A DNA stretch of 64,000 nucleotides from Chloroflexota bacterium (lineage in GTDB: Bacteria > Chloroflexota > UBA11872). The position numbers and the translations under genes were made by a program. The DNA lies in assembly GCA_026706485.1 (NCBI GenBank), contig JAPOYR010000002.1, forward strand, positions 321,251 through 385,250, written 5' to 3'. Below are positions 1 to 64,000 of the stretch, in pieces; within the stretch, counting starts at the first letter, position 1; each line of letters starts with the position of its first letter. The notes beneath the pieces were generated by a model. The model did no database searches and was not told the origin of the DNA. It worked only from the letters and a program-made list of their open reading frames with translations.

Positions 1-2577
<2,577 letters not shown>

Positions 2578-2589
2578 GGACGCGCCCGC

Positions 2590-3621
2590 CTAGCTGGCCG
2601 CTGGATCGTCCCAGTACAGCGCCACGCGTCCGTCGGGGCGCCGCAGCTCGGCGGAATCGGGAAGCTCGTTGTGCCAGACGTGCCGCTGGCCGAACGCGAT
2701 GTCGCCCTGGCTGCTGCCTGCGGCGACCGTCAGGGTCGCCCCCGACTGAAGGACGGTTCCGGCCGGGATTTCGACCGACTGCGGTCCGCGCAGGCTCACG
2801 AGGCGCCACCCGGAGAGATCAACCGGCGCGCCGCCGTCGTTGGCAATCACCACGGTCTCGGCCACCTTGTCCACCGCCATGGCGAGCCCCGGCACGGGCG
2901 GCGCCCAGAGCCCGCGGGCCGCCGCGCGAGCCTCGCGCTGGGCCTCGGCGATCGCGCCAAAGAGCGGCGTATCGGGCGTGTATTCGTGGGCGCGCACCCA
3001 GCCCTGCCGCGCCAGCTCGACCGAAAAGACGAGGTCGCCGCGCGCCACGTGCCGTAGCAGCCGCTCGCCGTCGTCGTGCGGCTCGCCACCAGCAACGAGG
3101 CTGACCGCGCCGTCGCCCACAAGCGCCGCCAGAGCGGCTGTCGCTTGGTCCGCCAGCGCGGCCTGTCCGCCGTGGTCTCCAGGTTCGGGCGCGTCGATTC
3201 CAAGCAGACGCACGGTGTGCTCGGTTCCGTTTATCCGGACGACGAGGGTGTCCCCGTCGATCACGCGCACGACCCGCGCCTCCTGGCCGGCCGGAATTCG
3301 GTCCGGCGTCGGGTTGCTCGTCGGCGTTGAGATCGGTTGTGCGGATTTTGCGGTGGTCGCCGGTATCGGGGATGGAGGAGACGCACGCGAGCCAGATAAG
3401 TTCAGCGCAATCGGGCTGTCAACGGCCGTTGCCGACGAGCCGGCCGCGACCGTCACTTCGCGAGGTGACGCGGCGCCTGCCGGTGCCGAGCGCGCCGCAC
3501 GGGCCGTGACCGTGAGCACGGGTGGGTCCGGGTCGTCGGCGCCGCATGCCGCCGTCACAAGCGCGGCGCACGTCACGGCTACGACGCCGAACCGCAATCT
3601 TCCGGCCTGTCCAGTCAACAC
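2590..3621 (-). CDS. Secreted lipoprotein: thermonuclease (SNase-like) domain fused to a lamin-tail (LTD) domain
   Basis: N-terminal signal peptide plus lipobox (…ALVTAACG). SNase motif RVVRVIDGDTLVVRINGTEHTVRLLGIDAPE. C-terminal LTD-like segment (VVIANDGGAPVDLSGWRLVS…). Confidence 0.7.
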   Translation of the reverse strand: MLTGQAGRLRFGVVAVTCAALVTAACGADDPDPPVLTVTARAARSAPAGAASPREVTVAAGSSATAVDSPIALNLSGSRASPPSPIPATTAKSAQPISTPTSNPTPDRIPAGQEARVVRVIDGDTLVVRINGTEHTVRLLGIDAPEPGDHGGQAALADQATAALAALVGDGAVSLVAGGEPHDDGERLLRHVARGDLVFSVELARQGWVRAHEYTPDTPLFGAIAEAQREARAAARGLWAPPVPGLAMAVDKVAETVVIANDGGAPVDLSGWRLVSLRGPQSVEIPAGTVLQSGATLTVAAGSSQGDIAFGQRHVWHNELPDSAELRRPDGRVALYWDDPAAS

Positions 3622-3748
3622 GTGTGAGGCGCGGGCACCCGCTTGATCATCGTTTGAGGTCGCCTATGCTATTCGCGTGAGCCGCGCGATGACGAGCGGT
3701 AAAGACAGGGTGGACAAGAAGATGGAAATGTCGGAGTCCCGGGAACGC

Positions 3749-5185
3749 ATGATGACCCGCCGAAGCCTGCTTCGCGTGGCGGGCGGCGGCTTGCTGGGCG
3801 CGGCCGCCGGGGCCGTGCTCGCGGCCTGCGGCGAGACGGAAACGGTCACGCAGGAAGTGATCAAAGAGGTTCCGGTCGAGACCGTCGTGACGCGAGAGGT
3901 CATCAAGGAAGTTCCGGTCCAAACCGTCGTTACGCAAGAGGTCATCAAGGAAGTGCCGGTCCAGACCGTCGTTACGCAGGAAGTCATCAAGGAAGTTCCG
4001 GTCGAGAAGGTCGTGGTCCAGGAAGCCGCGATGCTGCCGCCGCTGATCGTGGGGCAGCTCAATGCCTTCACCGGATCGCTCTCCTTCTTTGGCCCCATCC
4101 ATCGCAACGCCGCCGCCCTGGCGGCCGATCACGTCAACCGCGCGGGCGGCGTCGGCGGCGGGTCGTTGATCATCATCAGCCGCGACACGGGCGTGAATCC
4201 GGTGCAGGGCGTCGAGTCGGCGCGAGCGCTGGTGGAAGTGGAGAACGCCGTGGCGATCGTCGGCGCCTTGGCCAGCGGGGTGACCATCCCGGTCGCCACC
4301 TCGGTCACCGTGCCGAATCAAGTTGTGCAGATCTCCGGCGCCTCCACAGCGCCCAGCATCACGGTGCTCGACGACAACGATTTCCTCTTCCGCACCGCGC
4401 CCTCCGACGCGGCGCAGGGCGTGGTCCTGGGGCGTCTCGCCTGGGAGCAGGGATTTAAGAACGTCGGGGTCATGTACATCAACAACCCCTACGGCGAGGG
4501 CCTGGCCGAGCGGTTTGACGCGACGTTCACCGAACTCGGGGGAACCATCGTCGAGGCCGTGCCCCACGAGGACGAGCAGCCTACGTTTGCCTCTGAGCTG
4601 GAGCGCGCCACCGCCGGCGGCGTGGATGCGCTCATCGCCATCAGCTATCCCGGGCAGGCGCAGACCTACGTCCGCGAGTCGCTGGAAGGCGGCTACGCCG
4701 ACAAGTTCCTCTTCGTGGACGGCACCAAGTCGGCGGAGATGAACGAAGCCATCGGCTGGGACCGGCTCGAGGGCACCCTGGGCACGGCGCCGGGATCGGT
4801 GGACAGCCCGCAGCTCGCCGCGTTCGCGAGCGCCTACACCGACGCCTACGCCGTGGAGCTTCCGGTAGAGCCCTATCTGGCGGAGACCTACGACGCGGTG
4901 GCCGTGATCGCGCTGGCCGCGGCCAAGGCGGGCACCACCACGGACTCGGTAGCGATCCGAGACGCGCTGCGCTCGATCGCGAATCCCCCGGGTGAGGTCG
5001 TGGGCCCCGGCGTGGCAGGCATCGGGCGGGCGCTGAGCCTGATTGCCGATGGCGCAGACGTCAACTACGAGGGCGCCTCCGGCGCGGTGGACTTCGACGA
5101 AAACGGCGACGTGTTCGGCCCCATCGAGATCTGGCAGATCACCGGCGGCGAGATCAAGTCCACCGGCCGCTTCGAGACTCCGTAG
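3749..5185 (+). CDS. Branched-chain amino-acid-type ABC transporter substrate-binding lipoprotein (LivJ/LivK family). Tat-like signal plus lipobox, then a repeat tether.
   Basis: MMTRRSLLRVAGGGLLGAAAGAVLAACG signal. Type-1 periplasmic binding fold (…GVMYINNPYGEGLAERF…). The ORF starts at 3677; an internal Met at 3749 fits the signal peptide better. Confidence 0.8.
   Translation: MMTRRSLLRVAGGGLLGAAAGAVLAACGETETVTQEVIKEVPVETVVTREVIKEVPVQTVVTQEVIKEVPVQTVVTQEVIKEVPVEKVVVQEAAMLPPLIVGQLNAFTGSLSFFGPIHRNAAALAADHVNRAGGVGGGSLIIISRDTGVNPVQGVESARALVEVENAVAIVGALASGVTIPVATSVTVPNQVVQISGASTAPSITVLDDNDFLFRTAPSDAAQGVVLGRLAWEQGFKNVGVMYINNPYGEGLAERFDATFTELGGTIVEAVPHEDEQPTFASELERATAGGVDALIAISYPGQAQTYVRESLEGGYADKFLFVDGTKSAEMNEAIGWDRLEGTLGTAPGSVDSPQLAAFASAYTDAYAVELPVEPYLAETYDAVAVIALAAAKAGTTTDSVAIRDALRSIANPPGEVVGPGVAGIGRALSLIADGADVNYEGASGAVDFDENGDVFGPIEIWQITGGEIKSTGRFETP
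3845..4024 (+). repeat. 42-nt tandem repeat ×4.3 inside the SBP gene, encoding (VTQEVIKEVPVETV)n
   Basis: Units at 3845, 3887, 3929, 3971 and a partial unit at 4013, near-identical at DNA level. They encode a repetitive linker between the lipid-anchored Cys and the binding domain. Confidence 0.85.
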
Positions 5186-5220
5186 CGGCCGAGCGACTCG
5201 CAGCACATGCCATAGGGGCG

Positions 5221-5372
5221 GCTCGTCGAGCCGTCCCCGTGTCACTTCGAGCCCTGATTCTGAAAGTCCGAGCCCTGTCCCTGTCTTTCCGAGCGCAGCG
5301 AGGAATCTCAGGGGCGCGGAGCATGCACCGCCGTCCTTAGATTCCTCGCCTGCGGCTCGGAATGACGGATCG
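5221..5372. repeat. Palindromic repeat units (families B and E) between the SBP gene and livM
   Basis: …ttccgagcgcagcgaggaatctcagg… (also at 7523); cgaggaatct-N30-agattcctcg inverted repeat; gctcggaatgac. Confidence 0.6.
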
Positions 5373-5373
5373 G

Positions 5374-6339
5374 TCAGCCGCCGTCTAAGCGGACGCCCGA
5401 TTTGCCCGATCCCCGCCGTGTCACGCGCCGCAGCTCGCCCAGGATGCCGCCCGGTCGCAGCAGGATCACTGCGACGATGAGCACGCCGACCATGAAAAAG
5501 CGGGCGTTCGGATCGGCGAGCTCACCCGGCAGGAACCGCGCGCCGACCCAGAGCCCCCAGACCACGAACGCGCCCAGGATGGCACCCAGGTTGTTGCCGG
5601 ATCCACCAACCATCAGCATGGCCCAGATGATGAAGGTGCCCAGCAGCGGATCGAACGTCAGCGGCGAGACAAAGCGGATGTGGTGCGCGAACAGCGCCCC
5701 GCCAACGCCCATGATCACGGCCCCTAACACAAACGCCTGCAGCTTGAAGCTGAAGACGTTCTTGCCACTGGCCGCGGCGGCGACCTCGTCTTCCCGGATC
5801 GCCCGCAGCACGCGACCCCACGGCGACTTCATGACCCGCTGCACCAGCACGAAAAGCGCCACCAGCACGACGATGACGGCGACCATGTAGAGGTAGTTGT
5901 ATTTGTCGGACGGCAGCCAGCCCTCCAGGAATTGGGGGATTTGGTAAAGGCCCTTCGACCCGTTGGCGACCCATTTCTCGTTGAGAAAGAAAAGCCGCAC
6001 GCTCTCGGCGATGCCCAGGGTGGCGATGGCGAGGTAGTCGTCGTTCAGGCGCAGCGTGACGTAGCCGATCACGAGCGCGATGACGCCGCACACCGCTCCG
6101 GCCGCGGCCAACGCCAGCACGAACCACAGATCAATCCCGAGATCGAGCATTCCGAGCTGGGCCCAGTTGCCGGCAAACACGAACTCCTCGAACAGCAACG
6201 GGTCCGCCGCCGGCGAGGTCATGAGCGCGGCCGTATAGGCGCCGAGGGCGAAGAATCCGGCGATGCCGATGTTGAAGAGCCCGGTGAAGCCCCAATGCAC
6301 GTTCAAGCCCAGGGCGAACACCGCGTAGATGCCCGCCAT
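5374..6339 (-). CDS. livM: Branched-chain amino-acid ABC transporter permease (LivM-like)
   Basis: Polytopic membrane protein matching the BPD_transp_2 family layout; lies in an operon with LivH/LivF/LivG homologues. Confidence 0.75.
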   Translation of the reverse strand: MAGIYAVFALGLNVHWGFTGLFNIGIAGFFALGAYTAALMTSPAADPLLFEEFVFAGNWAQLGMLDLGIDLWFVLALAAAGAVCGVIALVIGYVTLRLNDDYLAIATLGIAESVRLFFLNEKWVANGSKGLYQIPQFLEGWLPSDKYNYLYMVAVIVVLVALFVLVQRVMKSPWGRVLRAIREDEVAAAASGKNVFSFKLQAFVLGAVIMGVGGALFAHHIRFVSPLTFDPLLGTFIIWAMLMVGGSGNNLGAILGAFVVWGLWVGARFLPGELADPNARFFMVGVLIVAVILLRPGGILGELRRVTRRGSGKSGVRLDGG

Positions 6340-6403
6340 GACGACGAACCCGACCGCGTAGTCGACTACCCCAATGACGTTATCGATGGCTCATGGCTCC
6401 CTG

Positions 6404-7426
6404 TCAGGTGGACCCTCCCAGGAGGCCCCGCGGTCTGGCGAGCAGCAGCACGATCATGATGATGAAGGCGACGGCATGCTTGTAGCTGGGCGTGATCCAC
6501 TGGGTCGAGACTTCCATGCTGACGCCAATGACCAGCGCGCCGACCAAGGCTCCGTAGGGATTGCCGATACCGCCCAGGATCACGGCGGCGAACAGCGGAA
6601 TCAGGAACTCCCAGCCCATGCTGGGGAGCAGCTGCGCCTGAAACACCGCCAATAGGACTCCGGCCATTGCCGCCAGTCCGCCGCCAATGGCCCAGGTGGC
6701 CCAGATGACACGCTCCGTCGGAATCCCGCTCACCCGAGCCAGGTCGGGATTGTCGGCCGTGGCGCGCATGGCCTTGCCGATCTTGGTGCGAGTGAGCAGC
6801 ACGTACACACCAATCACGAGGGCGACGGCGAGCCCCCCGATGAACATGCTGTCCGGTGGAATGCGAACGTCCATCGGCAGGTGGTAGACCTGCCGAAACT
6901 CACGCGGGAATTGGTGTTTCTCGCTCGTCCAGATGATCTGAATGAGCCCGCGCAGGGCGATTGCCAGTCCCAGCGATGTCATGGCGATGACCACCGCATT
7001 CACCTTGCGGTTTCTCAGCCGGCGATAGATTCCGATGTCCAGCACGATGGCGCCGATGGCGACGACGGCGGCCGCCACCGGCAGCGCAATGAGCAGCGGG
7101 TAGCCGAAGCTGAACGGCCCGAATCCCTGCCCTTCAATTCCCACCAGGGGCAGCACACCGGTGATGATCGCGAATGCCACGTAGGCGCCCATGGCCATGT
7201 AGTCGCCATGGGCGATGTTGGCGAAACCCAGGTTGCCGTAGATCAACGTCAGACCGATGGCGCCGGTGGCGATGATGGCGCCCAGCACGAAGCCGTTGAC
7301 CACGAGCCCCATCTTGACGAAGGGGAGAAACCCGAGGACGAGCATGGCCGCAATGGCGACGGCCACGCTGTACTGCGGCATCCAGGCCAGGCGCGCTCGC
7401 TCGACGGCGGCCAGCAGGGCAGTCAC
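6404..7426 (-). CDS. livH: Branched-chain amino-acid ABC transporter permease (LivH-like)
   Basis: Hydrophobic protein with about 8–10 TM segments and a typical LivH C-terminal region (…IGNPYGALVGALVIG…). Confidence 0.75.
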   Translation of the reverse strand: MTALLAAVERARLAWMPQYSVAVAIAAMLVLGFLPFVKMGLVVNGFVLGAIIATGAIGLTLIYGNLGFANIAHGDYMAMGAYVAFAIITGVLPLVGIEGQGFGPFSFGYPLLIALPVAAAVVAIGAIVLDIGIYRRLRNRKVNAVVIAMTSLGLAIALRGLIQIIWTSEKHQFPREFRQVYHLPMDVRIPPDSMFIGGLAVALVIGVYVLLTRTKIGKAMRATADNPDLARVSGIPTERVIWATWAIGGGLAAMAGVLLAVFQAQLLPSMGWEFLIPLFAAVILGGIGNPYGALVGALVIGVSMEVSTQWITPSYKHAVAFIIMIVLLLARPRGLLGGST

Positions 7427-7439
7427 GCGGTCGCCGTCA

Positions 7440-7740
7440 TTCCGCGTCCGACTCCCTCTCCCTTGAGGGGACCCTTGCGCGACCCGTCCGTCATTTCCCG
7501 CGCCACCACGAACTCACCCGTGTCATTTGAGCGCAGCGAGGAATCTCGGATATCCATCCGCGGCCGCGTCCATCATGGCCCGCGTCCGACTCCCTCTCCC
7601 TTGGGGAGATCCTTCCAAAGTCCGGTAGGGGCGGGTCTCAGACCCGCCCGACGCCAGGCATCCGGCGCGACTCCAGACTCGACCGAACTGGATTCCAGCC
7701 TTCGCCGGAATGACGGAGGGGAGACCCATCGCGCCTGCCC
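7440..7740. repeat. Composite repeat array (families B, C, D, E) filling the 314-bp livH–livF spacer
   Basis: ccgtcattccgcgtccgactccctctcccttgaggggac and cgcgtccgactccctctcccttggggagatcc (direct repeats); gagcgcagcgaggaatctcgg; gtaggggcgggtctcagacccgccc; ccttcgccggaatgac. Confidence 0.7.
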
Positions 7741-8431
7741 TCACCCGCCCAGATACAGGCGGGCCACTTCGGGATTCTCCAGCAGCGCCGGTCCATGGTC
7801 CTCAAGGCGGTTTTCGCCGCCGGACAGCACGTAGCCCCGGTCCGAGTGCTGCAACGCCTCGCGGGCTTGCTGCTCGACCAGGAGTAGCGCTACGCCGGTC
7901 GCGTTGATATCGCGGATGCGCTCGAACACCATGCCCATGATCGCGGGCGACAGCCCGGCTGACGGCTCATCGAGCAGCAGGAGCCTGGGGTCGAGCATGA
8001 GGGCGCGGGCCAGAGCCAGCATCTGGCGCTGGCCGCCCGACAGGCTGCCCGCTCGTGCCTTTGGCCGCCGCGCCAGATCGGGGAACAGGCCGAACATCTC
8101 ATCGATGCGCGCCCGACCGTCATCGCCGCGGATGAAGGCGCCCATCTCAAGGTTCTCGCGGATGCTGAGGGACGGAAAGACGTTCGCGGACTGCGGCACG
8201 TAGCACAGTCCCGCCCGCACCACCCGCTCCGGGGCATGGTCGGTGACGTCCACGCCGCGAAACGTCACGGCGCCGCTGCGCACCGGCACCAGGCCCACCA
8301 CGGCTTTCATCAACGTGGACTTGCCGCAGCCGTTGGGGCCGATGATGGTCACGATTTCGCCCGCATTCACGACCAAGGAGACGCCGTGCAGGATCTCGGT
8401 TTCGCCGTAGCCGGCGACGATGTCGCGGGCC

Positions 8432-8445
<14 letters not shown>
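7741..8445 (-). CDS. livF: ABC transporter ATP-binding protein (LivF-like)
   Basis: Walker A GPNGCGKST, signature LSGGQRQML, Walker B LLLDEPS. Overlaps livG by 14 nt. Confidence 0.85.
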
Positions 8446-9220
<775 letters not shown>

Positions 9221-9298
9221 GTCGCCTCCGCTTCGCCCTGGTTGACGCGATACCTACCGTAGCGCCACGCGACGGGTGCACCGCGGACGCGCGGGCTG

Positions 9299-9745
9299 CT
9301 AACGGCCCAGCAGCTCAATGCGGCCACCGTAACGCTCGAAGTCGCCAGTGTTGAATGTCAGCAGCCGGCGTTCCCCGTGGGCCAACATGGTTGCGACGAC
9401 GTTGGCGTCGTGAATCTGCCGTCCCCCGGCGGGAACCTCTCGACATAGCGCCACCAAGAGCTCGGTCACCATGGGCCCGTCCTCGAGGATCTCGAAGCTG
9501 CCGATCAGCCGGCTCACGTCATCGAGAGCTTCTTCGCGCGTGAGGGCCACCGGCCAGGTCTGCGGACGAGTGACCACCGACAGGTATTCGCGTATCACCT
9601 GACGACTGATTCTCAGTGGTTCGGGGGCTCGAAAGGCGCGTTCCAGGCTTTTCCGCGCCGCGTCGTGGTCCGGCGCGCCGGGGATGCGGGACATCACCAG
9701 CACGTTCGTGTCGATGAACACGGCGGCGCTAGAGCCTCTCCTCAT
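9299..9745 (-). CDS. vapC: PIN-domain ribonuclease (VapC-like toxin)
   Basis: N-terminal FIDTNVLV motif with acidic residues at PIN positions; about 148 aa. The upstream partner gene overlaps it by 17 nt. Confidence 0.75.
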   Translation of the reverse strand: MRRGSSAAVFIDTNVLVMSRIPGAPDHDAARKSLERAFRAPEPLRISRQVIREYLSVVTRPQTWPVALTREEALDDVSRLIGSFEILEDGPMVTELLVALCREVPAGGRQIHDANVVATMLAHGERRLLTFNTGDFERYGGRIELLGR

Positions 9746-10133
9746 AGAGATCCTCTCGCCTGAGACTCAGGCCCTCCGGCCACACCGCGGTGGGATGGAC
9801 GGGCCACGCCTCGTCGAGCGGAAGCCTGGGCTCGGGCTTGGCGTGCGTTCGACGGAACAGCAGTTCCTCGGCTTCCATGTCCACCTCGGCCGTCTCCCAG
9901 CCGGCCACGCTCCAGGCCAGCGCCTGACTGTGACCGTTGCCGCGGCGCTGATTCGCCCACCACGGCCGGTGGAGACGCGCGGATGCGGGCAGCTCGAAGC
10001 CAATGATCGCCTCGATCTCGCCGAAGGAGGTCCGCCACTCCTGGCCCTGCAGCCCGCGCAGATGCCGATAGAGCCGCTGGTATTTGCCTCGGATCGCCAT
10101 CGCCCTATATCTCTGGTCACGGTCGATTGCCAT
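9729..10133 (-). CDS. Uncharacterised 134-aa protein encoded immediately upstream of and overlapping vapC; candidate non-canonical antitoxin or partner
   Basis: Real-looking ORF with good GC3 and no low complexity; its stop overlaps the vapC start. No recognisable AbrB/RHH/Phd motif could be seen; contains …LPASARLHRPWWANQ…. Confidence 0.45.
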   Translation of the reverse strand: MAIDRDQRYRAMAIRGKYQRLYRHLRGLQGQEWRTSFGEIEAIIGFELPASARLHRPWWANQRRGNGHSQALAWSVAGWETAEVDMEAEELLFRRTHAKPEPRLPLDEAWPVHPTAVWPEGLSLRREDLYEERL

Positions 10134-10164
10134 GTCGGGCCTGCCGTCTGGGGGAAGTGTCGGG

Positions 10165-10205
10165 CGGATGACCGATAGTACTATTTTAGGTAGTTAGTGA
10201 CCAAT
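10165..10205 (-). promoter_or_regulatory. AT-rich pocket with the 8-bp palindrome TAGTACTA upstream of the 134-aa/vapC operon; putative promoter or operator
   Basis: accgatagtactattttaggtagttagtgacc is the only AT-rich stretch in the surrounding 5 kb and sits about 40 nt upstream of the ATG at 10133. Confidence 0.35.
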
Positions 10206-10367
10206 GCACGAGCAATTCCATGTCGTCAGTCGGCGGCGTCCGCGGCGCGTGCGGCGCATACTTGAGGCGCGCGCAATCGAGAATCCGCTTCATGGCCACA
10301 TCTGATCCGATGCCGTTGTCGGTGGCCCGCATTCGCCGAATGAACGGCTGAGGCGGGGAGCTTCGCT

Positions 10368-12107
10368 TTGGCGTCTGCAAGCGCCGACGAACGAATCCGC
10401 TACGAGCCCGACGAGCGGTGTCCGCCGTTGGTGGCGATTGGCGTCGGCGTTCAAGGAGCCTTGCTGGCGCTGGTCCCGCTCGCGGTCGTCGCCGCCATCA
10501 GCGGCGTCGCGGCCGGCCAGGACGAGCGCCAGCTCACGTGGACCCTGGTCGCGGCCCTGGTGGTCGGCGGCATCGTCACCATCCTCCAAGCAGTTCGGGT
10601 CGGGCGCGTGGGCCTGGGTCACATCATGATCATGGGCGTCACGCCCAACTACATCGCGGTCTCGGTGTTGGCGTTGGCGGAGGGTGGGCCGTCCACGGTG
10701 GCGAGCCTGCTCGTGCTTTCGTCAGTGTTCTATTTCGCCGTGGCAGCTTGGCTGCCGCAGTTGCGACGCGTCATCACCCCCGCTGTGTCCGGCACGGTGC
10801 TGATGCTGATCGCGGTGACCCTGCTCCCGATCGCCTGGGATCGGCTCCAGGAAGTTTCTGAGGGCGCACCGGCGTTCGGAGGCCCGGGCGTCGCCGCCGT
10901 CACGTTGATCGCCACCACGATCCTCGCCCTGCGTGCGCCTCGGCAATGGCGGATCTGGTCGCCGTTGGCCGGAATCGCGGCTGGCTGCGTCACCGCGGTG
11001 TTGCTTGGCCTCTATGACTTCGGGCGCGTGGTCGACGCCCCGTGGTTTGGGCTCCCCGACGCCGGGTTTCCAGGACTGGACCTCACGCCGACGGCGGGAT
11101 TCTGGGCGCTGTTGCCGATGTTCCTGGTGGTGACGGTCGTCCAAGCGATCAAGGCCGTCGGCGACGGGGTGGTCGTGCAGCAGGTCGCCTGGCGGCGGCC
11201 GCGGGCGACCGACTTCCGTCTGATTCAGGGGACGATCTACGCGAGCGCGTTGGGCACGCTCTTGGCGGGGCTGACCGGTACGCCGCCCACGAGCGCGTTC
11301 TCGGCGTCGACGGTTTCGCTGACAAACTTCACCGGGGTCGCCGCGCGCCGCGTCGCCTATGTCGTGGGGATCATCCTTGTGGGACTGGCCGTCTTGCCCA
11401 AACTTACGGGCCTGATGCTCACCATTCCCAACCCGGTGATGGGAGGGTTCCTGGTGACGGCCGTCGGCATGCTCTTCGTCGAAGGCGTGCGGACGGTCGC
11501 GCGCGGGGGGCTGGACGCGCCCACGACCCTGGTGGTGAGTCTGGCGTTTGCGCTGGGCGTGGGCTTCGAGCAGCACAACGTGTTCGAAGGCGTGGTCCCC
11601 AGCCCTTGGAGCTCACTGCTTGGCAACGGCATCACCGTCGGCGCCGCAACCGCGATTGGCCTCACGCTCTTCCTGGAAGTCACCAAGCCCAGGCGCCGCC
11701 GCTTCGAGGGTCGCCTCGACATGGCCGATCTGCCGCGACTCGACGCCTATCTGCAGGAGACCGCGGCGGCCATGCGGTGGAATGCCGCATCAACCGAGCG
11801 GTTGCGCTCCGCCGGCGAGGAGGCGCTTTCCAGCTTGCTGCGGCCGGCTGACGGCGAGGATGACGGCAAAACGCCGCGCCTGGTCGTTACGGCAAGTCCC
11901 GAGGGTCGGGCCGTCGATCTGGAATTCGTGGCCGCGGTCGACGAGGAAAACCTGGCCGATCGCCTGGCCTATCTCTCCGACCACGACGAATCACCGGCTG
12001 AATGGGATGTCTCGTTTCGCCTGCTCCGCCACTACGCGTCGACGGTCCGGCACCAGAAGTACCACGGCATCGACATCGTCACCGTGCGGGTCGACGGATC
12101 GCCCTGA
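10368..12107 (+). CDS. NCS2/SulP-superfamily permease (xanthine/uracil-type) with an extra ~140-aa C-terminal cytoplasmic domain of unknown function
   Basis: Residues 1–430 form a polytopic membrane domain with a Gly-rich, APC-like fold. The C-terminal tail (RLVVTASPEGRAVDLEFVAAVDEE…VRHQKYHGIDIVTVRV) is soluble. Confidence 0.6.
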   Translation: MASASADERIRYEPDERCPPLVAIGVGVQGALLALVPLAVVAAISGVAAGQDERQLTWTLVAALVVGGIVTILQAVRVGRVGLGHIMIMGVTPNYIAVSVLALAEGGPSTVASLLVLSSVFYFAVAAWLPQLRRVITPAVSGTVLMLIAVTLLPIAWDRLQEVSEGAPAFGGPGVAAVTLIATTILALRAPRQWRIWSPLAGIAAGCVTAVLLGLYDFGRVVDAPWFGLPDAGFPGLDLTPTAGFWALLPMFLVVTVVQAIKAVGDGVVVQQVAWRRPRATDFRLIQGTIYASALGTLLAGLTGTPPTSAFSASTVSLTNFTGVAARRVAYVVGIILVGLAVLPKLTGLMLTIPNPVMGGFLVTAVGMLFVEGVRTVARGGLDAPTTLVVSLAFALGVGFEQHNVFEGVVPSPWSSLLGNGITVGAATAIGLTLFLEVTKPRRRRFEGRLDMADLPRLDAYLQETAAAMRWNAASTERLRSAGEEALSSLLRPADGEDDGKTPRLVVTASPEGRAVDLEFVAAVDEENLADRLAYLSDHDESPAEWDVSFRLLRHYASTVRHQKYHGIDIVTVRVDGSP

Positions 12108-12135
12108 CGCCGGCCGACGCGATCGGATCCGGCTG

Positions 12136-13044
12136 TCAGCCGCCGTCGAGTTCCGAAAGAAACCCGCGCACCACCTCGGCGCAGGCTTGCGGCTGTTCCA
12201 GCTGCAGAAAGTGCGTCGTCTCAGGCAGAAAGTCGTAGTCGACCGTGAGCACGTGGCTCAGATCAAAGGTCGGAAGATATGAATACGGCAAGGTTGGATC
12301 GGCGCCGACAACCTTGACGGGGCACTGCAGCGTTTCAAAGTCGACTAACACGGCAAATGCGCTGGCGTAGTCAATGATCTGCGCCTCGAATTCACGCGGG
12401 CAGCGCAGCTCGAAACCCTCGCCGTCGGCGGACTTCCGCAGCGTGGCGCGCGCCACCAGATCGAACACGCCGGGGACGCTGCGGTAGTAGGTCGGAATGA
12501 AGCTCAGCAGATCCGCGAGCTGCTCCGTGCTTTGAAACCGCTCGGTGCGGCGGCGGGCCGCGGCGGCCGTTCGCATGGCCGCGGCGTCAAAGTCCTCATA
12601 GCTCCTGCCGGGCTTGCATATCGGCGGGTCAAACAGCACCAACGCGCCGAATTCACCGCCCGTGGTCGGGGACAGCAGGGTCGTCAGCGCCGAAAACGAA
12701 TGAAAGATGCCGACTTTCGGCTTGCTCCCGAAGTGCCGATCGATCGCCTGCATGATTCGGTCGTGATCGAGAACCAGCGTCGGCACGTTGTGGTCGGCAA
12801 GGGAGGTGACAGCGTTCCAGCCATGATTTCGCAGGTCGTAGACGATCAGGTCGAAGTCTTCGGCCAGGAGCGACCAAAATGGATAGTAGAGGTCGATCGC
12901 CAGACCGTTGCCATGGCTCAGGACAAGCCGTGGGCCTGCCGGATTCCCATGACGACGCAGCGTCACGACGGTGTCGTCGTCCACGCGCACCTCGTGAATG
13001 GAAAGCGGCTCGGGCACCTGCCACACGGTTTCGTCGGTCGTCAT
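12136..13044 (-). CDS. α/β-hydrolase fold protein; candidate chain-releasing hydrolase of the PKS cluster
   Basis: HGNG…GxSxS-like nucleophile elbow (GIFHSFSA) and an α/β-hydrolase layout. Its ATG overlaps the PPTase stop (ATGA). Confidence 0.65.
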   Translation of the reverse strand: MTTDETVWQVPEPLSIHEVRVDDDTVVTLRRHGNPAGPRLVLSHGNGLAIDLYYPFWSLLAEDFDLIVYDLRNHGWNAVTSLADHNVPTLVLDHDRIMQAIDRHFGSKPKVGIFHSFSALTTLLSPTTGGEFGALVLFDPPICKPGRSYEDFDAAAMRTAAAARRRTERFQSTEQLADLLSFIPTYYRSVPGVFDLVARATLRKSADGEGFELRCPREFEAQIIDYASAFAVLVDFETLQCPVKVVGADPTLPYSYLPTFDLSHVLTVDYDFLPETTHFLQLEQPQACAEVVRGFLSELDGG

Positions 13045-13802
13045 GCGTTCGCCGGCGTTCCCAGCGTGCAGCCGTTGCCGCGGCCTTGTTCGGGCGCCGC
13101 GCGAAGTTCATGGGCGACGGCGGCGGCAAATTGCTCATTGCCAAGGTCATCCAGCCGCCACCGAACGCCCGGCATTTCGGGCGATTGCAACGTGGACTGG
13201 GTCGTGCCGCCGAGCATGGCCGTCGGAATGTGAACGCGGGACGGATCCAGGGCCATGCCCATCCCATGGGCTTTGATCAGCGCTTCCTTCATCGTCCAGA
13301 GCTTGAAGAACAGGTGAGTCCGCGCATCGCCGCGCGTACGGGCGAGCAGCGCCTGCTCCTGTTCGCCCAGCACGGTCTCCACCAGGAGGTCGAGGTTGCG
13401 GTGCGCGACGCGCTCCTCGATATCTACCCCCAGCCGGCCGGCCGGCGCGAACGCGATCAACCCATGGCCGCCGCTGTGGCTCACGTTGAAGCTGTCGGGG
13501 ACCGGCATCCCGTCCACCGTGGCAAACGGCTTGCCATGCTGGGACTCCTCGAACGCCAACTGCCCGTTCTCGCACCCGAGCCGTCGACAGAGAATGGCGC
13601 GCAGGGCCGCGCGGCACAAGCCAAAGCGACGCCGGGGACCGGCGAACTGGAAGCGTCGCCACCTGGATCGCTCAGACTCATCCAGCCACCCCATCGCCTC
13701 GGCCTCTCGGGCCGCATCCGGCGTCAGGTCGATGTGGACAATCCTCGCCTCGCCCACCAGCTTGAACGGACGCCACCAGTCCCCGACGCACGAAACCCCC
13801 AT
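13041..13802 (-). CDS. Sfp-type 4'-phosphopantetheinyl transferase
   Basis: PPTase motifs GVDIEE and FKLWTMKEALIKAHG; about 250 aa. Confidence 0.8.
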   Translation of the reverse strand: MGVSCVGDWWRPFKLVGEARIVHIDLTPDAAREAEAMGWLDESERSRWRRFQFAGPRRRFGLCRAALRAILCRRLGCENGQLAFEESQHGKPFATVDGMPVPDSFNVSHSGGHGLIAFAPAGRLGVDIEERVAHRNLDLLVETVLGEQEQALLARTRGDARTHLFFKLWTMKEALIKAHGMGMALDPSRVHIPTAMLGGTTQSTLQSPEMPGVRWRLDDLGNEQFAAAVAHELRAAPEQGRGNGCTLGTPANA

Positions 13803-13870
13803 GGACTAGGCTGGCGATTCGCGTCGGCTCCCCATGGGCGACAGTATGGCCCCCTCGCGGGAGCGTGACG

Positions 13871-14116
13871 CTAGGCGGCTTGCGCGTCGATGTACGCGGC
13901 CAGGTCCTTCAGGGTGCTGAAGCCTGCGCAGTCGTCGGGCGTGAGCGGAACGTCGAACTCGGCGACGATGACCTTGGCAAACGCTACGAAGTCCATCGAA
14001 GGAACTCCGGCGTCCGAGAGGTTGGCGTTCAAGTCGTCCGGAACGGACACGGGCTGACCGTCCACTTCGAGGTTCTCGGCAACGAGTTTCTGGATACGTT
14101 CTGCAGTCGACGCCAT
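13871..14116 (-). CDS. Stand-alone acyl carrier protein (PP-binding)
   Basis: 81-aa protein MASTAERIQKLVAENLEV…GVPSMDFVAFAKVIVAEFDV with an ACP helix pattern around the Ser. The six-frame ORF extends upstream to 14302, but that part runs through a repeat element and lacks protein character. Confidence 0.7.
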   Translation of the reverse strand: MASTAERIQKLVAENLEVDGQPVSVPDDLNANLSDAGVPSMDFVAFAKVIVAEFDVPLTPDDCAGFSTLKDLAAYIDAQAA

Positions 14117-14257
14117 GGATCGATCCTTTTCTGGAATCACCAGTTGGGCAAAGAGGCCATCAGTGTAGTCAGCGGGCGGAAGGCGATCAATTTGGCGGGC
14201 GGTCACACGACCGCGATTGCACGAGTTGCCGCGACACTGGCCGGTCGAAGCGCAAGG

Positions 14258-14286
14258 GTGGATTCCCACCTCCGCGGGAATGACGG
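14258..14286. repeat. Palindromic repeat unit (family A: ggtggattccc-N-cgcgggaatgac) in the PKS–ACP spacer
   Basis: Near-identical copies occur at 27566–27592 and 59958–59986. Confidence 0.7.
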
Positions 14287-14350
14287 CCCGGAGCCAACTC
14301 ACCTCCAGCAGCGGTCGGTTTGCGCTAGGAGTTGCGAGTCGTTAGGAGGC

Positions 14351-24622
<10,272 letters not shown>

Positions 24623-24795
24623 CTTCTTCCGTTAGGCACCGCTACCGCCGCGATGCCGGTTCATGGCTTCCTCGCACGTCGGCTCCCCGACGCCATCGTC
24701 GAGGCATTCAGGGCTGGGAGAAACCCATCGGAGATGGCCGACCAAGACCAACGATAACCGAAGATCGAAGGCCCTCGGACGAGCGGGTGCTCACA

Positions 24796-24957
24796 CTAGC
24801 CTTCGTGACGGCGTCGGCCCCAAGCGGTGCCAAGGGCTACTCCCAGGGCAACTCCGATCGCCACGCCGACGCCGACGTTGCCCAGTGCCGCGCCGATGCC
24901 CACGCCTGCACCGGCTCCGAGTGCGATGCCTAAGCCGACGTGCCTACCTGAGCGCAT
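24796..24957 (-). CDS. 53-aa glycine-zipper small membrane protein (GlsB/YeaQ/YmgE-like). Below the 60-aa cutoff of the ORF track.
   Basis: MRSGRHVGLGIALGAGAGVGIGAALGNVGVGVAIGVALGVALGTAWGRRRHEG. High GC3; lies between the PTE-like gene and the PKS. Confidence 0.4.
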   Translation of the reverse strand: MRSGRHVGLGIALGAGAGVGIGAALGNVGVGVAIGVALGVALGTAWGRRRHEG

Positions 24958-25071
24958 GCCGCGTTGCCTCCATCGCCGATGGCGACATCATGCCCTCTTT
25001 CGGATAGACGCCCTGGACGCCGCCCGCCGCTCAAGTCGCGATAGCGCCGGGCAATTCGGACCCGGCGAGCG

Positions 25072-25111
25072 CGTTCATCCCGCCATCAAGCCGTTCATCC
25101 CGCCATCAAGC
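25072..25111. repeat. Perfect 20-nt tandem duplication (cgttcatcccgccatcaagc ×2) straddling the stop codon of the PTE-family gene
   Basis: Read directly from the sequence. Confidence 0.8.
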
Positions 25112-26170
25112 AAAGCCGAGAATGCGCTTCGGATTCTCGAGCAGGATGGTGTCGATCTGCTCTTGGTCGAAGCCTCGTTGCCGCATCATCGGCACCACAT
25201 AGTTCAAGATGTGGGGAAAGCCCCAGCCACCGTAGCGAACCCGCGTCGACTTGCGGCAAATGTCGTGTGAGACCAGGATCTGCTCGAGGTGGCCCGCCTC
25301 CAGCAGCGCCAGGATCTCGTAGATGCGCTGGGTGTCGTTGGGGATATCCATGTAATCGTCGGCGGTCCAGTACGAAGGGAAGTGGCCCTCCCAACCGAAG
25401 ACGTCGTATTCGAGGTAGCACCCGGTCCGCGCCAGTCGCAGGCGCTCCTCGGGGGTGCGCAGGCGGACGTCAATGTGGCACATGATGACGCGGCGCAGAT
25501 CGGCGCCGGCGGCGGAGATGATATCCACTATTTCGAAGGGTGCGGCGCGGTTGCGGCCCGGATGAATGCTGAGGCATGCGCCGGTGTGCCGCTGCGCCCG
25601 GGCGGCGGCGCGCAGCACCTTGCGCTCGTTGTCCTCCAGCGGCCAGGAACAGCCGATCTCGCCGACGATGCCGGCCTTGACGCCGCTGTCGCCGACGCCG
25701 ATTTCGATGTCCCGGACGATTTCCGCAAACACGTCGTCCTCGCTCTTCGCGGCAAGCTCGGGGGGATGACTCGGGGCGGTGTAATATCCCGATCCCATGA
25801 TGATGTTGAGCCCAGTGGAGCGGGCGATCCGCGCCAGGCCTTCCGGGTCGCGTCCGACGCCGTTGATGGTGCAGTCGACGATGCTTTTGCCGCCCGCCAC
25901 TTTGAAGAGCAGGGCTTCGTCTATGGCCTCGCGCTCGTCCAGCAGGCGCAGGTTGTCCAGATTCTCAAAGGAGTGGTAGCGCAACCAGCCCAGGTTCTCG
26001 ATGCCGACCGGCTCGAAGGCCCGCCCCCGCTGGCTCGCCGCGGCGGGCAGCGCAAAGGCGCAGGACAGATCGACGAGCAGGTGTTCGTGAGGCAAGGTAA
26101 TGCCCAGCTCGTCGCCGCATATCAAGCCCAGGACGGTCTGGACTTTTCCAACTCGTGAGGCATCGGCCAT
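25106..26170 (-). CDS. Phosphotriesterase-family (PTE/PTER, amidohydrolase TIM-barrel) protein; possible lactonase
   Basis: …VLGLICGDELGITLPHEHLLVDLS… with metal-binding His/Asp pattern; about 354 aa. Confidence 0.8.
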   Translation of the reverse strand: MADASRVGKVQTVLGLICGDELGITLPHEHLLVDLSCAFALPAAASQRGRAFEPVGIENLGWLRYHSFENLDNLRLLDEREAIDEALLFKVAGGKSIVDCTINGVGRDPEGLARIARSTGLNIIMGSGYYTAPSHPPELAAKSEDDVFAEIVRDIEIGVGDSGVKAGIVGEIGCSWPLEDNERKVLRAAARAQRHTGACLSIHPGRNRAAPFEIVDIISAAGADLRRVIMCHIDVRLRTPEERLRLARTGCYLEYDVFGWEGHFPSYWTADDYMDIPNDTQRIYEILALLEAGHLEQILVSHDICRKSTRVRYGGWGFPHILNYVVPMMRQRGFDQEQIDTILLENPKRILGFA

Positions 26171-26271
26171 ATCTGCACGCCTCCGCTATGTGCCCGCGAA
26201 CTTCGCGAAGCCGGCACGAAATACCGCCCGCATAGCCGACGTTTTCAGGCTCTTGGGTCTGTCAAAGGCGG

Positions 26272-26345
26272 TGGGCGCGAGGGGACTCGAACCTCTGACC
26301 TCCACGATGTCAACGTGGCGCTCTAACCAGCTGAGCTACGCGCCC
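26272..26345 (-). tRNA. tRNA-Val (anticodon GAC)
   Basis: Reverse complement GGGCGCGTAGCTCAGCTGGTTAGAGCGCCACGTTGACATCGTGGAGGTCAGAGGTTCGAGTCCCCTCGCGCCCA folds as a cloverleaf with anticodon loop TTGACAT. CCA is not encoded. Confidence 0.85.
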
Positions 26346-26452
26346 GCGGTGCAACCCGCCCGGCGGGTGCGCGTAGCATACTTCATCGGTTTCAGGCGCC
26401 AGACAGGCGCGCGGCGCATACTTGGGGTCTGCGAGATGGGGAATCTGCACGC

Positions 26453-27484
26453 ATGAACACCCGCGATCCGGCGCCGGTGTCGGTGGCCGATCTGCGACGC
26501 CGGATTTCGGCCCTGCCGCGCTTTCACCTCACCGACCTGCCCACGCCGTTCGAGGAGCTGACCAATCTCCGCCAGGCGATCGGCGGGCCGCGTGTCTTCA
26601 TCAAGCGCGACGACCTGACCCACAGCGCCCTGGGCGGCAACAAGAACCGCAAGTTCGAGTTCGAGGTGGCCGACGCCCTGCAGCAGGGCTGCGACGTGAT
26701 CATGTGGGGCGGTGGCGTGCGCCAGTCCAACCATGCGCGCCAGTGCGCGGCGGCGGCGCGCAAGGCCGGGCTGGACGTCGTGTTGGTGCTGAACCGCGGC
26801 ATCCACGGCGACGACCGGCAGGGCAACCGCCTGCTCACCGAGCTGCTGGGCGCCGACGTGCGGCAGGTGGACAGCGACGAGATGTTCGGCGTCGAGGAGG
26901 AGATGGACCGGGTCGAGCGGGAGCTGCGCGCCAAGGGCCGCCGTCCCTACATCGTCGGCTACAGCCCGCTCACCGCCGTTGGATATGTCGAGTGTCTGAT
27001 TGAAACCGTGGAGCAGGCGGCCGAGCGCGGCGTCTCCCTCAGCCATGTCTACGTCGCGTCCGGCGGGGGCACGCAGGCCGGGCTTGAGCTTGGCGTGCGG
27101 GCGCTGGGCCTGGACCTCCAGATCCGGGGCTTCACGCCGCTGCGCGTGCCCGGCGGGCGCACGCCCGAGCAGGCCCGGATGGCGAACATGACAGCGGAAC
27201 TCCTGGGGCTGGACTTGACGCTCGATGCCGCCGAGATTTCGAACACCGACGCCTACATGGGGCCGAGATATGCAGGGGCCACGCCGGACGGCATCGAGGC
27301 GATCAAGCTGCTCGCGCGGATCGAGGGCGTGTTCCTGGAGCCGGTCTATACGGCCAAGGCCTTCGCCGCGCTGCTGGACGACGTGCGCAGCGGCGATCTG
27401 AGCGAGCAGGACGCCGTGGCCTTCATGCACACCGGCGGCACGCCGCTGATCTTTGCCTACGCGGAGGAGCTCAGCGCCGGGTAG
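26453..27484 (+). CDS. PLP-dependent ACC deaminase / D-cysteine desulfhydrase family protein
   Basis: Tryptophan-synthase-β fold; …ALGGNKNRKFEFEVADAL… containing the PLP-binding Lys region. Confidence 0.75.
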   Translation: MNTRDPAPVSVADLRRRISALPRFHLTDLPTPFEELTNLRQAIGGPRVFIKRDDLTHSALGGNKNRKFEFEVADALQQGCDVIMWGGGVRQSNHARQCAAAARKAGLDVVLVLNRGIHGDDRQGNRLLTELLGADVRQVDSDEMFGVEEEMDRVERELRAKGRRPYIVGYSPLTAVGYVECLIETVEQAAERGVSLSHVYVASGGGTQAGLELGVRALGLDLQIRGFTPLRVPGGRTPEQARMANMTAELLGLDLTLDAAEISNTDAYMGPRYAGATPDGIEAIKLLARIEGVFLEPVYTAKAFAALLDDVRSGDLSEQDAVAFMHTGGTPLIFAYAEELSAG

Positions 27485-27539
27485 TCGCTCGCTTCATCAT
27501 TCGGATGCGACCTGGCGGCCCAGCACGATGCGCTGCGTC

Positions 27540-27740
27540 CTTGGTTTGGCCGCAGGCGAATTGGCGGTGGATTCCCGCCTCCGCGGGAATGACTGAGGGG
27601 GCAATACCCTCACTCCAGCCCTTTCCCCACGGAGAGTCTTTCGTCGCCCTTCGTCATTCCGGCGGAAGCCGGAATCCAGGTCCGCTGAACCTATCCGCCC
27701 TGCCGTAGGGGCGACGCATGCGTCGCCCCCAACTTCTTTA
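27540..27740. repeat. Composite array of short palindromic repeat units (families A, B, C, D)
   Basis: ggtggattcccgcctccgcgggaatgac; gtcattccggcggaagccggaatcc; gtaggggcgacgcatgcgtcgccc. Related copies are found at five other loci. Confidence 0.7.
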
Positions 27741-27773
27741 CGCAACGATCTCCTGCGGAAGCGGGTCTCAGCC

Positions 27774-28235
27774 CTACAGCCGCTCGGTGAACTCGATGAC
27801 GTTGCTTTCGGGGTCCTTGGCGTAGACCACGCGCTTCCACGTGTCCGGCCAGTCCTGCGGCGATCCCCAGTAGTCCAGGCCCAGGCCCTCCAGGGCGGCG
27901 AGGATCGGGTCCAAGTCGTCGACGATGAAGTGGATGTGATTCATGCCGTGGCCATTGGGCCCCTTGGGCACGATGGCCGAGGGATGATTCGGATACTTGA
28001 TCAGCTCGACGCCGTTGGGATGCTCCGGCGTGCCCAGGATCACGGCCTGCAACACAACGCCGGTGAGACCCGTGATGCCGTCGATGAACGGTCCCTCGCG
28101 GACGACGCGGCGGGTTTCCTGCAAGCCCAAGATCTCGCCGTAGAACCGCTCCATGAGCGGCAGATCGCGCACGACGACTCCCGTATGCCCTATCGTGATT
28201 GCCACAGCGTTCCTCCTGCACCCGTCTGTCGCCAT
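27774..28235 (-). CDS. VOC/glyoxalase-family protein
   Basis: Paired βαβββ modules (…GHTGVVVRDL…, …HIHFIVDDLD…). Confidence 0.65.
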   Translation of the reverse strand: MATDGCRRNAVAITIGHTGVVVRDLPLMERFYGEILGLQETRRVVREGPFIDGITGLTGVVLQAVILGTPEHPNGVELIKYPNHPSAIVPKGPNGHGMNHIHFIVDDLDPILAALEGLGLDYWGSPQDWPDTWKRVVYAKDPESNVIEFTERL

Positions 28236-28267
28236 TGTGGCGCACGCGGGTGGGATTGGCTTGCCTG

Positions 28268-29071
28268 ATGGCCCTGTCGCGTGCGCACTTGCAGCTTGCC
28301 GTCGAGGCGGTCGACCGCATGGGCGGACCGCTGCGGCGAGTGATCGACGCGCACTTCAGCAACTTTTGCGTCGGCGCGGTGGCTCCTGACGCGCGCGATC
28401 GCACCGCGACGGGCCGCGCGGCCACCCACTTCTTTGAGTTTCGCGAGCCGTCCACCTGGGGACGCGCGACAGCGGAGCTGTTCGCCGCCCGGTCTGCGCT
28501 GGCGCGACCTGACCACGTAGCCGACGAGCAAGCCGCCTATGTAGCCGGCTATCTGGCACATCTTGCGGTGGACGAAGTCTTCGTCCTCTTCTGCGGTGAG
28601 TATGCGCGGCGCGCCGACAGGGCCGCTACCGTGGGACTCACCTACGCCCTGGAGCGCGGCTGGGACGACCCATCGGGGGCTCTGGCGCGGGCGGCGGGCT
28701 CGGTGCATCCGTTCGATCCGGGCGGGATCGACCTGATCGTCGCCGCGGAGCCACTGTCGAAACTGACGCGGTGGGTGCATCTGCTGGCGCTCGCGACCAG
28801 CCCGGCGGAGATTGTGCGTGTGTTCGACCGCGCCGACGGACGACCGGACGATCCAGCCGAGGCCGAGCGCATCGCCGCCGAGCGTGTGTCCACCGGGCGG
28901 GAGCTATTCGGCAACGACGTGGCGGAGCGGTTCGCGGCGCTGGCCGCGGACGAGATCGACCGGCGCCTGACGGCCTACGAGCGCGGCGACGGGGCGCGCT
29001 ACGATTCGCCATCCCTGCGGGCCGGTTTCGAGACCGCGCCGCCAGCCGCATCCGGAGACGCCCGTGCATGA
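28268..29071 (+). CDS. Zinc-dependent phospholipase-C-like (PLC / S1-P1 fold) protein without a signal peptide
   Basis: MALSRAHLQLAVEAVDRM resembles the PLC N-terminal WSxxxHxxIxxRAIDIM. THFFEF resembles SHFYDP. GYLAHLAVDE resembles LHYLGDxxxPMH. The start was chosen at an internal Met to avoid overlap with the glyoxalase gene. Confidence 0.45.
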   Translation: MALSRAHLQLAVEAVDRMGGPLRRVIDAHFSNFCVGAVAPDARDRTATGRAATHFFEFREPSTWGRATAELFAARSALARPDHVADEQAAYVAGYLAHLAVDEVFVLFCGEYARRADRAATVGLTYALERGWDDPSGALARAAGSVHPFDPGGIDLIVAAEPLSKLTRWVHLLALATSPAEIVRVFDRADGRPDDPAEAERIAAERVSTGRELFGNDVAERFAALAADEIDRRLTAYERGDGARYDSPSLRAGFETAPPAASGDARA

Positions 29072-30632
29072 CCTGGTGATTCGTGACGCGAGCATCGTCG
29101 ACGGCACGGGCGCGCCCGGCTACCGCGGCAGCGTGGCCATCGACGGGACACGCATCGCTGCCGTGGGGCTGGTCCCGGATCGAGGCACGCGTGAGATCGA
29201 CGCCGGCGGCCGCGTGGTCTGCCCGGGATTCATCGACGTGCACACGCACTCGGACCTGATGCTGCTGGCCGAGCCGGCGCACGAACCCAAGGTGCACCAG
29301 GGCGTCACGACCGATCTGCTGGGACTTGACGGGATCGGCTACGCGCCGCTGGCCGACGACTTGCAGACTTCCTTCCGCGACTACTTCGCCGCGCTCAACG
29401 GCGATCCGCCGATCAGCTGCGACTGGTCTACCGTCGCCGGCTGGCTGGACACGTTCGAAGGCGCGGCGGCCTGCAACGCAGCGCATCACGTGCCGCATGG
29501 ATGCGTGCGGGCGGCCCTGGTCAGATGGGAAGACCGGCAAGCCACACCCGAAGAGCTGCGCGCGATGCAGCAGATCACGCACGAGGCGTTCCAGGACGGG
29601 GCCATCGCGCTCTCGACGGGCCTCGACTACAAGCCGTGCGCCTTTGCCGACACCGATGAGCTCGTGGCGTTGAGCGAGGTGGCGGCCGAATTCGGCGCGC
29701 CCTACGTGCCGCACATGCGCTACATCCTCGGCATGCGCGACGCCATCCGGGAGACCATGGCCATCGGCCGGCGGGCGGGATGCCCGGTCCACATCTCGCA
29801 CTACATCAGCAGCGGTCAGCGCTGGTGGGAGAACCTGGACGAGGCGGACCGCGGCATCCGCGCCGGCGTGTCGCTGTCGTTCGACACCTATGCCTATCCC
29901 GCCGGCAGCTCGCTGCTGCACTTTTCGTTCCCTGACTGGGCGCTCGAAGGTGGGCCGCAGGAGATGCTGCGCCGCCTGGAGGACGCCGATACGCGGGCGC
30001 GGATCGCGACGGAGATGGCCAATCGCGCCGGCGACAACGCGCTTGAAGTCGACCGCGCGCTGCTGTCGAGCATGCCGGCCGGTCCCAATCGCCACCTGGA
30101 GGGCCGCATGCTCGGCGAGGTGGCCGACGAGCGGGACCGGGAGCCGCATGCGTTCCTCGTCGACCTGGTGCGGGAGGAGCGCGGGCGCGCGGCGTCGGTG
30201 TTCTTCAACGACCAGACGGACGACGACTTCGCGCAGATCATGCGCCATCCAAGCCACATGGTGGGCAGCGACGCCATCCTGCTGGGCGACGCGCCGCACC
30301 CACGCACCTACGGCACCTACCCGCGCTTCCTGGGTCGCTGGGCGCGCGAGCTTGGCGTCGTTTCGCTCGAAGCCATGGTGCGGCGCATGACGGGCATGCC
30401 GGCGGCGCGCTTTGGCCTGGTGGACCGCGGAATCCTTGCCCCGGGCATGGCGGCCGACGTGGTGGTATTCGACGCGGACACCGTCATCGACAACGCCACC
30501 TTCGAACAGCCGCGGCGACTGCCGACCGGCATCGACTACGTGATCGTCAACGGCACGCCCGTGATCGACGACGGCCGGCACACGGGCGCGACGCCGGGTC
30601 GGGGCTTGCGCCGGGGCCGGCCCACCGAGTGA
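29064..30632 (+). CDS. N-acyl-D-amino-acid deacylase (D-aminoacylase), amidohydrolase superfamily
   Basis: MHDLVIRDASIVDGTG…GFIDVHTHSD…; about 520 aa. Its start overlaps the upstream stop (ATGCATGA). Confidence 0.8.
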   Translation: MHDLVIRDASIVDGTGAPGYRGSVAIDGTRIAAVGLVPDRGTREIDAGGRVVCPGFIDVHTHSDLMLLAEPAHEPKVHQGVTTDLLGLDGIGYAPLADDLQTSFRDYFAALNGDPPISCDWSTVAGWLDTFEGAAACNAAHHVPHGCVRAALVRWEDRQATPEELRAMQQITHEAFQDGAIALSTGLDYKPCAFADTDELVALSEVAAEFGAPYVPHMRYILGMRDAIRETMAIGRRAGCPVHISHYISSGQRWWENLDEADRGIRAGVSLSFDTYAYPAGSSLLHFSFPDWALEGGPQEMLRRLEDADTRARIATEMANRAGDNALEVDRALLSSMPAGPNRHLEGRMLGEVADERDREPHAFLVDLVREERGRAASVFFNDQTDDDFAQIMRHPSHMVGSDAILLGDAPHPRTYGTYPRFLGRWARELGVVSLEAMVRRMTGMPAARFGLVDRGILAPGMAADVVVFDADTVIDNATFEQPRRLPTGIDYVIVNGTPVIDDGRHTGATPGRGLRRGRPTE

Positions 30633-30904
30633 ACGACTCCGCGCCGGGCTACAAGGGCGGCGGTTGGTTCATGCGCCTGTGGTGGGCCGCGTGGCGCCGC
30701 GTGCTCTCGCGGCGCTGCGCCGCTTGCGACGGAGGGGGTCTGGAGGCCGGTCATTCCGGTCCGTTGCCCAGCGGGCGCCCCCACCGCTGCCCCCGCTGCT
30801 ACGGCACCGGACGCGTCGCCTGGCCGTAGACCGCTCCGTTTGCCGGCGACCGCCGGCGATGCATGCGGCTTCGGGGTGCGGGCCGGTTGGAAACCGGCCC
30901 CTAC

Positions 30905-31010
30905 CGGCCACGGCCCCATCGGGTCTGCGGTAGGGGCGAGTCTCCGACCCGCCCGCCCAGCGCCACGCCCGGCGTAGGCGCGACGCATGCGTCGCCCGGC
31001 CGTGCGTCTC
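30905..31010. repeat. Palindromic repeat units of family C (gtaggggcgagtctccgacccgccc … gtaggcgcgacgcatgcgtcgccc) in the glmS upstream spacer
   Basis: Shares cores with 7625–7650 and 27703–27728. Confidence 0.65.
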
Positions 31011-31122
31011 GAATCGCGGGATCGTCACGGCGAGGGTGTCCGAAAACGTTGTTCAAGCGACCAATCGGGCGGTATAGTTGACATAACCGCGCCCCCAGGC
31101 GCGTCTTCCTTGGAGCAGGCGG

Positions 31123-32964
<1,842 letters not shown>

Positions 32965-33059
32965 CCGCCGTGCGAACGCAATGCACCTGGACCCGGGTGC
33001 CTGACTTGTCGCGGCCCGCGCCCGCGAAGCGTTGCATCGCGCTGGACCGGCGGGACTAA

Positions 33060-33461
33060 GTGGCCTCGCGGACGCAATTCCTGCTCCGGTCGCTGGCGAT
33101 GCTGGCGCTGATCGCCGTCCTGGTGGTGATCATCCAGGAGGCCAGCGGTTCATCCACCCAGCAGGTGGCTCAGCAGCGCGTCGAAGAGTTGCAGCAGCGG
33201 ATCAGCGCCGCCGAACTCGAGAATCAACGCCTCGACGAGCAGTTGCAATACGCCCGCTCATTGCCGGCGTTGCGGGAGATGGCCAAGCGCGAGCTCGGGC
33301 TGGTGAACCCCGGGGACCAGGCCGTGGTGCTTCAGGGCCAGGTGGAGGACCGCCCCCGACCGGCGCCGCTGCCGATCCCGACGGTGCCTCCGCCCGAGCC
33401 CGAGCCGATCGAGCTTGGGTATCTCGGCGGTTGGATGGCGCTCCTGTTCGGCGGCGACTGA
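33060..33461 (+). CDS. Septum formation initiator (FtsB/DivIC-like) protein
   Basis: Single N-terminal TM segment then coiled coil (VEELQQRISAAELENQRLDEQLQYA). Confidence 0.6.
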   Translation: MASRTQFLLRSLAMLALIAVLVVIIQEASGSSTQQVAQQRVEELQQRISAAELENQRLDEQLQYARSLPALREMAKRELGLVNPGDQAVVLQGQVEDRPRPAPLPIPTVPPPEPEPIELGYLGGWMALLFGGD

Positions 33462-33490
33462 GCCGGGCAGCCCCGCTAGACTGACCGACT

Positions 33491-33922
33491 ATGCGCGTGC
33501 CCATTGCGCGGGTCGATCCGACGCTTCCGCTGCCGCGCTACGCCACGGGAGGTTCCGTCGGCTTCGACCTGATCACGCGCGAGACCACGCGCATCGAGCC
33601 CGGCGCGATCGGCCTTGTGCCCGCGAACGTCATCATCGCCGCGCCCCCCGGGTATATGGTCCTCGTCGCCGCCCGCAGCAGCACCCCGCGGCGAACCGGC
33701 CTGGTCGCGGCTCACGGCGTCGGCATCATCGACCGCGACTATTGCGGGCCCGACGACGAGATTCACGTCCAATTCTGGAACCCCACCGACAAGCCGATAG
33801 CAGTGGAACGCGGGGCGCGCATCGCGCAGGCCATACTGGTTCGGGTGGAGACGGCGGAGTGGGTGGAAGGCGAACCGGAGGGTGCGGAGAGCCGTGGAGG
33901 ATTCGGCAGCACCGGCGACTAG
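33491..33922 (+). CDS. dut: dUTP diphosphatase
   Basis: dUTPase motifs GFDL…, GIIDRDYCG, RIAQ. Confidence 0.85.
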   Translation: MRVPIARVDPTLPLPRYATGGSVGFDLITRETTRIEPGAIGLVPANVIIAAPPGYMVLVAARSSTPRRTGLVAAHGVGIIDRDYCGPDDEIHVQFWNPTDKPIAVERGARIAQAILVRVETAEWVEGEPEGAESRGGFGSTGD

Positions 33923-35342
33923 CGATTTCCAAGATGCCGCGCCGCTAACCCGCCGTCAGGTTCGGCAGGTGCAGGATCGCGTCTATGCGGCGTTGGCGAA
34001 CGCCGGCCTGGGTCCCGACGACCTGATCGTCGCCGCCGTCTCGGGCGGACCGGATTCCATGACCTTGCTCGACTGCCTGGTCGCCGCCCGGCGCCGGGGC
34101 GGGCCGGCCGTGCACGTGGCGCACCTGAACCACGGACTGCGCGCCGAAGCCGCGCAGGTGGCGGAAGCCGTCGTCGGCCATGCGCGCGACGCCGGCCTGC
34201 CGGTGACCGCCGGCACACCCCACGACTATCCGGTTGGCGAGACGGGGCGCATGCCGTCCGAAGACGCCGCCCGCCGCGCCCGCTGGATGTTCCTCAGAGA
34301 CGTTGCACGGCGCGTGGGGGCCGTGCGCATCGCCACGGGCCACACCCGCAACGACCAGGCCGAGACCGTGATCATGAACTTGGCTCGCGGATCCGGGCTG
34401 CGCGGGCTTGCGGGAATGCGGGCGAACGATGGCGAGATCCTGCGCCCGCTGCTCGCGGTTTCGCGCCGCGACACCGCCGCCTACGTGCAGGCCCGGCACC
34501 TGGTCGTCGACCGTGATCCGCTGAACGAGACGCCAAGGTTCCGACGCAATCGCATCCGACATGAAGCTCTGCCGCTGCTGGACGACATCTATCCGGGGGC
34601 GGTGAACGCCATCGCCCGCGGCGCCGAAGTTCTCGCGGGCGAGATCGACGGGCTTCCGCTCTACGTGCAGTCCGCCGACGGCCGGCGCATGCCGCTGCAT
34701 CCGGAGCGCGCGGCGGTGCCGGAGGGTTTGTTTCCCGCGACGTTGGTCGCCGCCGTTCGCGCTTTTGGCGGCCGGCGACAGCTTGGAGCGGCGCCGCTGG
34801 GCGCCGTGGCCCGTGCGCTGCGCGAGGACACTCATGGGCGTTGGGTCGATCTGACGGCCGACACGCACGCCTTTGTCCGCGACGGGGCCGTGGTGCTGTA
34901 CCCGGAGCGGGCGCGCGACGCGACGTGGCGACCGCCGGTTTCGCTGACCGTGCCTGGCGAGGCGCGAGTGCCCGGCGGCTCGGTCGTTGCCGAGCTGATC
35001 GCGGGCGGCCCACCTTGGGGGCATGGCGTGGCAGTGGACGGGAGCACGCTCGACCACCAGCGGCTGCAGGGCCGCACGCTGACGCTGCGCGCCCCGGCGC
35101 CGCATGAGCGCGTGCACCCGGCTCGCGGCGAGGACACGCGCGACCTCGCACGGCTGCTCCGCAGCCGCGGGGTGACCGCCGACATCGCCGCGAGTATTCC
35201 GGTGCTCGACGTCGACGGCGCGGCCGTCTGTGTGCCCGGCGTATGGCGGGACCATGGCTTTGCGCCGCGTCCGGACGCACGCACCGTCGTGGCGCTGCAT
35301 GCGCGCTGGGATGCGATTCGCCCGCCGGAAGCACGGGCGTGA
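33882..35342 (+). CDS. tilS: tRNA(Ile)-lysidine synthetase
   Basis: PP-loop VSGGPDSMTLL. The ORF start overlaps the dut tail by about 40 nt; the true start may be an internal GTG. Confidence 0.8.
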   Translation: MRRAVEDSAAPATSDFQDAAPLTRRQVRQVQDRVYAALANAGLGPDDLIVAAVSGGPDSMTLLDCLVAARRRGGPAVHVAHLNHGLRAEAAQVAEAVVGHARDAGLPVTAGTPHDYPVGETGRMPSEDAARRARWMFLRDVARRVGAVRIATGHTRNDQAETVIMNLARGSGLRGLAGMRANDGEILRPLLAVSRRDTAAYVQARHLVVDRDPLNETPRFRRNRIRHEALPLLDDIYPGAVNAIARGAEVLAGEIDGLPLYVQSADGRRMPLHPERAAVPEGLFPATLVAAVRAFGGRRQLGAAPLGAVARALREDTHGRWVDLTADTHAFVRDGAVVLYPERARDATWRPPVSLTVPGEARVPGGSVVAELIAGGPPWGHGVAVDGSTLDHQRLQGRTLTLRAPAPHERVHPARGEDTRDLARLLRSRGVTADIAASIPVLDVDGAAVCVPGVWRDHGFAPRPDARTVVALHARWDAIRPPEARA

Positions 35343-35501
35343 ATCCTACGGATGGCAGCGTTGGACTGCGCGAGACTCGAACCGTGGTCACCGCGCCGCG
35401 CATAACATTGCGAGCCGCTGCCCTGATATACAGTAGGCTGGGCTAAGTGCCCGCGTTAGCGCCGCGGCCCGTCGCATTCCCGCACGAAAGATTCTCGATT
35501 C

Positions 35502-37475
35502 ATGAATAACCGACTCGTGCGCAACGGGTTCATGTATCTCGTGCTGGCCGTGGCGATCCTGGTCGTGCTGTTCGTCATGTTCAATCCGGGACAGCCGAAT
35601 CAGCAGGTCGTGCCGATCAGCGAACTGCTGAGCCGGGTCGAAGCCGCCTCCGACAGCGGCTCGCTGCCCCGAATCATGGTGAGCGACACGCGCATCGTGG
35701 CCGCGTTCGACGGCAACGTCACCATCAGCGCCGTGGTGAACGAACGTTTTGACATCGACCAGGCGCTCGCCAACCGAGGCCTCAACGTCAACGGCCAGCA
35801 GGTCGCCGTCCAATACGAGACGCCCAGCCCCGCCCCAACCATCATCAGCATCCTGACCTCGATCTTGCCGCTGCTGATTTTCGTCGGGTTGCTGGTATTC
35901 ATGATGCGGCAAGCCCAAGGCTCGAATTCGCAGGCGCTGAGCTTCGGCAAGAGCCGCCCCCGCATGGTGACGGGCAACCGCCCGCGCGTGACGTTCAAGG
36001 ACGTGCAGGGCGTGGACGAGGCGAAGCAGGAGCTGGCCGAGGTGGTCGAGTTCCTCAAGTACCCCGAGAAGTTCACCAAGATCGGTGCCGAGATCCCGCG
36101 CGGGGTGCTGCTGGTGGGCCCGCCGGGAACCGGCAAGACGCACTTGTCGAAAGCCGTCGCCGGGGAGGCCGGGGTGCCGTTCTTCAACATCAGCGGCTCC
36201 GAATTCGTGGAAATGTTCGTGGGCGTGGGCGCCTCGCGCGTGCGCGACCTGTTCGAGAAAGCCAAGCAGAACTCGCCGAGCCTGGTGTTCGTGGACGAAA
36301 TCGACGCCGTGGGCCGGCAGCGGGGCGCGGGCCTGGGCGGGAGCCACGACGAGCGCGAGCAGACGCTGAACCAGATTCTCGTCGAGATGGACGGCTTTGA
36401 CACCGATCAGACCGTGATCGTGCTGGCCGCGACCAACCGCCCGGACGTGCTGGACCCGGCGCTCCTGCGGCCCGGACGATTCGATCGTCGCGTGGTGCTG
36501 GATCTGCCGGACATTCGCGGGCGCGAAGCCATCTTGCGCGTGCACGCGCGCGAGAAGCCCATCGAACAGGACGTGGACCTGGGAACCATTGCGCGACAGA
36601 CGCCCGGCTTCTCGGGCGCCGACCTGAAGAACCTGCTCAACGAGGCGGCCATTTTGGCCGCGCGCCGCAACCGCACGACGGTGGGCATGTTCGAGCTCGA
36701 GGAGGCCATCGACCGAGTGATCGCCGGTCCCCAGCGCAAGAGCCGGGTGATGAGCGAGCACGAGAAGCGCGTCACGGCCTTCCATGAGATCGGGCACGCG
36801 CTGGTGGCCCATCTGCTGCGGCGCGCCGACCCCGTCTACAAGGTCACGATCCTGCCCCGCGGTCAGATGGGGGGCTATACCCGGTTCCTGCCGTCGCAGG
36901 ATCGACACCTGTTGACCAAGTCGGAGTTCGAGGACCAGCTGGCGGTGGCCATGGGCGGCCACGCCGCCGAAGTGCTGGTCTTTGGCGAGATGACCACCGG
37001 GCCGAGCAACGACATTCAGATGGCCACCGAGATCGCCCGTCGCATGGTCACGCAGTACGGCATGAGCACCAAGCTCGGTCCCCGGGCGTTTGGTCGCCGG
37101 GAAGAACTGGTGTTCCTGGGACGGGACATTGCCGAGCAGCGCAACTACAGCGAGGCCGTTGCTGAAACCATCGACCGCGAGGTCTCCCAGTTGATCGATG
37201 ACGCCCACCACCGGGCCCAGGACATGCTGGCGCGAAATCGTGGCCTGCTCGAGAAGCTGTCGGAGACCCTGATCGAGGTCGAGACACTCGACGCCGAGGC
37301 CTTCGAGCGCTACGTCGACGAATACCAGGGGCGCACGCCGGCGACGCAAAGCGATCCGCAACCCGCGCCGCCAGGTCCGTCGCCGGCGCCGGCAGCGCCG
37401 GCATCTCCCCCGGACCCGCCGGCGGAGCCTACACCCGCGCCCAAGCAGCGGCCCGCGGAGGGCGCCGCCGGCTAG
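35502..37475 (+). CDS. ftsH: ATP-dependent zinc metalloprotease FtsH
   Basis: AAA+ Walker [12 protein letters not shown], zinc motif HEIGHAL. Confidence 0.9.
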
Positions 37476-37515
37476 CCGCCTGGCATCGGGGCACGGGCCG
37501 GCGGCCCGCGCCGGA

Positions 37516-38814
37516 TTACTCCGCGTCGGCTCGACGGCGCCATAGCAGCCACATCAGCCCGTTGGCCAGCGCGTAGCAGGCCGCGGTGACCATGACGGCA
37601 ACCGCCAGCGCCCGCTGCTCGGCCAGCACGCCGCCGATGGCGGCCGCGCCGGCCCAGGCCAGGTTCCACGCCAGCAACAGGCAGGCGTTGGTGGCGGGAC
37701 GCGCGGCCTCGGTGACCCGCTCCATGTAGAGGGCGCCGCGCACCGGGGCCGTCATGTTCATAAGTGCGCCGCGGGCAAGAAACGCGAGGGAGCTTCCCAA
37801 GGGCCACGGCAGCAGGCCCATGGCCAGCAGCAGCGGAATCGAGGCCGACTGGGCAACCACAATGGCCGCGACCTTGCCCAGATGCCGCGCCGCGATTGGG
37901 CCGAACACCGACGCGCCCAGCCGCGTCATGAGACCGGCCCCGGCAAGCAGGCCGAACTGCGCCTCCGTGAGACCCAGTTGGCGGGTGAAATACACGTTGA
38001 GGAATGGAATGGTGAGACCGGCCCCGACGGCGATGACCACGTGCACGACGAGCAGGCGAGCGATCGCATTGACCTGGCCGCGCAGGGCGCCGAACGCCGA
38101 TCGATCGATCCGAGCCGAGGGCGCGCGCAGCGCCAACAGCGGAAAGAACCCCAGCCCGCCGTAGAGCGCCGCCGCGCTGAGCACGGCGAAGAACCCGAGC
38201 CACACCGGCCATCCCGTCGCGTCCGCCAGGGCGCGCGGCGCCCACCCGCCGACGGCGTTTCCGGCAAAGCTCATGCCGAGGAACACGATGGCCGCCACGG
38301 TGAATAGGTAGCTCCGACCCTCGTCGTCGGCGCTGCCTGCGTACAGCGGGGCGATGACGACGTTCCAGAGCGCGCCGCCCAAGCCTCCCAGGGCCGCGCC
38401 GGCCACCAGGTAGCCGTAGCCGAACGGCGTCACCTGCAGCGCCGTTCCGACGCCAAGGAGCACGGCGCCGCCGAGGATCACCGGCTTCGCGCCTACGCGA
38501 AGCGCCAGCAGTCCGGCCGGAATCGCCGCCAGCCCGGCGGCCAGGCTGGCGCTGGTGACCAGACGACCGGCATCGGCGGCGGTGAAGCCCAGCTCCAGCA
38601 CATAGAGGTTGTAGGCCACGCGGAAGACGCCGGCGCTGAACGCCCCGAGCAAGGTGCTCAGCAGCAGCAGGCGCGCATTGCGTGAGAAGCGACGCATCTC
38701 CCGCGCATACACCGCGCCGTCCGCGACCAGGGCGCGCCACGTGCGCCGGACGTGCGCCGCCAGCCGCCGGGGCGGCGGTGAGGCTAAGGGCCCGTTGCGC
38801 GGCGCTGGCGCCAT
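37516..38814 (-). CDS. MFS transporter
   Basis: About 12 TM segments; Gly/Ala-rich MFS loops. Confidence 0.7.
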   Translation of the reverse strand: MAPAPRNGPLASPPPRRLAAHVRRTWRALVADGAVYAREMRRFSRNARLLLLSTLLGAFSAGVFRVAYNLYVLELGFTAADAGRLVTSASLAAGLAAIPAGLLALRVGAKPVILGGAVLLGVGTALQVTPFGYGYLVAGAALGGLGGALWNVVIAPLYAGSADDEGRSYLFTVAAIVFLGMSFAGNAVGGWAPRALADATGWPVWLGFFAVLSAAALYGGLGFFPLLALRAPSARIDRSAFGALRGQVNAIARLLVVHVVIAVGAGLTIPFLNVYFTRQLGLTEAQFGLLAGAGLMTRLGASVFGPIAARHLGKVAAIVVAQSASIPLLLAMGLLPWPLGSSLAFLARGALMNMTAPVRGALYMERVTEAARPATNACLLLAWNLAWAGAAAIGGVLAEQRALAVAVMVTAACYALANGLMWLLWRRRADAE

Positions 38815-39588
38815 AGGGTACGGGCGCGCATGACCGGCAGCTTGACCAGACTTCGATACTGATTGCGCGCGTGGTCGGCCAATGCCGGGCGCGGGTGCTG
38901 AACGCCGCCGCGCGCGGGCACCGTGGCGCGTGCGCCGATCGCGGCGCGAAGCTCGGCCGCCGTGTGGCCGGGAAACAACGTCAGGGCGCGGCCGAGATCT
39001 CCGAAGTGGGCGTCGGTGGCGCCAAGGGCCGCGCCCACCCGCTCGGCATGCGTCTCCTGAAACCGGCGCGCTTCGGCGCGGGCGCCTTCCCGAAAGTACT
39101 GGTTCTCGGTCTCAATGCCGTCGAATCGGACGTGCGCCAGCGCGCGCAGGAGTCGCTTGGCGGAAATGGACGTGGGCACGCCCAGAAACGGGTGCGCCAC
39201 GATGGCCAATCCGCCCTGCGCCTGGATGGCCTCCACGGTCTCGACTAGCGGGCGGAAGATCGGGACCGGGCGCTCCAGAAACAGCCCCACCACGTGATCC
39301 TGCCGCCGGGTGGTGACCTCCATCCCCACGATGATCTCGACCCGCGCGTCGGCGGCGGCCGCGATGTCGCGTGCTCGCAGCGCGCCGTCGATCGTGTCGT
39401 GATCGGTGACCGCCAGTACGTCCATTCCAAGCGCGTCGGCCCGTCGGACCAGGGCGCCCGGGGACGGCACGCCGTCACTGGCGCACGTGTGGGCGTGCAG
39501 CTCGGCCAGCCCCCAGCCTTGCGGCGGCGCAGGAGGCGCGTCACGCGGAAAGATGGGCCGCGGATCGGCCGGCCGCGAGTCGCCCGCC
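38784..39588 (-). CDS. PHP-domain metal-dependent phosphoesterase (TrpH/YciV-like). The start is uncertain; a GTG at 39588 is proposed.
   Basis: ELHAHTCASDG…LAVTDHDTIDG PHP motifs. The N-terminal 230 codons of the 493-aa ORF look like Arg-rich antisense artefact. Confidence 0.5.
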
Positions 39589-39605
39589 ACTAACGTACGA
39601 TCCGC

Positions 39606-40034
39606 ATGTCGCGTGTCGCCCAAGTTGCCGCCCCGCACATGACCACCATGGAGCCTGGACCCCCTTGGAACGTCGAGGATTGTCCCGCCGCATATAACGG
39701 CACGCCCATTGCGTGGGACCCGGAACGGTATGACACCGCGGCGATGCCCTTCATTGTGGCGATCAAGCAGCATTTCTGGTCGTGGCGCATCCGACAATTC
39801 GCGGTTCGCACCGGCGTGCTCGAAGTTGAGGTGGACGTGCCCAGCGTAGCGCCGGACGGGATGACGATGATTGCGTTCGAGGCGGGCGACGCCACACCGG
39901 CGGATGTGAGTCAGGAGTTCCAGAGAGTGGTGGAGGCCATTGGCGGGGTGCTGCTCGACCACGTATGGAGATTTCGACTCGTCTTTTCGGATGGGAACCG
40001 CACGGAGGAGTTCAACTGGCGCGTCGGTGGGTGA
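39606..40034 (+). CDS. Hypothetical protein (142 aa), no recognisable domain
   Basis: Non-repetitive, balanced composition. Somewhat lower GC3 than its neighbours. Antisense to the dubious 5' part of ORF 38784..40265. Confidence 0.35.
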   Translation: MSRVAQVAAPHMTTMEPGPPWNVEDCPAAYNGTPIAWDPERYDTAAMPFIVAIKQHFWSWRIRQFAVRTGVLEVEVDVPSVAPDGMTMIAFEAGDATPADVSQEFQRVVEAIGGVLLDHVWRFRLVFSDGNRTEEFNWRVGG

Positions 40035-40209
40035 GCCGCCCATAGCCGCCACGTAGCCGCTCGGGATTCTCGCGAGCGAGTACGATGCCATCGCCCGCAT
40101 CGTGCGGGTGATGCCTCGTGCGGGGCCGGTGAAAGCACGTCGCGCGCCGTCTGCGCCATTGGGTCGTGTTGCCGCCAGGATTGGGCGCGCGCCGCTGCGC
40201 CTCCCGAAC

Positions 40210-41454
40210 ATGGGCGATCTGAATGCAGCGCTGGCCCCGGACGTGCGCAGGAACTTCCGCGCCACGCTCGTGCATTGGATCCTGGCGGGGGTCTTCGTCG
40301 GCAGCGTCGGCAGCTACATGACGGTCGTCGTACGCCGGATCGGCGGCGACGAATTCACGGTGGCATTGGCCGTTGCCGTGCAATTCATCGGCGGGATCCT
40401 GGCCATCGCCGGTCCTTACCTCCTTCGAGGATTTCGGCCCGAACGAGCGGTGGCTGCACTCTGGACGGTCGGACGCCTGGTCCTGGTCGCCGCACTGTTT
40501 ATCGACGAGGCCGGCCCGTTTCTCGTGATGCTCCTTGCCTGGTCGATCATCGCCATGATGGGCGTCCCGCTTTACGTGGGCGTGACCCAGGCCGCGTTTC
40601 CCGCCCGGCTGCGGGGTCGGATCATCGGCGCGGGCCAGGCTGCCATGGCGGTTGTGGTGCTGCTGGTGTCGCCGGTGGCCGGCCGACTGATGGACGCGGT
40701 GGGCTACGGCCCGGTGTTCGCCGGCGGCGCCGTGGTCGGCGCGCTCGGGGCGCTGGCCCTCTTCCGCATCCGCGCGTGTCGCCGTCCGCCGATCGACCGC
40801 CCACCCCCGTGGCGTATGTTTCGGCAGACCCTGGCGAACCGACGCTTTCGCAGCTATACCGCAAGCTCGACCGTCGCCCTATTCGGCGACTTGCTGATCC
40901 AGCCAACCATCGCGATTGTGCTGGTCGACACGTTTGACGCCTCCTTCACCATCGTCGGCGTGCTGGCGCTGATCCAGAGCGTCACCTGGGCGGCGGGATA
41001 TCTCCTCTGGGGCGCCGTGAGCGACCGGCGCTCCGGGCCGTTCGTCGTCTGGATGTCCAATCTGCTCAAGCTGGTAGTCGCGGCGCTCTTCATCCTGGCC
41101 ATCCAGGCGGACAATCTGTGGCTGCTGGTGCCGGCATACGCGGCCATCGGGCTGAACTTCGCGGCCGGGGACGTGGGCTGGCAGACGTCACTGGCGTCGC
41201 TGGCGCGACCCGAGGACGTGGATGCGTTTGCCTCGAGCTTTTGGCTCATCCTTGGCGTTATGGGCATCGCCGGCCCGCTGGTCGGCGCCGCCGTGCTCGT
41301 GGCCGGCGGTCCGGTGGCGGCATTCGCCTCGGCGCTGGGTCTGGCCGCGGTGGGCAGCGTGCTCATGGCTCGCGTGGCGCATGGCTTTGTCCCCGCCGAA
41401 GAGCCCGAGCGCGAGGCCGCGGCCAGCGCCGAGGACTCTCGGCTGGCACACTGA
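40210..41454 (+). CDS. MFS transporter
   Basis: 12-TM pattern; the start was moved to the internal ATG at 40210 (MGDLNAALAP…). Confidence 0.7.
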   Translation: MGDLNAALAPDVRRNFRATLVHWILAGVFVGSVGSYMTVVVRRIGGDEFTVALAVAVQFIGGILAIAGPYLLRGFRPERAVAALWTVGRLVLVAALFIDEAGPFLVMLLAWSIIAMMGVPLYVGVTQAAFPARLRGRIIGAGQAAMAVVVLLVSPVAGRLMDAVGYGPVFAGGAVVGALGALALFRIRACRRPPIDRPPPWRMFRQTLANRRFRSYTASSTVALFGDLLIQPTIAIVLVDTFDASFTIVGVLALIQSVTWAAGYLLWGAVSDRRSGPFVVWMSNLLKLVVAALFILAIQADNLWLLVPAYAAIGLNFAAGDVGWQTSLASLARPEDVDAFASSFWLILGVMGIAGPLVGAAVLVAGGPVAAFASALGLAAVGSVLMARVAHGFVPAEEPEREAAASAEDSRLAH

Positions 41455-41497
41455 ATCGGCCCGCTGCTCAGCCCACCAGCCAGGCCCCGGAGGCGCC

Positions 41498-42835
41498 ATG
41501 ACCACCATCGCAGACCTGAAGCAACGCGTGGCGGACGCGATCGACGACCGACAGGACGAGATCATCGCGATCGGCGAAACCATCATGGGACGGCCCGAGT
41601 TGGGCTTCAAAGAGTTTGAGACCGCGGCGCTCGTGGCGCAGACATTCGCCGAACTGGAGCTGGAGCACCGCACGGGCCTGGCGATCACCGGCGTCTCCGC
41701 GCGGATCGACACCGGGCGTCCGGGTCCCACGTTGGCGCTCATCGGCGAGCTCGACGCGCTGACGGTGCCGGGACACCCGCGAGAAGATCCGGCTACCCAC
41801 GCCGCCCATGCCTGCGGGCACAACGCCCAGATCGCGGGGCTCATGGGCGCGGCCGCGGCGTTGAGCGACCCGCGAGTTCAGCGTGAGTTGAGCGGCACGA
41901 TCGTGCTCATGGCCGTGCCGGCGGAGGAGTATGTCGAGGTCGAGTACCGGTATGGTCTCCAGCTCGCGGGTGAGCTCGAGTTCTTGGGCGGCAAACCCGA
42001 GCTCATCGCCCGTGGCGAGTTCGACGACATTGATCTCGCCATGATGATTCACACCCACGCCCAGCCCGACCAAAACGGCATGGCCGCCGTGACGGCCTCG
42101 AACAACGGCTGCGTGGTCAAGCAGATTCGCTATGTCGGGGTGGCGTCGCACGCCGGCGCCGCGCCGGAACGGGGCGTGAACGCGCTCTACGCCGCCCAGC
42201 TTGGCATGGCCGGAATCAACGCGCTGCGCGAGACGTTTCGCGACGAGGACGCGGTGCGCGTGCACCCGATCATCACGCACGGCGGCGACCTGGTGAACGT
42301 AATTCCCTCGGACGTTCGGTTGGAAACCTATGTTCGCGGCAAGACGACCGACGTCATCGACGCGGCCTCGGCCACGGTCGACCGCGCCCTCAGAGCGGGG
42401 GCGATGGCCCTAGGCGCCGAAGTCGAGATCCGCAGCTTGCCCGGCTATCTGCCGCTGGTGAACAGCAGCGCCATGGCCGAGCTGTTTCTCGCCAACCAGC
42501 GGGATGTCCACGGCGAGGACGGGATAAAACGGTTGGGCCACCGCACCGGATCGACGGACATGGGCGACGTGTCGCACATCATGCCGGCCTTGCATCCCAG
42601 CATGGCGGGCGCCACCGGCACCAACCACGCCACCGATTGGGACATCGTCGATTCACAGATGGCCTACGTGGAGCCGGCCAAGGCCTTGGCCTGGATGGCC
42701 GTGGATCTGCTGGGCGACGGCGCGGGCGCCGCGCGGCGCATTGTGGACGACTTCGAACCGCTCATGACGCGCGACGAATACCTCGCGTACCAACGCAGCG
42801 TGATGCGCGAGGAGCGCTGGTCGCTCGGCGGGTAG
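41498..42835 (+). CDS. M20-family amidohydrolase / peptidase (YxeP or hippuricase type)
   Basis: …HACGHNAQIAG… metal-binding motif plus a dimerisation domain; start at MTTIADLK. Confidence 0.8.
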   Translation: MTTIADLKQRVADAIDDRQDEIIAIGETIMGRPELGFKEFETAALVAQTFAELELEHRTGLAITGVSARIDTGRPGPTLALIGELDALTVPGHPREDPATHAAHACGHNAQIAGLMGAAAALSDPRVQRELSGTIVLMAVPAEEYVEVEYRYGLQLAGELEFLGGKPELIARGEFDDIDLAMMIHTHAQPDQNGMAAVTASNNGCVVKQIRYVGVASHAGAAPERGVNALYAAQLGMAGINALRETFRDEDAVRVHPIITHGGDLVNVIPSDVRLETYVRGKTTDVIDAASATVDRALRAGAMALGAEVEIRSLPGYLPLVNSSAMAELFLANQRDVHGEDGIKRLGHRTGSTDMGDVSHIMPALHPSMAGATGTNHATDWDIVDSQMAYVEPAKALAWMAVDLLGDGAGAARRIVDDFEPLMTRDEYLAYQRSVMREERWSLGG

Positions 42836-42845
42836 CCGCCCGCCC

Positions 42846-42869
42846 GGCCCCGCGCCCGCGGGGCCGGCG
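42846..42869. terminator. GC-rich palindrome (ggccccgcgcccgcggggcc) between convergent genes; putative bidirectional terminator
   Basis: Perfect 9-bp arms; there is no U-tract, so the call is weak. Confidence 0.3.
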
Positions 42870-42907
42870 AGGGCCGATCCCCTCAATTGCCGACCGTTGC
42901 CGGCTCG

Positions 42908-44458
42908 TTAGGGCCTGTGGAAGGTGATGTCTTGCAGCAGGTTCCCGTTCGTCCAGACCACCCAGAAGCCGCCGTCTCTGCCCAGACCCGGATACTGCGC
43001 GCCGCGCAACAAGAACGACGGACAGTTGAACGACGCTTGGTAGACGCCGTCGTGCACCCGCCAGTCGCTTCTCGTGCTACAGCCGGGCACCGGCACGTCG
43101 ACTTCCGAGAGATCGTCGACGATCGAGGTCGCTTGAATGCCGACCCAGAGCCGCCAGGCGCCCTGTGCGTCGACCTGAACACTATGAATCCCAGCCTGGG
43201 CAACATTGATCGTCAGATTCGTCCGATACCCAACCCTTGCGCCATCGAGGGGGCGGATTTGCCCGCCGCCGGGCGATTGAAAGGTCACCGTGATCGGAGC
43301 CTGGGACCAGTTGCCGTACTCGAGCGAGATTCTGACATCGCCGGCAGGCAACCTCAGATCGCCGGTGCCGCCGTTGAAGCCGCTGATTTCTTGATAGGGA
43401 ATCGTCGGATCAGCAGCCTCGAAAACGGTTCCCGTCGACGTTACGGCAAAGAACCTCCCGCTGCGGAACCAAACCGCCCAGAATTTCTCCTTGGTGTTGA
43501 TGTCGGAATACGACGTACCGTCCAGCTTGGTACCGCGACAGTCGAAGTTGGCCCGGTGGACGCCCGGGGAGTCCTCGTGCCACTGCACCCTGGTCCGACA
43601 GTCGTTGAGCGGCAGCGGCACGGATGGGAGTCCGGGCTCATGGCCAACCCAGATTCGCCAGTCTCGGATGGCGCTCACCTGAAAGGCGTAGGAGCCGGCC
43701 TGCGGCACGTTGATGTCGATCTCACTGTAGTAAGGCACTCGGACGTTATTGAGCAAGGGGGTCGCTGCGCCGCCCTGGATCCCGTAGTTCACCGTCACCG
43801 GGCCGTCGCCCCAGCCGCCGAATTGAAGCCTGAGCGTAACCGTGCCCTGGGGCAGGATGAGGGTTCCAGCTCCGACGTTGAAGCCGCTGAAGTTTTGGTA
43901 GGGGATGCCAGCCGACGCTGGCGTCGAGGGCGTTGCGGGCGTCGTGCCCATGGAAGGCACTGCCGCCGGCAAGACTGCTCGCTGGAGGCTGGCCACGGAA
44001 ATGCCGTACCGCGCCTCCCAGGTGGCAACGTCGAGGACGAAGTTGCCGTAGTTGGTCTCATTGATGCCGAAGATCTCCACGTCGGCGATGGACTGGATGT
44101 GGAACAGGCGCGGCTGCGGCCATTCGGTCTCCCACTTGACCAGATAGATCGGATCGCCCTGTTTCAACAGGCCGGCCGAAAGCCACGGATCGCCCTTCGG
44201 CAGGGCGCGCAGCCCCTCCAAGCTGACCTCGATGCGGGCATTCCAGTTGATATGCCGGCCGGACAAGGCGCGGGTGTCGCCGCCCCAGTGCAGGACGCCC
44301 TGGTCGTCGGCAATCCACAGATGCGGCGTGCCCTGCAGCGCCACCACGGTGCCGGGCAGAAAGACTTGCTGCGCGTGCGCTACCGGCAGCGCCATGAAGG
44401 CGCCGACCGCGATTGCCAGGACAATAAGGCTCTTGCGCCACCACCTTGGCTTCCGCAT
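42908..44458 (-). CDS. Secreted protein with two tandem ~160-aa Cys-containing β-rich repeats; unknown function
   Basis: Signal peptide MRKPRWWRKSLIVLAIAVGAFMALPVAHAQQ. Internal duplication (…YQNFSGFNVGAGTLILPQGTV… versus …YQEISGFNGGTGDLRLPAGDV…). Confidence 0.6.
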   Translation of the reverse strand: MRKPRWWRKSLIVLAIAVGAFMALPVAHAQQVFLPGTVVALQGTPHLWIADDQGVLHWGGDTRALSGRHINWNARIEVSLEGLRALPKGDPWLSAGLLKQGDPIYLVKWETEWPQPRLFHIQSIADVEIFGINETNYGNFVLDVATWEARYGISVASLQRAVLPAAVPSMGTTPATPSTPASAGIPYQNFSGFNVGAGTLILPQGTVTLRLQFGGWGDGPVTVNYGIQGGAATPLLNNVRVPYYSEIDINVPQAGSYAFQVSAIRDWRIWVGHEPGLPSVPLPLNDCRTRVQWHEDSPGVHRANFDCRGTKLDGTSYSDINTKEKFWAVWFRSGRFFAVTSTGTVFEAADPTIPYQEISGFNGGTGDLRLPAGDVRISLEYGNWSQAPITVTFQSPGGGQIRPLDGARVGYRTNLTINVAQAGIHSVQVDAQGAWRLWVGIQATSIVDDLSEVDVPVPGCSTRSDWRVHDGVYQASFNCPSFLLRGAQYPGLGRDGGFWVVWTNGNLLQDITFHRP

Positions 44459-44757
44459 GCCAATCTCCTTTTTGCGTGGGTTCGAAAGAGCCAAGCGGCG
44501 CGCTGGCCCACGATCAGACCGACGGTGGAAATGCGTCAGGTCGCTTCTCACCCGTACGTCAGCACTCTCGCCGTTTAAGTAAACGCGAGGACACCTTGGT
44601 AACGTTCTAGTGCAACAGTTTACACAGCCGCCAAGCTACCACATGAACATGGCGAGGCCGCGAGACCCGAGACCTGGGAATCAACGGCACGCGAGGCCCG
44701 GGCAGCCCTCGCAAACGGCTAGAATCGCCGGAGTGGATTGGAGCCTGCGGAGGGTCG

Positions 44758-45408
44758 GTGAGGAACATCGGCCGCAGCCTGCTGGCGCTCGGGGTGCTTG
44801 TCGCCGTTGCCTGCGGCGAGGCCGAGGCGCCGCCCACGGGAGATTCTGAACCAACACCCAAAACCCAGGAGCGCGTGTTGACGTACGACGCCTATCCAGA
44901 GATGCAGATCGATTCCGAGGAGTCATACACGGCCGTGGTGACGACCAATCTCGGCCAGATGACTTTTGAATTGCTGCCGGCGGAAGCCCCGCTGGCCGTG
45001 AATAACTTCGTGGTCCTGGCGCGCAACCGGTACTACGACGGTGTGGTGTTCCACCGGCTGATTCCACGGTTCATGGCCCAGAGCGGCGACCCGACCGGCC
45101 TCGGCACCGGCGGGCCTGGCTACACCTTTGCCATCGAGCCGCCTCAACGCCCCTATGTCCGCGGGAGCCTCGCGATGGCCAACACGGGTCGGCCGCACTC
45201 GAACGGCTCGCAGTTCTTCATCGTGTTTGACGATCTCACGGCCCTGGGTCGGCTGTCGCCGGACTACTCGCTGTTTGGGCAGATGGTGGAAGGCGAAGAC
45301 ACGCTGGCGAAGATCGAGGCGGTCCCCGTTGGAGTGGCCGGCACCGGCGAACGATCTCGGCCGCAAGAAACCATCACCATCACGTCCATCGAGATTCACG
45401 AAGGCTAG
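44758..45408 (+). CDS. Cyclophilin-type peptidyl-prolyl cis-trans isomerase, lipoprotein
   Basis: FHRLIPRFMAQSGDPTGLGTGGPGY; signal plus lipobox LVAVACG. Confidence 0.85.
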   Translation: MRNIGRSLLALGVLVAVACGEAEAPPTGDSEPTPKTQERVLTYDAYPEMQIDSEESYTAVVTTNLGQMTFELLPAEAPLAVNNFVVLARNRYYDGVVFHRLIPRFMAQSGDPTGLGTGGPGYTFAIEPPQRPYVRGSLAMANTGRPHSNGSQFFIVFDDLTALGRLSPDYSLFGQMVEGEDTLAKIEAVPVGVAGTGERSRPQETITITSIEIHEG

Positions 45409-45557
45409 GGCGGCCACGCTGGCATCGGTTGCCGCCGGATCCCCGGGTCGCCAGGCGCACCCGCACGAGACACCGGCGGCGCCACCCATGGTCGATGTCG
45501 AGCGAAGGACGGTATTCGGACTCGAATCGCCGCGCGGCGAAGCAGCGGAGGGACCGA

Positions 45558-46073
45558 ATGGCTAGTCGCGCCCACGCGAGGCGTGCACGTCTGGCGACCT
45601 TTGGCCTGGGTCTCGTCGTGACCGGCGTGGATCAGGCCATCAAGCTCATGGTGGACGCGGTGCTCCCGCCCGGCGGGGCCACGATCGGGCCGGTGTTCAC
45701 CCTGCGGCGAGTGAACAATCCCGGCGTCAACTTCGGGCTGTTCAGCGACCATCCCGCACCGATCCTGATCATCACCGTGGCAATCGGCGTGGGCTTCGCC
45801 GCCTACGTCGCCGCGCGGCCGCCGCGGCGGTGGTGGCAGATTGCCGCCTTTGCGCTGCTGATCGGCGGCGCGTTCGGCAACGTGATTGACCGTCTGCGCA
45901 TCGGCGCGGTCTTCGACTATCTCAACATTGCGCCGTTCGTTGGCTTTTTGAATTTCGCGGACCTGGCCATCGGCGCAGGGCTGATCGTGCTGGTTGCGGA
46001 CAGCCTGCGCGAGCGGCGGCCGGCGGCCAATCCTCCGGCCGGCGCCAACGGGGGTCCGGCCCCACCGGGCTAG
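45558..46073 (+). CDS. lspA: Lipoprotein signal peptidase II
   Basis: VNNPGVNFGLFSD and FLNFADLAIGAGL motifs; 4 TM segments. Confidence 0.8.
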   Translation: MASRAHARRARLATFGLGLVVTGVDQAIKLMVDAVLPPGGATIGPVFTLRRVNNPGVNFGLFSDHPAPILIITVAIGVGFAAYVAARPPRRWWQIAAFALLIGGAFGNVIDRLRIGAVFDYLNIAPFVGFLNFADLAIGAGLIVLVADSLRERRPAANPPAGANGGPAPPG

Positions 46074-46079
46074 GCTATG

Positions 46080-46153
46080 GGTACCCCCGGCGCGATTCGA
46101 ACGCGCGCGCCCGGCTCCGGAGGCCGGCGCTCTATCCACTGAGCTACGGGGGC
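46080..46153 (-). tRNA. tRNA-Arg (anticodon CCG)
   Basis: Reverse complement GCCCCCGTAGCTCAGTGGATAGAGCGCCGGCCTCCGGAGCCGGGCGCGCGCGTTCGAATCGCGCCGGGGGTACC; anticodon loop CTCCGGA. Confidence 0.85.
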
Positions 46154-46203
46154 TGCGCTGTCATTCTAGACGGCGCAATCCGTGACGAAAGGGTCCGGAG
46201 CGC

Positions 46204-46983
46204 ATGGAGACATGGCGGCTGCTCGTTGACCCGGCAGCGGCCGGCGCGCGGAACATGGCGATCGACCAGGCCATGGCGGAAGCCGTGCAGCGCGGCGACG
46301 CTCCGCCCACGCTGCGCTTCTACAGCTGGCGGCCGCGCGCGCTTTCCCTCGGCTATCACCAGCCGCTGCACCTCGTGGACCGCTCGCTGGCGCGGCAACG
46401 CGGCATCGATGTCGTGCGCCGGATCACCGGCGGCGCGGCCCTGCTGCACAGCGACGAGCTGACCTATGCAATCGCGGTTCCGCGGCGGCATCGGTTGGTG
46501 CGAGGCGGGGTGCGGGCATCCTATGCGGCGCTCACGCAGGGGCTTGCCGCCGGACTGGAAGCCTTGGGGCTGGCGCCGGAGGCCGGCGCTCCCGCCCATG
46601 CGGCCGAGGAGACGCTGCCAAGCCTCTGCTTTTGGTCACCGAGCGGGCACGAGCTGTGGGTGGCCGAACACAAGATGGTCGCCAGTGCCCAGGGCCGAGT
46701 GCACGGCGGCGTGCTGCAGCACGGCAGCCTGGTGATGTCTCACGACCTGGACCTTCACCCGCTCACCCGCACGACGGCGCCCAACGCTTGCCCGCCGGGT
46801 CTGCGCGATGTCTTGCCGCAGCCCACGACGATTGGCGAATTGGTGCAGACCCTCACGCAGGGTGTGGCCGAGCGGCTGCGCATTGCGCCCCAGCCGGGCG
46901 CGCTTTCGCCCGCCGAGCGCAATCGCAGCGACGAGCTGGTCAAGGTACGGTACGCGCACGATGCCTGGCTCGCCCGCTGCTGA
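46204..46983 (+). CDS. Lipoate-protein ligase / octanoyltransferase family (BPL_LplA_LipB) protein
   Basis: …RRITGGAALLH…; catalytic Lys region. Confidence 0.7.
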   Translation: METWRLLVDPAAAGARNMAIDQAMAEAVQRGDAPPTLRFYSWRPRALSLGYHQPLHLVDRSLARQRGIDVVRRITGGAALLHSDELTYAIAVPRRHRLVRGGVRASYAALTQGLAAGLEALGLAPEAGAPAHAAEETLPSLCFWSPSGHELWVAEHKMVASAQGRVHGGVLQHGSLVMSHDLDLHPLTRTTAPNACPPGLRDVLPQPTTIGELVQTLTQGVAERLRIAPQPGALSPAERNRSDELVKVRYAHDAWLARC

Positions 46984-46996
46984 CTCGGGATCTCAA

Positions 46997-47575
46997 GTGT
47001 CGGTGCTCGCCCGCGGGATGGCGGTGCTCCGCTCGGCGCAGCTCATTCTGGATGCGGGCTGCGGCGCCGGTCGCGCCGCCGTCGAGCTAGCCGCCGGCGC
47101 TCAGGTGATTGCCATGGATCGCGACGCCGAGGCGCTGGCGCAGGCGCCGCGGCATCCCAACATCTGGTACCTGCGGGCCGACGCCGACCGGGCGCCGATT
47201 GCCACCGACGCGCTGGACGCCGTCTTCAGCTTCGGGCTGCTGCAGATGCTCGGTGTCGATGGCAACGAAGACATCCGGCGCGCGCTGCGGGAGTTTCAGC
47301 GCACGCTGCGACCCACCGGCGTGGCGGTGATGGGCACGCTGGCGGACTTCAGAACCCATGACTCCCCATTTCGCAGCCTCACCGGCGCCGAGGTGTCGCA
47401 AGTCATGCGCAACACCTTTAACCTGCGCGAGCTCATCGGTCTGATGGATAGCGATGCTGCGGGGATTCGCTCGCGCTATTGGTACATCCACGCCGTACCA
47501 ATCACCGGCCCGACGCCCCGCCGGCGGTCGGCAAAGCCGCATCGGGCTCGCGCTGGCGCCAAACGGCGCCAGTAA
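46997..47575 (+). CDS. Class I SAM-dependent methyltransferase
   Basis: Motif I ILDAGCGAGRAAVELA. The C-terminal tail overlaps a convergent gene. Confidence 0.6.
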   Translation: MSVLARGMAVLRSAQLILDAGCGAGRAAVELAAGAQVIAMDRDAEALAQAPRHPNIWYLRADADRAPIATDALDAVFSFGLLQMLGVDGNEDIRRALREFQRTLRPTGVAVMGTLADFRTHDSPFRSLTGAEVSQVMRNTFNLRELIGLMDSDAAGIRSRYWYIHAVPITGPTPRRRSAKPHRARAGAKRRQ

Positions 47576-48209
47576 CCGCGTCGCAGATCCACAACCGGCC
47601 CTGCCGCAGCGTGAGCCCGTGCGGCTCGAACGGGTCGCCATCGAGATCAAGGCGCTCAAGCACGGCGCCGTCCCGCGCGCTGAGCCGCAGCACGGTGCGA
47701 TCCGAAGTGAAGGCGCACCATAGCGCCTTCCCGTCCCAGCCCAGCCCGTGGGCGCGGTCCATGGGCACCGGAATGACCCGGCGCGGCGCCAGCGATTCGG
47801 CGTCAACCAGCGTCAGGGCGCGCTGATCCAGCGTCGTGAGCCACAAGCCCTCGGCGGTCCACTCCAGGCCGTGCACGTCGCTATCGCCGGGCGCGCGAAA
47901 CTGGGCCAGCATCGCGCCTGTATGGGGATCAGTTTTGACGATCCGAGTGTGCGCCGTGTCCATGGCCGTCGGCGGGCGCGTTTTCGGCAGGCCGTTGGAG
48001 CACATCCACAGCGCGCCGTGGCCGAAGGTCACCCCACTCGACTTTCCGGCGCCCGTGGCGAACGACCGGATGACCGTGCCGTCGTCGGGCGCGACCAGAA
48101 ACGCTCGGCCCTGGTCCTGATCGGCGATCCACAGGCCCTCGGCGGTGGCCTGCAGCCCGTTGGGATGCGCCACCGGCGCCTGGAACGCGTGGTCGAAACG
48201 CCGGGTCAC
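47502..48209 (-). CDS. β-propeller repeat protein (NHL / SMP-30 / Vgb-lyase-like)
   Basis: Four repeats of the hGL…G.LW pattern (PNGLQATAEGLWIAD; HGLEWTAEGLWLTT; HGLGWDGKALWCAF; HGLTLRQGRLWICD). Confidence 0.5.
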   Translation of the reverse strand: MTRRFDHAFQAPVAHPNGLQATAEGLWIADQDQGRAFLVAPDDGTVIRSFATGAGKSSGVTFGHGALWMCSNGLPKTRPPTAMDTAHTRIVKTDPHTGAMLAQFRAPGDSDVHGLEWTAEGLWLTTLDQRALTLVDAESLAPRRVIPVPMDRAHGLGWDGKALWCAFTSDRTVLRLSARDGAVLERLDLDGDPFEPHGLTLRQGRLWICDAVTGAVWRQREPDAALPTAGGASGR

Positions 48210-48673
48210 GGCGAAGCTTCGGCAGCCAGCGTCTGGATGGCGCGGCGTCCGAGGATGCGCACGTCCTCGCTGATGTGGCTGGCCCCAAGGTCTTTCGACG
48301 AGAACCAGCGCTGCTCGCTGTGCTCCGCCGCGGCCAACCGAGGCTCTCCGCCCACGGCGTGACCGAAATAGATGAGGTCGATGTGAAAGTGCCCGGGTTC
48401 GATGGTCTCCAACAGAATCGTTTCGGGTCGCGGCAGGCCCCGCACGTCATCGTCGTCCACGGGCAAGGTGTCGCCCACGATCGCAATGTCGAGGCCAGCC
48501 TCTTCGCGCACCTCGCGGCGCAGAGCCTGCGTGGGATCCTCGCCGGCCTCGATGTGCCCGCCGATGGGCAGCCACTTCTTGAGCTTGCGGTGGTTGACCA
48601 GCAGCACCTTGCCGTCACGCACCAGGAATCCGGTGGCGGTGAAGTGTTTGTCCGGAAGGGCAGGGCGGCTCAC
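48206..48673 (-). CDS. NUDIX hydrolase
   Basis: Nudix box GGHIEAGEDPTQALRREVREEAGL. Confidence 0.8.
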   Translation of the reverse strand: MSRPALPDKHFTATGFLVRDGKVLLVNHRKLKKWLPIGGHIEAGEDPTQALRREVREEAGLDIAIVGDTLPVDDDDVRGLPRPETILLETIEPGHFHIDLIYFGHAVGGEPRLAAAEHSEQRWFSSKDLGASHISEDVRILGRRAIQTLAAEASP

Positions 48674-48704
48674 GCCGCGATTGTAGGCAGCCGCCGCCCC
48701 GCCA

Positions 48705-49060
48705 TGGTGGAGATGGGGGCGAGTCGAACGCCCCGTCCAGAGGCCGTCACCCCGCCGCGTCTACAGGCATAGCCGATCGCTATGGTTCTCGCCGGCTTGC
48801 CCGCCGTTCGGCCGCGGGCAACCCGACCAGTCCGCGTGTCTTAGCCGGCATATGCGGACGCCTCTGCCGGCGCAGCCTAGAGTGTTGGCGCCTGGTCCGG
48901 CCCGCTAGGCACGAGCCGGGCAGACGTCACGGCGCTTAGGCCGCGAGTGGGAGCGCTTCTTGCTCGCCAGTTACTTGGTTTGCCGCCTTTTTTTCGAGCG
49001 TGACGGCGTGCTCGACCTGCAGCAGCGGACCTCGGACTTCTGTCGAAACCCGGCATCCCC
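48705..49060 (-). ncRNA. ssrA: tmRNA (SsrA), about 356 nt
   Basis: 5' end GGGGATGCCGGGTTTCGACAG…; 3' tRNA-like end …GACGGGGCGTTCGACTCGCCCCCATCTCCACCA. Internal tag reading frame GCA AAC CAA GTA ACT GGC GAG CAA GAA GCG CTC CCA CTC GCG GCC TAA gives (A)ANQVTGEQEALPLAA. Adjacent to smpB. Confidence 0.85.
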
Positions 49061-49072
49061 AGCGATTCAATG

Positions 49073-49561
49073 CTAGCGCATGCGCCGCGCGATCTCACGC
49101 GCATCGTCGCGAGCGCGAATCTTCTCCCGTTTGTCATAGGCGCGCCGCCCCCGCACCAGGCCAATCTCGACCTTGGCCCACCCTTTCTCAAGGTAAAGCC
49201 GCAGGGGCACGGCGGTCTGCCCGGCCTGGTTGGTGTGGCGCGCCAGCTCGTCGATTTCGGCCCGATGGAGCAGCAACTTCCGGGGACGGTCGGGATCGTG
49301 ATTGGCGTCGGCGGCCGGCTTGTAGCGCGCGATATGCACGTCGCGCAGAAAGGCCTCGCCATCCTGGACGGCGACATAGCCCTCGCGCAGCGAAACCGAT
49401 CCGGTGCGCAGGCTCTTGATTTCGGTGCCGCGGAGCTCCAGGCCGGCATCGAACGTGTCCAGCACCACGTAGTCGTAGCGGGCGCGCCGGTTGACGGCAA
49501 GAGTGCGATTCCGGCTGGTCGGGGGCGGCGTCGCCTGCCGCCGCCGGCGTTTACGCGCCAT
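49073..49561 (-). CDS. smpB: SsrA-binding protein SmpB
   Basis: …RRARYDYVVLDTFDAGLELRGTEIKSLR…GYVAVQDGEAFL… matches the SmpB core. Has an Arg-rich N-terminal extension. Confidence 0.85.
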   Translation of the reverse strand: MARKRRRRQATPPPTSRNRTLAVNRRARYDYVVLDTFDAGLELRGTEIKSLRTGSVSLREGYVAVQDGEAFLRDVHIARYKPAADANHDPDRPRKLLLHRAEIDELARHTNQAGQTAVPLRLYLEKGWAKVEIGLVRGRRAYDKREKIRARDDAREIARRMR

Positions 49562-49617
49562 GCGAGTCCGTGCCGGACCGTGCGCGACCCTCGCCCGCAG
49601 GCGGGCTGGGCGCGGGG

Positions 49618-49932
49618 CTAGCCGGCGGCCGAGGCGCTTCCGACCGGGACCATGCCTTCAAGCAACTTCTCGAGCGCCATGGTGTGGCTGCACGTCTGCC
49701 AAACCATGAAGAACTCGCAGTCACAACTCCACGCACCGTCGGCCAGCCTGATCACATGATCGTTGTTGTCGCCATCGAACCGCACCGTCAACGCCTCGAA
49801 GTGGATGCGATGCGGTTCCTGGGCGTACTTGTGGGCTTTCTGGACCTTGCTGATCAGACTCGACTGCACGCGAGACCTCCTTAGACCGCCCCACTCCAAT
49901 GAAAAAGCGCCCGGACGTGACCGGGCACCCAA
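49618..49932 (-). CDS. SWIM zinc-finger domain protein
   Basis: CxC…CxH spacing (WSCDCEFFMVWQTCSHTMAL). Confidence 0.5.
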   Translation of the reverse strand: MGARSRPGAFSLEWGGLRRSRVQSSLISKVQKAHKYAQEPHRIHFEALTVRFDGDNNDHVIRLADGAWSCDCEFFMVWQTCSHTMALEKLLEGMVPVGSASAAG

Positions 49933-50024
49933 GGCTCAGCGGCTCGATGCGTTGAAAACCGCACGCAAACCAAGCGCTGCTGATGCATGGACGATTATAG
50001 CGCCGAGCGTTCGCGCCGTTCCGG

Positions 50025-50738
50025 CTACCACCCATATTGCAGGCGAATGGAGAGCCGCTCCGGCAGGCCGAGGTCCGTCATGCGGCGCTGGACCTGGGCG
50101 ACGTCATAGGTCGCGCGCTCGACCTGGAGGGTGCGGGCCTCGGGATCGAACAGGGCAAAGGCCGCGCGCGGATCGCCGTCCCGCGGCTGACCCACGCTGC
50201 CGGGATTGACGATCAGTCGATCGTCGTCGACCACGATGCGCTGCCCCGGCGTCGGGACCTCGGTGGTGAAGGCTTCGCTGCCGGTGGCCCCACTGCGCCA
50301 CCGGAACACCAGCGGGACGTGCGTGTGCCCCACGAGGCAGATGTCGCTGGCGAAATAGCCGAAATTGGCAATCGCGATGCGCGCGTTGGTGATGTATTCC
50401 CACACCGGATCTTGGGGGCTGCCGTGGGCGACCGCGACGTCGCCGAACATTCCGGCCGGCTCGAGGTCGGCCAGATACTGCCGGTTGACCGGCGTGAGCA
50501 CGCCGCCGGTCCACTCGCAGGCCGTGCGGGCATCGGCGTTGAACCGAATCAGGTCGGCCTTGCCGATGGACCCCCAATCGTGATTTCCGACCAGCGAACG
50601 CAGGGGCAGCTCCCGCAGGCGCTCAACGACCTCGTTTGGGGACGGCCCATAGCCAACCAGATCGCCCAGGCACCAGACCTCGTCGACGCTGCCGGCGGCA
50701 CGGAGCACGGCGTCGAGCGCGGTGAGGTTGCCATGCAC
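50025..50738 (-). CDS. Metallophosphoesterase (calcineurin-like). The true start is probably a few codons upstream at a non-ATG codon.
   Basis: GDLVGYGP, GNHD, GHTH motifs. The first motif D(V)HG is only complete if translation starts upstream of the GTG at 50738 (…LTILVIADVHG…), and no ATG/GTG/TTG is available there before an in-frame TGA. Confidence 0.7.
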   Translation of the reverse strand: MHGNLTALDAVLRAAGSVDEVWCLGDLVGYGPSPNEVVERLRELPLRSLVGNHDWGSIGKADLIRFNADARTACEWTGGVLTPVNRQYLADLEPAGMFGDVAVAHGSPQDPVWEYITNARIAIANFGYFASDICLVGHTHVPLVFRWRSGATGSEAFTTEVPTPGQRIVVDDDRLIVNPGSVGQPRDGDPRAAFALFDPEARTLQVERATYDVAQVQRRMTDLGLPERLSIRLQYGW

Positions 50739-50903
50739 GTCGGCAATGACCAGGATCGTCAGGAGCGCGCTCCGTCATTCGGTGCGCCCAAGGCGGCGCT
50801 GGGGCCATTATGCGCGGGCCTCCCCAACGTGTACGGCGCACCGTCGATCGTCGATACTGGAGGCGCTGCCGTTGCGCGCGGCAGCCGGCGTGGAGGTGGA
50901 ACC

Positions 50904-51563
50904 GTGCGACGCAATTCCGGGCAAGTCCTGGTCGGGCTGATCATCATCGCGGTTGGGCTGGCCCTGCTGCTCGACAACCTCGACGTGGGCGGCAGCCCGT
51001 GGCGGTTCTTTCCCTCGGTCATTGCCCTGATCGGGCTTTGGGCGCTCGCGCGCACCGGCTTTCGCCAGCCCGTCGCCCCGCTGCTGCTGATCGCGATCGG
51101 CGTGACCGTGCAGCTTTCGATCCTGGATGAAGTGCCGGAAGGGGTGCGATCGGCAATCTGGCCGGTCCTAGTAATTCTCTTCGGTCTGATGCTCATCTTT
51201 TGGCGCACGTCGCGCAGACGTGCCGTCGCCGGCGCCGGCGACAGCGGGAGCTATGTCGCCATATTCCACGGAGTGCAAGACCGGGTGAACGGTCCCCTTG
51301 GGCAGATTCAGGCCACGGCGGCTTTTGGCAGCGTGGAGCTCGACCTGCGCGAGGCCCGCATCGAAAACCCGCCGGCGAACATCGATGTCTCGTGCCTCTT
51401 CGGCGGCATCGAGATTCGACTGCCGCCGGACGCGGCGGTGCAGAACGACGTGCTGGGGCTGTTCGGCGGCGTCGAAGATCAGCGTCGGGCCGGCGCTGCC
51501 GATGCCGTCACGATCAACCTGCGGGGAGCCGTCATTTTCGGCGGGCTGCGGATACTGGACTAA
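50904..51563 (+). CDS. LiaF-like / DUF2154-type membrane protein (cell-envelope stress family)
   Basis: GTG start preceded by GGAGGTGGA; N-terminal TM helices; C-terminal β-rich domain (…VSCLFGGIEIRLP…). Confidence 0.55.
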   Translation: MRRNSGQVLVGLIIIAVGLALLLDNLDVGGSPWRFFPSVIALIGLWALARTGFRQPVAPLLLIAIGVTVQLSILDEVPEGVRSAIWPVLVILFGLMLIFWRTSRRRAVAGAGDSGSYVAIFHGVQDRVNGPLGQIQATAAFGSVELDLREARIENPPANIDVSCLFGGIEIRLPPDAAVQNDVLGLFGGVEDQRRAGAADAVTINLRGAVIFGGLRILD

Positions 51564-51579
51564 TCTCCAGCCGCCAGAA

Positions 51580-52971
51580 CTAGCCTTCGCTCCGAGCCGG
51601 AGGCGTGAGTCCCCGCGCCTCGACCGCCGCGATGAACTGCGCCCCGCGGTCGAACTCGTGCGCGAATAGTCCAAACGAGGCGCACGCCGGCGAGAGCAGC
51701 AGCGCGTCGCCGGGCTCGGCCATGTCGAGCGCGGCCGTGACGGCGGCGTCCATGTCGTCAACCGCCACCGGCGCCAGCGATCCCAACTGTGGGATCAAGC
51801 GATCGGTGCCCGCGCCCGGAAGCAGCACGACGCCGCGTATGCCGGCGTCGCTCTCCAAGCGCCGCGCCAGCGCGCTGAAGTCGAGCCGCTTGTCCGACCC
51901 GCCGGCGATGAGCGCCCAGGGCCCCGGAATGGTGTCGAGGGCCGCCAGGGTCGCGTCCGGAATGGTGGCGGTGGTGTCGTTATACACGCGGACCGAGCCG
52001 ATGGTCCCAAGAAAGTCCTGACGGTGCGCCACGCCGGTGAAGCCAGCGACGGCTCGGCGAATCGCTGCCTCCGGCACGCCGAGCTCCTGGGCGGCCAGCG
52101 CCGCCGCCGCCAGGTTCGCGCGGTTGTGCGCCCCGCGCAGCGCGGCGTCGCTCCAGCCCGGCGGCTCAGCCCCGGCGGGAACCCGGACGACGCGGCCCCG
52201 CGCGCGGTTCGCGAACCAATCGCCCCACCCCGGACCGGCGGGCAGCACGGCCCAATCGCCCGGCTGCTGGGCGCGGAGCAGCTCGGCCTTGGCGGCGGCA
52301 TAGGCCTCCATCGAGTCATAGCGATTGAGGTGATCGGGCAGCAGGTTGGTGACAATGGCGCCCGATGCGCGCGCGCCGGCTCCCGCCAGGCCCTCCGTTT
52401 GCCAGCTCGACATCTCGAGCACCACCACCTCGTCGGGTTGAATCTCGTCGAGCTGGGTCAGCGCCGAGACGCCCATGTTCCCCGCGAGCCGCGTGGGCCG
52501 TCCGGCGGCGTGCAGCATGGCATGCACGGCGGCAGCGGTGGTCGTCTTGCCGCGGGTGCCGGTCACGGCCACCACTTGCGACGCGGGACACCAGCGCAAG
52601 AACATGGTGAGCTCCATCTCGATGCGCGCGCCGGCCGCTCGCGCCACGGCCAGCGCCGGTGCATCCAGCGGAACCGCGGGGTTGCGCACCACGATCTCGG
52701 CGTCGCGAAAGTCCTGGAGATCGTGACGTCCGAGGACGTAGCGCACGCCGCGCGTCCCAAGCTGCTCCAGGCTCGGCGCCAATTGGGACGCGTCGCGCAG
52801 GTCCGTCACCACCAGCGACGCGCCATGGCGCCGCAAGAACTGGGCCACGCCCAGCCCTCCGCCGTGCAATCCCAGCCCCATCACCACCACGCGCCGACCG
52901 GTCAGCGCGCGCGGGCTGTCAATCGGCAGCGGTCGTGGCCGGTCAGTCATGACGCACATCCGGCCGGACAA
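51580..52971 (-). CDS. murD: UDP-N-acetylmuramoylalanine–D-glutamate ligase
   Basis: VVVMGLGLHGGG (Rossmann), GTRGKTT P-loop; Mur ligase domains. Confidence 0.85.
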   Translation of the reverse strand: MSGRMCVMTDRPRPLPIDSPRALTGRRVVVMGLGLHGGGLGVAQFLRRHGASLVVTDLRDASQLAPSLEQLGTRGVRYVLGRHDLQDFRDAEIVVRNPAVPLDAPALAVARAAGARIEMELTMFLRWCPASQVVAVTGTRGKTTTAAAVHAMLHAAGRPTRLAGNMGVSALTQLDEIQPDEVVVLEMSSWQTEGLAGAGARASGAIVTNLLPDHLNRYDSMEAYAAAKAELLRAQQPGDWAVLPAGPGWGDWFANRARGRVVRVPAGAEPPGWSDAALRGAHNRANLAAAALAAQELGVPEAAIRRAVAGFTGVAHRQDFLGTIGSVRVYNDTTATIPDATLAALDTIPGPWALIAGGSDKRLDFSALARRLESDAGIRGVVLLPGAGTDRLIPQLGSLAPVAVDDMDAAVTAALDMAEPGDALLLSPACASFGLFAHEFDRGAQFIAAVEARGLTPPARSEG

Positions 52972-53094
52972 AGACCATCGCCCGGCGGCAGCCCTGAATT
53001 CGGGCTGTCACGACAAACGCTTATGACAAGTCGCGCGGCGCCTATCTGAAACGATAGAGACGGGCTGCATGCACGGCGGACATCGGTCGAACAG

Positions 53095-53340
53095 TTTGAC
53101 ATATTTTGATGCTTCAAAATAGTTCGCCATCGTCGATGCCCGACTCGCGAACGATAAACTTCTCGCCTTTCGCGAAGGTGAACTATTGACATTGGCGTAG
53201 TAAGGCTTACAGTTGAAGCAGCTTACGGCCCCGGCCGTAACGTTGCTGCATTTTCGGGCTTGGGGAGGCTCGCTCGTGGTCCGTCATTCCGACCGCTTCG
53301 AATAAGGCACCGCCGTCGCCCATCCATTTTGGATGGGCGA
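53095..53340 (+). promoter_or_regulatory. AT-rich regulatory region: two TTGACA hexamers, several 8-bp palindromes and a stem-loop, upstream of the gene at 53408
   Basis: TTGACA at 53096 and 53186; TATTTTGA-tgct-TCAAAATA at 53102–53121; TCGCGAA at 53145 and 53169; TTACGGCC-CC-GGCCGTAA at 53222–53239; hairpin GCCCATCCA-tttt-GGATGGGC at 53318–53338. Confidence 0.4.
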
Positions 53341-53407
53341 TTGTCTTTATGTGGGCAGTCGGCCAGGACGAGGTCCGCGGGCACAAGTTGTCAGGGGGAG
53401 GCAATCA

Positions 53408-53818
53408 ATGGCAGCGGAGTGCACCAGTTTTCGGACCGCCCTCGCATGGTATACGGAGCAGCTCAGCCGGCGTCGGCGTCTGCCCGCTCGCGACGTGCGG
53501 CGCCAGATCGGATGGATTGACGACTTCCGCACCTGCCTGCCCCGACGAACGAGTCCCATCGAGGTCAGCGTGCGAGACATCGTGCTCTACTTCGCCGACC
53601 ACTGCGACTCGTTCGACGACCCGGTTGAGTGGTTCCACCGCTACAAGGCCATCGAGTCGTTCTACGAGGAAATGACCCGCGAGTTCAACCTGCCCTCCAA
53701 TCAGATTCGCGGCCTCTACGACGAGTCGGACCTGGACCCCGAGCTGCTGACCCGCATGCCGACCACGCCGAGCTTCGCGCCGGTGGACTGGTCGCGTGAG
53801 GAGCGGTACGCCTACTAG
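53408..53818 (+). CDS. Hypothetical protein (136 aa) with a strong RBS (AGGGGGAGG); unknown function
   Basis: High GC3, non-repetitive (…EVSVRDIVLYFADHCDSFDDPVEWFHRYKAIESFYEEM…). 35 nt upstream of panB. Confidence 0.45.
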   Translation: MAAECTSFRTALAWYTEQLSRRRRLPARDVRRQIGWIDDFRTCLPRRTSPIEVSVRDIVLYFADHCDSFDDPVEWFHRYKAIESFYEEMTREFNLPSNQIRGLYDESDLDPELLTRMPTTPSFAPVDWSREERYAY

Positions 53819-53853
53819 CGACCGCGGTCCTGCCAAGGGCGTACCATCAACGC

Positions 53854-54708
53854 ATGGCGCACGAGGCAGATTCGAGTGAGGCGCCGCTAACCGCCAGCGG
53901 TTTCCGAGCCCGCAAGGGCGGGGCTCCGCTTGTGTGCGTCACGGCGTACGACGCCCCATTTGCCCGCCTCGCCGAAGCGGCAGGGGTCGACGGGATTCTC
54001 GTCGGCGACAGCCTGGGACCCAACGTGCTGGGGCACGCGCGCGAGTTGCACGTGACCGTCGATGACATCGTGCACCACACCGCCGCGGTCACCCGCGCCG
54101 TCTCCGCCACCCTGGTCATCGGCGACCTGCCGTTCATGTCCTACGCCACGCTCGACGACGCCCTGCACAACGCCGCGCGGCTGGTGCGCGACGGCGGCGC
54201 GACGGCGGTGAAGCTGGAAGGCGGAACCGAAGTCGCCGGCATCACCGAAGGGCTGACGGCCCGCGGCATCCCGGTCATGGCGCACGTGGGCCTCACGCCG
54301 CAGTCCGTGCTCGCGACCGGCGGCTATCTGGCGCAGGGCGTCAACCTGGCGGGAGCGCAGCGCGTGGTGGACGGCGCGCGTGCCCAGGAGGCTGCGGGCG
54401 CGTTTGCGGTAGTCCTGGAAGCCATTCCGGCGCGTCTGGCCGCCGTCGTGACGGAACAACTGTCGATTCCGACGATCGGCATCGGCGCCGGCCCGAACTG
54501 CGACGGCCAGATTCAGGTGCTGCACGATCTGCTGGGGCTGACCAGCCGAACGCTCCCGCGCCACGCGCGGCGCTATGCCGACCTGGCCGGCGCCGCCCGC
54601 GAGGCGTTGACGCAGTACCGCGACGAGGTCACGCAGGGCGCGTTCCCGACCGCCGAGCATGGATTCAAGATCCGCCGCGGGGTGATCGACCGCCTGGAGC
54701 TTGACTAG
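53854..54708 (+). CDS. panB: 3-methyl-2-oxobutanoate hydroxymethyltransferase
   Basis: …LVCVTAYDAPFARLAEAAGVDGILVGDSLG… KPHMTase core. Confidence 0.9.
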   Translation: MAHEADSSEAPLTASGFRARKGGAPLVCVTAYDAPFARLAEAAGVDGILVGDSLGPNVLGHARELHVTVDDIVHHTAAVTRAVSATLVIGDLPFMSYATLDDALHNAARLVRDGGATAVKLEGGTEVAGITEGLTARGIPVMAHVGLTPQSVLATGGYLAQGVNLAGAQRVVDGARAQEAAGAFAVVLEAIPARLAAVVTEQLSIPTIGIGAGPNCDGQIQVLHDLLGLTSRTLPRHARRYADLAGAAREALTQYRDEVTQGAFPTAEHGFKIRRGVIDRLELD

Positions 54709-54714
54709 GCCGTC

Positions 54715-56361
54715 TCAGCCCGCCAGCAGAATCCCGGCGTCGCGAGCAATCCTGCGGCGCAGCCCGCGCACCCAGGGACCATAGGACGCCGCGTCAGCCA
54801 CGACCGCGTTCGAGGTGACGATCATCACCGCCGCGCTGGCCGCATAGCGCAAGGCCGCGCGCACCACGGCGACCGGGTCCACGATGCCGGCCGCCAGCGG
54901 GTCGACGTATTCGCCGGTCGTGACGTCGAACGCGCGCGGCGGATCGGCCGCCGCGACGGCATCGGCCACGACGGCGCCCTCGAAACCGGCGTTGCGGGCG
55001 ATCGTCGCCACCGGAGCCGCCAGCGCGCGCCGCACCACGCGCCAGCCGTAGGCCTCGTCCGCGTGCGCGTCGGGCGGCGCGGTGAGGTCCCGCGCGGCGC
55101 GGGCCAGCGCGGCCCCGCCGCCGGCCACGATGCCCTCCTCCAGGGCCGCGCGGGTTGCGGCCACGGCGTCCTCGACGCGCTGCCGCGCTTCCTGGCGCTC
55201 GGCATCCGTCGCCGCGGCGACGTGAATCTCCGAAACCGCTCCGGAAAGATTCCGGATGCGCTCTTCCAGCTTCTCGCGGTCGAACTGATTCTTCGCGCGG
55301 TCACGGTAGAGCCACAGCAGCTCCGCGCGATCGGCGACGGCCTGCGGCTCGCCCGCGCCACCCATGACCAACGTCTCGGTGGTGTCGCTGCGCACCCGCG
55401 CGGCGTGTCCCAGGACGCTCACGGGCACCGATCCCCATGGGTCACCCGACTCGTGCGCCACCAGCGTGGCCCCGGTGAAGATCGCCAGGTCTTCGAGCAT
55501 GGCGCGCTGGCGTTCGCCGAAAACCGGCGCGCGCACCGCGATCACGGACATTCGGCCGAGACGGTGGTTCTCGACAAGGGTGGCGAGGGTCTCACCGCCG
55601 ACGGTCCTCGCCACGACGAGCAAGCGCTGTCCGCCGCCGGCCACATAGGCCTCCAGGAATGGGAGCATCGGCCCCACGCCCCCGAGCTCGCGGTCGGTCA
55701 CGAGCACGTCGCAGTCTTCGAGCTCCGCGCGCATGCCGGCGCCCGCCGTGGCCAGTTGGCGCGAGGCCAGCCCGCGCTCCAACCGCATTCCCTCGACGGT
55801 GCGCGCCTCGGTGTTGAGTCCCTGGCCGAGCTCGACGGTCACCGCCGCGCCCAGCCCATAGCGGTCGAAGATTCCGGCGATGATCTCCCCCAGGTCGGCA
55901 TCGTGCGCCGCCAGCCCGGCCACCCAGGCCGTCTCGCGCCTGGTGGTAATCGGCCTGGCCTGCTCGCGCACGGCCTGGTCGACTTGCAGGACGGCGGCCG
56001 CCAGCCCCCGTCGCAGGCGCATCGGGTCCGCGCCCGCGGCCACCAGCCGCTGCGCTTCATGGGTCAGGGCCTGCGTCAGCACGGCGGCAGTGGTCGTGCC
56101 GTCGCCGGCGGCGGTGTTGGTGAGCCGGCAGGCCTCCGTGACGATGGCGGCGCCGGTCTGCAGAAATCCGTTGCGGAGCTGGATGTCCCGCGCGACTGAT
56201 ACCCCGTCATGCGTGATCTTCGGGGGGCCGATCTCTCCCCGGTAGGCCACGTTGCGTCCTCGCGGGCCCATGGTGCACTTGACGGTATTGGCGACGATGT
56301 CGACCCCGGCCGTGAGCGCCAGCCGCGCCTCGAGGTCGTGCAGGATCGCGACGTCGCTCAC
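54715..56361 (-). CDS. Divergent GroEL/Cpn60-family chaperonin paralogue (no GGM tail, no adjacent GroES)
   Basis: AGDGTTTAAVL; AVRAPVFGERQRAMLEDLAIFTGATLV (compare [24 protein letters not shown]); IVAGGGAALA. GTG start overlaps the trmD stop (GTGA). Confidence 0.75.
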   Translation of the reverse strand: MSDVAILHDLEARLALTAGVDIVANTVKCTMGPRGRNVAYRGEIGPPKITHDGVSVARDIQLRNGFLQTGAAIVTEACRLTNTAAGDGTTTAAVLTQALTHEAQRLVAAGADPMRLRRGLAAAVLQVDQAVREQARPITTRRETAWVAGLAAHDADLGEIIAGIFDRYGLGAAVTVELGQGLNTEARTVEGMRLERGLASRQLATAGAGMRAELEDCDVLVTDRELGGVGPMLPFLEAYVAGGGQRLLVVARTVGGETLATLVENHRLGRMSVIAVRAPVFGERQRAMLEDLAIFTGATLVAHESGDPWGSVPVSVLGHAARVRSDTTETLVMGGAGEPQAVADRAELLWLYRDRAKNQFDREKLEERIRNLSGAVSEIHVAAATDAERQEARQRVEDAVAATRAALEEGIVAGGGAALARAARDLTAPPDAHADEAYGWRVVRRALAAPVATIARNAGFEGAVVADAVAAADPPRAFDVTTGEYVDPLAAGIVDPVAVVRAALRYAASAAVMIVTSNAVVADAASYGPWVRGLRRRIARDAGILLAG

Positions 56362-57110
56362 GGGTGCGCCTCATTGGCATCGTCGGACCGGTCCAATTCG
56401 AAGTCGGCCAGCTGGCGTCGCTGCGCGTCGGTGAGGTCGCATTCGGACAGCAAATCGGGCCGTCGGTCGAGCGTGCGCCGCAGCGCGTGCGCCCGCCGCC
56501 AATCCGCCACGCGCCCGTGGTCGCCGCTGAGCAGCGTGGCCGGCACGCGCCGACCGCGAAACTCCTCCGGGCGGGTGTACTGCGGGTGCTCCAGCAAGCC
56601 CGCGGCATGGGACTCATCCCGCACCGAGTCTTCGCATCCGACGACGCCCGGAATCAGCCGCGAGGTTGCCTCGATGAGCACCAGCGCGGGCACCTCGCCG
56701 CCGGCGACGACGTAGTCGCCGATGCTGACTTCTTCATCGATGACCAGGTCGCGCACCCGGTCGTCGACGCCCTCGTAGCGCCCGCAGACGAGGATCAGGT
56801 GTCCCCGCTCGGCCAGGCGCCGCACGGCCGGCTGGGTGAGGGGCGGAGCCTGCGGCGAGAGCAGCACCGTCCACGAGTCCGCGGTGCGCAGCTCTTCGAC
56901 CGCGCGCACGATCGGCTCCGGCTTCATGAGCATGCCCGGCCCGCCGCCGTAGGCGTAGTCGTCAACCTGTCGATGGGGCGGCTCCGCCCACCGTCGCAAG
57001 TCGTGGACGCGGACGTCGATCAGCCCGCGTGCGCGCGCCTTGCCCAGCAGGCTTGCCTGCAGCACAGGTTCCAGCATGCCGGGAAAGATGGTGACGACAT
57101 CGAAGCGCAC
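56358..57110 (-). CDS. trmD: tRNA (guanine37-N1)-methyltransferase
   Basis: MRFDVVTIFPGMLEP…; SPOUT knot motifs. Confidence 0.9.
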   Translation of the reverse strand: MRFDVVTIFPGMLEPVLQASLLGKARARGLIDVRVHDLRRWAEPPHRQVDDYAYGGGPGMLMKPEPIVRAVEELRTADSWTVLLSPQAPPLTQPAVRRLAERGHLILVCGRYEGVDDRVRDLVIDEEVSIGDYVVAGGEVPALVLIEATSRLIPGVVGCEDSVRDESHAAGLLEHPQYTRPEEFRGRRVPATLLSGDHGRVADWRRAHALRRTLDRRPDLLSECDLTDAQRRQLADFELDRSDDANEAHP

Positions 57111-57220
57111 GGACGCCCTCCGGCTTTCTGACCTAGCAGCGGTCCTTCAAGCGTACGCCGGAAATCGGTGGCGCCGCGACGCGCCTCGGGCGGGCGTCCC
57201 GGCGTCGGCGACGATCGCGC

Positions 57221-57457
57221 CTAGCTGGCTTCCTGGATATCGAGCGCCAGCCGGCGTCCCTGGCTGATGGGCGCCGCCTGCATGACGGCCCGGATCGCGA
57301 TGGCCACCCGGCCCTGCCGCCCGATCACCCGCCCCATGTCCTGCGGATCGACGAACAGCTTGTACACGTGCAGGTGGTGGCGGCGAAAGCGCTCCACGCG
57401 CACCTCGTCGGGCACCGTGGCCAGGTTTCGGCCGATGAATTCGATCAGCTCGTCCAC
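57221..57457 (-). CDS. KH-domain RNA-binding protein (UPF0109/YlqC-like)
   Basis: …VYKLFVDPQDMGRVIGRQGRVAIAIRAV… GXXG loop; sits between rpsP and trmD. Confidence 0.75.
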   Translation of the reverse strand: MDELIEFIGRNLATVPDEVRVERFRRHHLHVYKLFVDPQDMGRVIGRQGRVAIAIRAVMQAAPISQGRRLALDIQEAS

Positions 57458-57466
57458 GGGTCCGGG

Positions 57467-57736
57467 CTACTCGCCGTTGCCGGCCGGCGCGGCGGCCGCG
57501 GCCTCGCGCGCGATCTCCAGCAGCTTGCGCACGCGCTCGGTGGGCTGGGCGCCCTTGCGGATCCACTCCTCGGTGCGCGGGACGTCCAGCACCACGGTGG
57601 ATGGCTCGGTGAGGGGGTCGTAGTGACCAAGCTCGTCGACGCGGCGGCCGTCACGACCCGAGCGGCGTTCGGCCACGACCACCCGATAGTGCGGGCGGTT
57701 TCTCCGACCAAGCCGCGCCAGGCGGATTCGCAACAT
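57467..57736 (-). CDS. rpsP: 30S ribosomal protein S16
   Basis: MLRIRLARLGRRNRPHYRVVVAE…; the start was set at the conserved MLRIRL. Confidence 0.85.
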   Translation of the reverse strand: MLRIRLARLGRRNRPHYRVVVAERRSGRDGRRVDELGHYDPLTEPSTVVLDVPRTEEWIRKGAQPTERVRKLLEIAREAAAAAPAGNGE

Positions 57737-57806
57737 ACGACCGTGCTCCAAACATGAAGGCGAGAAAAATCGAGCAGCCGCAAGGCTGCCCTGGGCCGCC
57801 ATTATG

Positions 57807-59708
57807 CTACATGGCGGCTACGACTGGGCGGACGACCCCCCACTGTCGGCCGGCGCCTCGCCGTCGTCGGGGGGCCTCGCCGCCGGGGGGCACGTATTCG
57901 GGAATCTGGCTCGTGTCCAGCGAACCGTCCTCGTTCGGCCCGACCTCCCACCGCTCGGGCCAGGCTAGGAAAAGCGACGCGAACTGGTCCTTGAACAGCA
58001 CCTGGTCGCCGAGCGCCACGTGGCGGTAGATGACGGTTTTCATGCCCTCGCGGGCTGAGTCCGTTTGCTTGACCTCGCCTGGTTCAAGCTCGGGGTTCGC
58101 CACGACCACCGGCGGCGGCGGCTCGGCAATTTCCCCGCGCGACGAATCGAGCGTGACCTTGCGCCCGATGGGCGCGCCGAAGATCTTGAATCGCAGGATC
58201 AGCCGCACCGGGTCGAACTCGCGTCGAATCAAGAGGTAGTGGGGGGTGTCGTTCGTCGCCCGAAGGTCCTGCCGTGGCTGCCAGATCGCCGCATCGAATC
58301 CGGGCGGACTGTCTTCGCCCAATTCGTAGTACCCAACGCGATAGACGTGCTGCCAACGCTCATCGATCGGCAGCCCGGCCCAAAACAGCGCCCGGAAGAG
58401 CGTGGTGGAAACCTGGCAGATGCCGCCACCCACGCCAGGCTCGGTGCGCGTGGGCGCGATGACCAGGCCCTCCACGAAGCCGTTGGCAACCGTGATCGGC
58501 CCCACCGTCTCGTTCAGGGAGAAGGACTGACCGGGCGCGATGATTGCGCCGTCGATGAGCCGAGATCCGTGGTCGATGTTGTGGATCCGGTTGTCTTCGG
58601 AGCCCCAGAAGATCGACTCGCCGACGGCGATGACGTTGTCGAACTGCAGCGCCTTGGCCGTCAGCCGACTGATGTCGGGCTTGACGATGACGATCGGCGC
58701 CTGCACCGCCGACTCGCCGCTGGCGAATGCGGTCTGCACGCGCGTCCAGAGTTTCTCGACGTCGACCTGCCGGCCCGCGCGGCCCTCGTCGAGCGGGACG
58801 ACTTCACCCGACGCGCTCATCTGAATGCGCGGGTCGGCCGGAGCGACTCGGAGACGATCCGCAACTTGCCGCGCGAGGCGCTCGAAGGACGCATAGTCCA
58901 GCGAAATCTTGATCTCCGGATCGGCGGCGGGGCCGTCGATCGCGACATCGGCAACCAGCGAGTCCCGCGCGACCTTCCAGCTCGCCCACGGCGTGTTGAT
59001 CCCGATGTTCCCGTCGAGCAAGCCGGCGGCATCGGCGGCGATTGGTTCGAGCTGATCTTCAACCACGGCGGGCGCGATGGCCTCGGGCGCCAGGTCGACG
59101 ACCAATCGCGTCGGCGGCCGCAAATTGGCGGCCACGCTTTCCGCATAGCCCGCGGGCGCGAGCTGTCGGCCCTCGCGCGACGGGTCGACGACCAGGCGGC
59201 GCCGGCCCGCCTGCTCCTCGATCCGCAGCACGCTGTCCACCGGGTCGAGGTGCACCGAGACGGCGATACGCTCCAAATACGCCTCAAACACCGTCGGGTC
59301 GAAGTTGACCACCGTGTGCCCCTCGAAACCCTCCGGTCCGGTGGCCGCACGGCCGAGGACCTGATCGGTCAGCGCCGCCTCGCGACGCCAGGCGTAGGCT
59401 TCACGAATAGGCGTCATGAAGTCCACCGAGATGCCGATTTCATGGGCGGCGGGCGTCCAGGTCCGCCCGCCAAGGCGCAGGACGATGGGACTCTCGATGT
59501 AGGGCGCCCACCGGGCCCGCGCGCGCGCCACGGCCTCGTCGAAGGTGAGGCCGGCCAGATCCTCCCCGTCAACGACCGCGCCGGGGCGAAACTGGCCGGC
59601 GAGCGTTGCTTCCCGCACGGCCACGAACGCGGTCCAGCCTGAGGCGGCAGCAGCGGCGGCGCCAATGCCACCGGCAGCGGTGGTGATGAGCATCTGGCGA
59701 CGGGTCAT
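57807..59708 (-). CDS. VanW-family protein with Tat-like signal and N-terminal peptidoglycan-binding-like region
   Basis: MTRRQMLITTAAGGIGAAAAAASG; VanW core GGGICQVSTTLFRALFWAGLP. Confidence 0.7.
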   Translation of the reverse strand: MTRRQMLITTAAGGIGAAAAAASGWTAFVAVREATLAGQFRPGAVVDGEDLAGLTFDEAVARARARWAPYIESPIVLRLGGRTWTPAAHEIGISVDFMTPIREAYAWRREAALTDQVLGRAATGPEGFEGHTVVNFDPTVFEAYLERIAVSVHLDPVDSVLRIEEQAGRRRLVVDPSREGRQLAPAGYAESVAANLRPPTRLVVDLAPEAIAPAVVEDQLEPIAADAAGLLDGNIGINTPWASWKVARDSLVADVAIDGPAADPEIKISLDYASFERLARQVADRLRVAPADPRIQMSASGEVVPLDEGRAGRQVDVEKLWTRVQTAFASGESAVQAPIVIVKPDISRLTAKALQFDNVIAVGESIFWGSEDNRIHNIDHGSRLIDGAIIAPGQSFSLNETVGPITVANGFVEGLVIAPTRTEPGVGGGICQVSTTLFRALFWAGLPIDERWQHVYRVGYYELGEDSPPGFDAAIWQPRQDLRATNDTPHYLLIRREFDPVRLILRFKIFGAPIGRKVTLDSSRGEIAEPPPPVVVANPELEPGEVKQTDSAREGMKTVIYRHVALGDQVLFKDQFASLFLAWPERWEVGPNEDGSLDTSQIPEYVPPGGEAPRRRRGAGRQWGVVRPVVAAM

Positions 59709-59929
59709 GGAGCAGGTGGGCTCACAGCGCCATGGATGAATTCAGTATAGGAACGATGTCGCCGTTTAAGGTGTTATTTGTAACTTGAACGGTGGCCCGC
59801 GCTGCGCGCAGCGTGGGATCCGCCGCGGATGAGTCGCCCCGGCACATCGTTTTCTCCGCCCAGGGTCCGGCCCCCTCTCCGTGGAGAATTCCTCTGCAGA
59901 ATCCAGCCGGACTTGGGGATGACCGAGCG

Positions 59930-60060
59930 CATCCTGTCCGCCCCCAGATTCAATGAAGGGTGGATTCCCGCCTTCGCGGGAATGACGAGCTGCTCCGGCT
60001 CCCTCTCCCACGGGGAGAGGGTTGGGGTGAGGGGTCCCGCCGCGCCCCCTTTCAACGCCT
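59930..60060. repeat. Palindromic repeat units (families A and D) upstream of rplS
   Basis: ggtggattcccgccttcgcgggaatgacg; ctccctctcccacggggagagggttggggtgagggg (inverted repeat). Confidence 0.7.
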
Positions 60061-60167
60061 CAACGCCCGCCTTGTGGTAACGTGGCGTCCCGCGCCCAGC
60101 ATGGGCGCAGCGGTTTCCTGTGCCATCTCCCTGGTGGGCAGATGGCGTCCCGGCAAGCAGCAATCGC

Positions 60168-60515
60168 ATGGCAAGCCTCATCGACGAGTTCGAACGCGCC
60201 CAACTGCGGGACGAGATTCCCGAATTCCAGGTCGGGGATACGGTCCGCGTCCACGTGACGGTGCGCGAAGGCGACAACGAGCGCGTGCAGGTCTTCGAGG
60301 GCACGGTGATTCGCCGCCGCGGCGGCGGGGTGAATGAAAACTTCACCGTGCGGCGCGTGACCCACGGCCTCGGCGTCGAGCGCACGTTCCTGCTGCACTC
60401 GCCGATCGTGCGCGACATCGAAGTGACGCGCCGCGGCAAGGTGCGACGCGCCAAGCTGTACTATCTGCGCGACCGCGTCGGTCGGGCCGCTCGGGTCAAG
60501 GAGCGGCGCGCCTAG
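60168..60515 (+). CDS. rplS: 50S ribosomal protein L19
   Basis: [30 protein letters not shown]…; the start was set at the conserved Met. Confidence 0.9.
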
Positions 60516-60533
60516 CAACGTCCGAGGGGGTGA

Positions 60534-61205
60534 GTGGTTCCCGCCTCCTCCCAGCCTCGGATTCGCGACCTCCCCCACGAGCGTGCGCTGTTGCAGCGCG
60601 GCGTCCGGCGCATCGCCGGGGTCGACGAGGCCGGCCGCGGAGCCTGGGCGGGGCCCGTGACGGCAGCCGCGGTGATCCTTCCGCCAGCCGCCTATCAGGA
60701 CCGCCGATTGCTCTGGGGCCTGACCGACTCCAAGCAACTCAGCGCCGCCGATCGCCGCCGCTGGAGCGCCCGCGTGCGCACCACCGCCATCGCCGCCCGC
60801 GTGGCCTATGTCTCACCGCGTTTGATCGACCGCATTGGCATCGCCGCGGCCTCGCGACTTGCCATGCTGCGGGCACTGGACGCGCTGCCGGTGGCGCCCG
60901 ACCACGTGATCGTGGACGCCTTTCCTCTTCCGGCCGATTGCCGCTACGCCAACGCGCAAGACGCCATCGTGCGCGCCGACGCCACCTGCCTGTCCGTCGC
61001 CGCCGCCTCGGTGTGCGCCAAGGTCGCCCGCGACGAGTTGATGCGGCGCCTCTGCATCCAACATCCGGCCTACGGCTTCGGTCGTCACAAGGGCTACGGC
61101 ACGGCGGCGCACCGCGAGGCGCTGGCCGCCGAGGGGCCGTCGCCGCTGCACCGCGCCAGCTTCCGCCCGGTGGCCGAGTGCCGGCGCGTCGCCCCGGCCG
61201 CATAG
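60534..61205 (+). CDS. rnhB: Ribonuclease HII
   Basis: IAGVDEAGRGAWAGPV catalytic DEDD region. Confidence 0.85.
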   Translation: MVPASSQPRIRDLPHERALLQRGVRRIAGVDEAGRGAWAGPVTAAAVILPPAAYQDRRLLWGLTDSKQLSAADRRRWSARVRTTAIAARVAYVSPRLIDRIGIAAASRLAMLRALDALPVAPDHVIVDAFPLPADCRYANAQDAIVRADATCLSVAAASVCAKVARDELMRRLCIQHPAYGFGRHKGYGTAAHREALAAEGPSPLHRASFRPVAECRRVAPAA

Positions 61206-61221
61206 CCAACGACGCGCACCC

Positions 61222-61644
61222 GTGATCGCTTGGGCCGCTCGGCTGTTCGCCAGGCTGCGTCGCGCCTTTCCGACCCGCCGGGCGCCCATCGAGGATCGGG
61301 CCGCACTGGGCCGGTGGGGCGAAGACCTGGCCGCGCGCGAGCTACGGCGACGCGGGTATGACGTGCTCGAGCGCAACCAGCGCGTCGGCCGCGGCGAAGT
61401 GGACCTGGTGGCGCGCCAGGGCGAAACCGTGGTCCTCGTCGAGGTCAAGACACGCCGCACGGGCGCCTTCGGCGAGGCGCGGCATGCCATCTCCACCGCC
61501 AAAGCCCGCCGGCTCGTGGCCCTGGGCCGGCGCTACGCCCAGTCCGTCGGCGCGACCGATTGGCGCATCGACGTGGTCGCCATCGACGTCGCGCCCGACG
61601 GCAGCCATTCGGTGGACGTCATCGAAAACGCCATTGCGGGCTAG
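61222..61644 (+). CDS. yraN: YraN-family (UPF0102) endonuclease
   Basis: …RRGYDVLERNQRVGRGEVDLVARQGETVVLVEVKTRR…. Confidence 0.8.
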   Translation: MIAWAARLFARLRRAFPTRRAPIEDRAALGRWGEDLAARELRRRGYDVLERNQRVGRGEVDLVARQGETVVLVEVKTRRTGAFGEARHAISTAKARRLVALGRRYAQSVGATDWRIDVVAIDVAPDGSHSVDVIENAIAG

Positions 61645-61782
61645 CGCCCGCCCACGGGCCGTGCCAACAACGGCAACCGAGGTGTCGCGGACCGCCCCAC
61701 CGATGAATGCGCGCGCGACTAGTCGGCCGAGGCGAGGACCAGGTTTGCCGAATTCAGAGACCCTCCGGCTGACAATGCCAAA

Positions 61783-61822
61783 GCGCCCCGGAGTAGCGGA
61801 AGGTCCGGGGCGCTTCGGCTCA
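61783..61822. terminator. Stem-loop GCGCCCCGG-N13-CCGGGGCGC between convergent yraN and the secreted-protein gene; possible bidirectional terminator
   Basis: 9-bp perfect arms; weak U-tract. Confidence 0.3.
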
Positions 61823-61832
61823 GCCGTCTGAT

Positions 61833-62441
61833 CTACTGCTTGGTGAGCAAGAGCGCCCAACGGCCCTGCGATCCGGCATCGACGCTGACAACGGCTTCCC
61901 CAGGGCTAAGCTCCAGAATCCCGGATCCGACACGCAGAGAGGTGTTGCCGCCGACCCACCTGCTGGTCGCGTCGGCGATCAACTCGCTGCCACCGCCCAC
62001 GGCCTCGACCTTGACGATGAAATTCGCTGCACTGCCGGAGTCATCCTGATTGTCGGCCACTTGGTATATGACGGCCCAGTGTCCTTCAGTGAGCGTGACG
62101 CTGCGGGTCGCGGTTCCCTTGCCGACAAGCGTAATTACGTTGCCGGCGATTGGTAGTTCGCCTGGGGCGGTGACGGTATAGCCCAGCTCGCGGAGCCCAC
62201 GGATGGCGGAGTTGCGCTGGTCAGTGGCCCACGTAACGCAAGGGTCCCAGCCTCGTCGCTCGGCAAACCCGCGGTAAAAGTCGGAGTGGTAGGGGTGCAT
62301 TTGCCCCAGGTAGGTGCCGTTAGGCCAGGCCGGCGAGTCTTGGCAGAAGTCCTCGCCTTCGTAGTTCAGCGCCAGCACCACGCCCGCCGTCAAAACAGCC
62401 ATCAATCCCGCAATAGCCAGCGGCACAACGATTCGTCGCAT
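61833..62441 (-). CDS. Secreted hypothetical protein (202 aa)
   Basis: Signal peptide MRRIVVPLAIAGLMAVLTAGVVLA. GC3 is noticeably lower than in flanking genes (att, gga, ttg, gta, ata, aat codons). Confidence 0.5.
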   Translation of the reverse strand: MRRIVVPLAIAGLMAVLTAGVVLALNYEGEDFCQDSPAWPNGTYLGQMHPYHSDFYRGFAERRGWDPCVTWATDQRNSAIRGLRELGYTVTAPGELPIAGNVITLVGKGTATRSVTLTEGHWAVIYQVADNQDDSGSAANFIVKVEAVGGGSELIADATSRWVGGNTSLRVGSGILELSPGEAVVSVDAGSQGRWALLLTKQ

Positions 62442-62741
62442 CTCCGTCTCCCTACAAGTCAGCGGCCCCCAGGAGACCGCCAAGCGACTTCCCATAGCGC
62501 CAGGGTTCCCCGAAAGGCAGGCCGACCGCAAACGTAGGGCGCGTGCTGCCAGTGCGGAAGCCCACGAACCTGATGCTGAGCGGAGTGTTGGCAGCAACTC
62601 CCGCGACGGCTTGTCAGAGCGCTGAGGCCACCCGGAGCGTGCCAGGCTATCGATTCAGTCCTCCGCGAGAGCCGCCTGCCCAGAGGCAACCCACCGCCGT
62701 TGTACACGCCGCGGTTACGCTCCAGTCGTTACCATCGCGGC

Positions 62742-64000
62742 ATGGTCCGGGCGACAGTTGCGCGTTGGTGGCGCCTCGGGGCCGTGCTCCTGGGCCTCGC
62801 GGTCTGGGCCACGGTCAGCCCCGCGCTTGCTCAAGATGCGGACTACGCGGTGCCCGGCGGTCATGTCTACACGCAGGCCGCGGGTGACGCCCCGCCCGGC
62901 GCCGGATTCCTCGTGAGCGATGCCGACGGCATCCCCTTCTGGACCCGTTTCCAGGAGCTGGGCGGACCGCACGTCGTGGGCTATCCCGTGAGCCAGCGCT
63001 TCGAGTGGCTCGGCTTCACCGTCCAGGTGATGCAGAAGCTGGTGTTCCAGTGGCATCCGGCCACGTCGGAGGTGATGTTCATCAACGTCTTCGACGAGCT
63101 CAATCGCGCGGGCCTCGACGACGAGCTGGCTCGGCTGCTCGTGCCGCGGCACCAGACCTTTCCCGAGGAGCAGGGGCTGTCCTGGAACGAGGTCATCGGC
63201 CGCCGCTGGGGCTTCATGGATGCCAGCCCGCCGATACGGGACGCGTACTTCGGACCCGACGACCCCTTGCGCTGGTTTGGCCTGCCGACATCCGAAATCG
63301 TGCACTACGACGGCATGAGCTCCATCCGTGCGCAGCGGGCCGTGATCCAGCTTTGGCACATCGACACCCCCTGGGCGCGCGCGGGGGAGGTGACCATCGC
63401 CAACGGCGGCGATCTGGCAAAGCAGCTTGGCCTATTCCCGGAATCGGTCTTGCAGCCGCGCCGCGAGGGTGCCGAACCCGCCCCAACGGCCGCACCTGAG
63501 CCAACGGCCACACCTGAACCAACGGCCACACCTACCCCAACGGCCTCACCTGCCCCAACGGCCTCACCTGCCCCGCCGGTCAGCGTCAGCGGGGACGCGG
63601 TCGTGGACCGCATGAACGAGGTGCGCGCCGACCTGGGGTTGCCGCCGCTGACGGCGCACCCGGCGCTGATGCAGGCGGCGCAGGCCCACGCCGACTACTA
63701 CGTGATCAACCGGAACGATCCCAACTCCGGCGGCCTGCACACGGAAGTGGCCGGAAAGCCGGGCTTCACCGGACGCACCATCGGCGACCGCGCGGACGCC
63801 GCCGGATATCCGTTGGGCTGGGTGGACGAGACGTTCGGCTTCCTGCCACCCGCGCGCACGCTGGAATGGGCCTTGGGCACCGTGTTCCACCGCTACATGT
63901 TCGTGCACCCGTCGGCGGTCCACGTCGGCTACGGCTGGGCCTCCGCCGAGGGCACGCGCGCCGCCGTGTTCAACGTGGGGCTCTCGCCGCGCCACACCGC
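62742..64000 (+). CDS. Secreted protein: unknown N-terminal domain, Pro/Thr linker, C-terminal CAP/SCP-like domain. 3' truncated by the window end.
   Basis: Signal MVRATVARWWRLGAVLLGLAVWATVSPALA-QD. CAP-like motifs (…DRMNEVRADLGLPPLTAHPALMQAAQAHADY…; HRYMFVHPSAVHVGYGWA). Absent from the ORF track only because no stop is reached. Confidence 0.55.
   Translation, partial: MVRATVARWWRLGAVLLGLAVWATVSPALAQDADYAVPGGHVYTQAAGDAPPGAGFLVSDADGIPFWTRFQELGGPHVVGYPVSQRFEWLGFTVQVMQKLVFQWHPATSEVMFINVFDELNRAGLDDELARLLVPRHQTFPEEQGLSWNEVIGRRWGFMDASPPIRDAYFGPDDPLRWFGLPTSEIVHYDGMSSIRAQRAVIQLWHIDTPWARAGEVTIANGGDLAKQLGLFPESVLQPRREGAEPAPTAAPEPTATPEPTATPTPTASPAPTASPAPPVSVSGDAVVDRMNEVRADLGLPPLTAHPALMQAAQAHADYYVINRNDPNSGGLHTEVAGKPGFTGRTIGDRADAAGYPLGWVDETFGFLPPARTLEWALGTVFHRYMFVHPSAVHVGYGWASAEGTRAAVFNVGLSPRHT
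63483..63572 (+). repeat. 18-nt tandem repeat ×5 (ccaacggccNcacctNNN) encoding the (PTA[A/T/S]P[E/T/A])5 linker
   Basis: Units at 63483, 63501, 63519, 63537, 63555. Confidence 0.85.

Follow-up and report, generated by a model that had tools for sequence, protein, structure and literature searches.

The stretch of DNA analyzed here (64,000 nucleotides, hereafter the window; positions 321,251 to 385,250 of contig JAPOYR010000002.1, assembly GCA_026706485.1) derives from a Chloroflexota bacterium of the UBA11872 lineage with a genome G+C content of 68%. Intergenic DNA accounts for 10.1% of the window by the source's own gene calls, and all 20 of the repeat units or fragments catalogued fall inside that share, distributed across seven spacers. 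This agrees with the original prediction, which described palindromic units in at least six spacers and placed them between genes only, the inside of the liv operon and the spacer between PKS and ACP among them. Every unit it cited is present in the sequence, displaced by at most ~13 nt; to these are added a GTAG unit at 30880-30904 (-), a decayed copy of unit D at 27606-27640 (-) and head fragments at 7436 and 7490. The units cover ~0.9% of the window, and the spacers that contain them are longer than those that do not (median 292 vs 64 nt; Mann-Whitney p = 2e-4).

Units A, B and E of the original prediction can be assigned by sequence to a single class, the CGTC-tagged REPs of CGTC-1 type as defined in the published survey (Di Nocera et al. 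2013, PMC3733652), equivalent to the dRS3/NTS repeats of Neisseria and the 'Ssn-related motif' (SRM; Chenal et al. 2025, PMC11893778). Five intact copies are present, at 7689..7716 (-; CGTCATTCCGGCGAAGGCTGGAATCCA; within the liv operon, 24 nt past the livF stop codon), 14259..14286 (-; located between PKS and ACP, its stem containing a single G.T pair), 27568..27594 (-), 27651..27678 (+; a perfectly paired 8-bp stem of the CCGGC/GCCGG subtype, -9.0 kcal/mol, z -3.4) and 59961..59988 (-). The copies at 27568 and 27651 form an inverted pair with tags inside. All five have an 8-bp stem starting with AT (ATTCCCGC/GCGGGAAT), a 4-nt loop and a CCA tail, in keeping with the CGTC-1 definition (PMC3733652). 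The unpaired tag, for which CGTC (or TGTC/CCTC) is accepted in the class, is CGTC in four of the five and AGTC in the copy at 27568. Relative to the 28-nt NTS consensus of Neisseria, CGTCATTCCCGCGMAVGCGGGAATCYRG, the copies carry one to three substitutions; the best, at 59961, is identical at 27 of 28 positions, and the others differ at two or three. Published searches have used NTS with up to one mismatch or a degenerate SRM pattern, and the latter matches two of the five intact units (0.63 expected); most local copies differ from SRM in having a GGAG or GGAA loop, which lies outside that pattern.

Folding analysis gives an 8-bp stem and 4-nt loop for three of the five intact units (~-9 kcal/mol, z ~-3.1 to -3.4), and the same structure at lower stability for the G.T-bearing copy at 7689 (-5.7 kcal/mol, z -2.0); the lowest-energy fold of the copy at 14259 is not the canonical stem. 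Stem cells are 100% paired across the family, with one compensatory swap from C-G to G-C. It is this swap that separates A from B, both of which are real but belong to one family. Likewise, E is genuine as a sequence but is a long-loop variant of the CGTC units with the same tag and outer stem. It occurs at 5283..5311 (+; TGTC|TTTCC|GAGCGCAGCGA|GGAAT|CTC; folding weakly at -4.0 kcal/mol) and, to its right and inverted relative to it so that the tags point outward, at 5339..5369 (-; CGTC|ATTCC|GAGCCGCAGGCGA|GGAAT|CTA), 4 nt from the livM stop codon; a unit listed separately at 5352 is the minus-strand partner of that at 5288. A decayed long-loop copy at 7520..7549 (+; GTCATTTGAGCGCAGCGAGGAATCTC) has an exact 19-mer in common with the unit at 5291. 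Further remnants comprise a head fragment at 7436..7446 (+; GTCATTCCGCG), interrupted by the next D unit, and a head with half a stem at 7490..7502 (+; GTCATTTCCCGCG). The unit at 53282..53308 (+), originally listed as a copy of B, is only a decayed CGTC-like unit whose assignment is weak. Upstream of the window, at a distance of 3.8 kb, there is another CGTC copy. As in Neisseria, the local CGTC units are intergenic and occur in inverted pairs and mosaics. The class is known for many copies per genome, nearly all outside genes; every copy in the window is intergenic. The local units differ in that the long-loop variant stands beside the standard form, and in that the host is an uncultured member of the Chloroflexota, a phylum outside the five listed for CGTC repeats in the 2013 survey (PMC3733652).

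Unit C is a GTAG-tagged REP, a class linked to RAYT transposases and defined by the survey (PMC3733652) through a 6-13 bp stem, a short loop and complementary stem variants within families. Five true GTAGGGGC units are present, all with the GTAG tag, 9-bp stems and 2-4-nt loops: 7625..7649 (+; TCA loop; -11.8 kcal/mol, z -3.5), 27705..27729 (+; a wholly palindromic 22-nt body; -12.1 kcal/mol, z -3.95), 30880..30904 (-), 30930..30954 (+) and 30974..30997 (+; beginning GTAGGCGCG), the last two with one mismatch in the stem. Covariation supports the stems: five of nine pairs are changed on both sides and 95% of cells are paired, values reached by none of 500 shuffles. Similar to described GTAG REPs and REPINs, the tag lies immediately 5' of a G+C-rich 9-bp stem, the stem varies in a compensatory manner and one inverted doublet occurs, namely 30880 (-) and 30930 (+) with tags facing and 25 nt between, a single case. 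The presence or absence of one cluster among close relatives is also in common: a ~176-nt block (30843..31018) holding three GTAG units has no counterpart in the corresponding spacer of relatives L097 and L098. Published GTAG REPs comprise 24 families; the local units are placed at class level.

Unit D is, to judge from its blocks, the G/C-rich intrastrand triplex motif (TM, or BoxC) of Escherichia coli (Holder et al. 2015, PMC4666352). The original prediction regarded all units as internally palindromic, which does not hold for D, whose three blocks make up a triplex-forming motif and not a simple palindrome. TMs are defined by consecutive pyrimidine, purine and purine blocks of 6-15 nt separated by loops of 1-6 nt, with all triads allowed (PMC4666352). 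The complete copy at 59999..60037 (+), CCCTCTCCC-ACG-GGGAGAGGG-TT-GGGGTGAGGG, has blocks of 9, 9 and 10 nt and loops of 3 and 2 nt between 60001 and 60034, within these limits, and its triads under reverse-Hoogsteen rules are seven C-G*G, one T-A*A and one T-A*T. It is identical to TM no. 17 of E. coli K-12 at 30 of 34 positions, with all differences in the loops and all three blocks the same. The copies reported at 7455 and 7578 are present but truncated, extending over 7447..7474 (+; TCCGACTCCCTCTCCCTTGAGGGGA; third G-rich block missing, weak fold) and 7585..7612 (+); 7580-7603 (24 nt) is identical to 7442-7465, and both copies lie outside the TM block definition. A decayed motif at 27606..27640 (-) is recognized by local alignment to the full TM. 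Folding does not set the long-loop E units or the truncated D units apart from shuffled sequence, so that their assignment is by sequence similarity alone. As in E. coli, the motif is intergenic and sits in rearranged, variable spacers; in contrast, E. coli has A/B inverted pairs, whereas one full and three decayed or truncated copies are found here, interleaved with two other REP classes.

In a G+C-rich genome, short palindromes may arise by chance, and metagenome assembly may create artefacts. The loose GTAG pattern on its own is consistent with chance, with 6 matches against 2.8 expected, which is not significant. However, the CGTC pattern GGATTCCNGCNNNNGCNGGAATGAC occurs five times against 0.01 expected from shuffles, the stems covary, and Logan assemblies made independently from other runs reproduce the same spacers at 100% identity, as does a scaffold from another study at 97.8%, so that chance and artefact are effectively refuted. 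The CGTC core has no match across 1.31 Mb of unrelated bacterial loci. The window contains 12 occurrences of the head octamer GTCATT[TC]C, ten of them non-coding in a draft gene map; one of these ten, at 30750, was later assigned to a conserved small ORF, and GTCATTCC at this position was rejected as an additional unit, being a chance match within that conserved 54-aa ORF. It is also conceivable that the units are themselves parts of small protein-coding genes, as a 97.8%-identical strain is annotated with a 53-aa ORF over a CGTC and TM pair upstream of rplS (L086 9752-9913). This ORF merely spans repeats and has no Pfam match, though, and a different repeat set lies at the same place in a 94% relative. 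Both unit orientations occur, and no unit lies within a gene having coding-type third-position G+C, making a coding origin extremely improbable.

All three classes have exact or near-exact copies elsewhere, overall in Neisseria, Azospirillum, E. coli and hundreds of metagenomic and viral contigs. The CGTC unit has counterparts of 93-100% identity in Azospirillum, sphingomonads and N. gonorrhoeae, and its 26-nt pattern recurs in metagenome contigs, at least 120 of them, whose G+C contents range from 32 to 69%. Matches to the TM were obtained in 5366 of 5426 E. coli genomes and in 635 records of plasmids or chromids, and its block sequences are identical in E. coli, Azospirillum and the present genome. 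Each class has exact copies in IMG/VR viral contigs; for the C units at 27705 (19 contigs) and 7625 (five contigs), both of which were tested, these contigs have nothing else in common with the window. Such copies in phage-like contigs distinguish the local GTAG units from described REPs and REPINs. None of the three classes is lineage-specific, contrary to the original prediction. That prediction envisaged one lineage-specific REP/MITE family with a single RAYT as mobilizer, and it correctly took the units for REP-type extragenic palindromes clustered as mosaics. In favor of a single family, all are short, palindromic, intergenic and clustered, the GTAG subset has a RAYT-type tag, and no match to the long-loop E variant occurs among the plasmids of the collection. 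Nevertheless, the three classes have no common sequence and correspond one by one to families described separately (CGTC REP, GTAG REP and TM), near-identical units of each occur in unrelated organisms, and CGTC repeats are not associated with transposase genes in the survey (PMC3733652). A single family is thereby largely refuted and very improbable. MITEs are elements of ~100-400 bp with terminal inverted repeats at their bounds and target-site duplications; neither feature was noticed at the present units, which are hairpins of 24-39 nt that lack separate terminal repeats.

Comparison of relatives indicates that unit content changes quickly. Relatives at 87-94% identity carry other combinations of units in these spacers or are without units there, implying quick turnover, and four orthologous spacers vary in unit content between the present genome and relatives at 72-94% identity. 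In relatives at 82% and 72% identity, none of the three classes occurs in the syntenic 22 kb, indicating patchy presence in the wider lineage. Assembly breaks coincide with the units: nine of 20 ends of independent short-read contigs lie in a unit or within 4 nt of one, including the end of Logan contig L002 at 27593 (unit 27568..27594) and the start of L088 at 59962 (unit 59961..59988), which points to further copies elsewhere in the genome.

The spacers are very probably mosaics of three independent, non-autonomous, structure-forming repeat classes, all known from other bacteria. The units are multi-copy and exclusively intergenic, have defined sequences and architectures and a hairpin potential with compensatory changes, and have been gained and lost at orthologous spacers among close relatives. 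Like the BIMEs of E. coli and the NIMEs of Neisseria, these mosaics pack short repeat types into enlarged spacers in variable order and orientation. They differ in their component set (CGTC, GTAG and TM) and, relative to BIMEs, there is no evidence here for the defining IHF or gyrase binding motifs. A further proposal is that all three classes came recently to this Chloroflexota lineage and spread together, being carried between phyla by phages or other mobile DNA and inserting preferentially side by side; this is speculative and rather unlikely. Observations in its favor are the exact IMG/VR copies of each class, the lack of all three in the syntenic 22 kb of the 82% and 72% relatives, and the cross-phylum identity of the TM blocks. 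If it were true, the triplex motif would also have a conserved protein partner, since triplex-forming ability alone would not fix an exact sequence across phyla. To our knowledge, no mobilizer or binding protein of the triplex motif has been described.

The three classes are expected to have different partners. GTAG REPs are recognized and mobilized by HUH tyrosine transposases (RAYT, or TnpA-REP), usually as inverted doublets. The RAYT partner proposed for all units is expected for C only, and the characterized partner of the CGTC class is the GIY-YIG single-strand nuclease Ssn (PMC11893778). In Neisseria and Wolbachia, this small nuclease binds the CGTC hairpin, cuts nearby and limits recombination of incoming single-stranded DNA; its gene, of cd10448 type, is typically flanked by the repeat (PMC11893778). 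No ssn-like GIY-YIG gene was found by tblastn or by Pfam annotation of called genes in the ~75 kb inspected (the window plus ~11 kb of flanking scaffold). As for RAYT, the called genes of the same DNA gave no Pfam match to Y1_Tnp, and a tblastn search with a RayT query, run without a positive control, gave no match; the lack of a nearby RAYT gene differs from described GTAG REPs and REPINs. At wider scale, a GIY-YIG (PF01541) ORF adjoins or is flanked by CGTC units at nine of 240 pattern-selected loci and at none of 199 control loci. The tagged CGTC strand would fold to a hairpin in single-stranded DNA, on which a host-encoded Ssn may act, while a host-encoded RAYT may act on the GTAG units. 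The pyrimidine, purine and second purine blocks of the TM could fold back to an intrastrand triplex, and TMs have been associated with local genome rearrangement (PMC4666352). Any effect of the units on transcripts or recombination is one that we infer.

Alternatively, the units may be mainly RNA elements, acting as 3'-end stabilizers, attenuators or terminators and so fixing how strongly one gene is expressed relative to another, as with the liv ATPase vs permease genes. REP-mediated mRNA stabilization is established in E. coli. Five of the seven unit-bearing spacers are downstream of at least one gene, and the tagged CGTC strand is the sense strand in the liv and PKS-ACP spacers, 24 and 64 nt past the stop codon; the survey likewise has REPs mostly downstream of genes and plausibly transcribed (PMC3733652). 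Yet divergent promoters occupy two of the spacers (59709-60167 and 52951-53407), both unit orientations occur inside one spacer, and the hairpins, as read from the sequence, are not followed by a T-run. Moreover, there is no match to an Rfam family, mismatches show no significant asymmetry between strands (G.T 9 vs A.C 7), and related genomes do without units at the same spacers. A mainly RNA-level role is accordingly possible but doubtful.

With these results, an uncultured high-G+C Chloroflexota lineage joins the known hosts of the Ssn-type CGTC hairpin and of the E. coli triplex motif, and both classes occupy the same fast-changing spacers there as GTAG REPs. Assemblies break at the units and annotators call spurious small ORFs over them, and recognizing them would improve the finishing and annotation of metagenome-assembled genomes. 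The gain and loss of units among relatives at 87-98% identity provides natural material on the spread of such repeats.

The short palindromic repeats predicted from the sequence of the window are real, multi-copy and confined to intergenic DNA. All cited units are present within ~13 nt of where the original prediction had placed them, and all-vs-all comparison of non-coding stretches recovered each of the named families and little else. By the source's own gene calls, intergenic DNA makes up 10.1% of the window and holds all 20 units or fragments; the spacers that carry them (n = 7) are longer than those that do not (n = 41; median 292 vs 64 nt, p = 2e-4). The excess of units is far above chance: the CGTC pattern GGATTCCNGCNNNNGCNGGAATGAC, which joins units A and B, occurs five times in the window against 0.01 expected from shuffles, and the core pattern is absent from unrelated bacterial loci totalling 1.31 Mb. 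The matches listed by a GlmS-based contig scan were relatives of at most 51% identity from many phyla, used as a control set only. The head octamer GTCATT[TC]C is found 12 times, with 10 copies outside genes on a draft gene map; one of these ten, at 30750, was later placed inside a conserved small ORF. The octamer there (GTCATTCC), which was not on the original list, was rejected as a unit: it is a chance match, the small ORF being kept in relatives without it. This 54-aa ORF (30669-30830, +), just upstream of glmS and with two CxxC pairs (MRLWWAAWRRVLSRRCAACDGG...CPRCYGTGRVAWP), is kept in relatives down to 72% identity and is probably a real small zinc-ribbon protein, though it has no Pfam match. 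No Rfam match was found at the units under gathering and E-value thresholds.

The units reduce to three classes. A and B, listed separately, are a single family differing by a compensatory stem swap, and E, with its longer loop, has the tag and outer stem in common with them. On the tagged strand they read CGTC / ATTCCCGC / GAAG / GCGGGAAT / CCA, an exact architectural match to CGTC-1, whose CGTC tag is joined to an 8-bp stem that starts with AT, with a loop of 4 nt and CCA as the tail, and which is equated with the Neisseria dRS3 repeat (Di Nocera et al. 2013; PMC3733652). The 28-nt sequence NTS (CGTCATTCCCGCGMAVGCGGGAATCYRG) is an extension of dRS3 that is bound and cut as single-stranded DNA by SsnA, a 94-aa GIY-YIG nuclease, and the ssn gene typically has the repeat on its flanks (Chenal et al. 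2025; PMC11893778). The five intact window units lie one to three substitutions from the NTS consensus. All stem positions of these units are paired, one pair having swapped from C-G to G-C, and three of the five intact units reach the predicted fold at about -9 kcal/mol (z about -3.1 to -3.4); a unit at 7689 bearing a G.T pair folds at -5.7 kcal/mol, and the lowest-energy fold of that at 14259 is not the canonical stem. Because the published Ssn-related motif pattern is too strict for the local loops, catching two of the five, our own CGTC pattern was used. Both imperfect window copies carry a G.T pair on the tagged strand, a hint of one-strand selection that was dropped because a larger sample gave 9 G.T vs 7 A.C. 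A copy at 53283, listed as B, is decayed, and two CGTC head fragments at 7436 and 7490 had been missed. The latter resemble two tandem half-units in the relative L097 (16590-16670; GGTCTCCC-TTCGCGGGAATGACGGAGG), which comprise only loop, 3' arm and tag; with breaks at or near the loop, such half-units may be the outcome of hairpin cleavage or recombination.

Unit C consists of GTAG followed by a 9-bp G+C-rich stem with a 2-4-nt loop and fits the GTAG-tagged REP class (Di Nocera et al. 2013; PMC3733652); a further copy at 30880-30904 (-) had been overlooked. Across seven GTAG copies of the lineage, five of the nine stem pairs have changed on both sides with pairing kept, covariation values that none of 500 shuffles reached. 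The complete copy of D (59999-60037) reads CCCTCTCCC-ACG-GGGAGAGGG-TT-GGGGTGAGGG and is the G/C-rich intrastrand triplex motif (TM) of Holder et al. (2015; PMC4666352). The D copies at 7455 and 7578 are present but truncated, and another, decayed copy lies at 27606-27640 (-). The three blocks are identical to those of TM copies in Escherichia coli K-12 (30/34 overall, differences confined to the loops), and of 5426 complete E. coli genomes, 5366 contain matches to D, with a median of 15 sites per genome. The TM blocks are thus identical across phyla. A fixed CGTC-TM composite element was considered and rejected, as spacing and orientation vary between copies and no CGTC unit lies near Azospirillum TM pairs. 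In a strain at 97.8% identity (L086, 9752-9913; window ~59918-60079), the public annotation has a 53-aa ORF that does no more than span the CGTC-TM pair; the repeats probably gave rise to a false gene call.

In a 338-kb metagenome scaffold from ENA, the window spans positions 268592-332591. The window's GlmS shares 98% identity with a protein that NCBI assigns to a Chloroflexi MAG; the further relatives listed with an organism name are also Chloroflexota. Window spacers are reproduced exactly in independent assemblies of other sequencing runs, in which 9 of 20 contig ends fall in a unit or within 4 nt of one, as expected if the genome has further copies of the units. The species is present in several metagenomes (ERR5002192, ERR5003471, ERR5005008, SRR10996932, SRR13587055 and SRR24576265). 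Syntenic loci were compared in relatives at 97.8, 86.9, 82.1 and 71.7% nucleotide identity and in a 939-nt contig (L089, ~94%), and unit content differs at four orthologous spacers. Upstream of glmS, the window has a ~176-nt block with three GTAG units that L097 and a second relative, L098, are without. Between ftsH and an MFS gene, the window has 40 nt and L097 a 416-nt mosaic of GTAG unit, CGTC unit, TM and CGTC halves; between the PALP and glyoxalase genes, the window has 289 nt with four units and the relative L099 has 16 nt. Upstream of rplS, the window carries a CGTC unit (-) and a TM; L089 (94%) has a GTAG unit, a decayed TM and a CGTC unit that is oppositely oriented and belongs to the other stem subtype. 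In 22 kb of the 82% and 72% relatives, all three classes are absent. From these spacer differences and unit-free relatives, it follows that units are gained and lost over a short evolutionary scale.

In some copies, notably those of the 359-nt mosaic between livF and livH (7382-7740), the hairpins may act in transcripts. Several observations weaken this role as a general explanation: the orientations of units are mixed, two of the spacers hold divergent promoters, the hairpins are not followed by a T-run, mismatches are not biased to one strand, and units are absent at the same sites in relatives.

The region ~2590-26270, holding liv transporter genes, a PIN/DUF7662 pair and a 16-kb PKS cluster, differs between relatives; tRNA-Val (26270-26345) forms its right boundary, suggestive of an island integrated at a tRNA gene. 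In L099, gltB adjoins the region starting at tRNA-Val, and L098 is without the PKS part. The cluster encodes a single 3423-aa polyketide synthase (14351-24622, -) in which two segments are internally duplicated (14847-15146 and 22551-22850, for example, are 76% identical), followed by ACP, phosphopantetheinyl transferase and hydrolase genes; sub-threshold Rfam 'ASpks' matches at 15884 and 23552 lie inside its coding region. The PIN-domain and DUF7662 genes (9299-10133, -), which overlap by 17 nt between the liv ATPase genes and a permease gene, look like a toxin-antitoxin pair and are kept in L098. In-frame tandem repeats occur in the N-terminal part of a LivK-like binding protein (3845-4054; 42-nt period, 14-aa units VTQEVIKEVPVETV) and in a CAP-domain protein (63453-63578; 18-nt period, Pro/Thr-rich). 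A standard one-piece tmRNA lies directly beside smpB (48705-49060 and 49073-49561, both -); it scores 137 bits with Rfam and is not reported by ARAGORN.

The units had been taken as specific to this lineage; all three classes are instead carried by unrelated organisms and contigs. Copies of the CGTC unit at 93-100% identity occur in replicons of Azospirillum, N. gonorrhoeae, sphingomonads, Photobacterium and others, and the exact 26-nt pattern in at least 120 metagenome contigs of 32 to 69% G+C. Plasmid or chromid records with TM number 635 and range from Klebsiella to Rhizobium and Deinococcus. For the two GTAG units searched, exact IMG/VR copies were found in 19 contigs (27705) and 5 contigs (7625) that have nothing else in common with the window and carry many more GTAGGGGC-stem-GCCC units with different, covarying stems. 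The long-loop E variant was the only one with no match found. Mixtures of classes also occur in three viral or proviral contigs, all from unrelated samples: IMGVR_UViG_3300013125_000682 has 15 units of the GTAGGGGC type plus 3 triplex motifs within 13.4 kb, L478 six GTAG units and one TM, and L477 six GTAG units and one CGTC unit. The window genome is therefore not alone in combining the classes.

No GIY-YIG or Y1-transposase gene was found in the window or ~11 kb of adjoining scaffold, an absence that is not surprising near dispersed copies. GIY-YIG consensus sequences gave no tblastn match in the window (these queries were later validated by matches of 60-76% identity in other contigs), and neither did a RayT sequence, a query without a positive control. 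Pfam detected no nuclease or transposase among the window's small ORFs, and no GIY-YIG or transposase domain is among the Pfam labels given to the source's called genes. An Ssn profile search returned no Chloroflexota name among the best 120 of at least 8000 matches. Elsewhere, an Ssn-like GIY-YIG ORF was present at 9 of 240 loci chosen only for the CGTC pattern vs 0 of 199 control loci, several of the nine having units on both sides. Blind clustering of ORFs near CGTC units likewise placed GIY-YIG as the top cluster in metagenomes and among the top clusters in viral contigs, reproducing the published CGTC-GIY-YIG link on independent data. Similar clustering yielded only phage structural genes and mug around TM (119 viral loci) and nothing nuclease-like near GTAG units.

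By analogy with the published systems, a CGTC hairpin in single-stranded DNA would be a substrate of an Ssn nuclease, which would restrict recombination and perhaps spread the repeat. GTAG hairpins would likewise be substrates of RAYT, and TM may fold into a triplex and promote local rearrangement. The three classes and their spread across phyla are already described, and the novelty is modest. The 2013 survey lists CGTC repeats in five phyla, Chloroflexota not among them (Di Nocera et al. 2013; PMC3733652), and the window provides a Chloroflexota host for CGTC-1 and TM. Also new, to a modest degree, are the way the three classes interleave within shared, unstable spacers and the viral contigs with exact copies of each class.

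What the first reader, a model, noticed from the sequence alone, without database searches (positions are those of the whole stretch)
12136..26345. About 14-kb type I PKS cluster with FAS/HR-PKS-like domain order plus KS-AT, trans ACP, PPTase and hydrolase
One 3423-aa protein carries KS-AT-DH-cMT-ψKR-ER-KR-ACP, the domain order of animal FAS and fungal highly-reducing PKSs (LovF-like), with a C-methyltransferase inserted. It is followed by a second KS-AT that lacks its own ACP. Downstream, on the same strand, are a free 81-aa ACP, an Sfp-type PPTase and an α/β-hydrolase. PPTase and hydrolase overlap by ATGA, which supports an operon. Upstream on the same strand are a PTE-family putative lactonase and a Gly-zipper micro-protein, then tRNA-Val. 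Taken together this is a complete, self-contained megasynthase system (carrier protein, activator, releasing enzyme). No loading domain is present, so KS priming is probably iterative. The likely product is a methyl-branched reduced acyl or polyketide chain; the product and its biological role cannot be read from the sequence.
Basis: partly seen in the sequence, partly recalled or inferred. Interest (0 to 1): 0.8.

Follow-up and report, generated by a model that had tools for sequence, protein, structure and literature searches.

The report
Sponge-symbiont "Sup" polyketide synthase cluster
This is an intact copy, in a Chloroflexota genome from a metagenome, of the already described "Sup" polyketide synthase cluster that is widespread in sponge-associated bacteria and thought, but never shown, to make methyl-branched fatty acids.

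Summary
One 3423-aa ORF (14351-24622, minus strand) carries KS-AT-DH-cMT-ψKR-ER-KR-ACP-KS-AT. An 81-aa ACP, an Sfp/HetI-type PPTase and an α/β-hydrolase follow it, with an ATGA overlap between the last two.

It is not a new kind of system. The exact proteins occur in Chloroflexota MAGs. At least 586 related loci exist in species-representative genomes of over ten phyla. This architecture, gene set and spread match the published "Sup" (sponge symbiont ubiquitous PKS) cluster.

- The second AT is dead: its Ser is replaced by Gly and about 73 aa, including the catalytic His, are deleted. This holds family-wide.
- The convergent NCS2 permease (10368-12107) is a recurrent cluster member (SupE).
- The PTE gene, the Gly-zipper ORF and tRNA-Val are not part of the cluster (0 of 61 related loci for PTE and Gly-zipper).
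- The synthase is a CurJ/CurL-like bacterial cis-AT module, not a FAS or fungal-type one.

Three further findings:
- The KR has His at the catalytic Tyr position in every homologue.
- The window's gene is a recombinant, with a breakpoint at the ACP|KS2 junction.
- An imperfect 42-nt direct repeat flanks the 16-kb block.

The product remains unproven. The best guess is a SAM-methylated, fully reduced acyl chain handed through KS2 to the free ACP.

The parts
14351..24622 (-). supA-type megasynthase, 3423 aa: KS1-AT1-DH-cMT-ψKR-ER-KR-ACP-KS2-AT0
   Evidence: Single ORF. Pfam domains. The same domain order and spacing occur in all 80 related loci. Exact and ≥90% identical copies occur in Chloroflexota MAGs, where PGAP names the protein 'SDR family NAD(P)-dependent oxidoreductase'.
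23303..24586 (-). KS1 (aa 13-440). Cys187/His322/His362. DPQQR and HGTGT motifs intact.
   Evidence: Closest solved relative of KS1-AT1 is CurL KS-AT, E 1e-201.
21923..22915 (-). AT1 (aa 570-900), active. GHSVGE (Ser661) and RAFHS motif, read as malonyl-type (inference).
   Evidence: GHS[VLI]GE is kept in all aligned homologues.
20912..21805 (-). DH (aa 940-1237). His971 in HxxxDxxxxP (Asp in place of the usual Gly; homologues have Gly or Asn). Asp1144 in LDGCFQ.
19745..20722 (-). C-methyltransferase (aa 1301-1626). [11 protein letters not shown] motif. NVLHAT invariant in 14 aligned sequences.
   Evidence: Pfam Methyltransf_12/23. Aligned to the CurJ cMT structure 5thy, E 5e-62. Invariant columns.
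18983..19705 (-). ψKR structural subdomain (about aa 1640-1880)
   Evidence: No Pfam hit here. Part of this stretch aligns with the region before the ER in the MAS structures 5bp4 and 9d2z. Homologues carry precomputed PF22953.
18065..18925 (-). ER (aa 1900-2186). [13 protein letters not shown] motif.
   Evidence: CurK ER 9e-60.
17303..18022 (-). KR (aa 2201-2440). TGGLGGIG, Lys and Ser kept. His2347 stands where the catalytic Tyr normally is.
   Evidence: Pfam KR 3e-62. His aligns to the Tyr of the YAAAN motif in MAS 9d2z. His is present in all aligned homologues.
16979..17176 (-). Integrated ACP (aa 2483-2548). GMDSLM, Ser2510.
15563..16888 (-). KS2 (aa 2579-3020). Cys2743/His2878/His2918.
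   Evidence: Present in 61 of 61 full-flank loci at 57-80% identity.
14444..15211 (-). AT0 (aa 3138-3393): degenerate acyltransferase. GHGIGE (Ser replaced by Gly3229). About 73 aa, including the catalytic-His motif, are deleted.
   Evidence: BLASTP of AT1 against AT2. Pfam matches two separate stretches. The Ser is lost in nearly all homologues and the small subdomain is lost in all. Some homologues lack AT2 entirely.
13871..14116 (-). supB-type free ACP, 81 aa. Ser40 in GVPSMD.
   Evidence: PP-binding 3e-10. Ser conserved. Present in 50 of 61 loci.
13041..13802 (-). supC-type Sfp/HetI-family PPTase, 253 aa
   Evidence: ACPS + AASDHPPT_N. HetI model 3e-25, below its cutoff. GVDIE and WxxKEAxxK motifs conserved. 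Present in 29 of 61 loci.
12136..13044 (-). supD-type α/β-hydrolase, 302 aa. HGNG oxyanion motif. Ser116/Asp249/His278 triad.
   Evidence: Abhydrolase_6. Triad invariant. 3428 relatives, the best 120 at 67-94% identity. Present in 49 of 61 loci. No close solved relative.
10368..12107 (+). supE-type NCS2 (xanthine/uracil-family) permease, 579 aa, convergent with supD. Has a roughly 140-aa C-terminal extension of unknown fold.
   Evidence: Xan_ur_permease 5e-40 over aa 26-403. pbuX-like, below cutoff. Present in 31 of 61 loci. PMC3908369 lists 'SupE (ABE03914) permease' of clone pAPKS18.
10247..10288 (+). Left copy of an imperfect 42-nt direct repeat that, with 26407-26448, brackets supE through tRNA-Val. 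A possible island boundary; uncertain.
   Evidence: family D5, 76% identity. The 17-nt core occurs only at these two places in the window, with 0.07 expected by chance.
26407..26448 (+). Right copy of the same 42-nt repeat

Best explanation
The locus is a complete, intact Sup-type cluster (supA-E) in the chromosome of an uncultivated Chloroflexota bacterium.

Proposed mechanism:
1. The PPTase (SupC) converts both carrier proteins to their holo form.
2. KS1 is primed directly with an acyl thioester from the cell's fatty-acid pool. No loading domain or ligase exists in the cluster.
3. AT1, the only live acyltransferase, loads malonate.
4. After condensation, the embedded CurJ-like C-methyltransferase adds a SAM-derived α-methyl group.
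5. KR, DH and ER reduce the unit fully, giving a 2-methyl-branched saturated acyl chain on the integrated ACP.
6. The chain passes to KS2. KS2 has no working AT and no carrier of its own, so it condenses the chain with malonate carried by the free ACP SupB. AT1 (or the housekeeping FabD) loads SupB in trans.
7. The resulting β-ketoacyl-SupB is either processed further by the type II fatty-acid enzymes or released or transferred by the Ser-Asp-His hydrolase SupD.

The expected end product is a mid-chain methyl-branched fatty acid or lipid.

Shown here: the gene and domain content, the state of the catalytic motifs, family-wide conservation, and co-occurrence of the accessory genes.

Inferred: the primer, the number of cycles, trans-loading of SupB, the role of SupD, the role of the permease, and the product.
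For: Family assignment:
- The exact proteins are found in metagenome scaffolds and in NCBI Chloroflexota MAGs.
- At least 586 related stretches occur in GTDB species representatives. The best 80 (59-76% identity over the cMT-ψKR region) are all MAGs, spanning Chloroflexota, Gemmatimonadota, Latescibacterota, Binatia, Alpha- and Gammaproteobacteria, Acidobacteriota, Nitrospinota, Bacteroidota, Spirochaetia, Acidimicrobiia and Opitutales.
- Published work describes exactly this. Sup is a small mono-modular PKS dominating sponge metagenomes and proposed to make mid-chain-branched fatty acids (PMC4245539, PMC3908369). SUP-like clusters occur in MAGs of Chloroflexota, Spirochaetota, Proteobacteria and Acidobacteriota independent of taxonomy (PMC9426513). 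SupE is a permease (PMC3908369).

Mechanism:
- All catalytic motifs of KS1, AT1, DH, cMT, ER, ACP and KS2 are kept across 63 full-length homologues.
- AT1 has the xAFHS motif, read as malonyl-type (inference), and the cMT is CurJ-like. The methyl group therefore comes from SAM.
- AT2 has lost its Ser and its His-bearing subdomain family-wide, while KS2 is retained in 61 of 61 loci.
- The free ACP and the hydrolase co-occur with supA in about 80% of loci, and nothing else recurs.
- The recombination breakpoint at ACP|KS2 shows that module 1 and KS2-AT0-supB-E behave as two exchangeable units.
- Multimodular relatives have one GHSxGE AT followed by full-length GHGxGE ATs. This is a precedent for one AT serving several carriers.
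Against: - No Sup product has been demonstrated. None of the held papers reports one.
- No named reference SupA-D sequence could be retrieved, so membership rests on architecture, gene set, habitat and distribution, not on a direct alignment or KS tree.
- The KR has His instead of the catalytic Tyr. If this KR were inactive, the whole reductive loop would be idle.
- The PPTase and permease are missing from about half of the related loci within ±10 kb.
- SupD has no characterised close relative, and its predicted structure matches only generic α/β-hydrolases. Its role as a releasing enzyme is a guess.
- That the source samples are sponges is inferred from sample and MAG names and from the literature. 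No tool output states it.
Confidence: 0.65

Rival explanations
1. Iterative, MAS- or fungal HR-PKS-like synthase. Module 1 alone cycles many times to build a multi-methyl-branched chain from a short primer, and the hydrolase releases it. KS2-AT0 is an evolutionary leftover and the free ACP is auxiliary.
For: The domain set of module 1 equals that of known iterative reducing synthases. The reducing region is most similar to mycocerosic acid synthase (E 3e-102). No loading module or ligase exists. AT0 is clearly decayed.
Against: KS2 is present in 61 of 61 loci at 57-80% identity, with its Cys-His-His triad kept in almost all. That is not expected of a relic when the adjoining AT has decayed. 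The free ACP co-occurs in 82% of loci. The KS-AT is closest to modular cis-AT PKSs such as CurL, not to iterative synthases.
Confidence: 0.15
2. The point of the system is the unreduced second extension. KS2 plus SupB make a 4-methyl-3-oxoacyl thioester, which SupD offloads as a β-keto acid (leading to a methyl ketone), an ester, or an acyl transfer onto another molecule. The product would be a specialised lipid or signal rather than an ordinary fatty acid, and the permease would move it or a precursor.
For: Module 2 has no reducing domains. SupB and SupD are the two most constant partners (50 and 49 of 61 loci), and SupD is very strongly conserved (67-94% among the best 120 relatives). A membrane permease recurs in half of the loci.
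Against: A discrete ACP could just as well feed the type II FAS reductases. NCS2 permeases are known for nucleobases and ascorbate, not lipids (family knowledge). There is no chemical evidence either way.
Confidence: 0.17
3. The cluster is a decaying, non-functional passenger of horizontal transfer.
For: AT2 is dead. The KR lacks the canonical Tyr. Degraded copies exist elsewhere: L006 is a fragment next to a transposase, and several loci are split. Della Sala et al. saw 15% frameshifted supA amplicons (PMC4245539).
Against: This copy is a 10.3-kb uninterrupted ORF. Most of the 80 homologues are also single 3200-3500-aa frames. All other catalytic motifs are conserved across phyla. The His-type KR also sits in multimodular PKSs next to Tyr-type KRs, which suggests a working subtype.
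Confidence: 0.03

Closest known systems
Sup cluster (supA-E; 'sponge symbiont ubiquitous PKS') of Fieseler et al. 2007 and Hochmuth et al. 2010, as cited in PMC3908369 and PMC4245539
   Same: One small PKS with a single complete FAS-like reducing module that includes a methyltransferase. Accompanied by a free ACP, PPTase, hydrolase and a permease (SupE). Found in metagenome MAGs of many phyla. Proposed product is methyl-branched fatty acids.
   Different: Nothing defining differs, as far as could be tested. Direct sequence comparison with the reference clones could not be run. The supB-D gene assignments are from my memory of the 2007 paper, which is not in the held library.
Swf cluster (swfA-C), the second sponge-wide mono-modular PKS/FAS (PMC3908369)
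   Same: Mono-modular reducing type I synthase, widespread in sponge microbiomes, product unknown. A SupE-like permease lies near one swf copy.
   Different: SwfA is KS-AT-DH-ER-KR-ACP without a methyltransferase. Its DPQQR motif is altered, HGTGT is changed to HATGT, and its AT reads GHSSGE/IAFH. Its partners are a reductase-sulfotransferase and a radical SAM enzyme. The window has an intact DPQQR and HGTGT, a cMT, and none of those partners.
CurJ-type module of the curacin/jamaicamide cis-AT PKSs (KS-AT-DH-cMT-ER-KR-ACP)
   Same: Same domain order. Closest solved relatives are CurL for the KS-AT, CurJ for the cMT and CurK/JamJ for the ER.
   Different: Those are modules inside long assembly lines. 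Here the module stands alone, followed only by KS2-AT0. The KR carries His instead of Tyr.
Mycocerosic acid synthase (MAS) and MAS-like PKSs of mycobacteria
   Same: Best structural match for the ψKR-ER-KR region (E 3e-102). Makes methyl-branched fatty acids on a fatty-acyl primer.
   Different: By established knowledge, MAS takes its methyl branches from methylmalonyl-CoA and has no cMT. It has no second KS. Its KR has Tyr. The window's AT1 has the xAFHS motif, read as malonyl-type (inference), plus a SAM-dependent cMT.
Fungal highly reducing PKSs (LovB/LovF) and animal FAS
   Same: Same linear order of domains, with the cMT in the same position as in LovB.
   Different: Much more distant in sequence. 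KS-AT: E 3e-109 for LovB and 2e-89 for animal FAS, against 1e-201 for CurL. KR: 2e-29 for LovB. There is no C-terminal KS-AT0 in those enzymes.

Membership tests
Sup cluster (sponge symbiont ubiquitous PKS) | A single, unusually small PKS gene with one complete FAS-like reducing module that contains a methyltransferase | tested here: met
   KS-AT-DH-cMT-ψKR-ER-KR-ACP in one ORF. The literature describes 'small monomodular PKS' (PMC4245539).
Sup cluster (sponge symbiont ubiquitous PKS) | A SupE-type permease next to the PKS genes | tested here: met
   NCS2 permease at 10368-12107, convergent with the hydrolase. Found in 31 of 61 related loci. 'SupE (ABE03914) permease' in PMC3908369.
Sup cluster (sponge symbiont ubiquitous PKS) | Free ACP, PPTase and hydrolase genes (supB, supC, supD) beside supA. 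The gene list is recalled from Fieseler et al. 2007, which is not held. | tested here: met
   All three are present and conserved. That they define the family rests on memory, not on a text I could read.
Sup cluster (sponge symbiont ubiquitous PKS) | The KS domain falls in the Sup clade of KS phylogenies, together with reference SupA and sponge KS amplicons | not testable with these tools
   No named SupA sequence or amplicon was returned by the three protein searches. The published alignments are held only as images.
Sup cluster (sponge symbiont ubiquitous PKS) | KS motifs DPQQR and HGTGT intact (the targets of the degenerate primers that recover sup genes) | tested here: met
   DPQQR at aa 98 and HGTGT ending at aa 326. 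HGTGT is kept in nearly all homologues.
Sup cluster (sponge symbiont ubiquitous PKS) | Occurrence in sponge-associated bacteria of many phyla, independent of taxonomy | tested here: inconclusive
   The multi-phylum spread is clear. Sponge origin is inferred only from names (Ca. Palauibacter irciniicola, Ca. Porisulfidus, and bin labels used in sponge studies) and from PMC9426513. No tool output states the sample habitat.
Swf cluster | SwfA = KS-AT-DH-ER-KR-ACP without MT. DP[I/V]QR and HATGT in the KS. Partners swfB (reductase-sulfotransferase) and swfC (radical SAM). | tested here: not met
   A cMT is present and DPQQR/HGTGT are intact. No such neighbours occur in the window or in 80 related loci. 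Definition from PMC3908369.
MAS-like iterative PKS | Methyl branches from methylmalonyl-CoA through a methylmalonyl-specific AT (YASH-type motif), with no cMT. The domain set ends after the ACP. | tested here: not met
   AT1 motif is RAFHS/xAFHS. A cMT is present. An extra KS2-AT0 follows. The family definition is from established knowledge.
Fungal HR-PKS / animal FAS | Closest sequence relatives are fungal HR-PKSs or animal FAS | tested here: not met
   CurL 1e-201 against LovB 3e-109 and animal FAS 2e-89 for the KS-AT. MAS and bacterial PKSs lead for the reducing region.
CurJ-type cis-AT PKS module with embedded cMT | KS-AT-DH-cMT-ER-KR-ACP, with the NVLHAT motif of the cMT conserved | tested here: met
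   As a domain type it is a member. It is not part of a multimodular assembly line.

The most novel reading that the evidence does not exclude
The His-for-Tyr ketoreductase may be a distinct, working KR subtype that travels with the embedded C-methyltransferase as a cMT-ψKR-(ER)-KR cassette. It may be adapted to α-methyl-β-ketoacyl intermediates.

The Sup cluster may also be built from two separately exchangeable units: module 1, and KS2-AT0 plus supB-E. These may move between phyla on small islands such as the 16-kb block here, which is bracketed by a 42-nt direct repeat.

I could not find either point in the held literature, and I could not read the original Sup papers.
Probability: 0.25. 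Interest if true: 0.5.

Novelty: new member of a known kind. Interest (0 to 1): 0.3.

Why it matters
Sup clusters are among the most abundant biosynthetic genes in sponge microbiomes, yet no product is reported in the papers I could search. This copy is complete, with all five genes uninterrupted in a chromosomal context, so it is a usable template for expression.

Three points narrow the testable mechanism:
- Only AT1 is alive.
- KS2 and the free ACP form a second, non-reducing step.
- The KR uses His where Tyr is expected.

As a discovery the locus itself is ordinary. It re-finds a family already reported from Chloroflexota and other sponge-symbiont MAGs.

Tried and rejected
- **Full-length protein search.** A database search with the whole 3423-aa protein timed out.
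- **Named reference sequences.** Searches with the cMT-ψKR region, the hydrolase and the KS amplicon region returned hundreds to thousands of relatives, but none named SupA-E. A direct comparison with the reference clones was therefore impossible.
- **Original papers.** Fieseler 2007 and Siegl 2011 are not in the held library. The supplementary KS and AT alignments of PMC3908369 are held only as images.
- **Noisy literature searches.** Two searches were swamped by 'suPAR' and 'supE/supD' hits.
- **PTE lactonase and Gly-zipper ORF as cluster members.** Rejected: 0 of 61 related loci carry them.
- **Extra conserved neighbours** (ligase, reductase, regulator). None recur in 80 loci.
- **SupD function from structure.** The AlphaFold model is only moderate (pLDDT 68). 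Foldseek gave generic α/β-hydrolases at TM about 0.45. PDB and NCBIfam sequence searches gave only weak N-terminal matches.
- **SupE C-terminal extension.** No Pfam or PDB match.
- **tRNA-Val as an integration site.** No second copy of its 3' end exists in the window.
- **Empty-site arrangement.** Look-up of the flanking PALP gene found only the same arrangement.
- **Promoter and terminator scan.** Nothing above the shuffle expectation.
- **His-KR as unique to Sup.** Rejected: multimodular PKS relatives also carry it.

Full report
**1. What is there**

On the minus strand lies one ORF of 3423 codons (14351-24622). It is followed by:
- an 81-aa ORF (13871-14116, after a 234-nt gap)
- a 253-aa ORF (13041-13802)
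- a 302-aa ORF (12136-13044)

The start of the last ORF overlaps the previous stop as ATGA. Upstream on the same strand are a 53-aa Gly-rich ORF, a 354-aa PTE-family gene and tRNA-Val(GAC).

Pfam confirms the domains on the large protein: two KS, AT (three stretches), DH, methyltransferase, ER, KR and PP-binding. It also confirms PP-binding, ACPS/AASDHPPT_N, Abhydrolase_6 and PTE on the small proteins. The ψKR has no Pfam hit here, but it aligns with the pre-ER region of solved mycocerosic acid synthase structures.

**2. Anatomy in detail**

I aligned 63 full-length homologues taken from related loci. The alignment shows:
- KS1 has an intact Cys-His-His triad.
- AT1 reads GHS[VLI]GE with an xAFHS motif, which I read as malonyl-type (inference).
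- DH keeps its His and Asp.
- The cMT keeps its SAM motif, and NVLHAT is invariant. Its closest solved relative is the CurJ C-methyltransferase (E 5e-62).
- ER keeps its NADPH motif.
- The integrated ACP reads GMDSLM.
- KS2 has a Cys-His-His triad that is almost always kept.

Two departures stand out.

*The second AT is dead.* In the window GHSVGE has become GHGIGE. About 73 residues corresponding to the small subdomain, including the catalytic His motif, are deleted. Pfam accordingly matches two separate pieces. The Ser is lost in nearly all homologues and the subdomain is lost in all. About eight homologues lack AT2 altogether, keeping only the post-AT linker.

*The KR has His2347 where the catalytic Tyr belongs.* His2347 aligns to the Tyr of YAAAN in MAS. 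This holds in every aligned homologue.

The accessory proteins look functional:
- The free ACP keeps its Ser.
- The PPTase keeps its GVDIE and WxxKEAxxK motifs.
- The hydrolase has an invariant HGNG motif and a Ser116/Asp249/His278 triad.

**3. Where it comes from and what it belongs to**

The exact hydrolase, ACP, permease, PTE and megasynthase sequences occur on 0.3-0.4-Mb metagenome scaffolds and in NCBI MAGs labelled Chloroflexota. The rest of the window carries housekeeping genes (GlmS, TilS, FtsH, glutamate synthase), so this is chromosomal DNA.

A scan of one genome per species found at least 586 related stretches. The best 80, at 59-76% identity over 600 aa, are all MAGs from more than ten phyla. 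Clustering mixes phyla at ≥73% identity. For example, Gemmatimonadota, Gammaproteobacteria, Binatia and Acidobacteriota fall in one cluster.

This is the published picture of the Sup cluster:
- Sup enzymes are small mono-modular PKSs proposed to make mid-chain-branched fatty acids, and their producer was unresolved in 2014 (PMC4245539).
- SUP-like clusters occur in MAGs of Chloroflexota, Spirochaetota, Proteobacteria and Acidobacteriota independent of taxonomy (PMC9426513).
- Sponge SAR202 and Caldilineae carry such type I PKS clusters (PMC6306507).

PMC3908369 also lists SupE of clone pAPKS18 as a permease. The window has an NCS2 permease (10368-12107) convergent with the hydrolase.

I could not align the window to the reference SupA-E sequences. 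None was retrievable, and the original paper is not held. The Swf family is excluded by its defining features.

**4. Which genes belong**

Among the 61 related loci with full ±10-kb flanks, the counts are:

| Gene | Loci with it (of 61) |
|---|---|
| Free ACP | 50 |
| Hydrolase | 49 |
| Permease | 31 |
| PPTase | 29 |
| PTE | 0 |
| Gly-zipper ORF | 0 |

The window's order, A B C D followed by a convergent E, is the commonest single arrangement (9 of 61). An all-against-all comparison of flanking ORFs found no other recurrent neighbour. In particular there is no acyl-CoA ligase, FAAL, reductase or regulator.

**5. How it most likely works**

- Module 1 is a CurJ-like fully reducing module. Its KS-AT is closest to CurL, its cMT to CurJ, its ER to CurK/JamJ, and its reducing region to MAS. 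It is not a FAS or fungal-type enzyme.
- With an AT1 read as malonyl-type and a SAM-dependent methyltransferase, each pass should add a C2 unit bearing an α-methyl group and reduce it fully.
- KS2 is conserved in every locus while its AT has decayed, and a free ACP almost always accompanies the gene. The economical reading is a second, non-reducing condensation on SupB, with AT1 or FabD loading SupB in trans.
- Multimodular relatives show the same logic. One GHSxGE AT is followed by full-length GHGxGE ATs.
- SupD, a conserved Ser-Asp-His hydrolase with no characterised relative, would release or transfer the chain.
- If SupB-bound intermediates enter the type II fatty-acid cycle, the result is a mid-chain methyl-branched fatty acid. 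This is the literature's proposal.

Everything after the motif analysis is inference. The rivals are purely iterative use of module 1, a 3-oxoacyl-derived product, and decay. They are weighed in the rival-explanations section of this report.

**6. Additional findings**

(a) *The window's supA is a mosaic.*

| Region | Closest loci (identity) | Other loci (identity) |
|---|---|---|
| aa 1-2500 | L008, L014, L082 (56-93% per 150-aa window) | L041 (53-79%) |
| aa 2550 to the end | L041 (81-93%) | L014, L082 (43-69%) |
| supB-E | L041 (75-94%) | - |

This places a recombination breakpoint at the ACP|KS2 junction.

(b) *AT1 and AT2 appear to exchange sequence.* The N-terminal part of AT2 is 73% identical to AT1 of the same protein, while KS1 and KS2 are 53% identical. 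In L045 the two are 95% identical and the Ser is restored. This points to repeated intragenic conversion.

(c) *His-type KRs are not limited to Sup.* In 21 proteins fetched from a search of 1.84 billion representatives, the split by my tally of the domain strings was:

| KR context | His | Tyr | Glu |
|---|---|---|---|
| Directly after an embedded cMT | 11 | 1 | 1 |
| Module without a cMT | 5 | about 24 | 0 |

His-type and Tyr-type KRs often sit in the same protein. The sample is biased towards His-KRs because the hits were chosen by similarity to one.

(d) *A 42-nt imperfect direct repeat (76% identity) brackets the block.* It lies at 10247-10288 and 26407-26448 and encloses exactly supE through tRNA-Val. 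Its 17-nt core occurs nowhere else in the window, with 0.07 expected by chance. No empty site was found to test an island model.

**7. Verdict**

This is a correct and careful observation of a system that is already described as a family, so it is a new member of a known kind. Interest is low to moderate. The family's product is still unknown, and this intact copy, together with the dead AT, the His-type KR and the two-unit structure, gives concrete experiments. But the locus does not change what is known.

Noticed in passing
window 10247-10288 and 26407-26448: An imperfect 42-nt direct repeat (76% identity, 17-nt exact-pattern core) occurs only at these two places in the window. It brackets exactly supE-supD-supC-supB-supA, the Gly-zipper ORF, PTE and tRNA-Val. 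It may mark the ends of a 16-kb island.
   Followed up: partly
window 14351-24622; breakpoint near aa 2500-2550 (about nt 16970-17120): supA is a mosaic. Module 1 is closest to loci L008, L014 and L082. KS2-AT0 and supB-E are closest to L041 (81-94%). This implies recombination at the ACP|KS2 junction.
   Followed up: yes
window 22544-22915 (AT1 N-part) against 14846-15217 (AT2 N-part); locus L045: The dead AT2 is 73% identical to AT1 of the same protein, while KS1 and KS2 are only 53% identical. In L045 the two are 95% identical and AT2 reads GHSLGE again. This suggests repeated intragenic gene conversion (D1/D3).
   Followed up: partly
window 17303-18022 (KR, His2347); proteins P0400-P0408, P0426, P0455, P0486: KRs with His in place of the catalytic Tyr also occur in multimodular PKSs, mostly in modules with an embedded cMT (11 of 13). 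Modules without a cMT in the same set mostly have Tyr. The sample is biased towards His-KRs.
   Followed up: partly
proteins P0400 and P0402: Multimodular relatives have full-length ATs reading GHG[V/A]GE. In P0400 they follow a first, intact GHSVGE AT in module 1. One live AT may serve several modules.
   Followed up: no
window 11690-12107 (C-terminal ~140 aa of the permease): The SupE-type NCS2 permease carries a C-terminal extension with no Pfam or PDB match. The extension is retained in homologues (tblastn coverage 98-100%). PMC3908369 shows a SupE-like permease flanked by anti-anti-sigma (STAS) genes.
   Followed up: partly
window 9299-10133: A PIN-domain gene and a DUF7662 gene, a likely toxin-antitoxin pair, sit directly beside the left repeat and the permease.
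   Followed up: no
locus L006 10001-13540: A degraded sup remnant (a cMT fragment and a KS-AT fragment) lies next to DDE transposase genes on a 4.2-Mb contig.
   Followed up: no
locus L007 9510-11419: In one homologous cluster an sCache-domain gene and a PP2C phosphatase gene are inserted between supA and supB. supA there is split into several frames.
   Followed up: no
window 25072-25111: A perfect 20-nt tandem duplication (CGTTCATCCCGCCATCAAGC, two copies) overlaps the 3' end of the PTE gene (D11).
   Followed up: no
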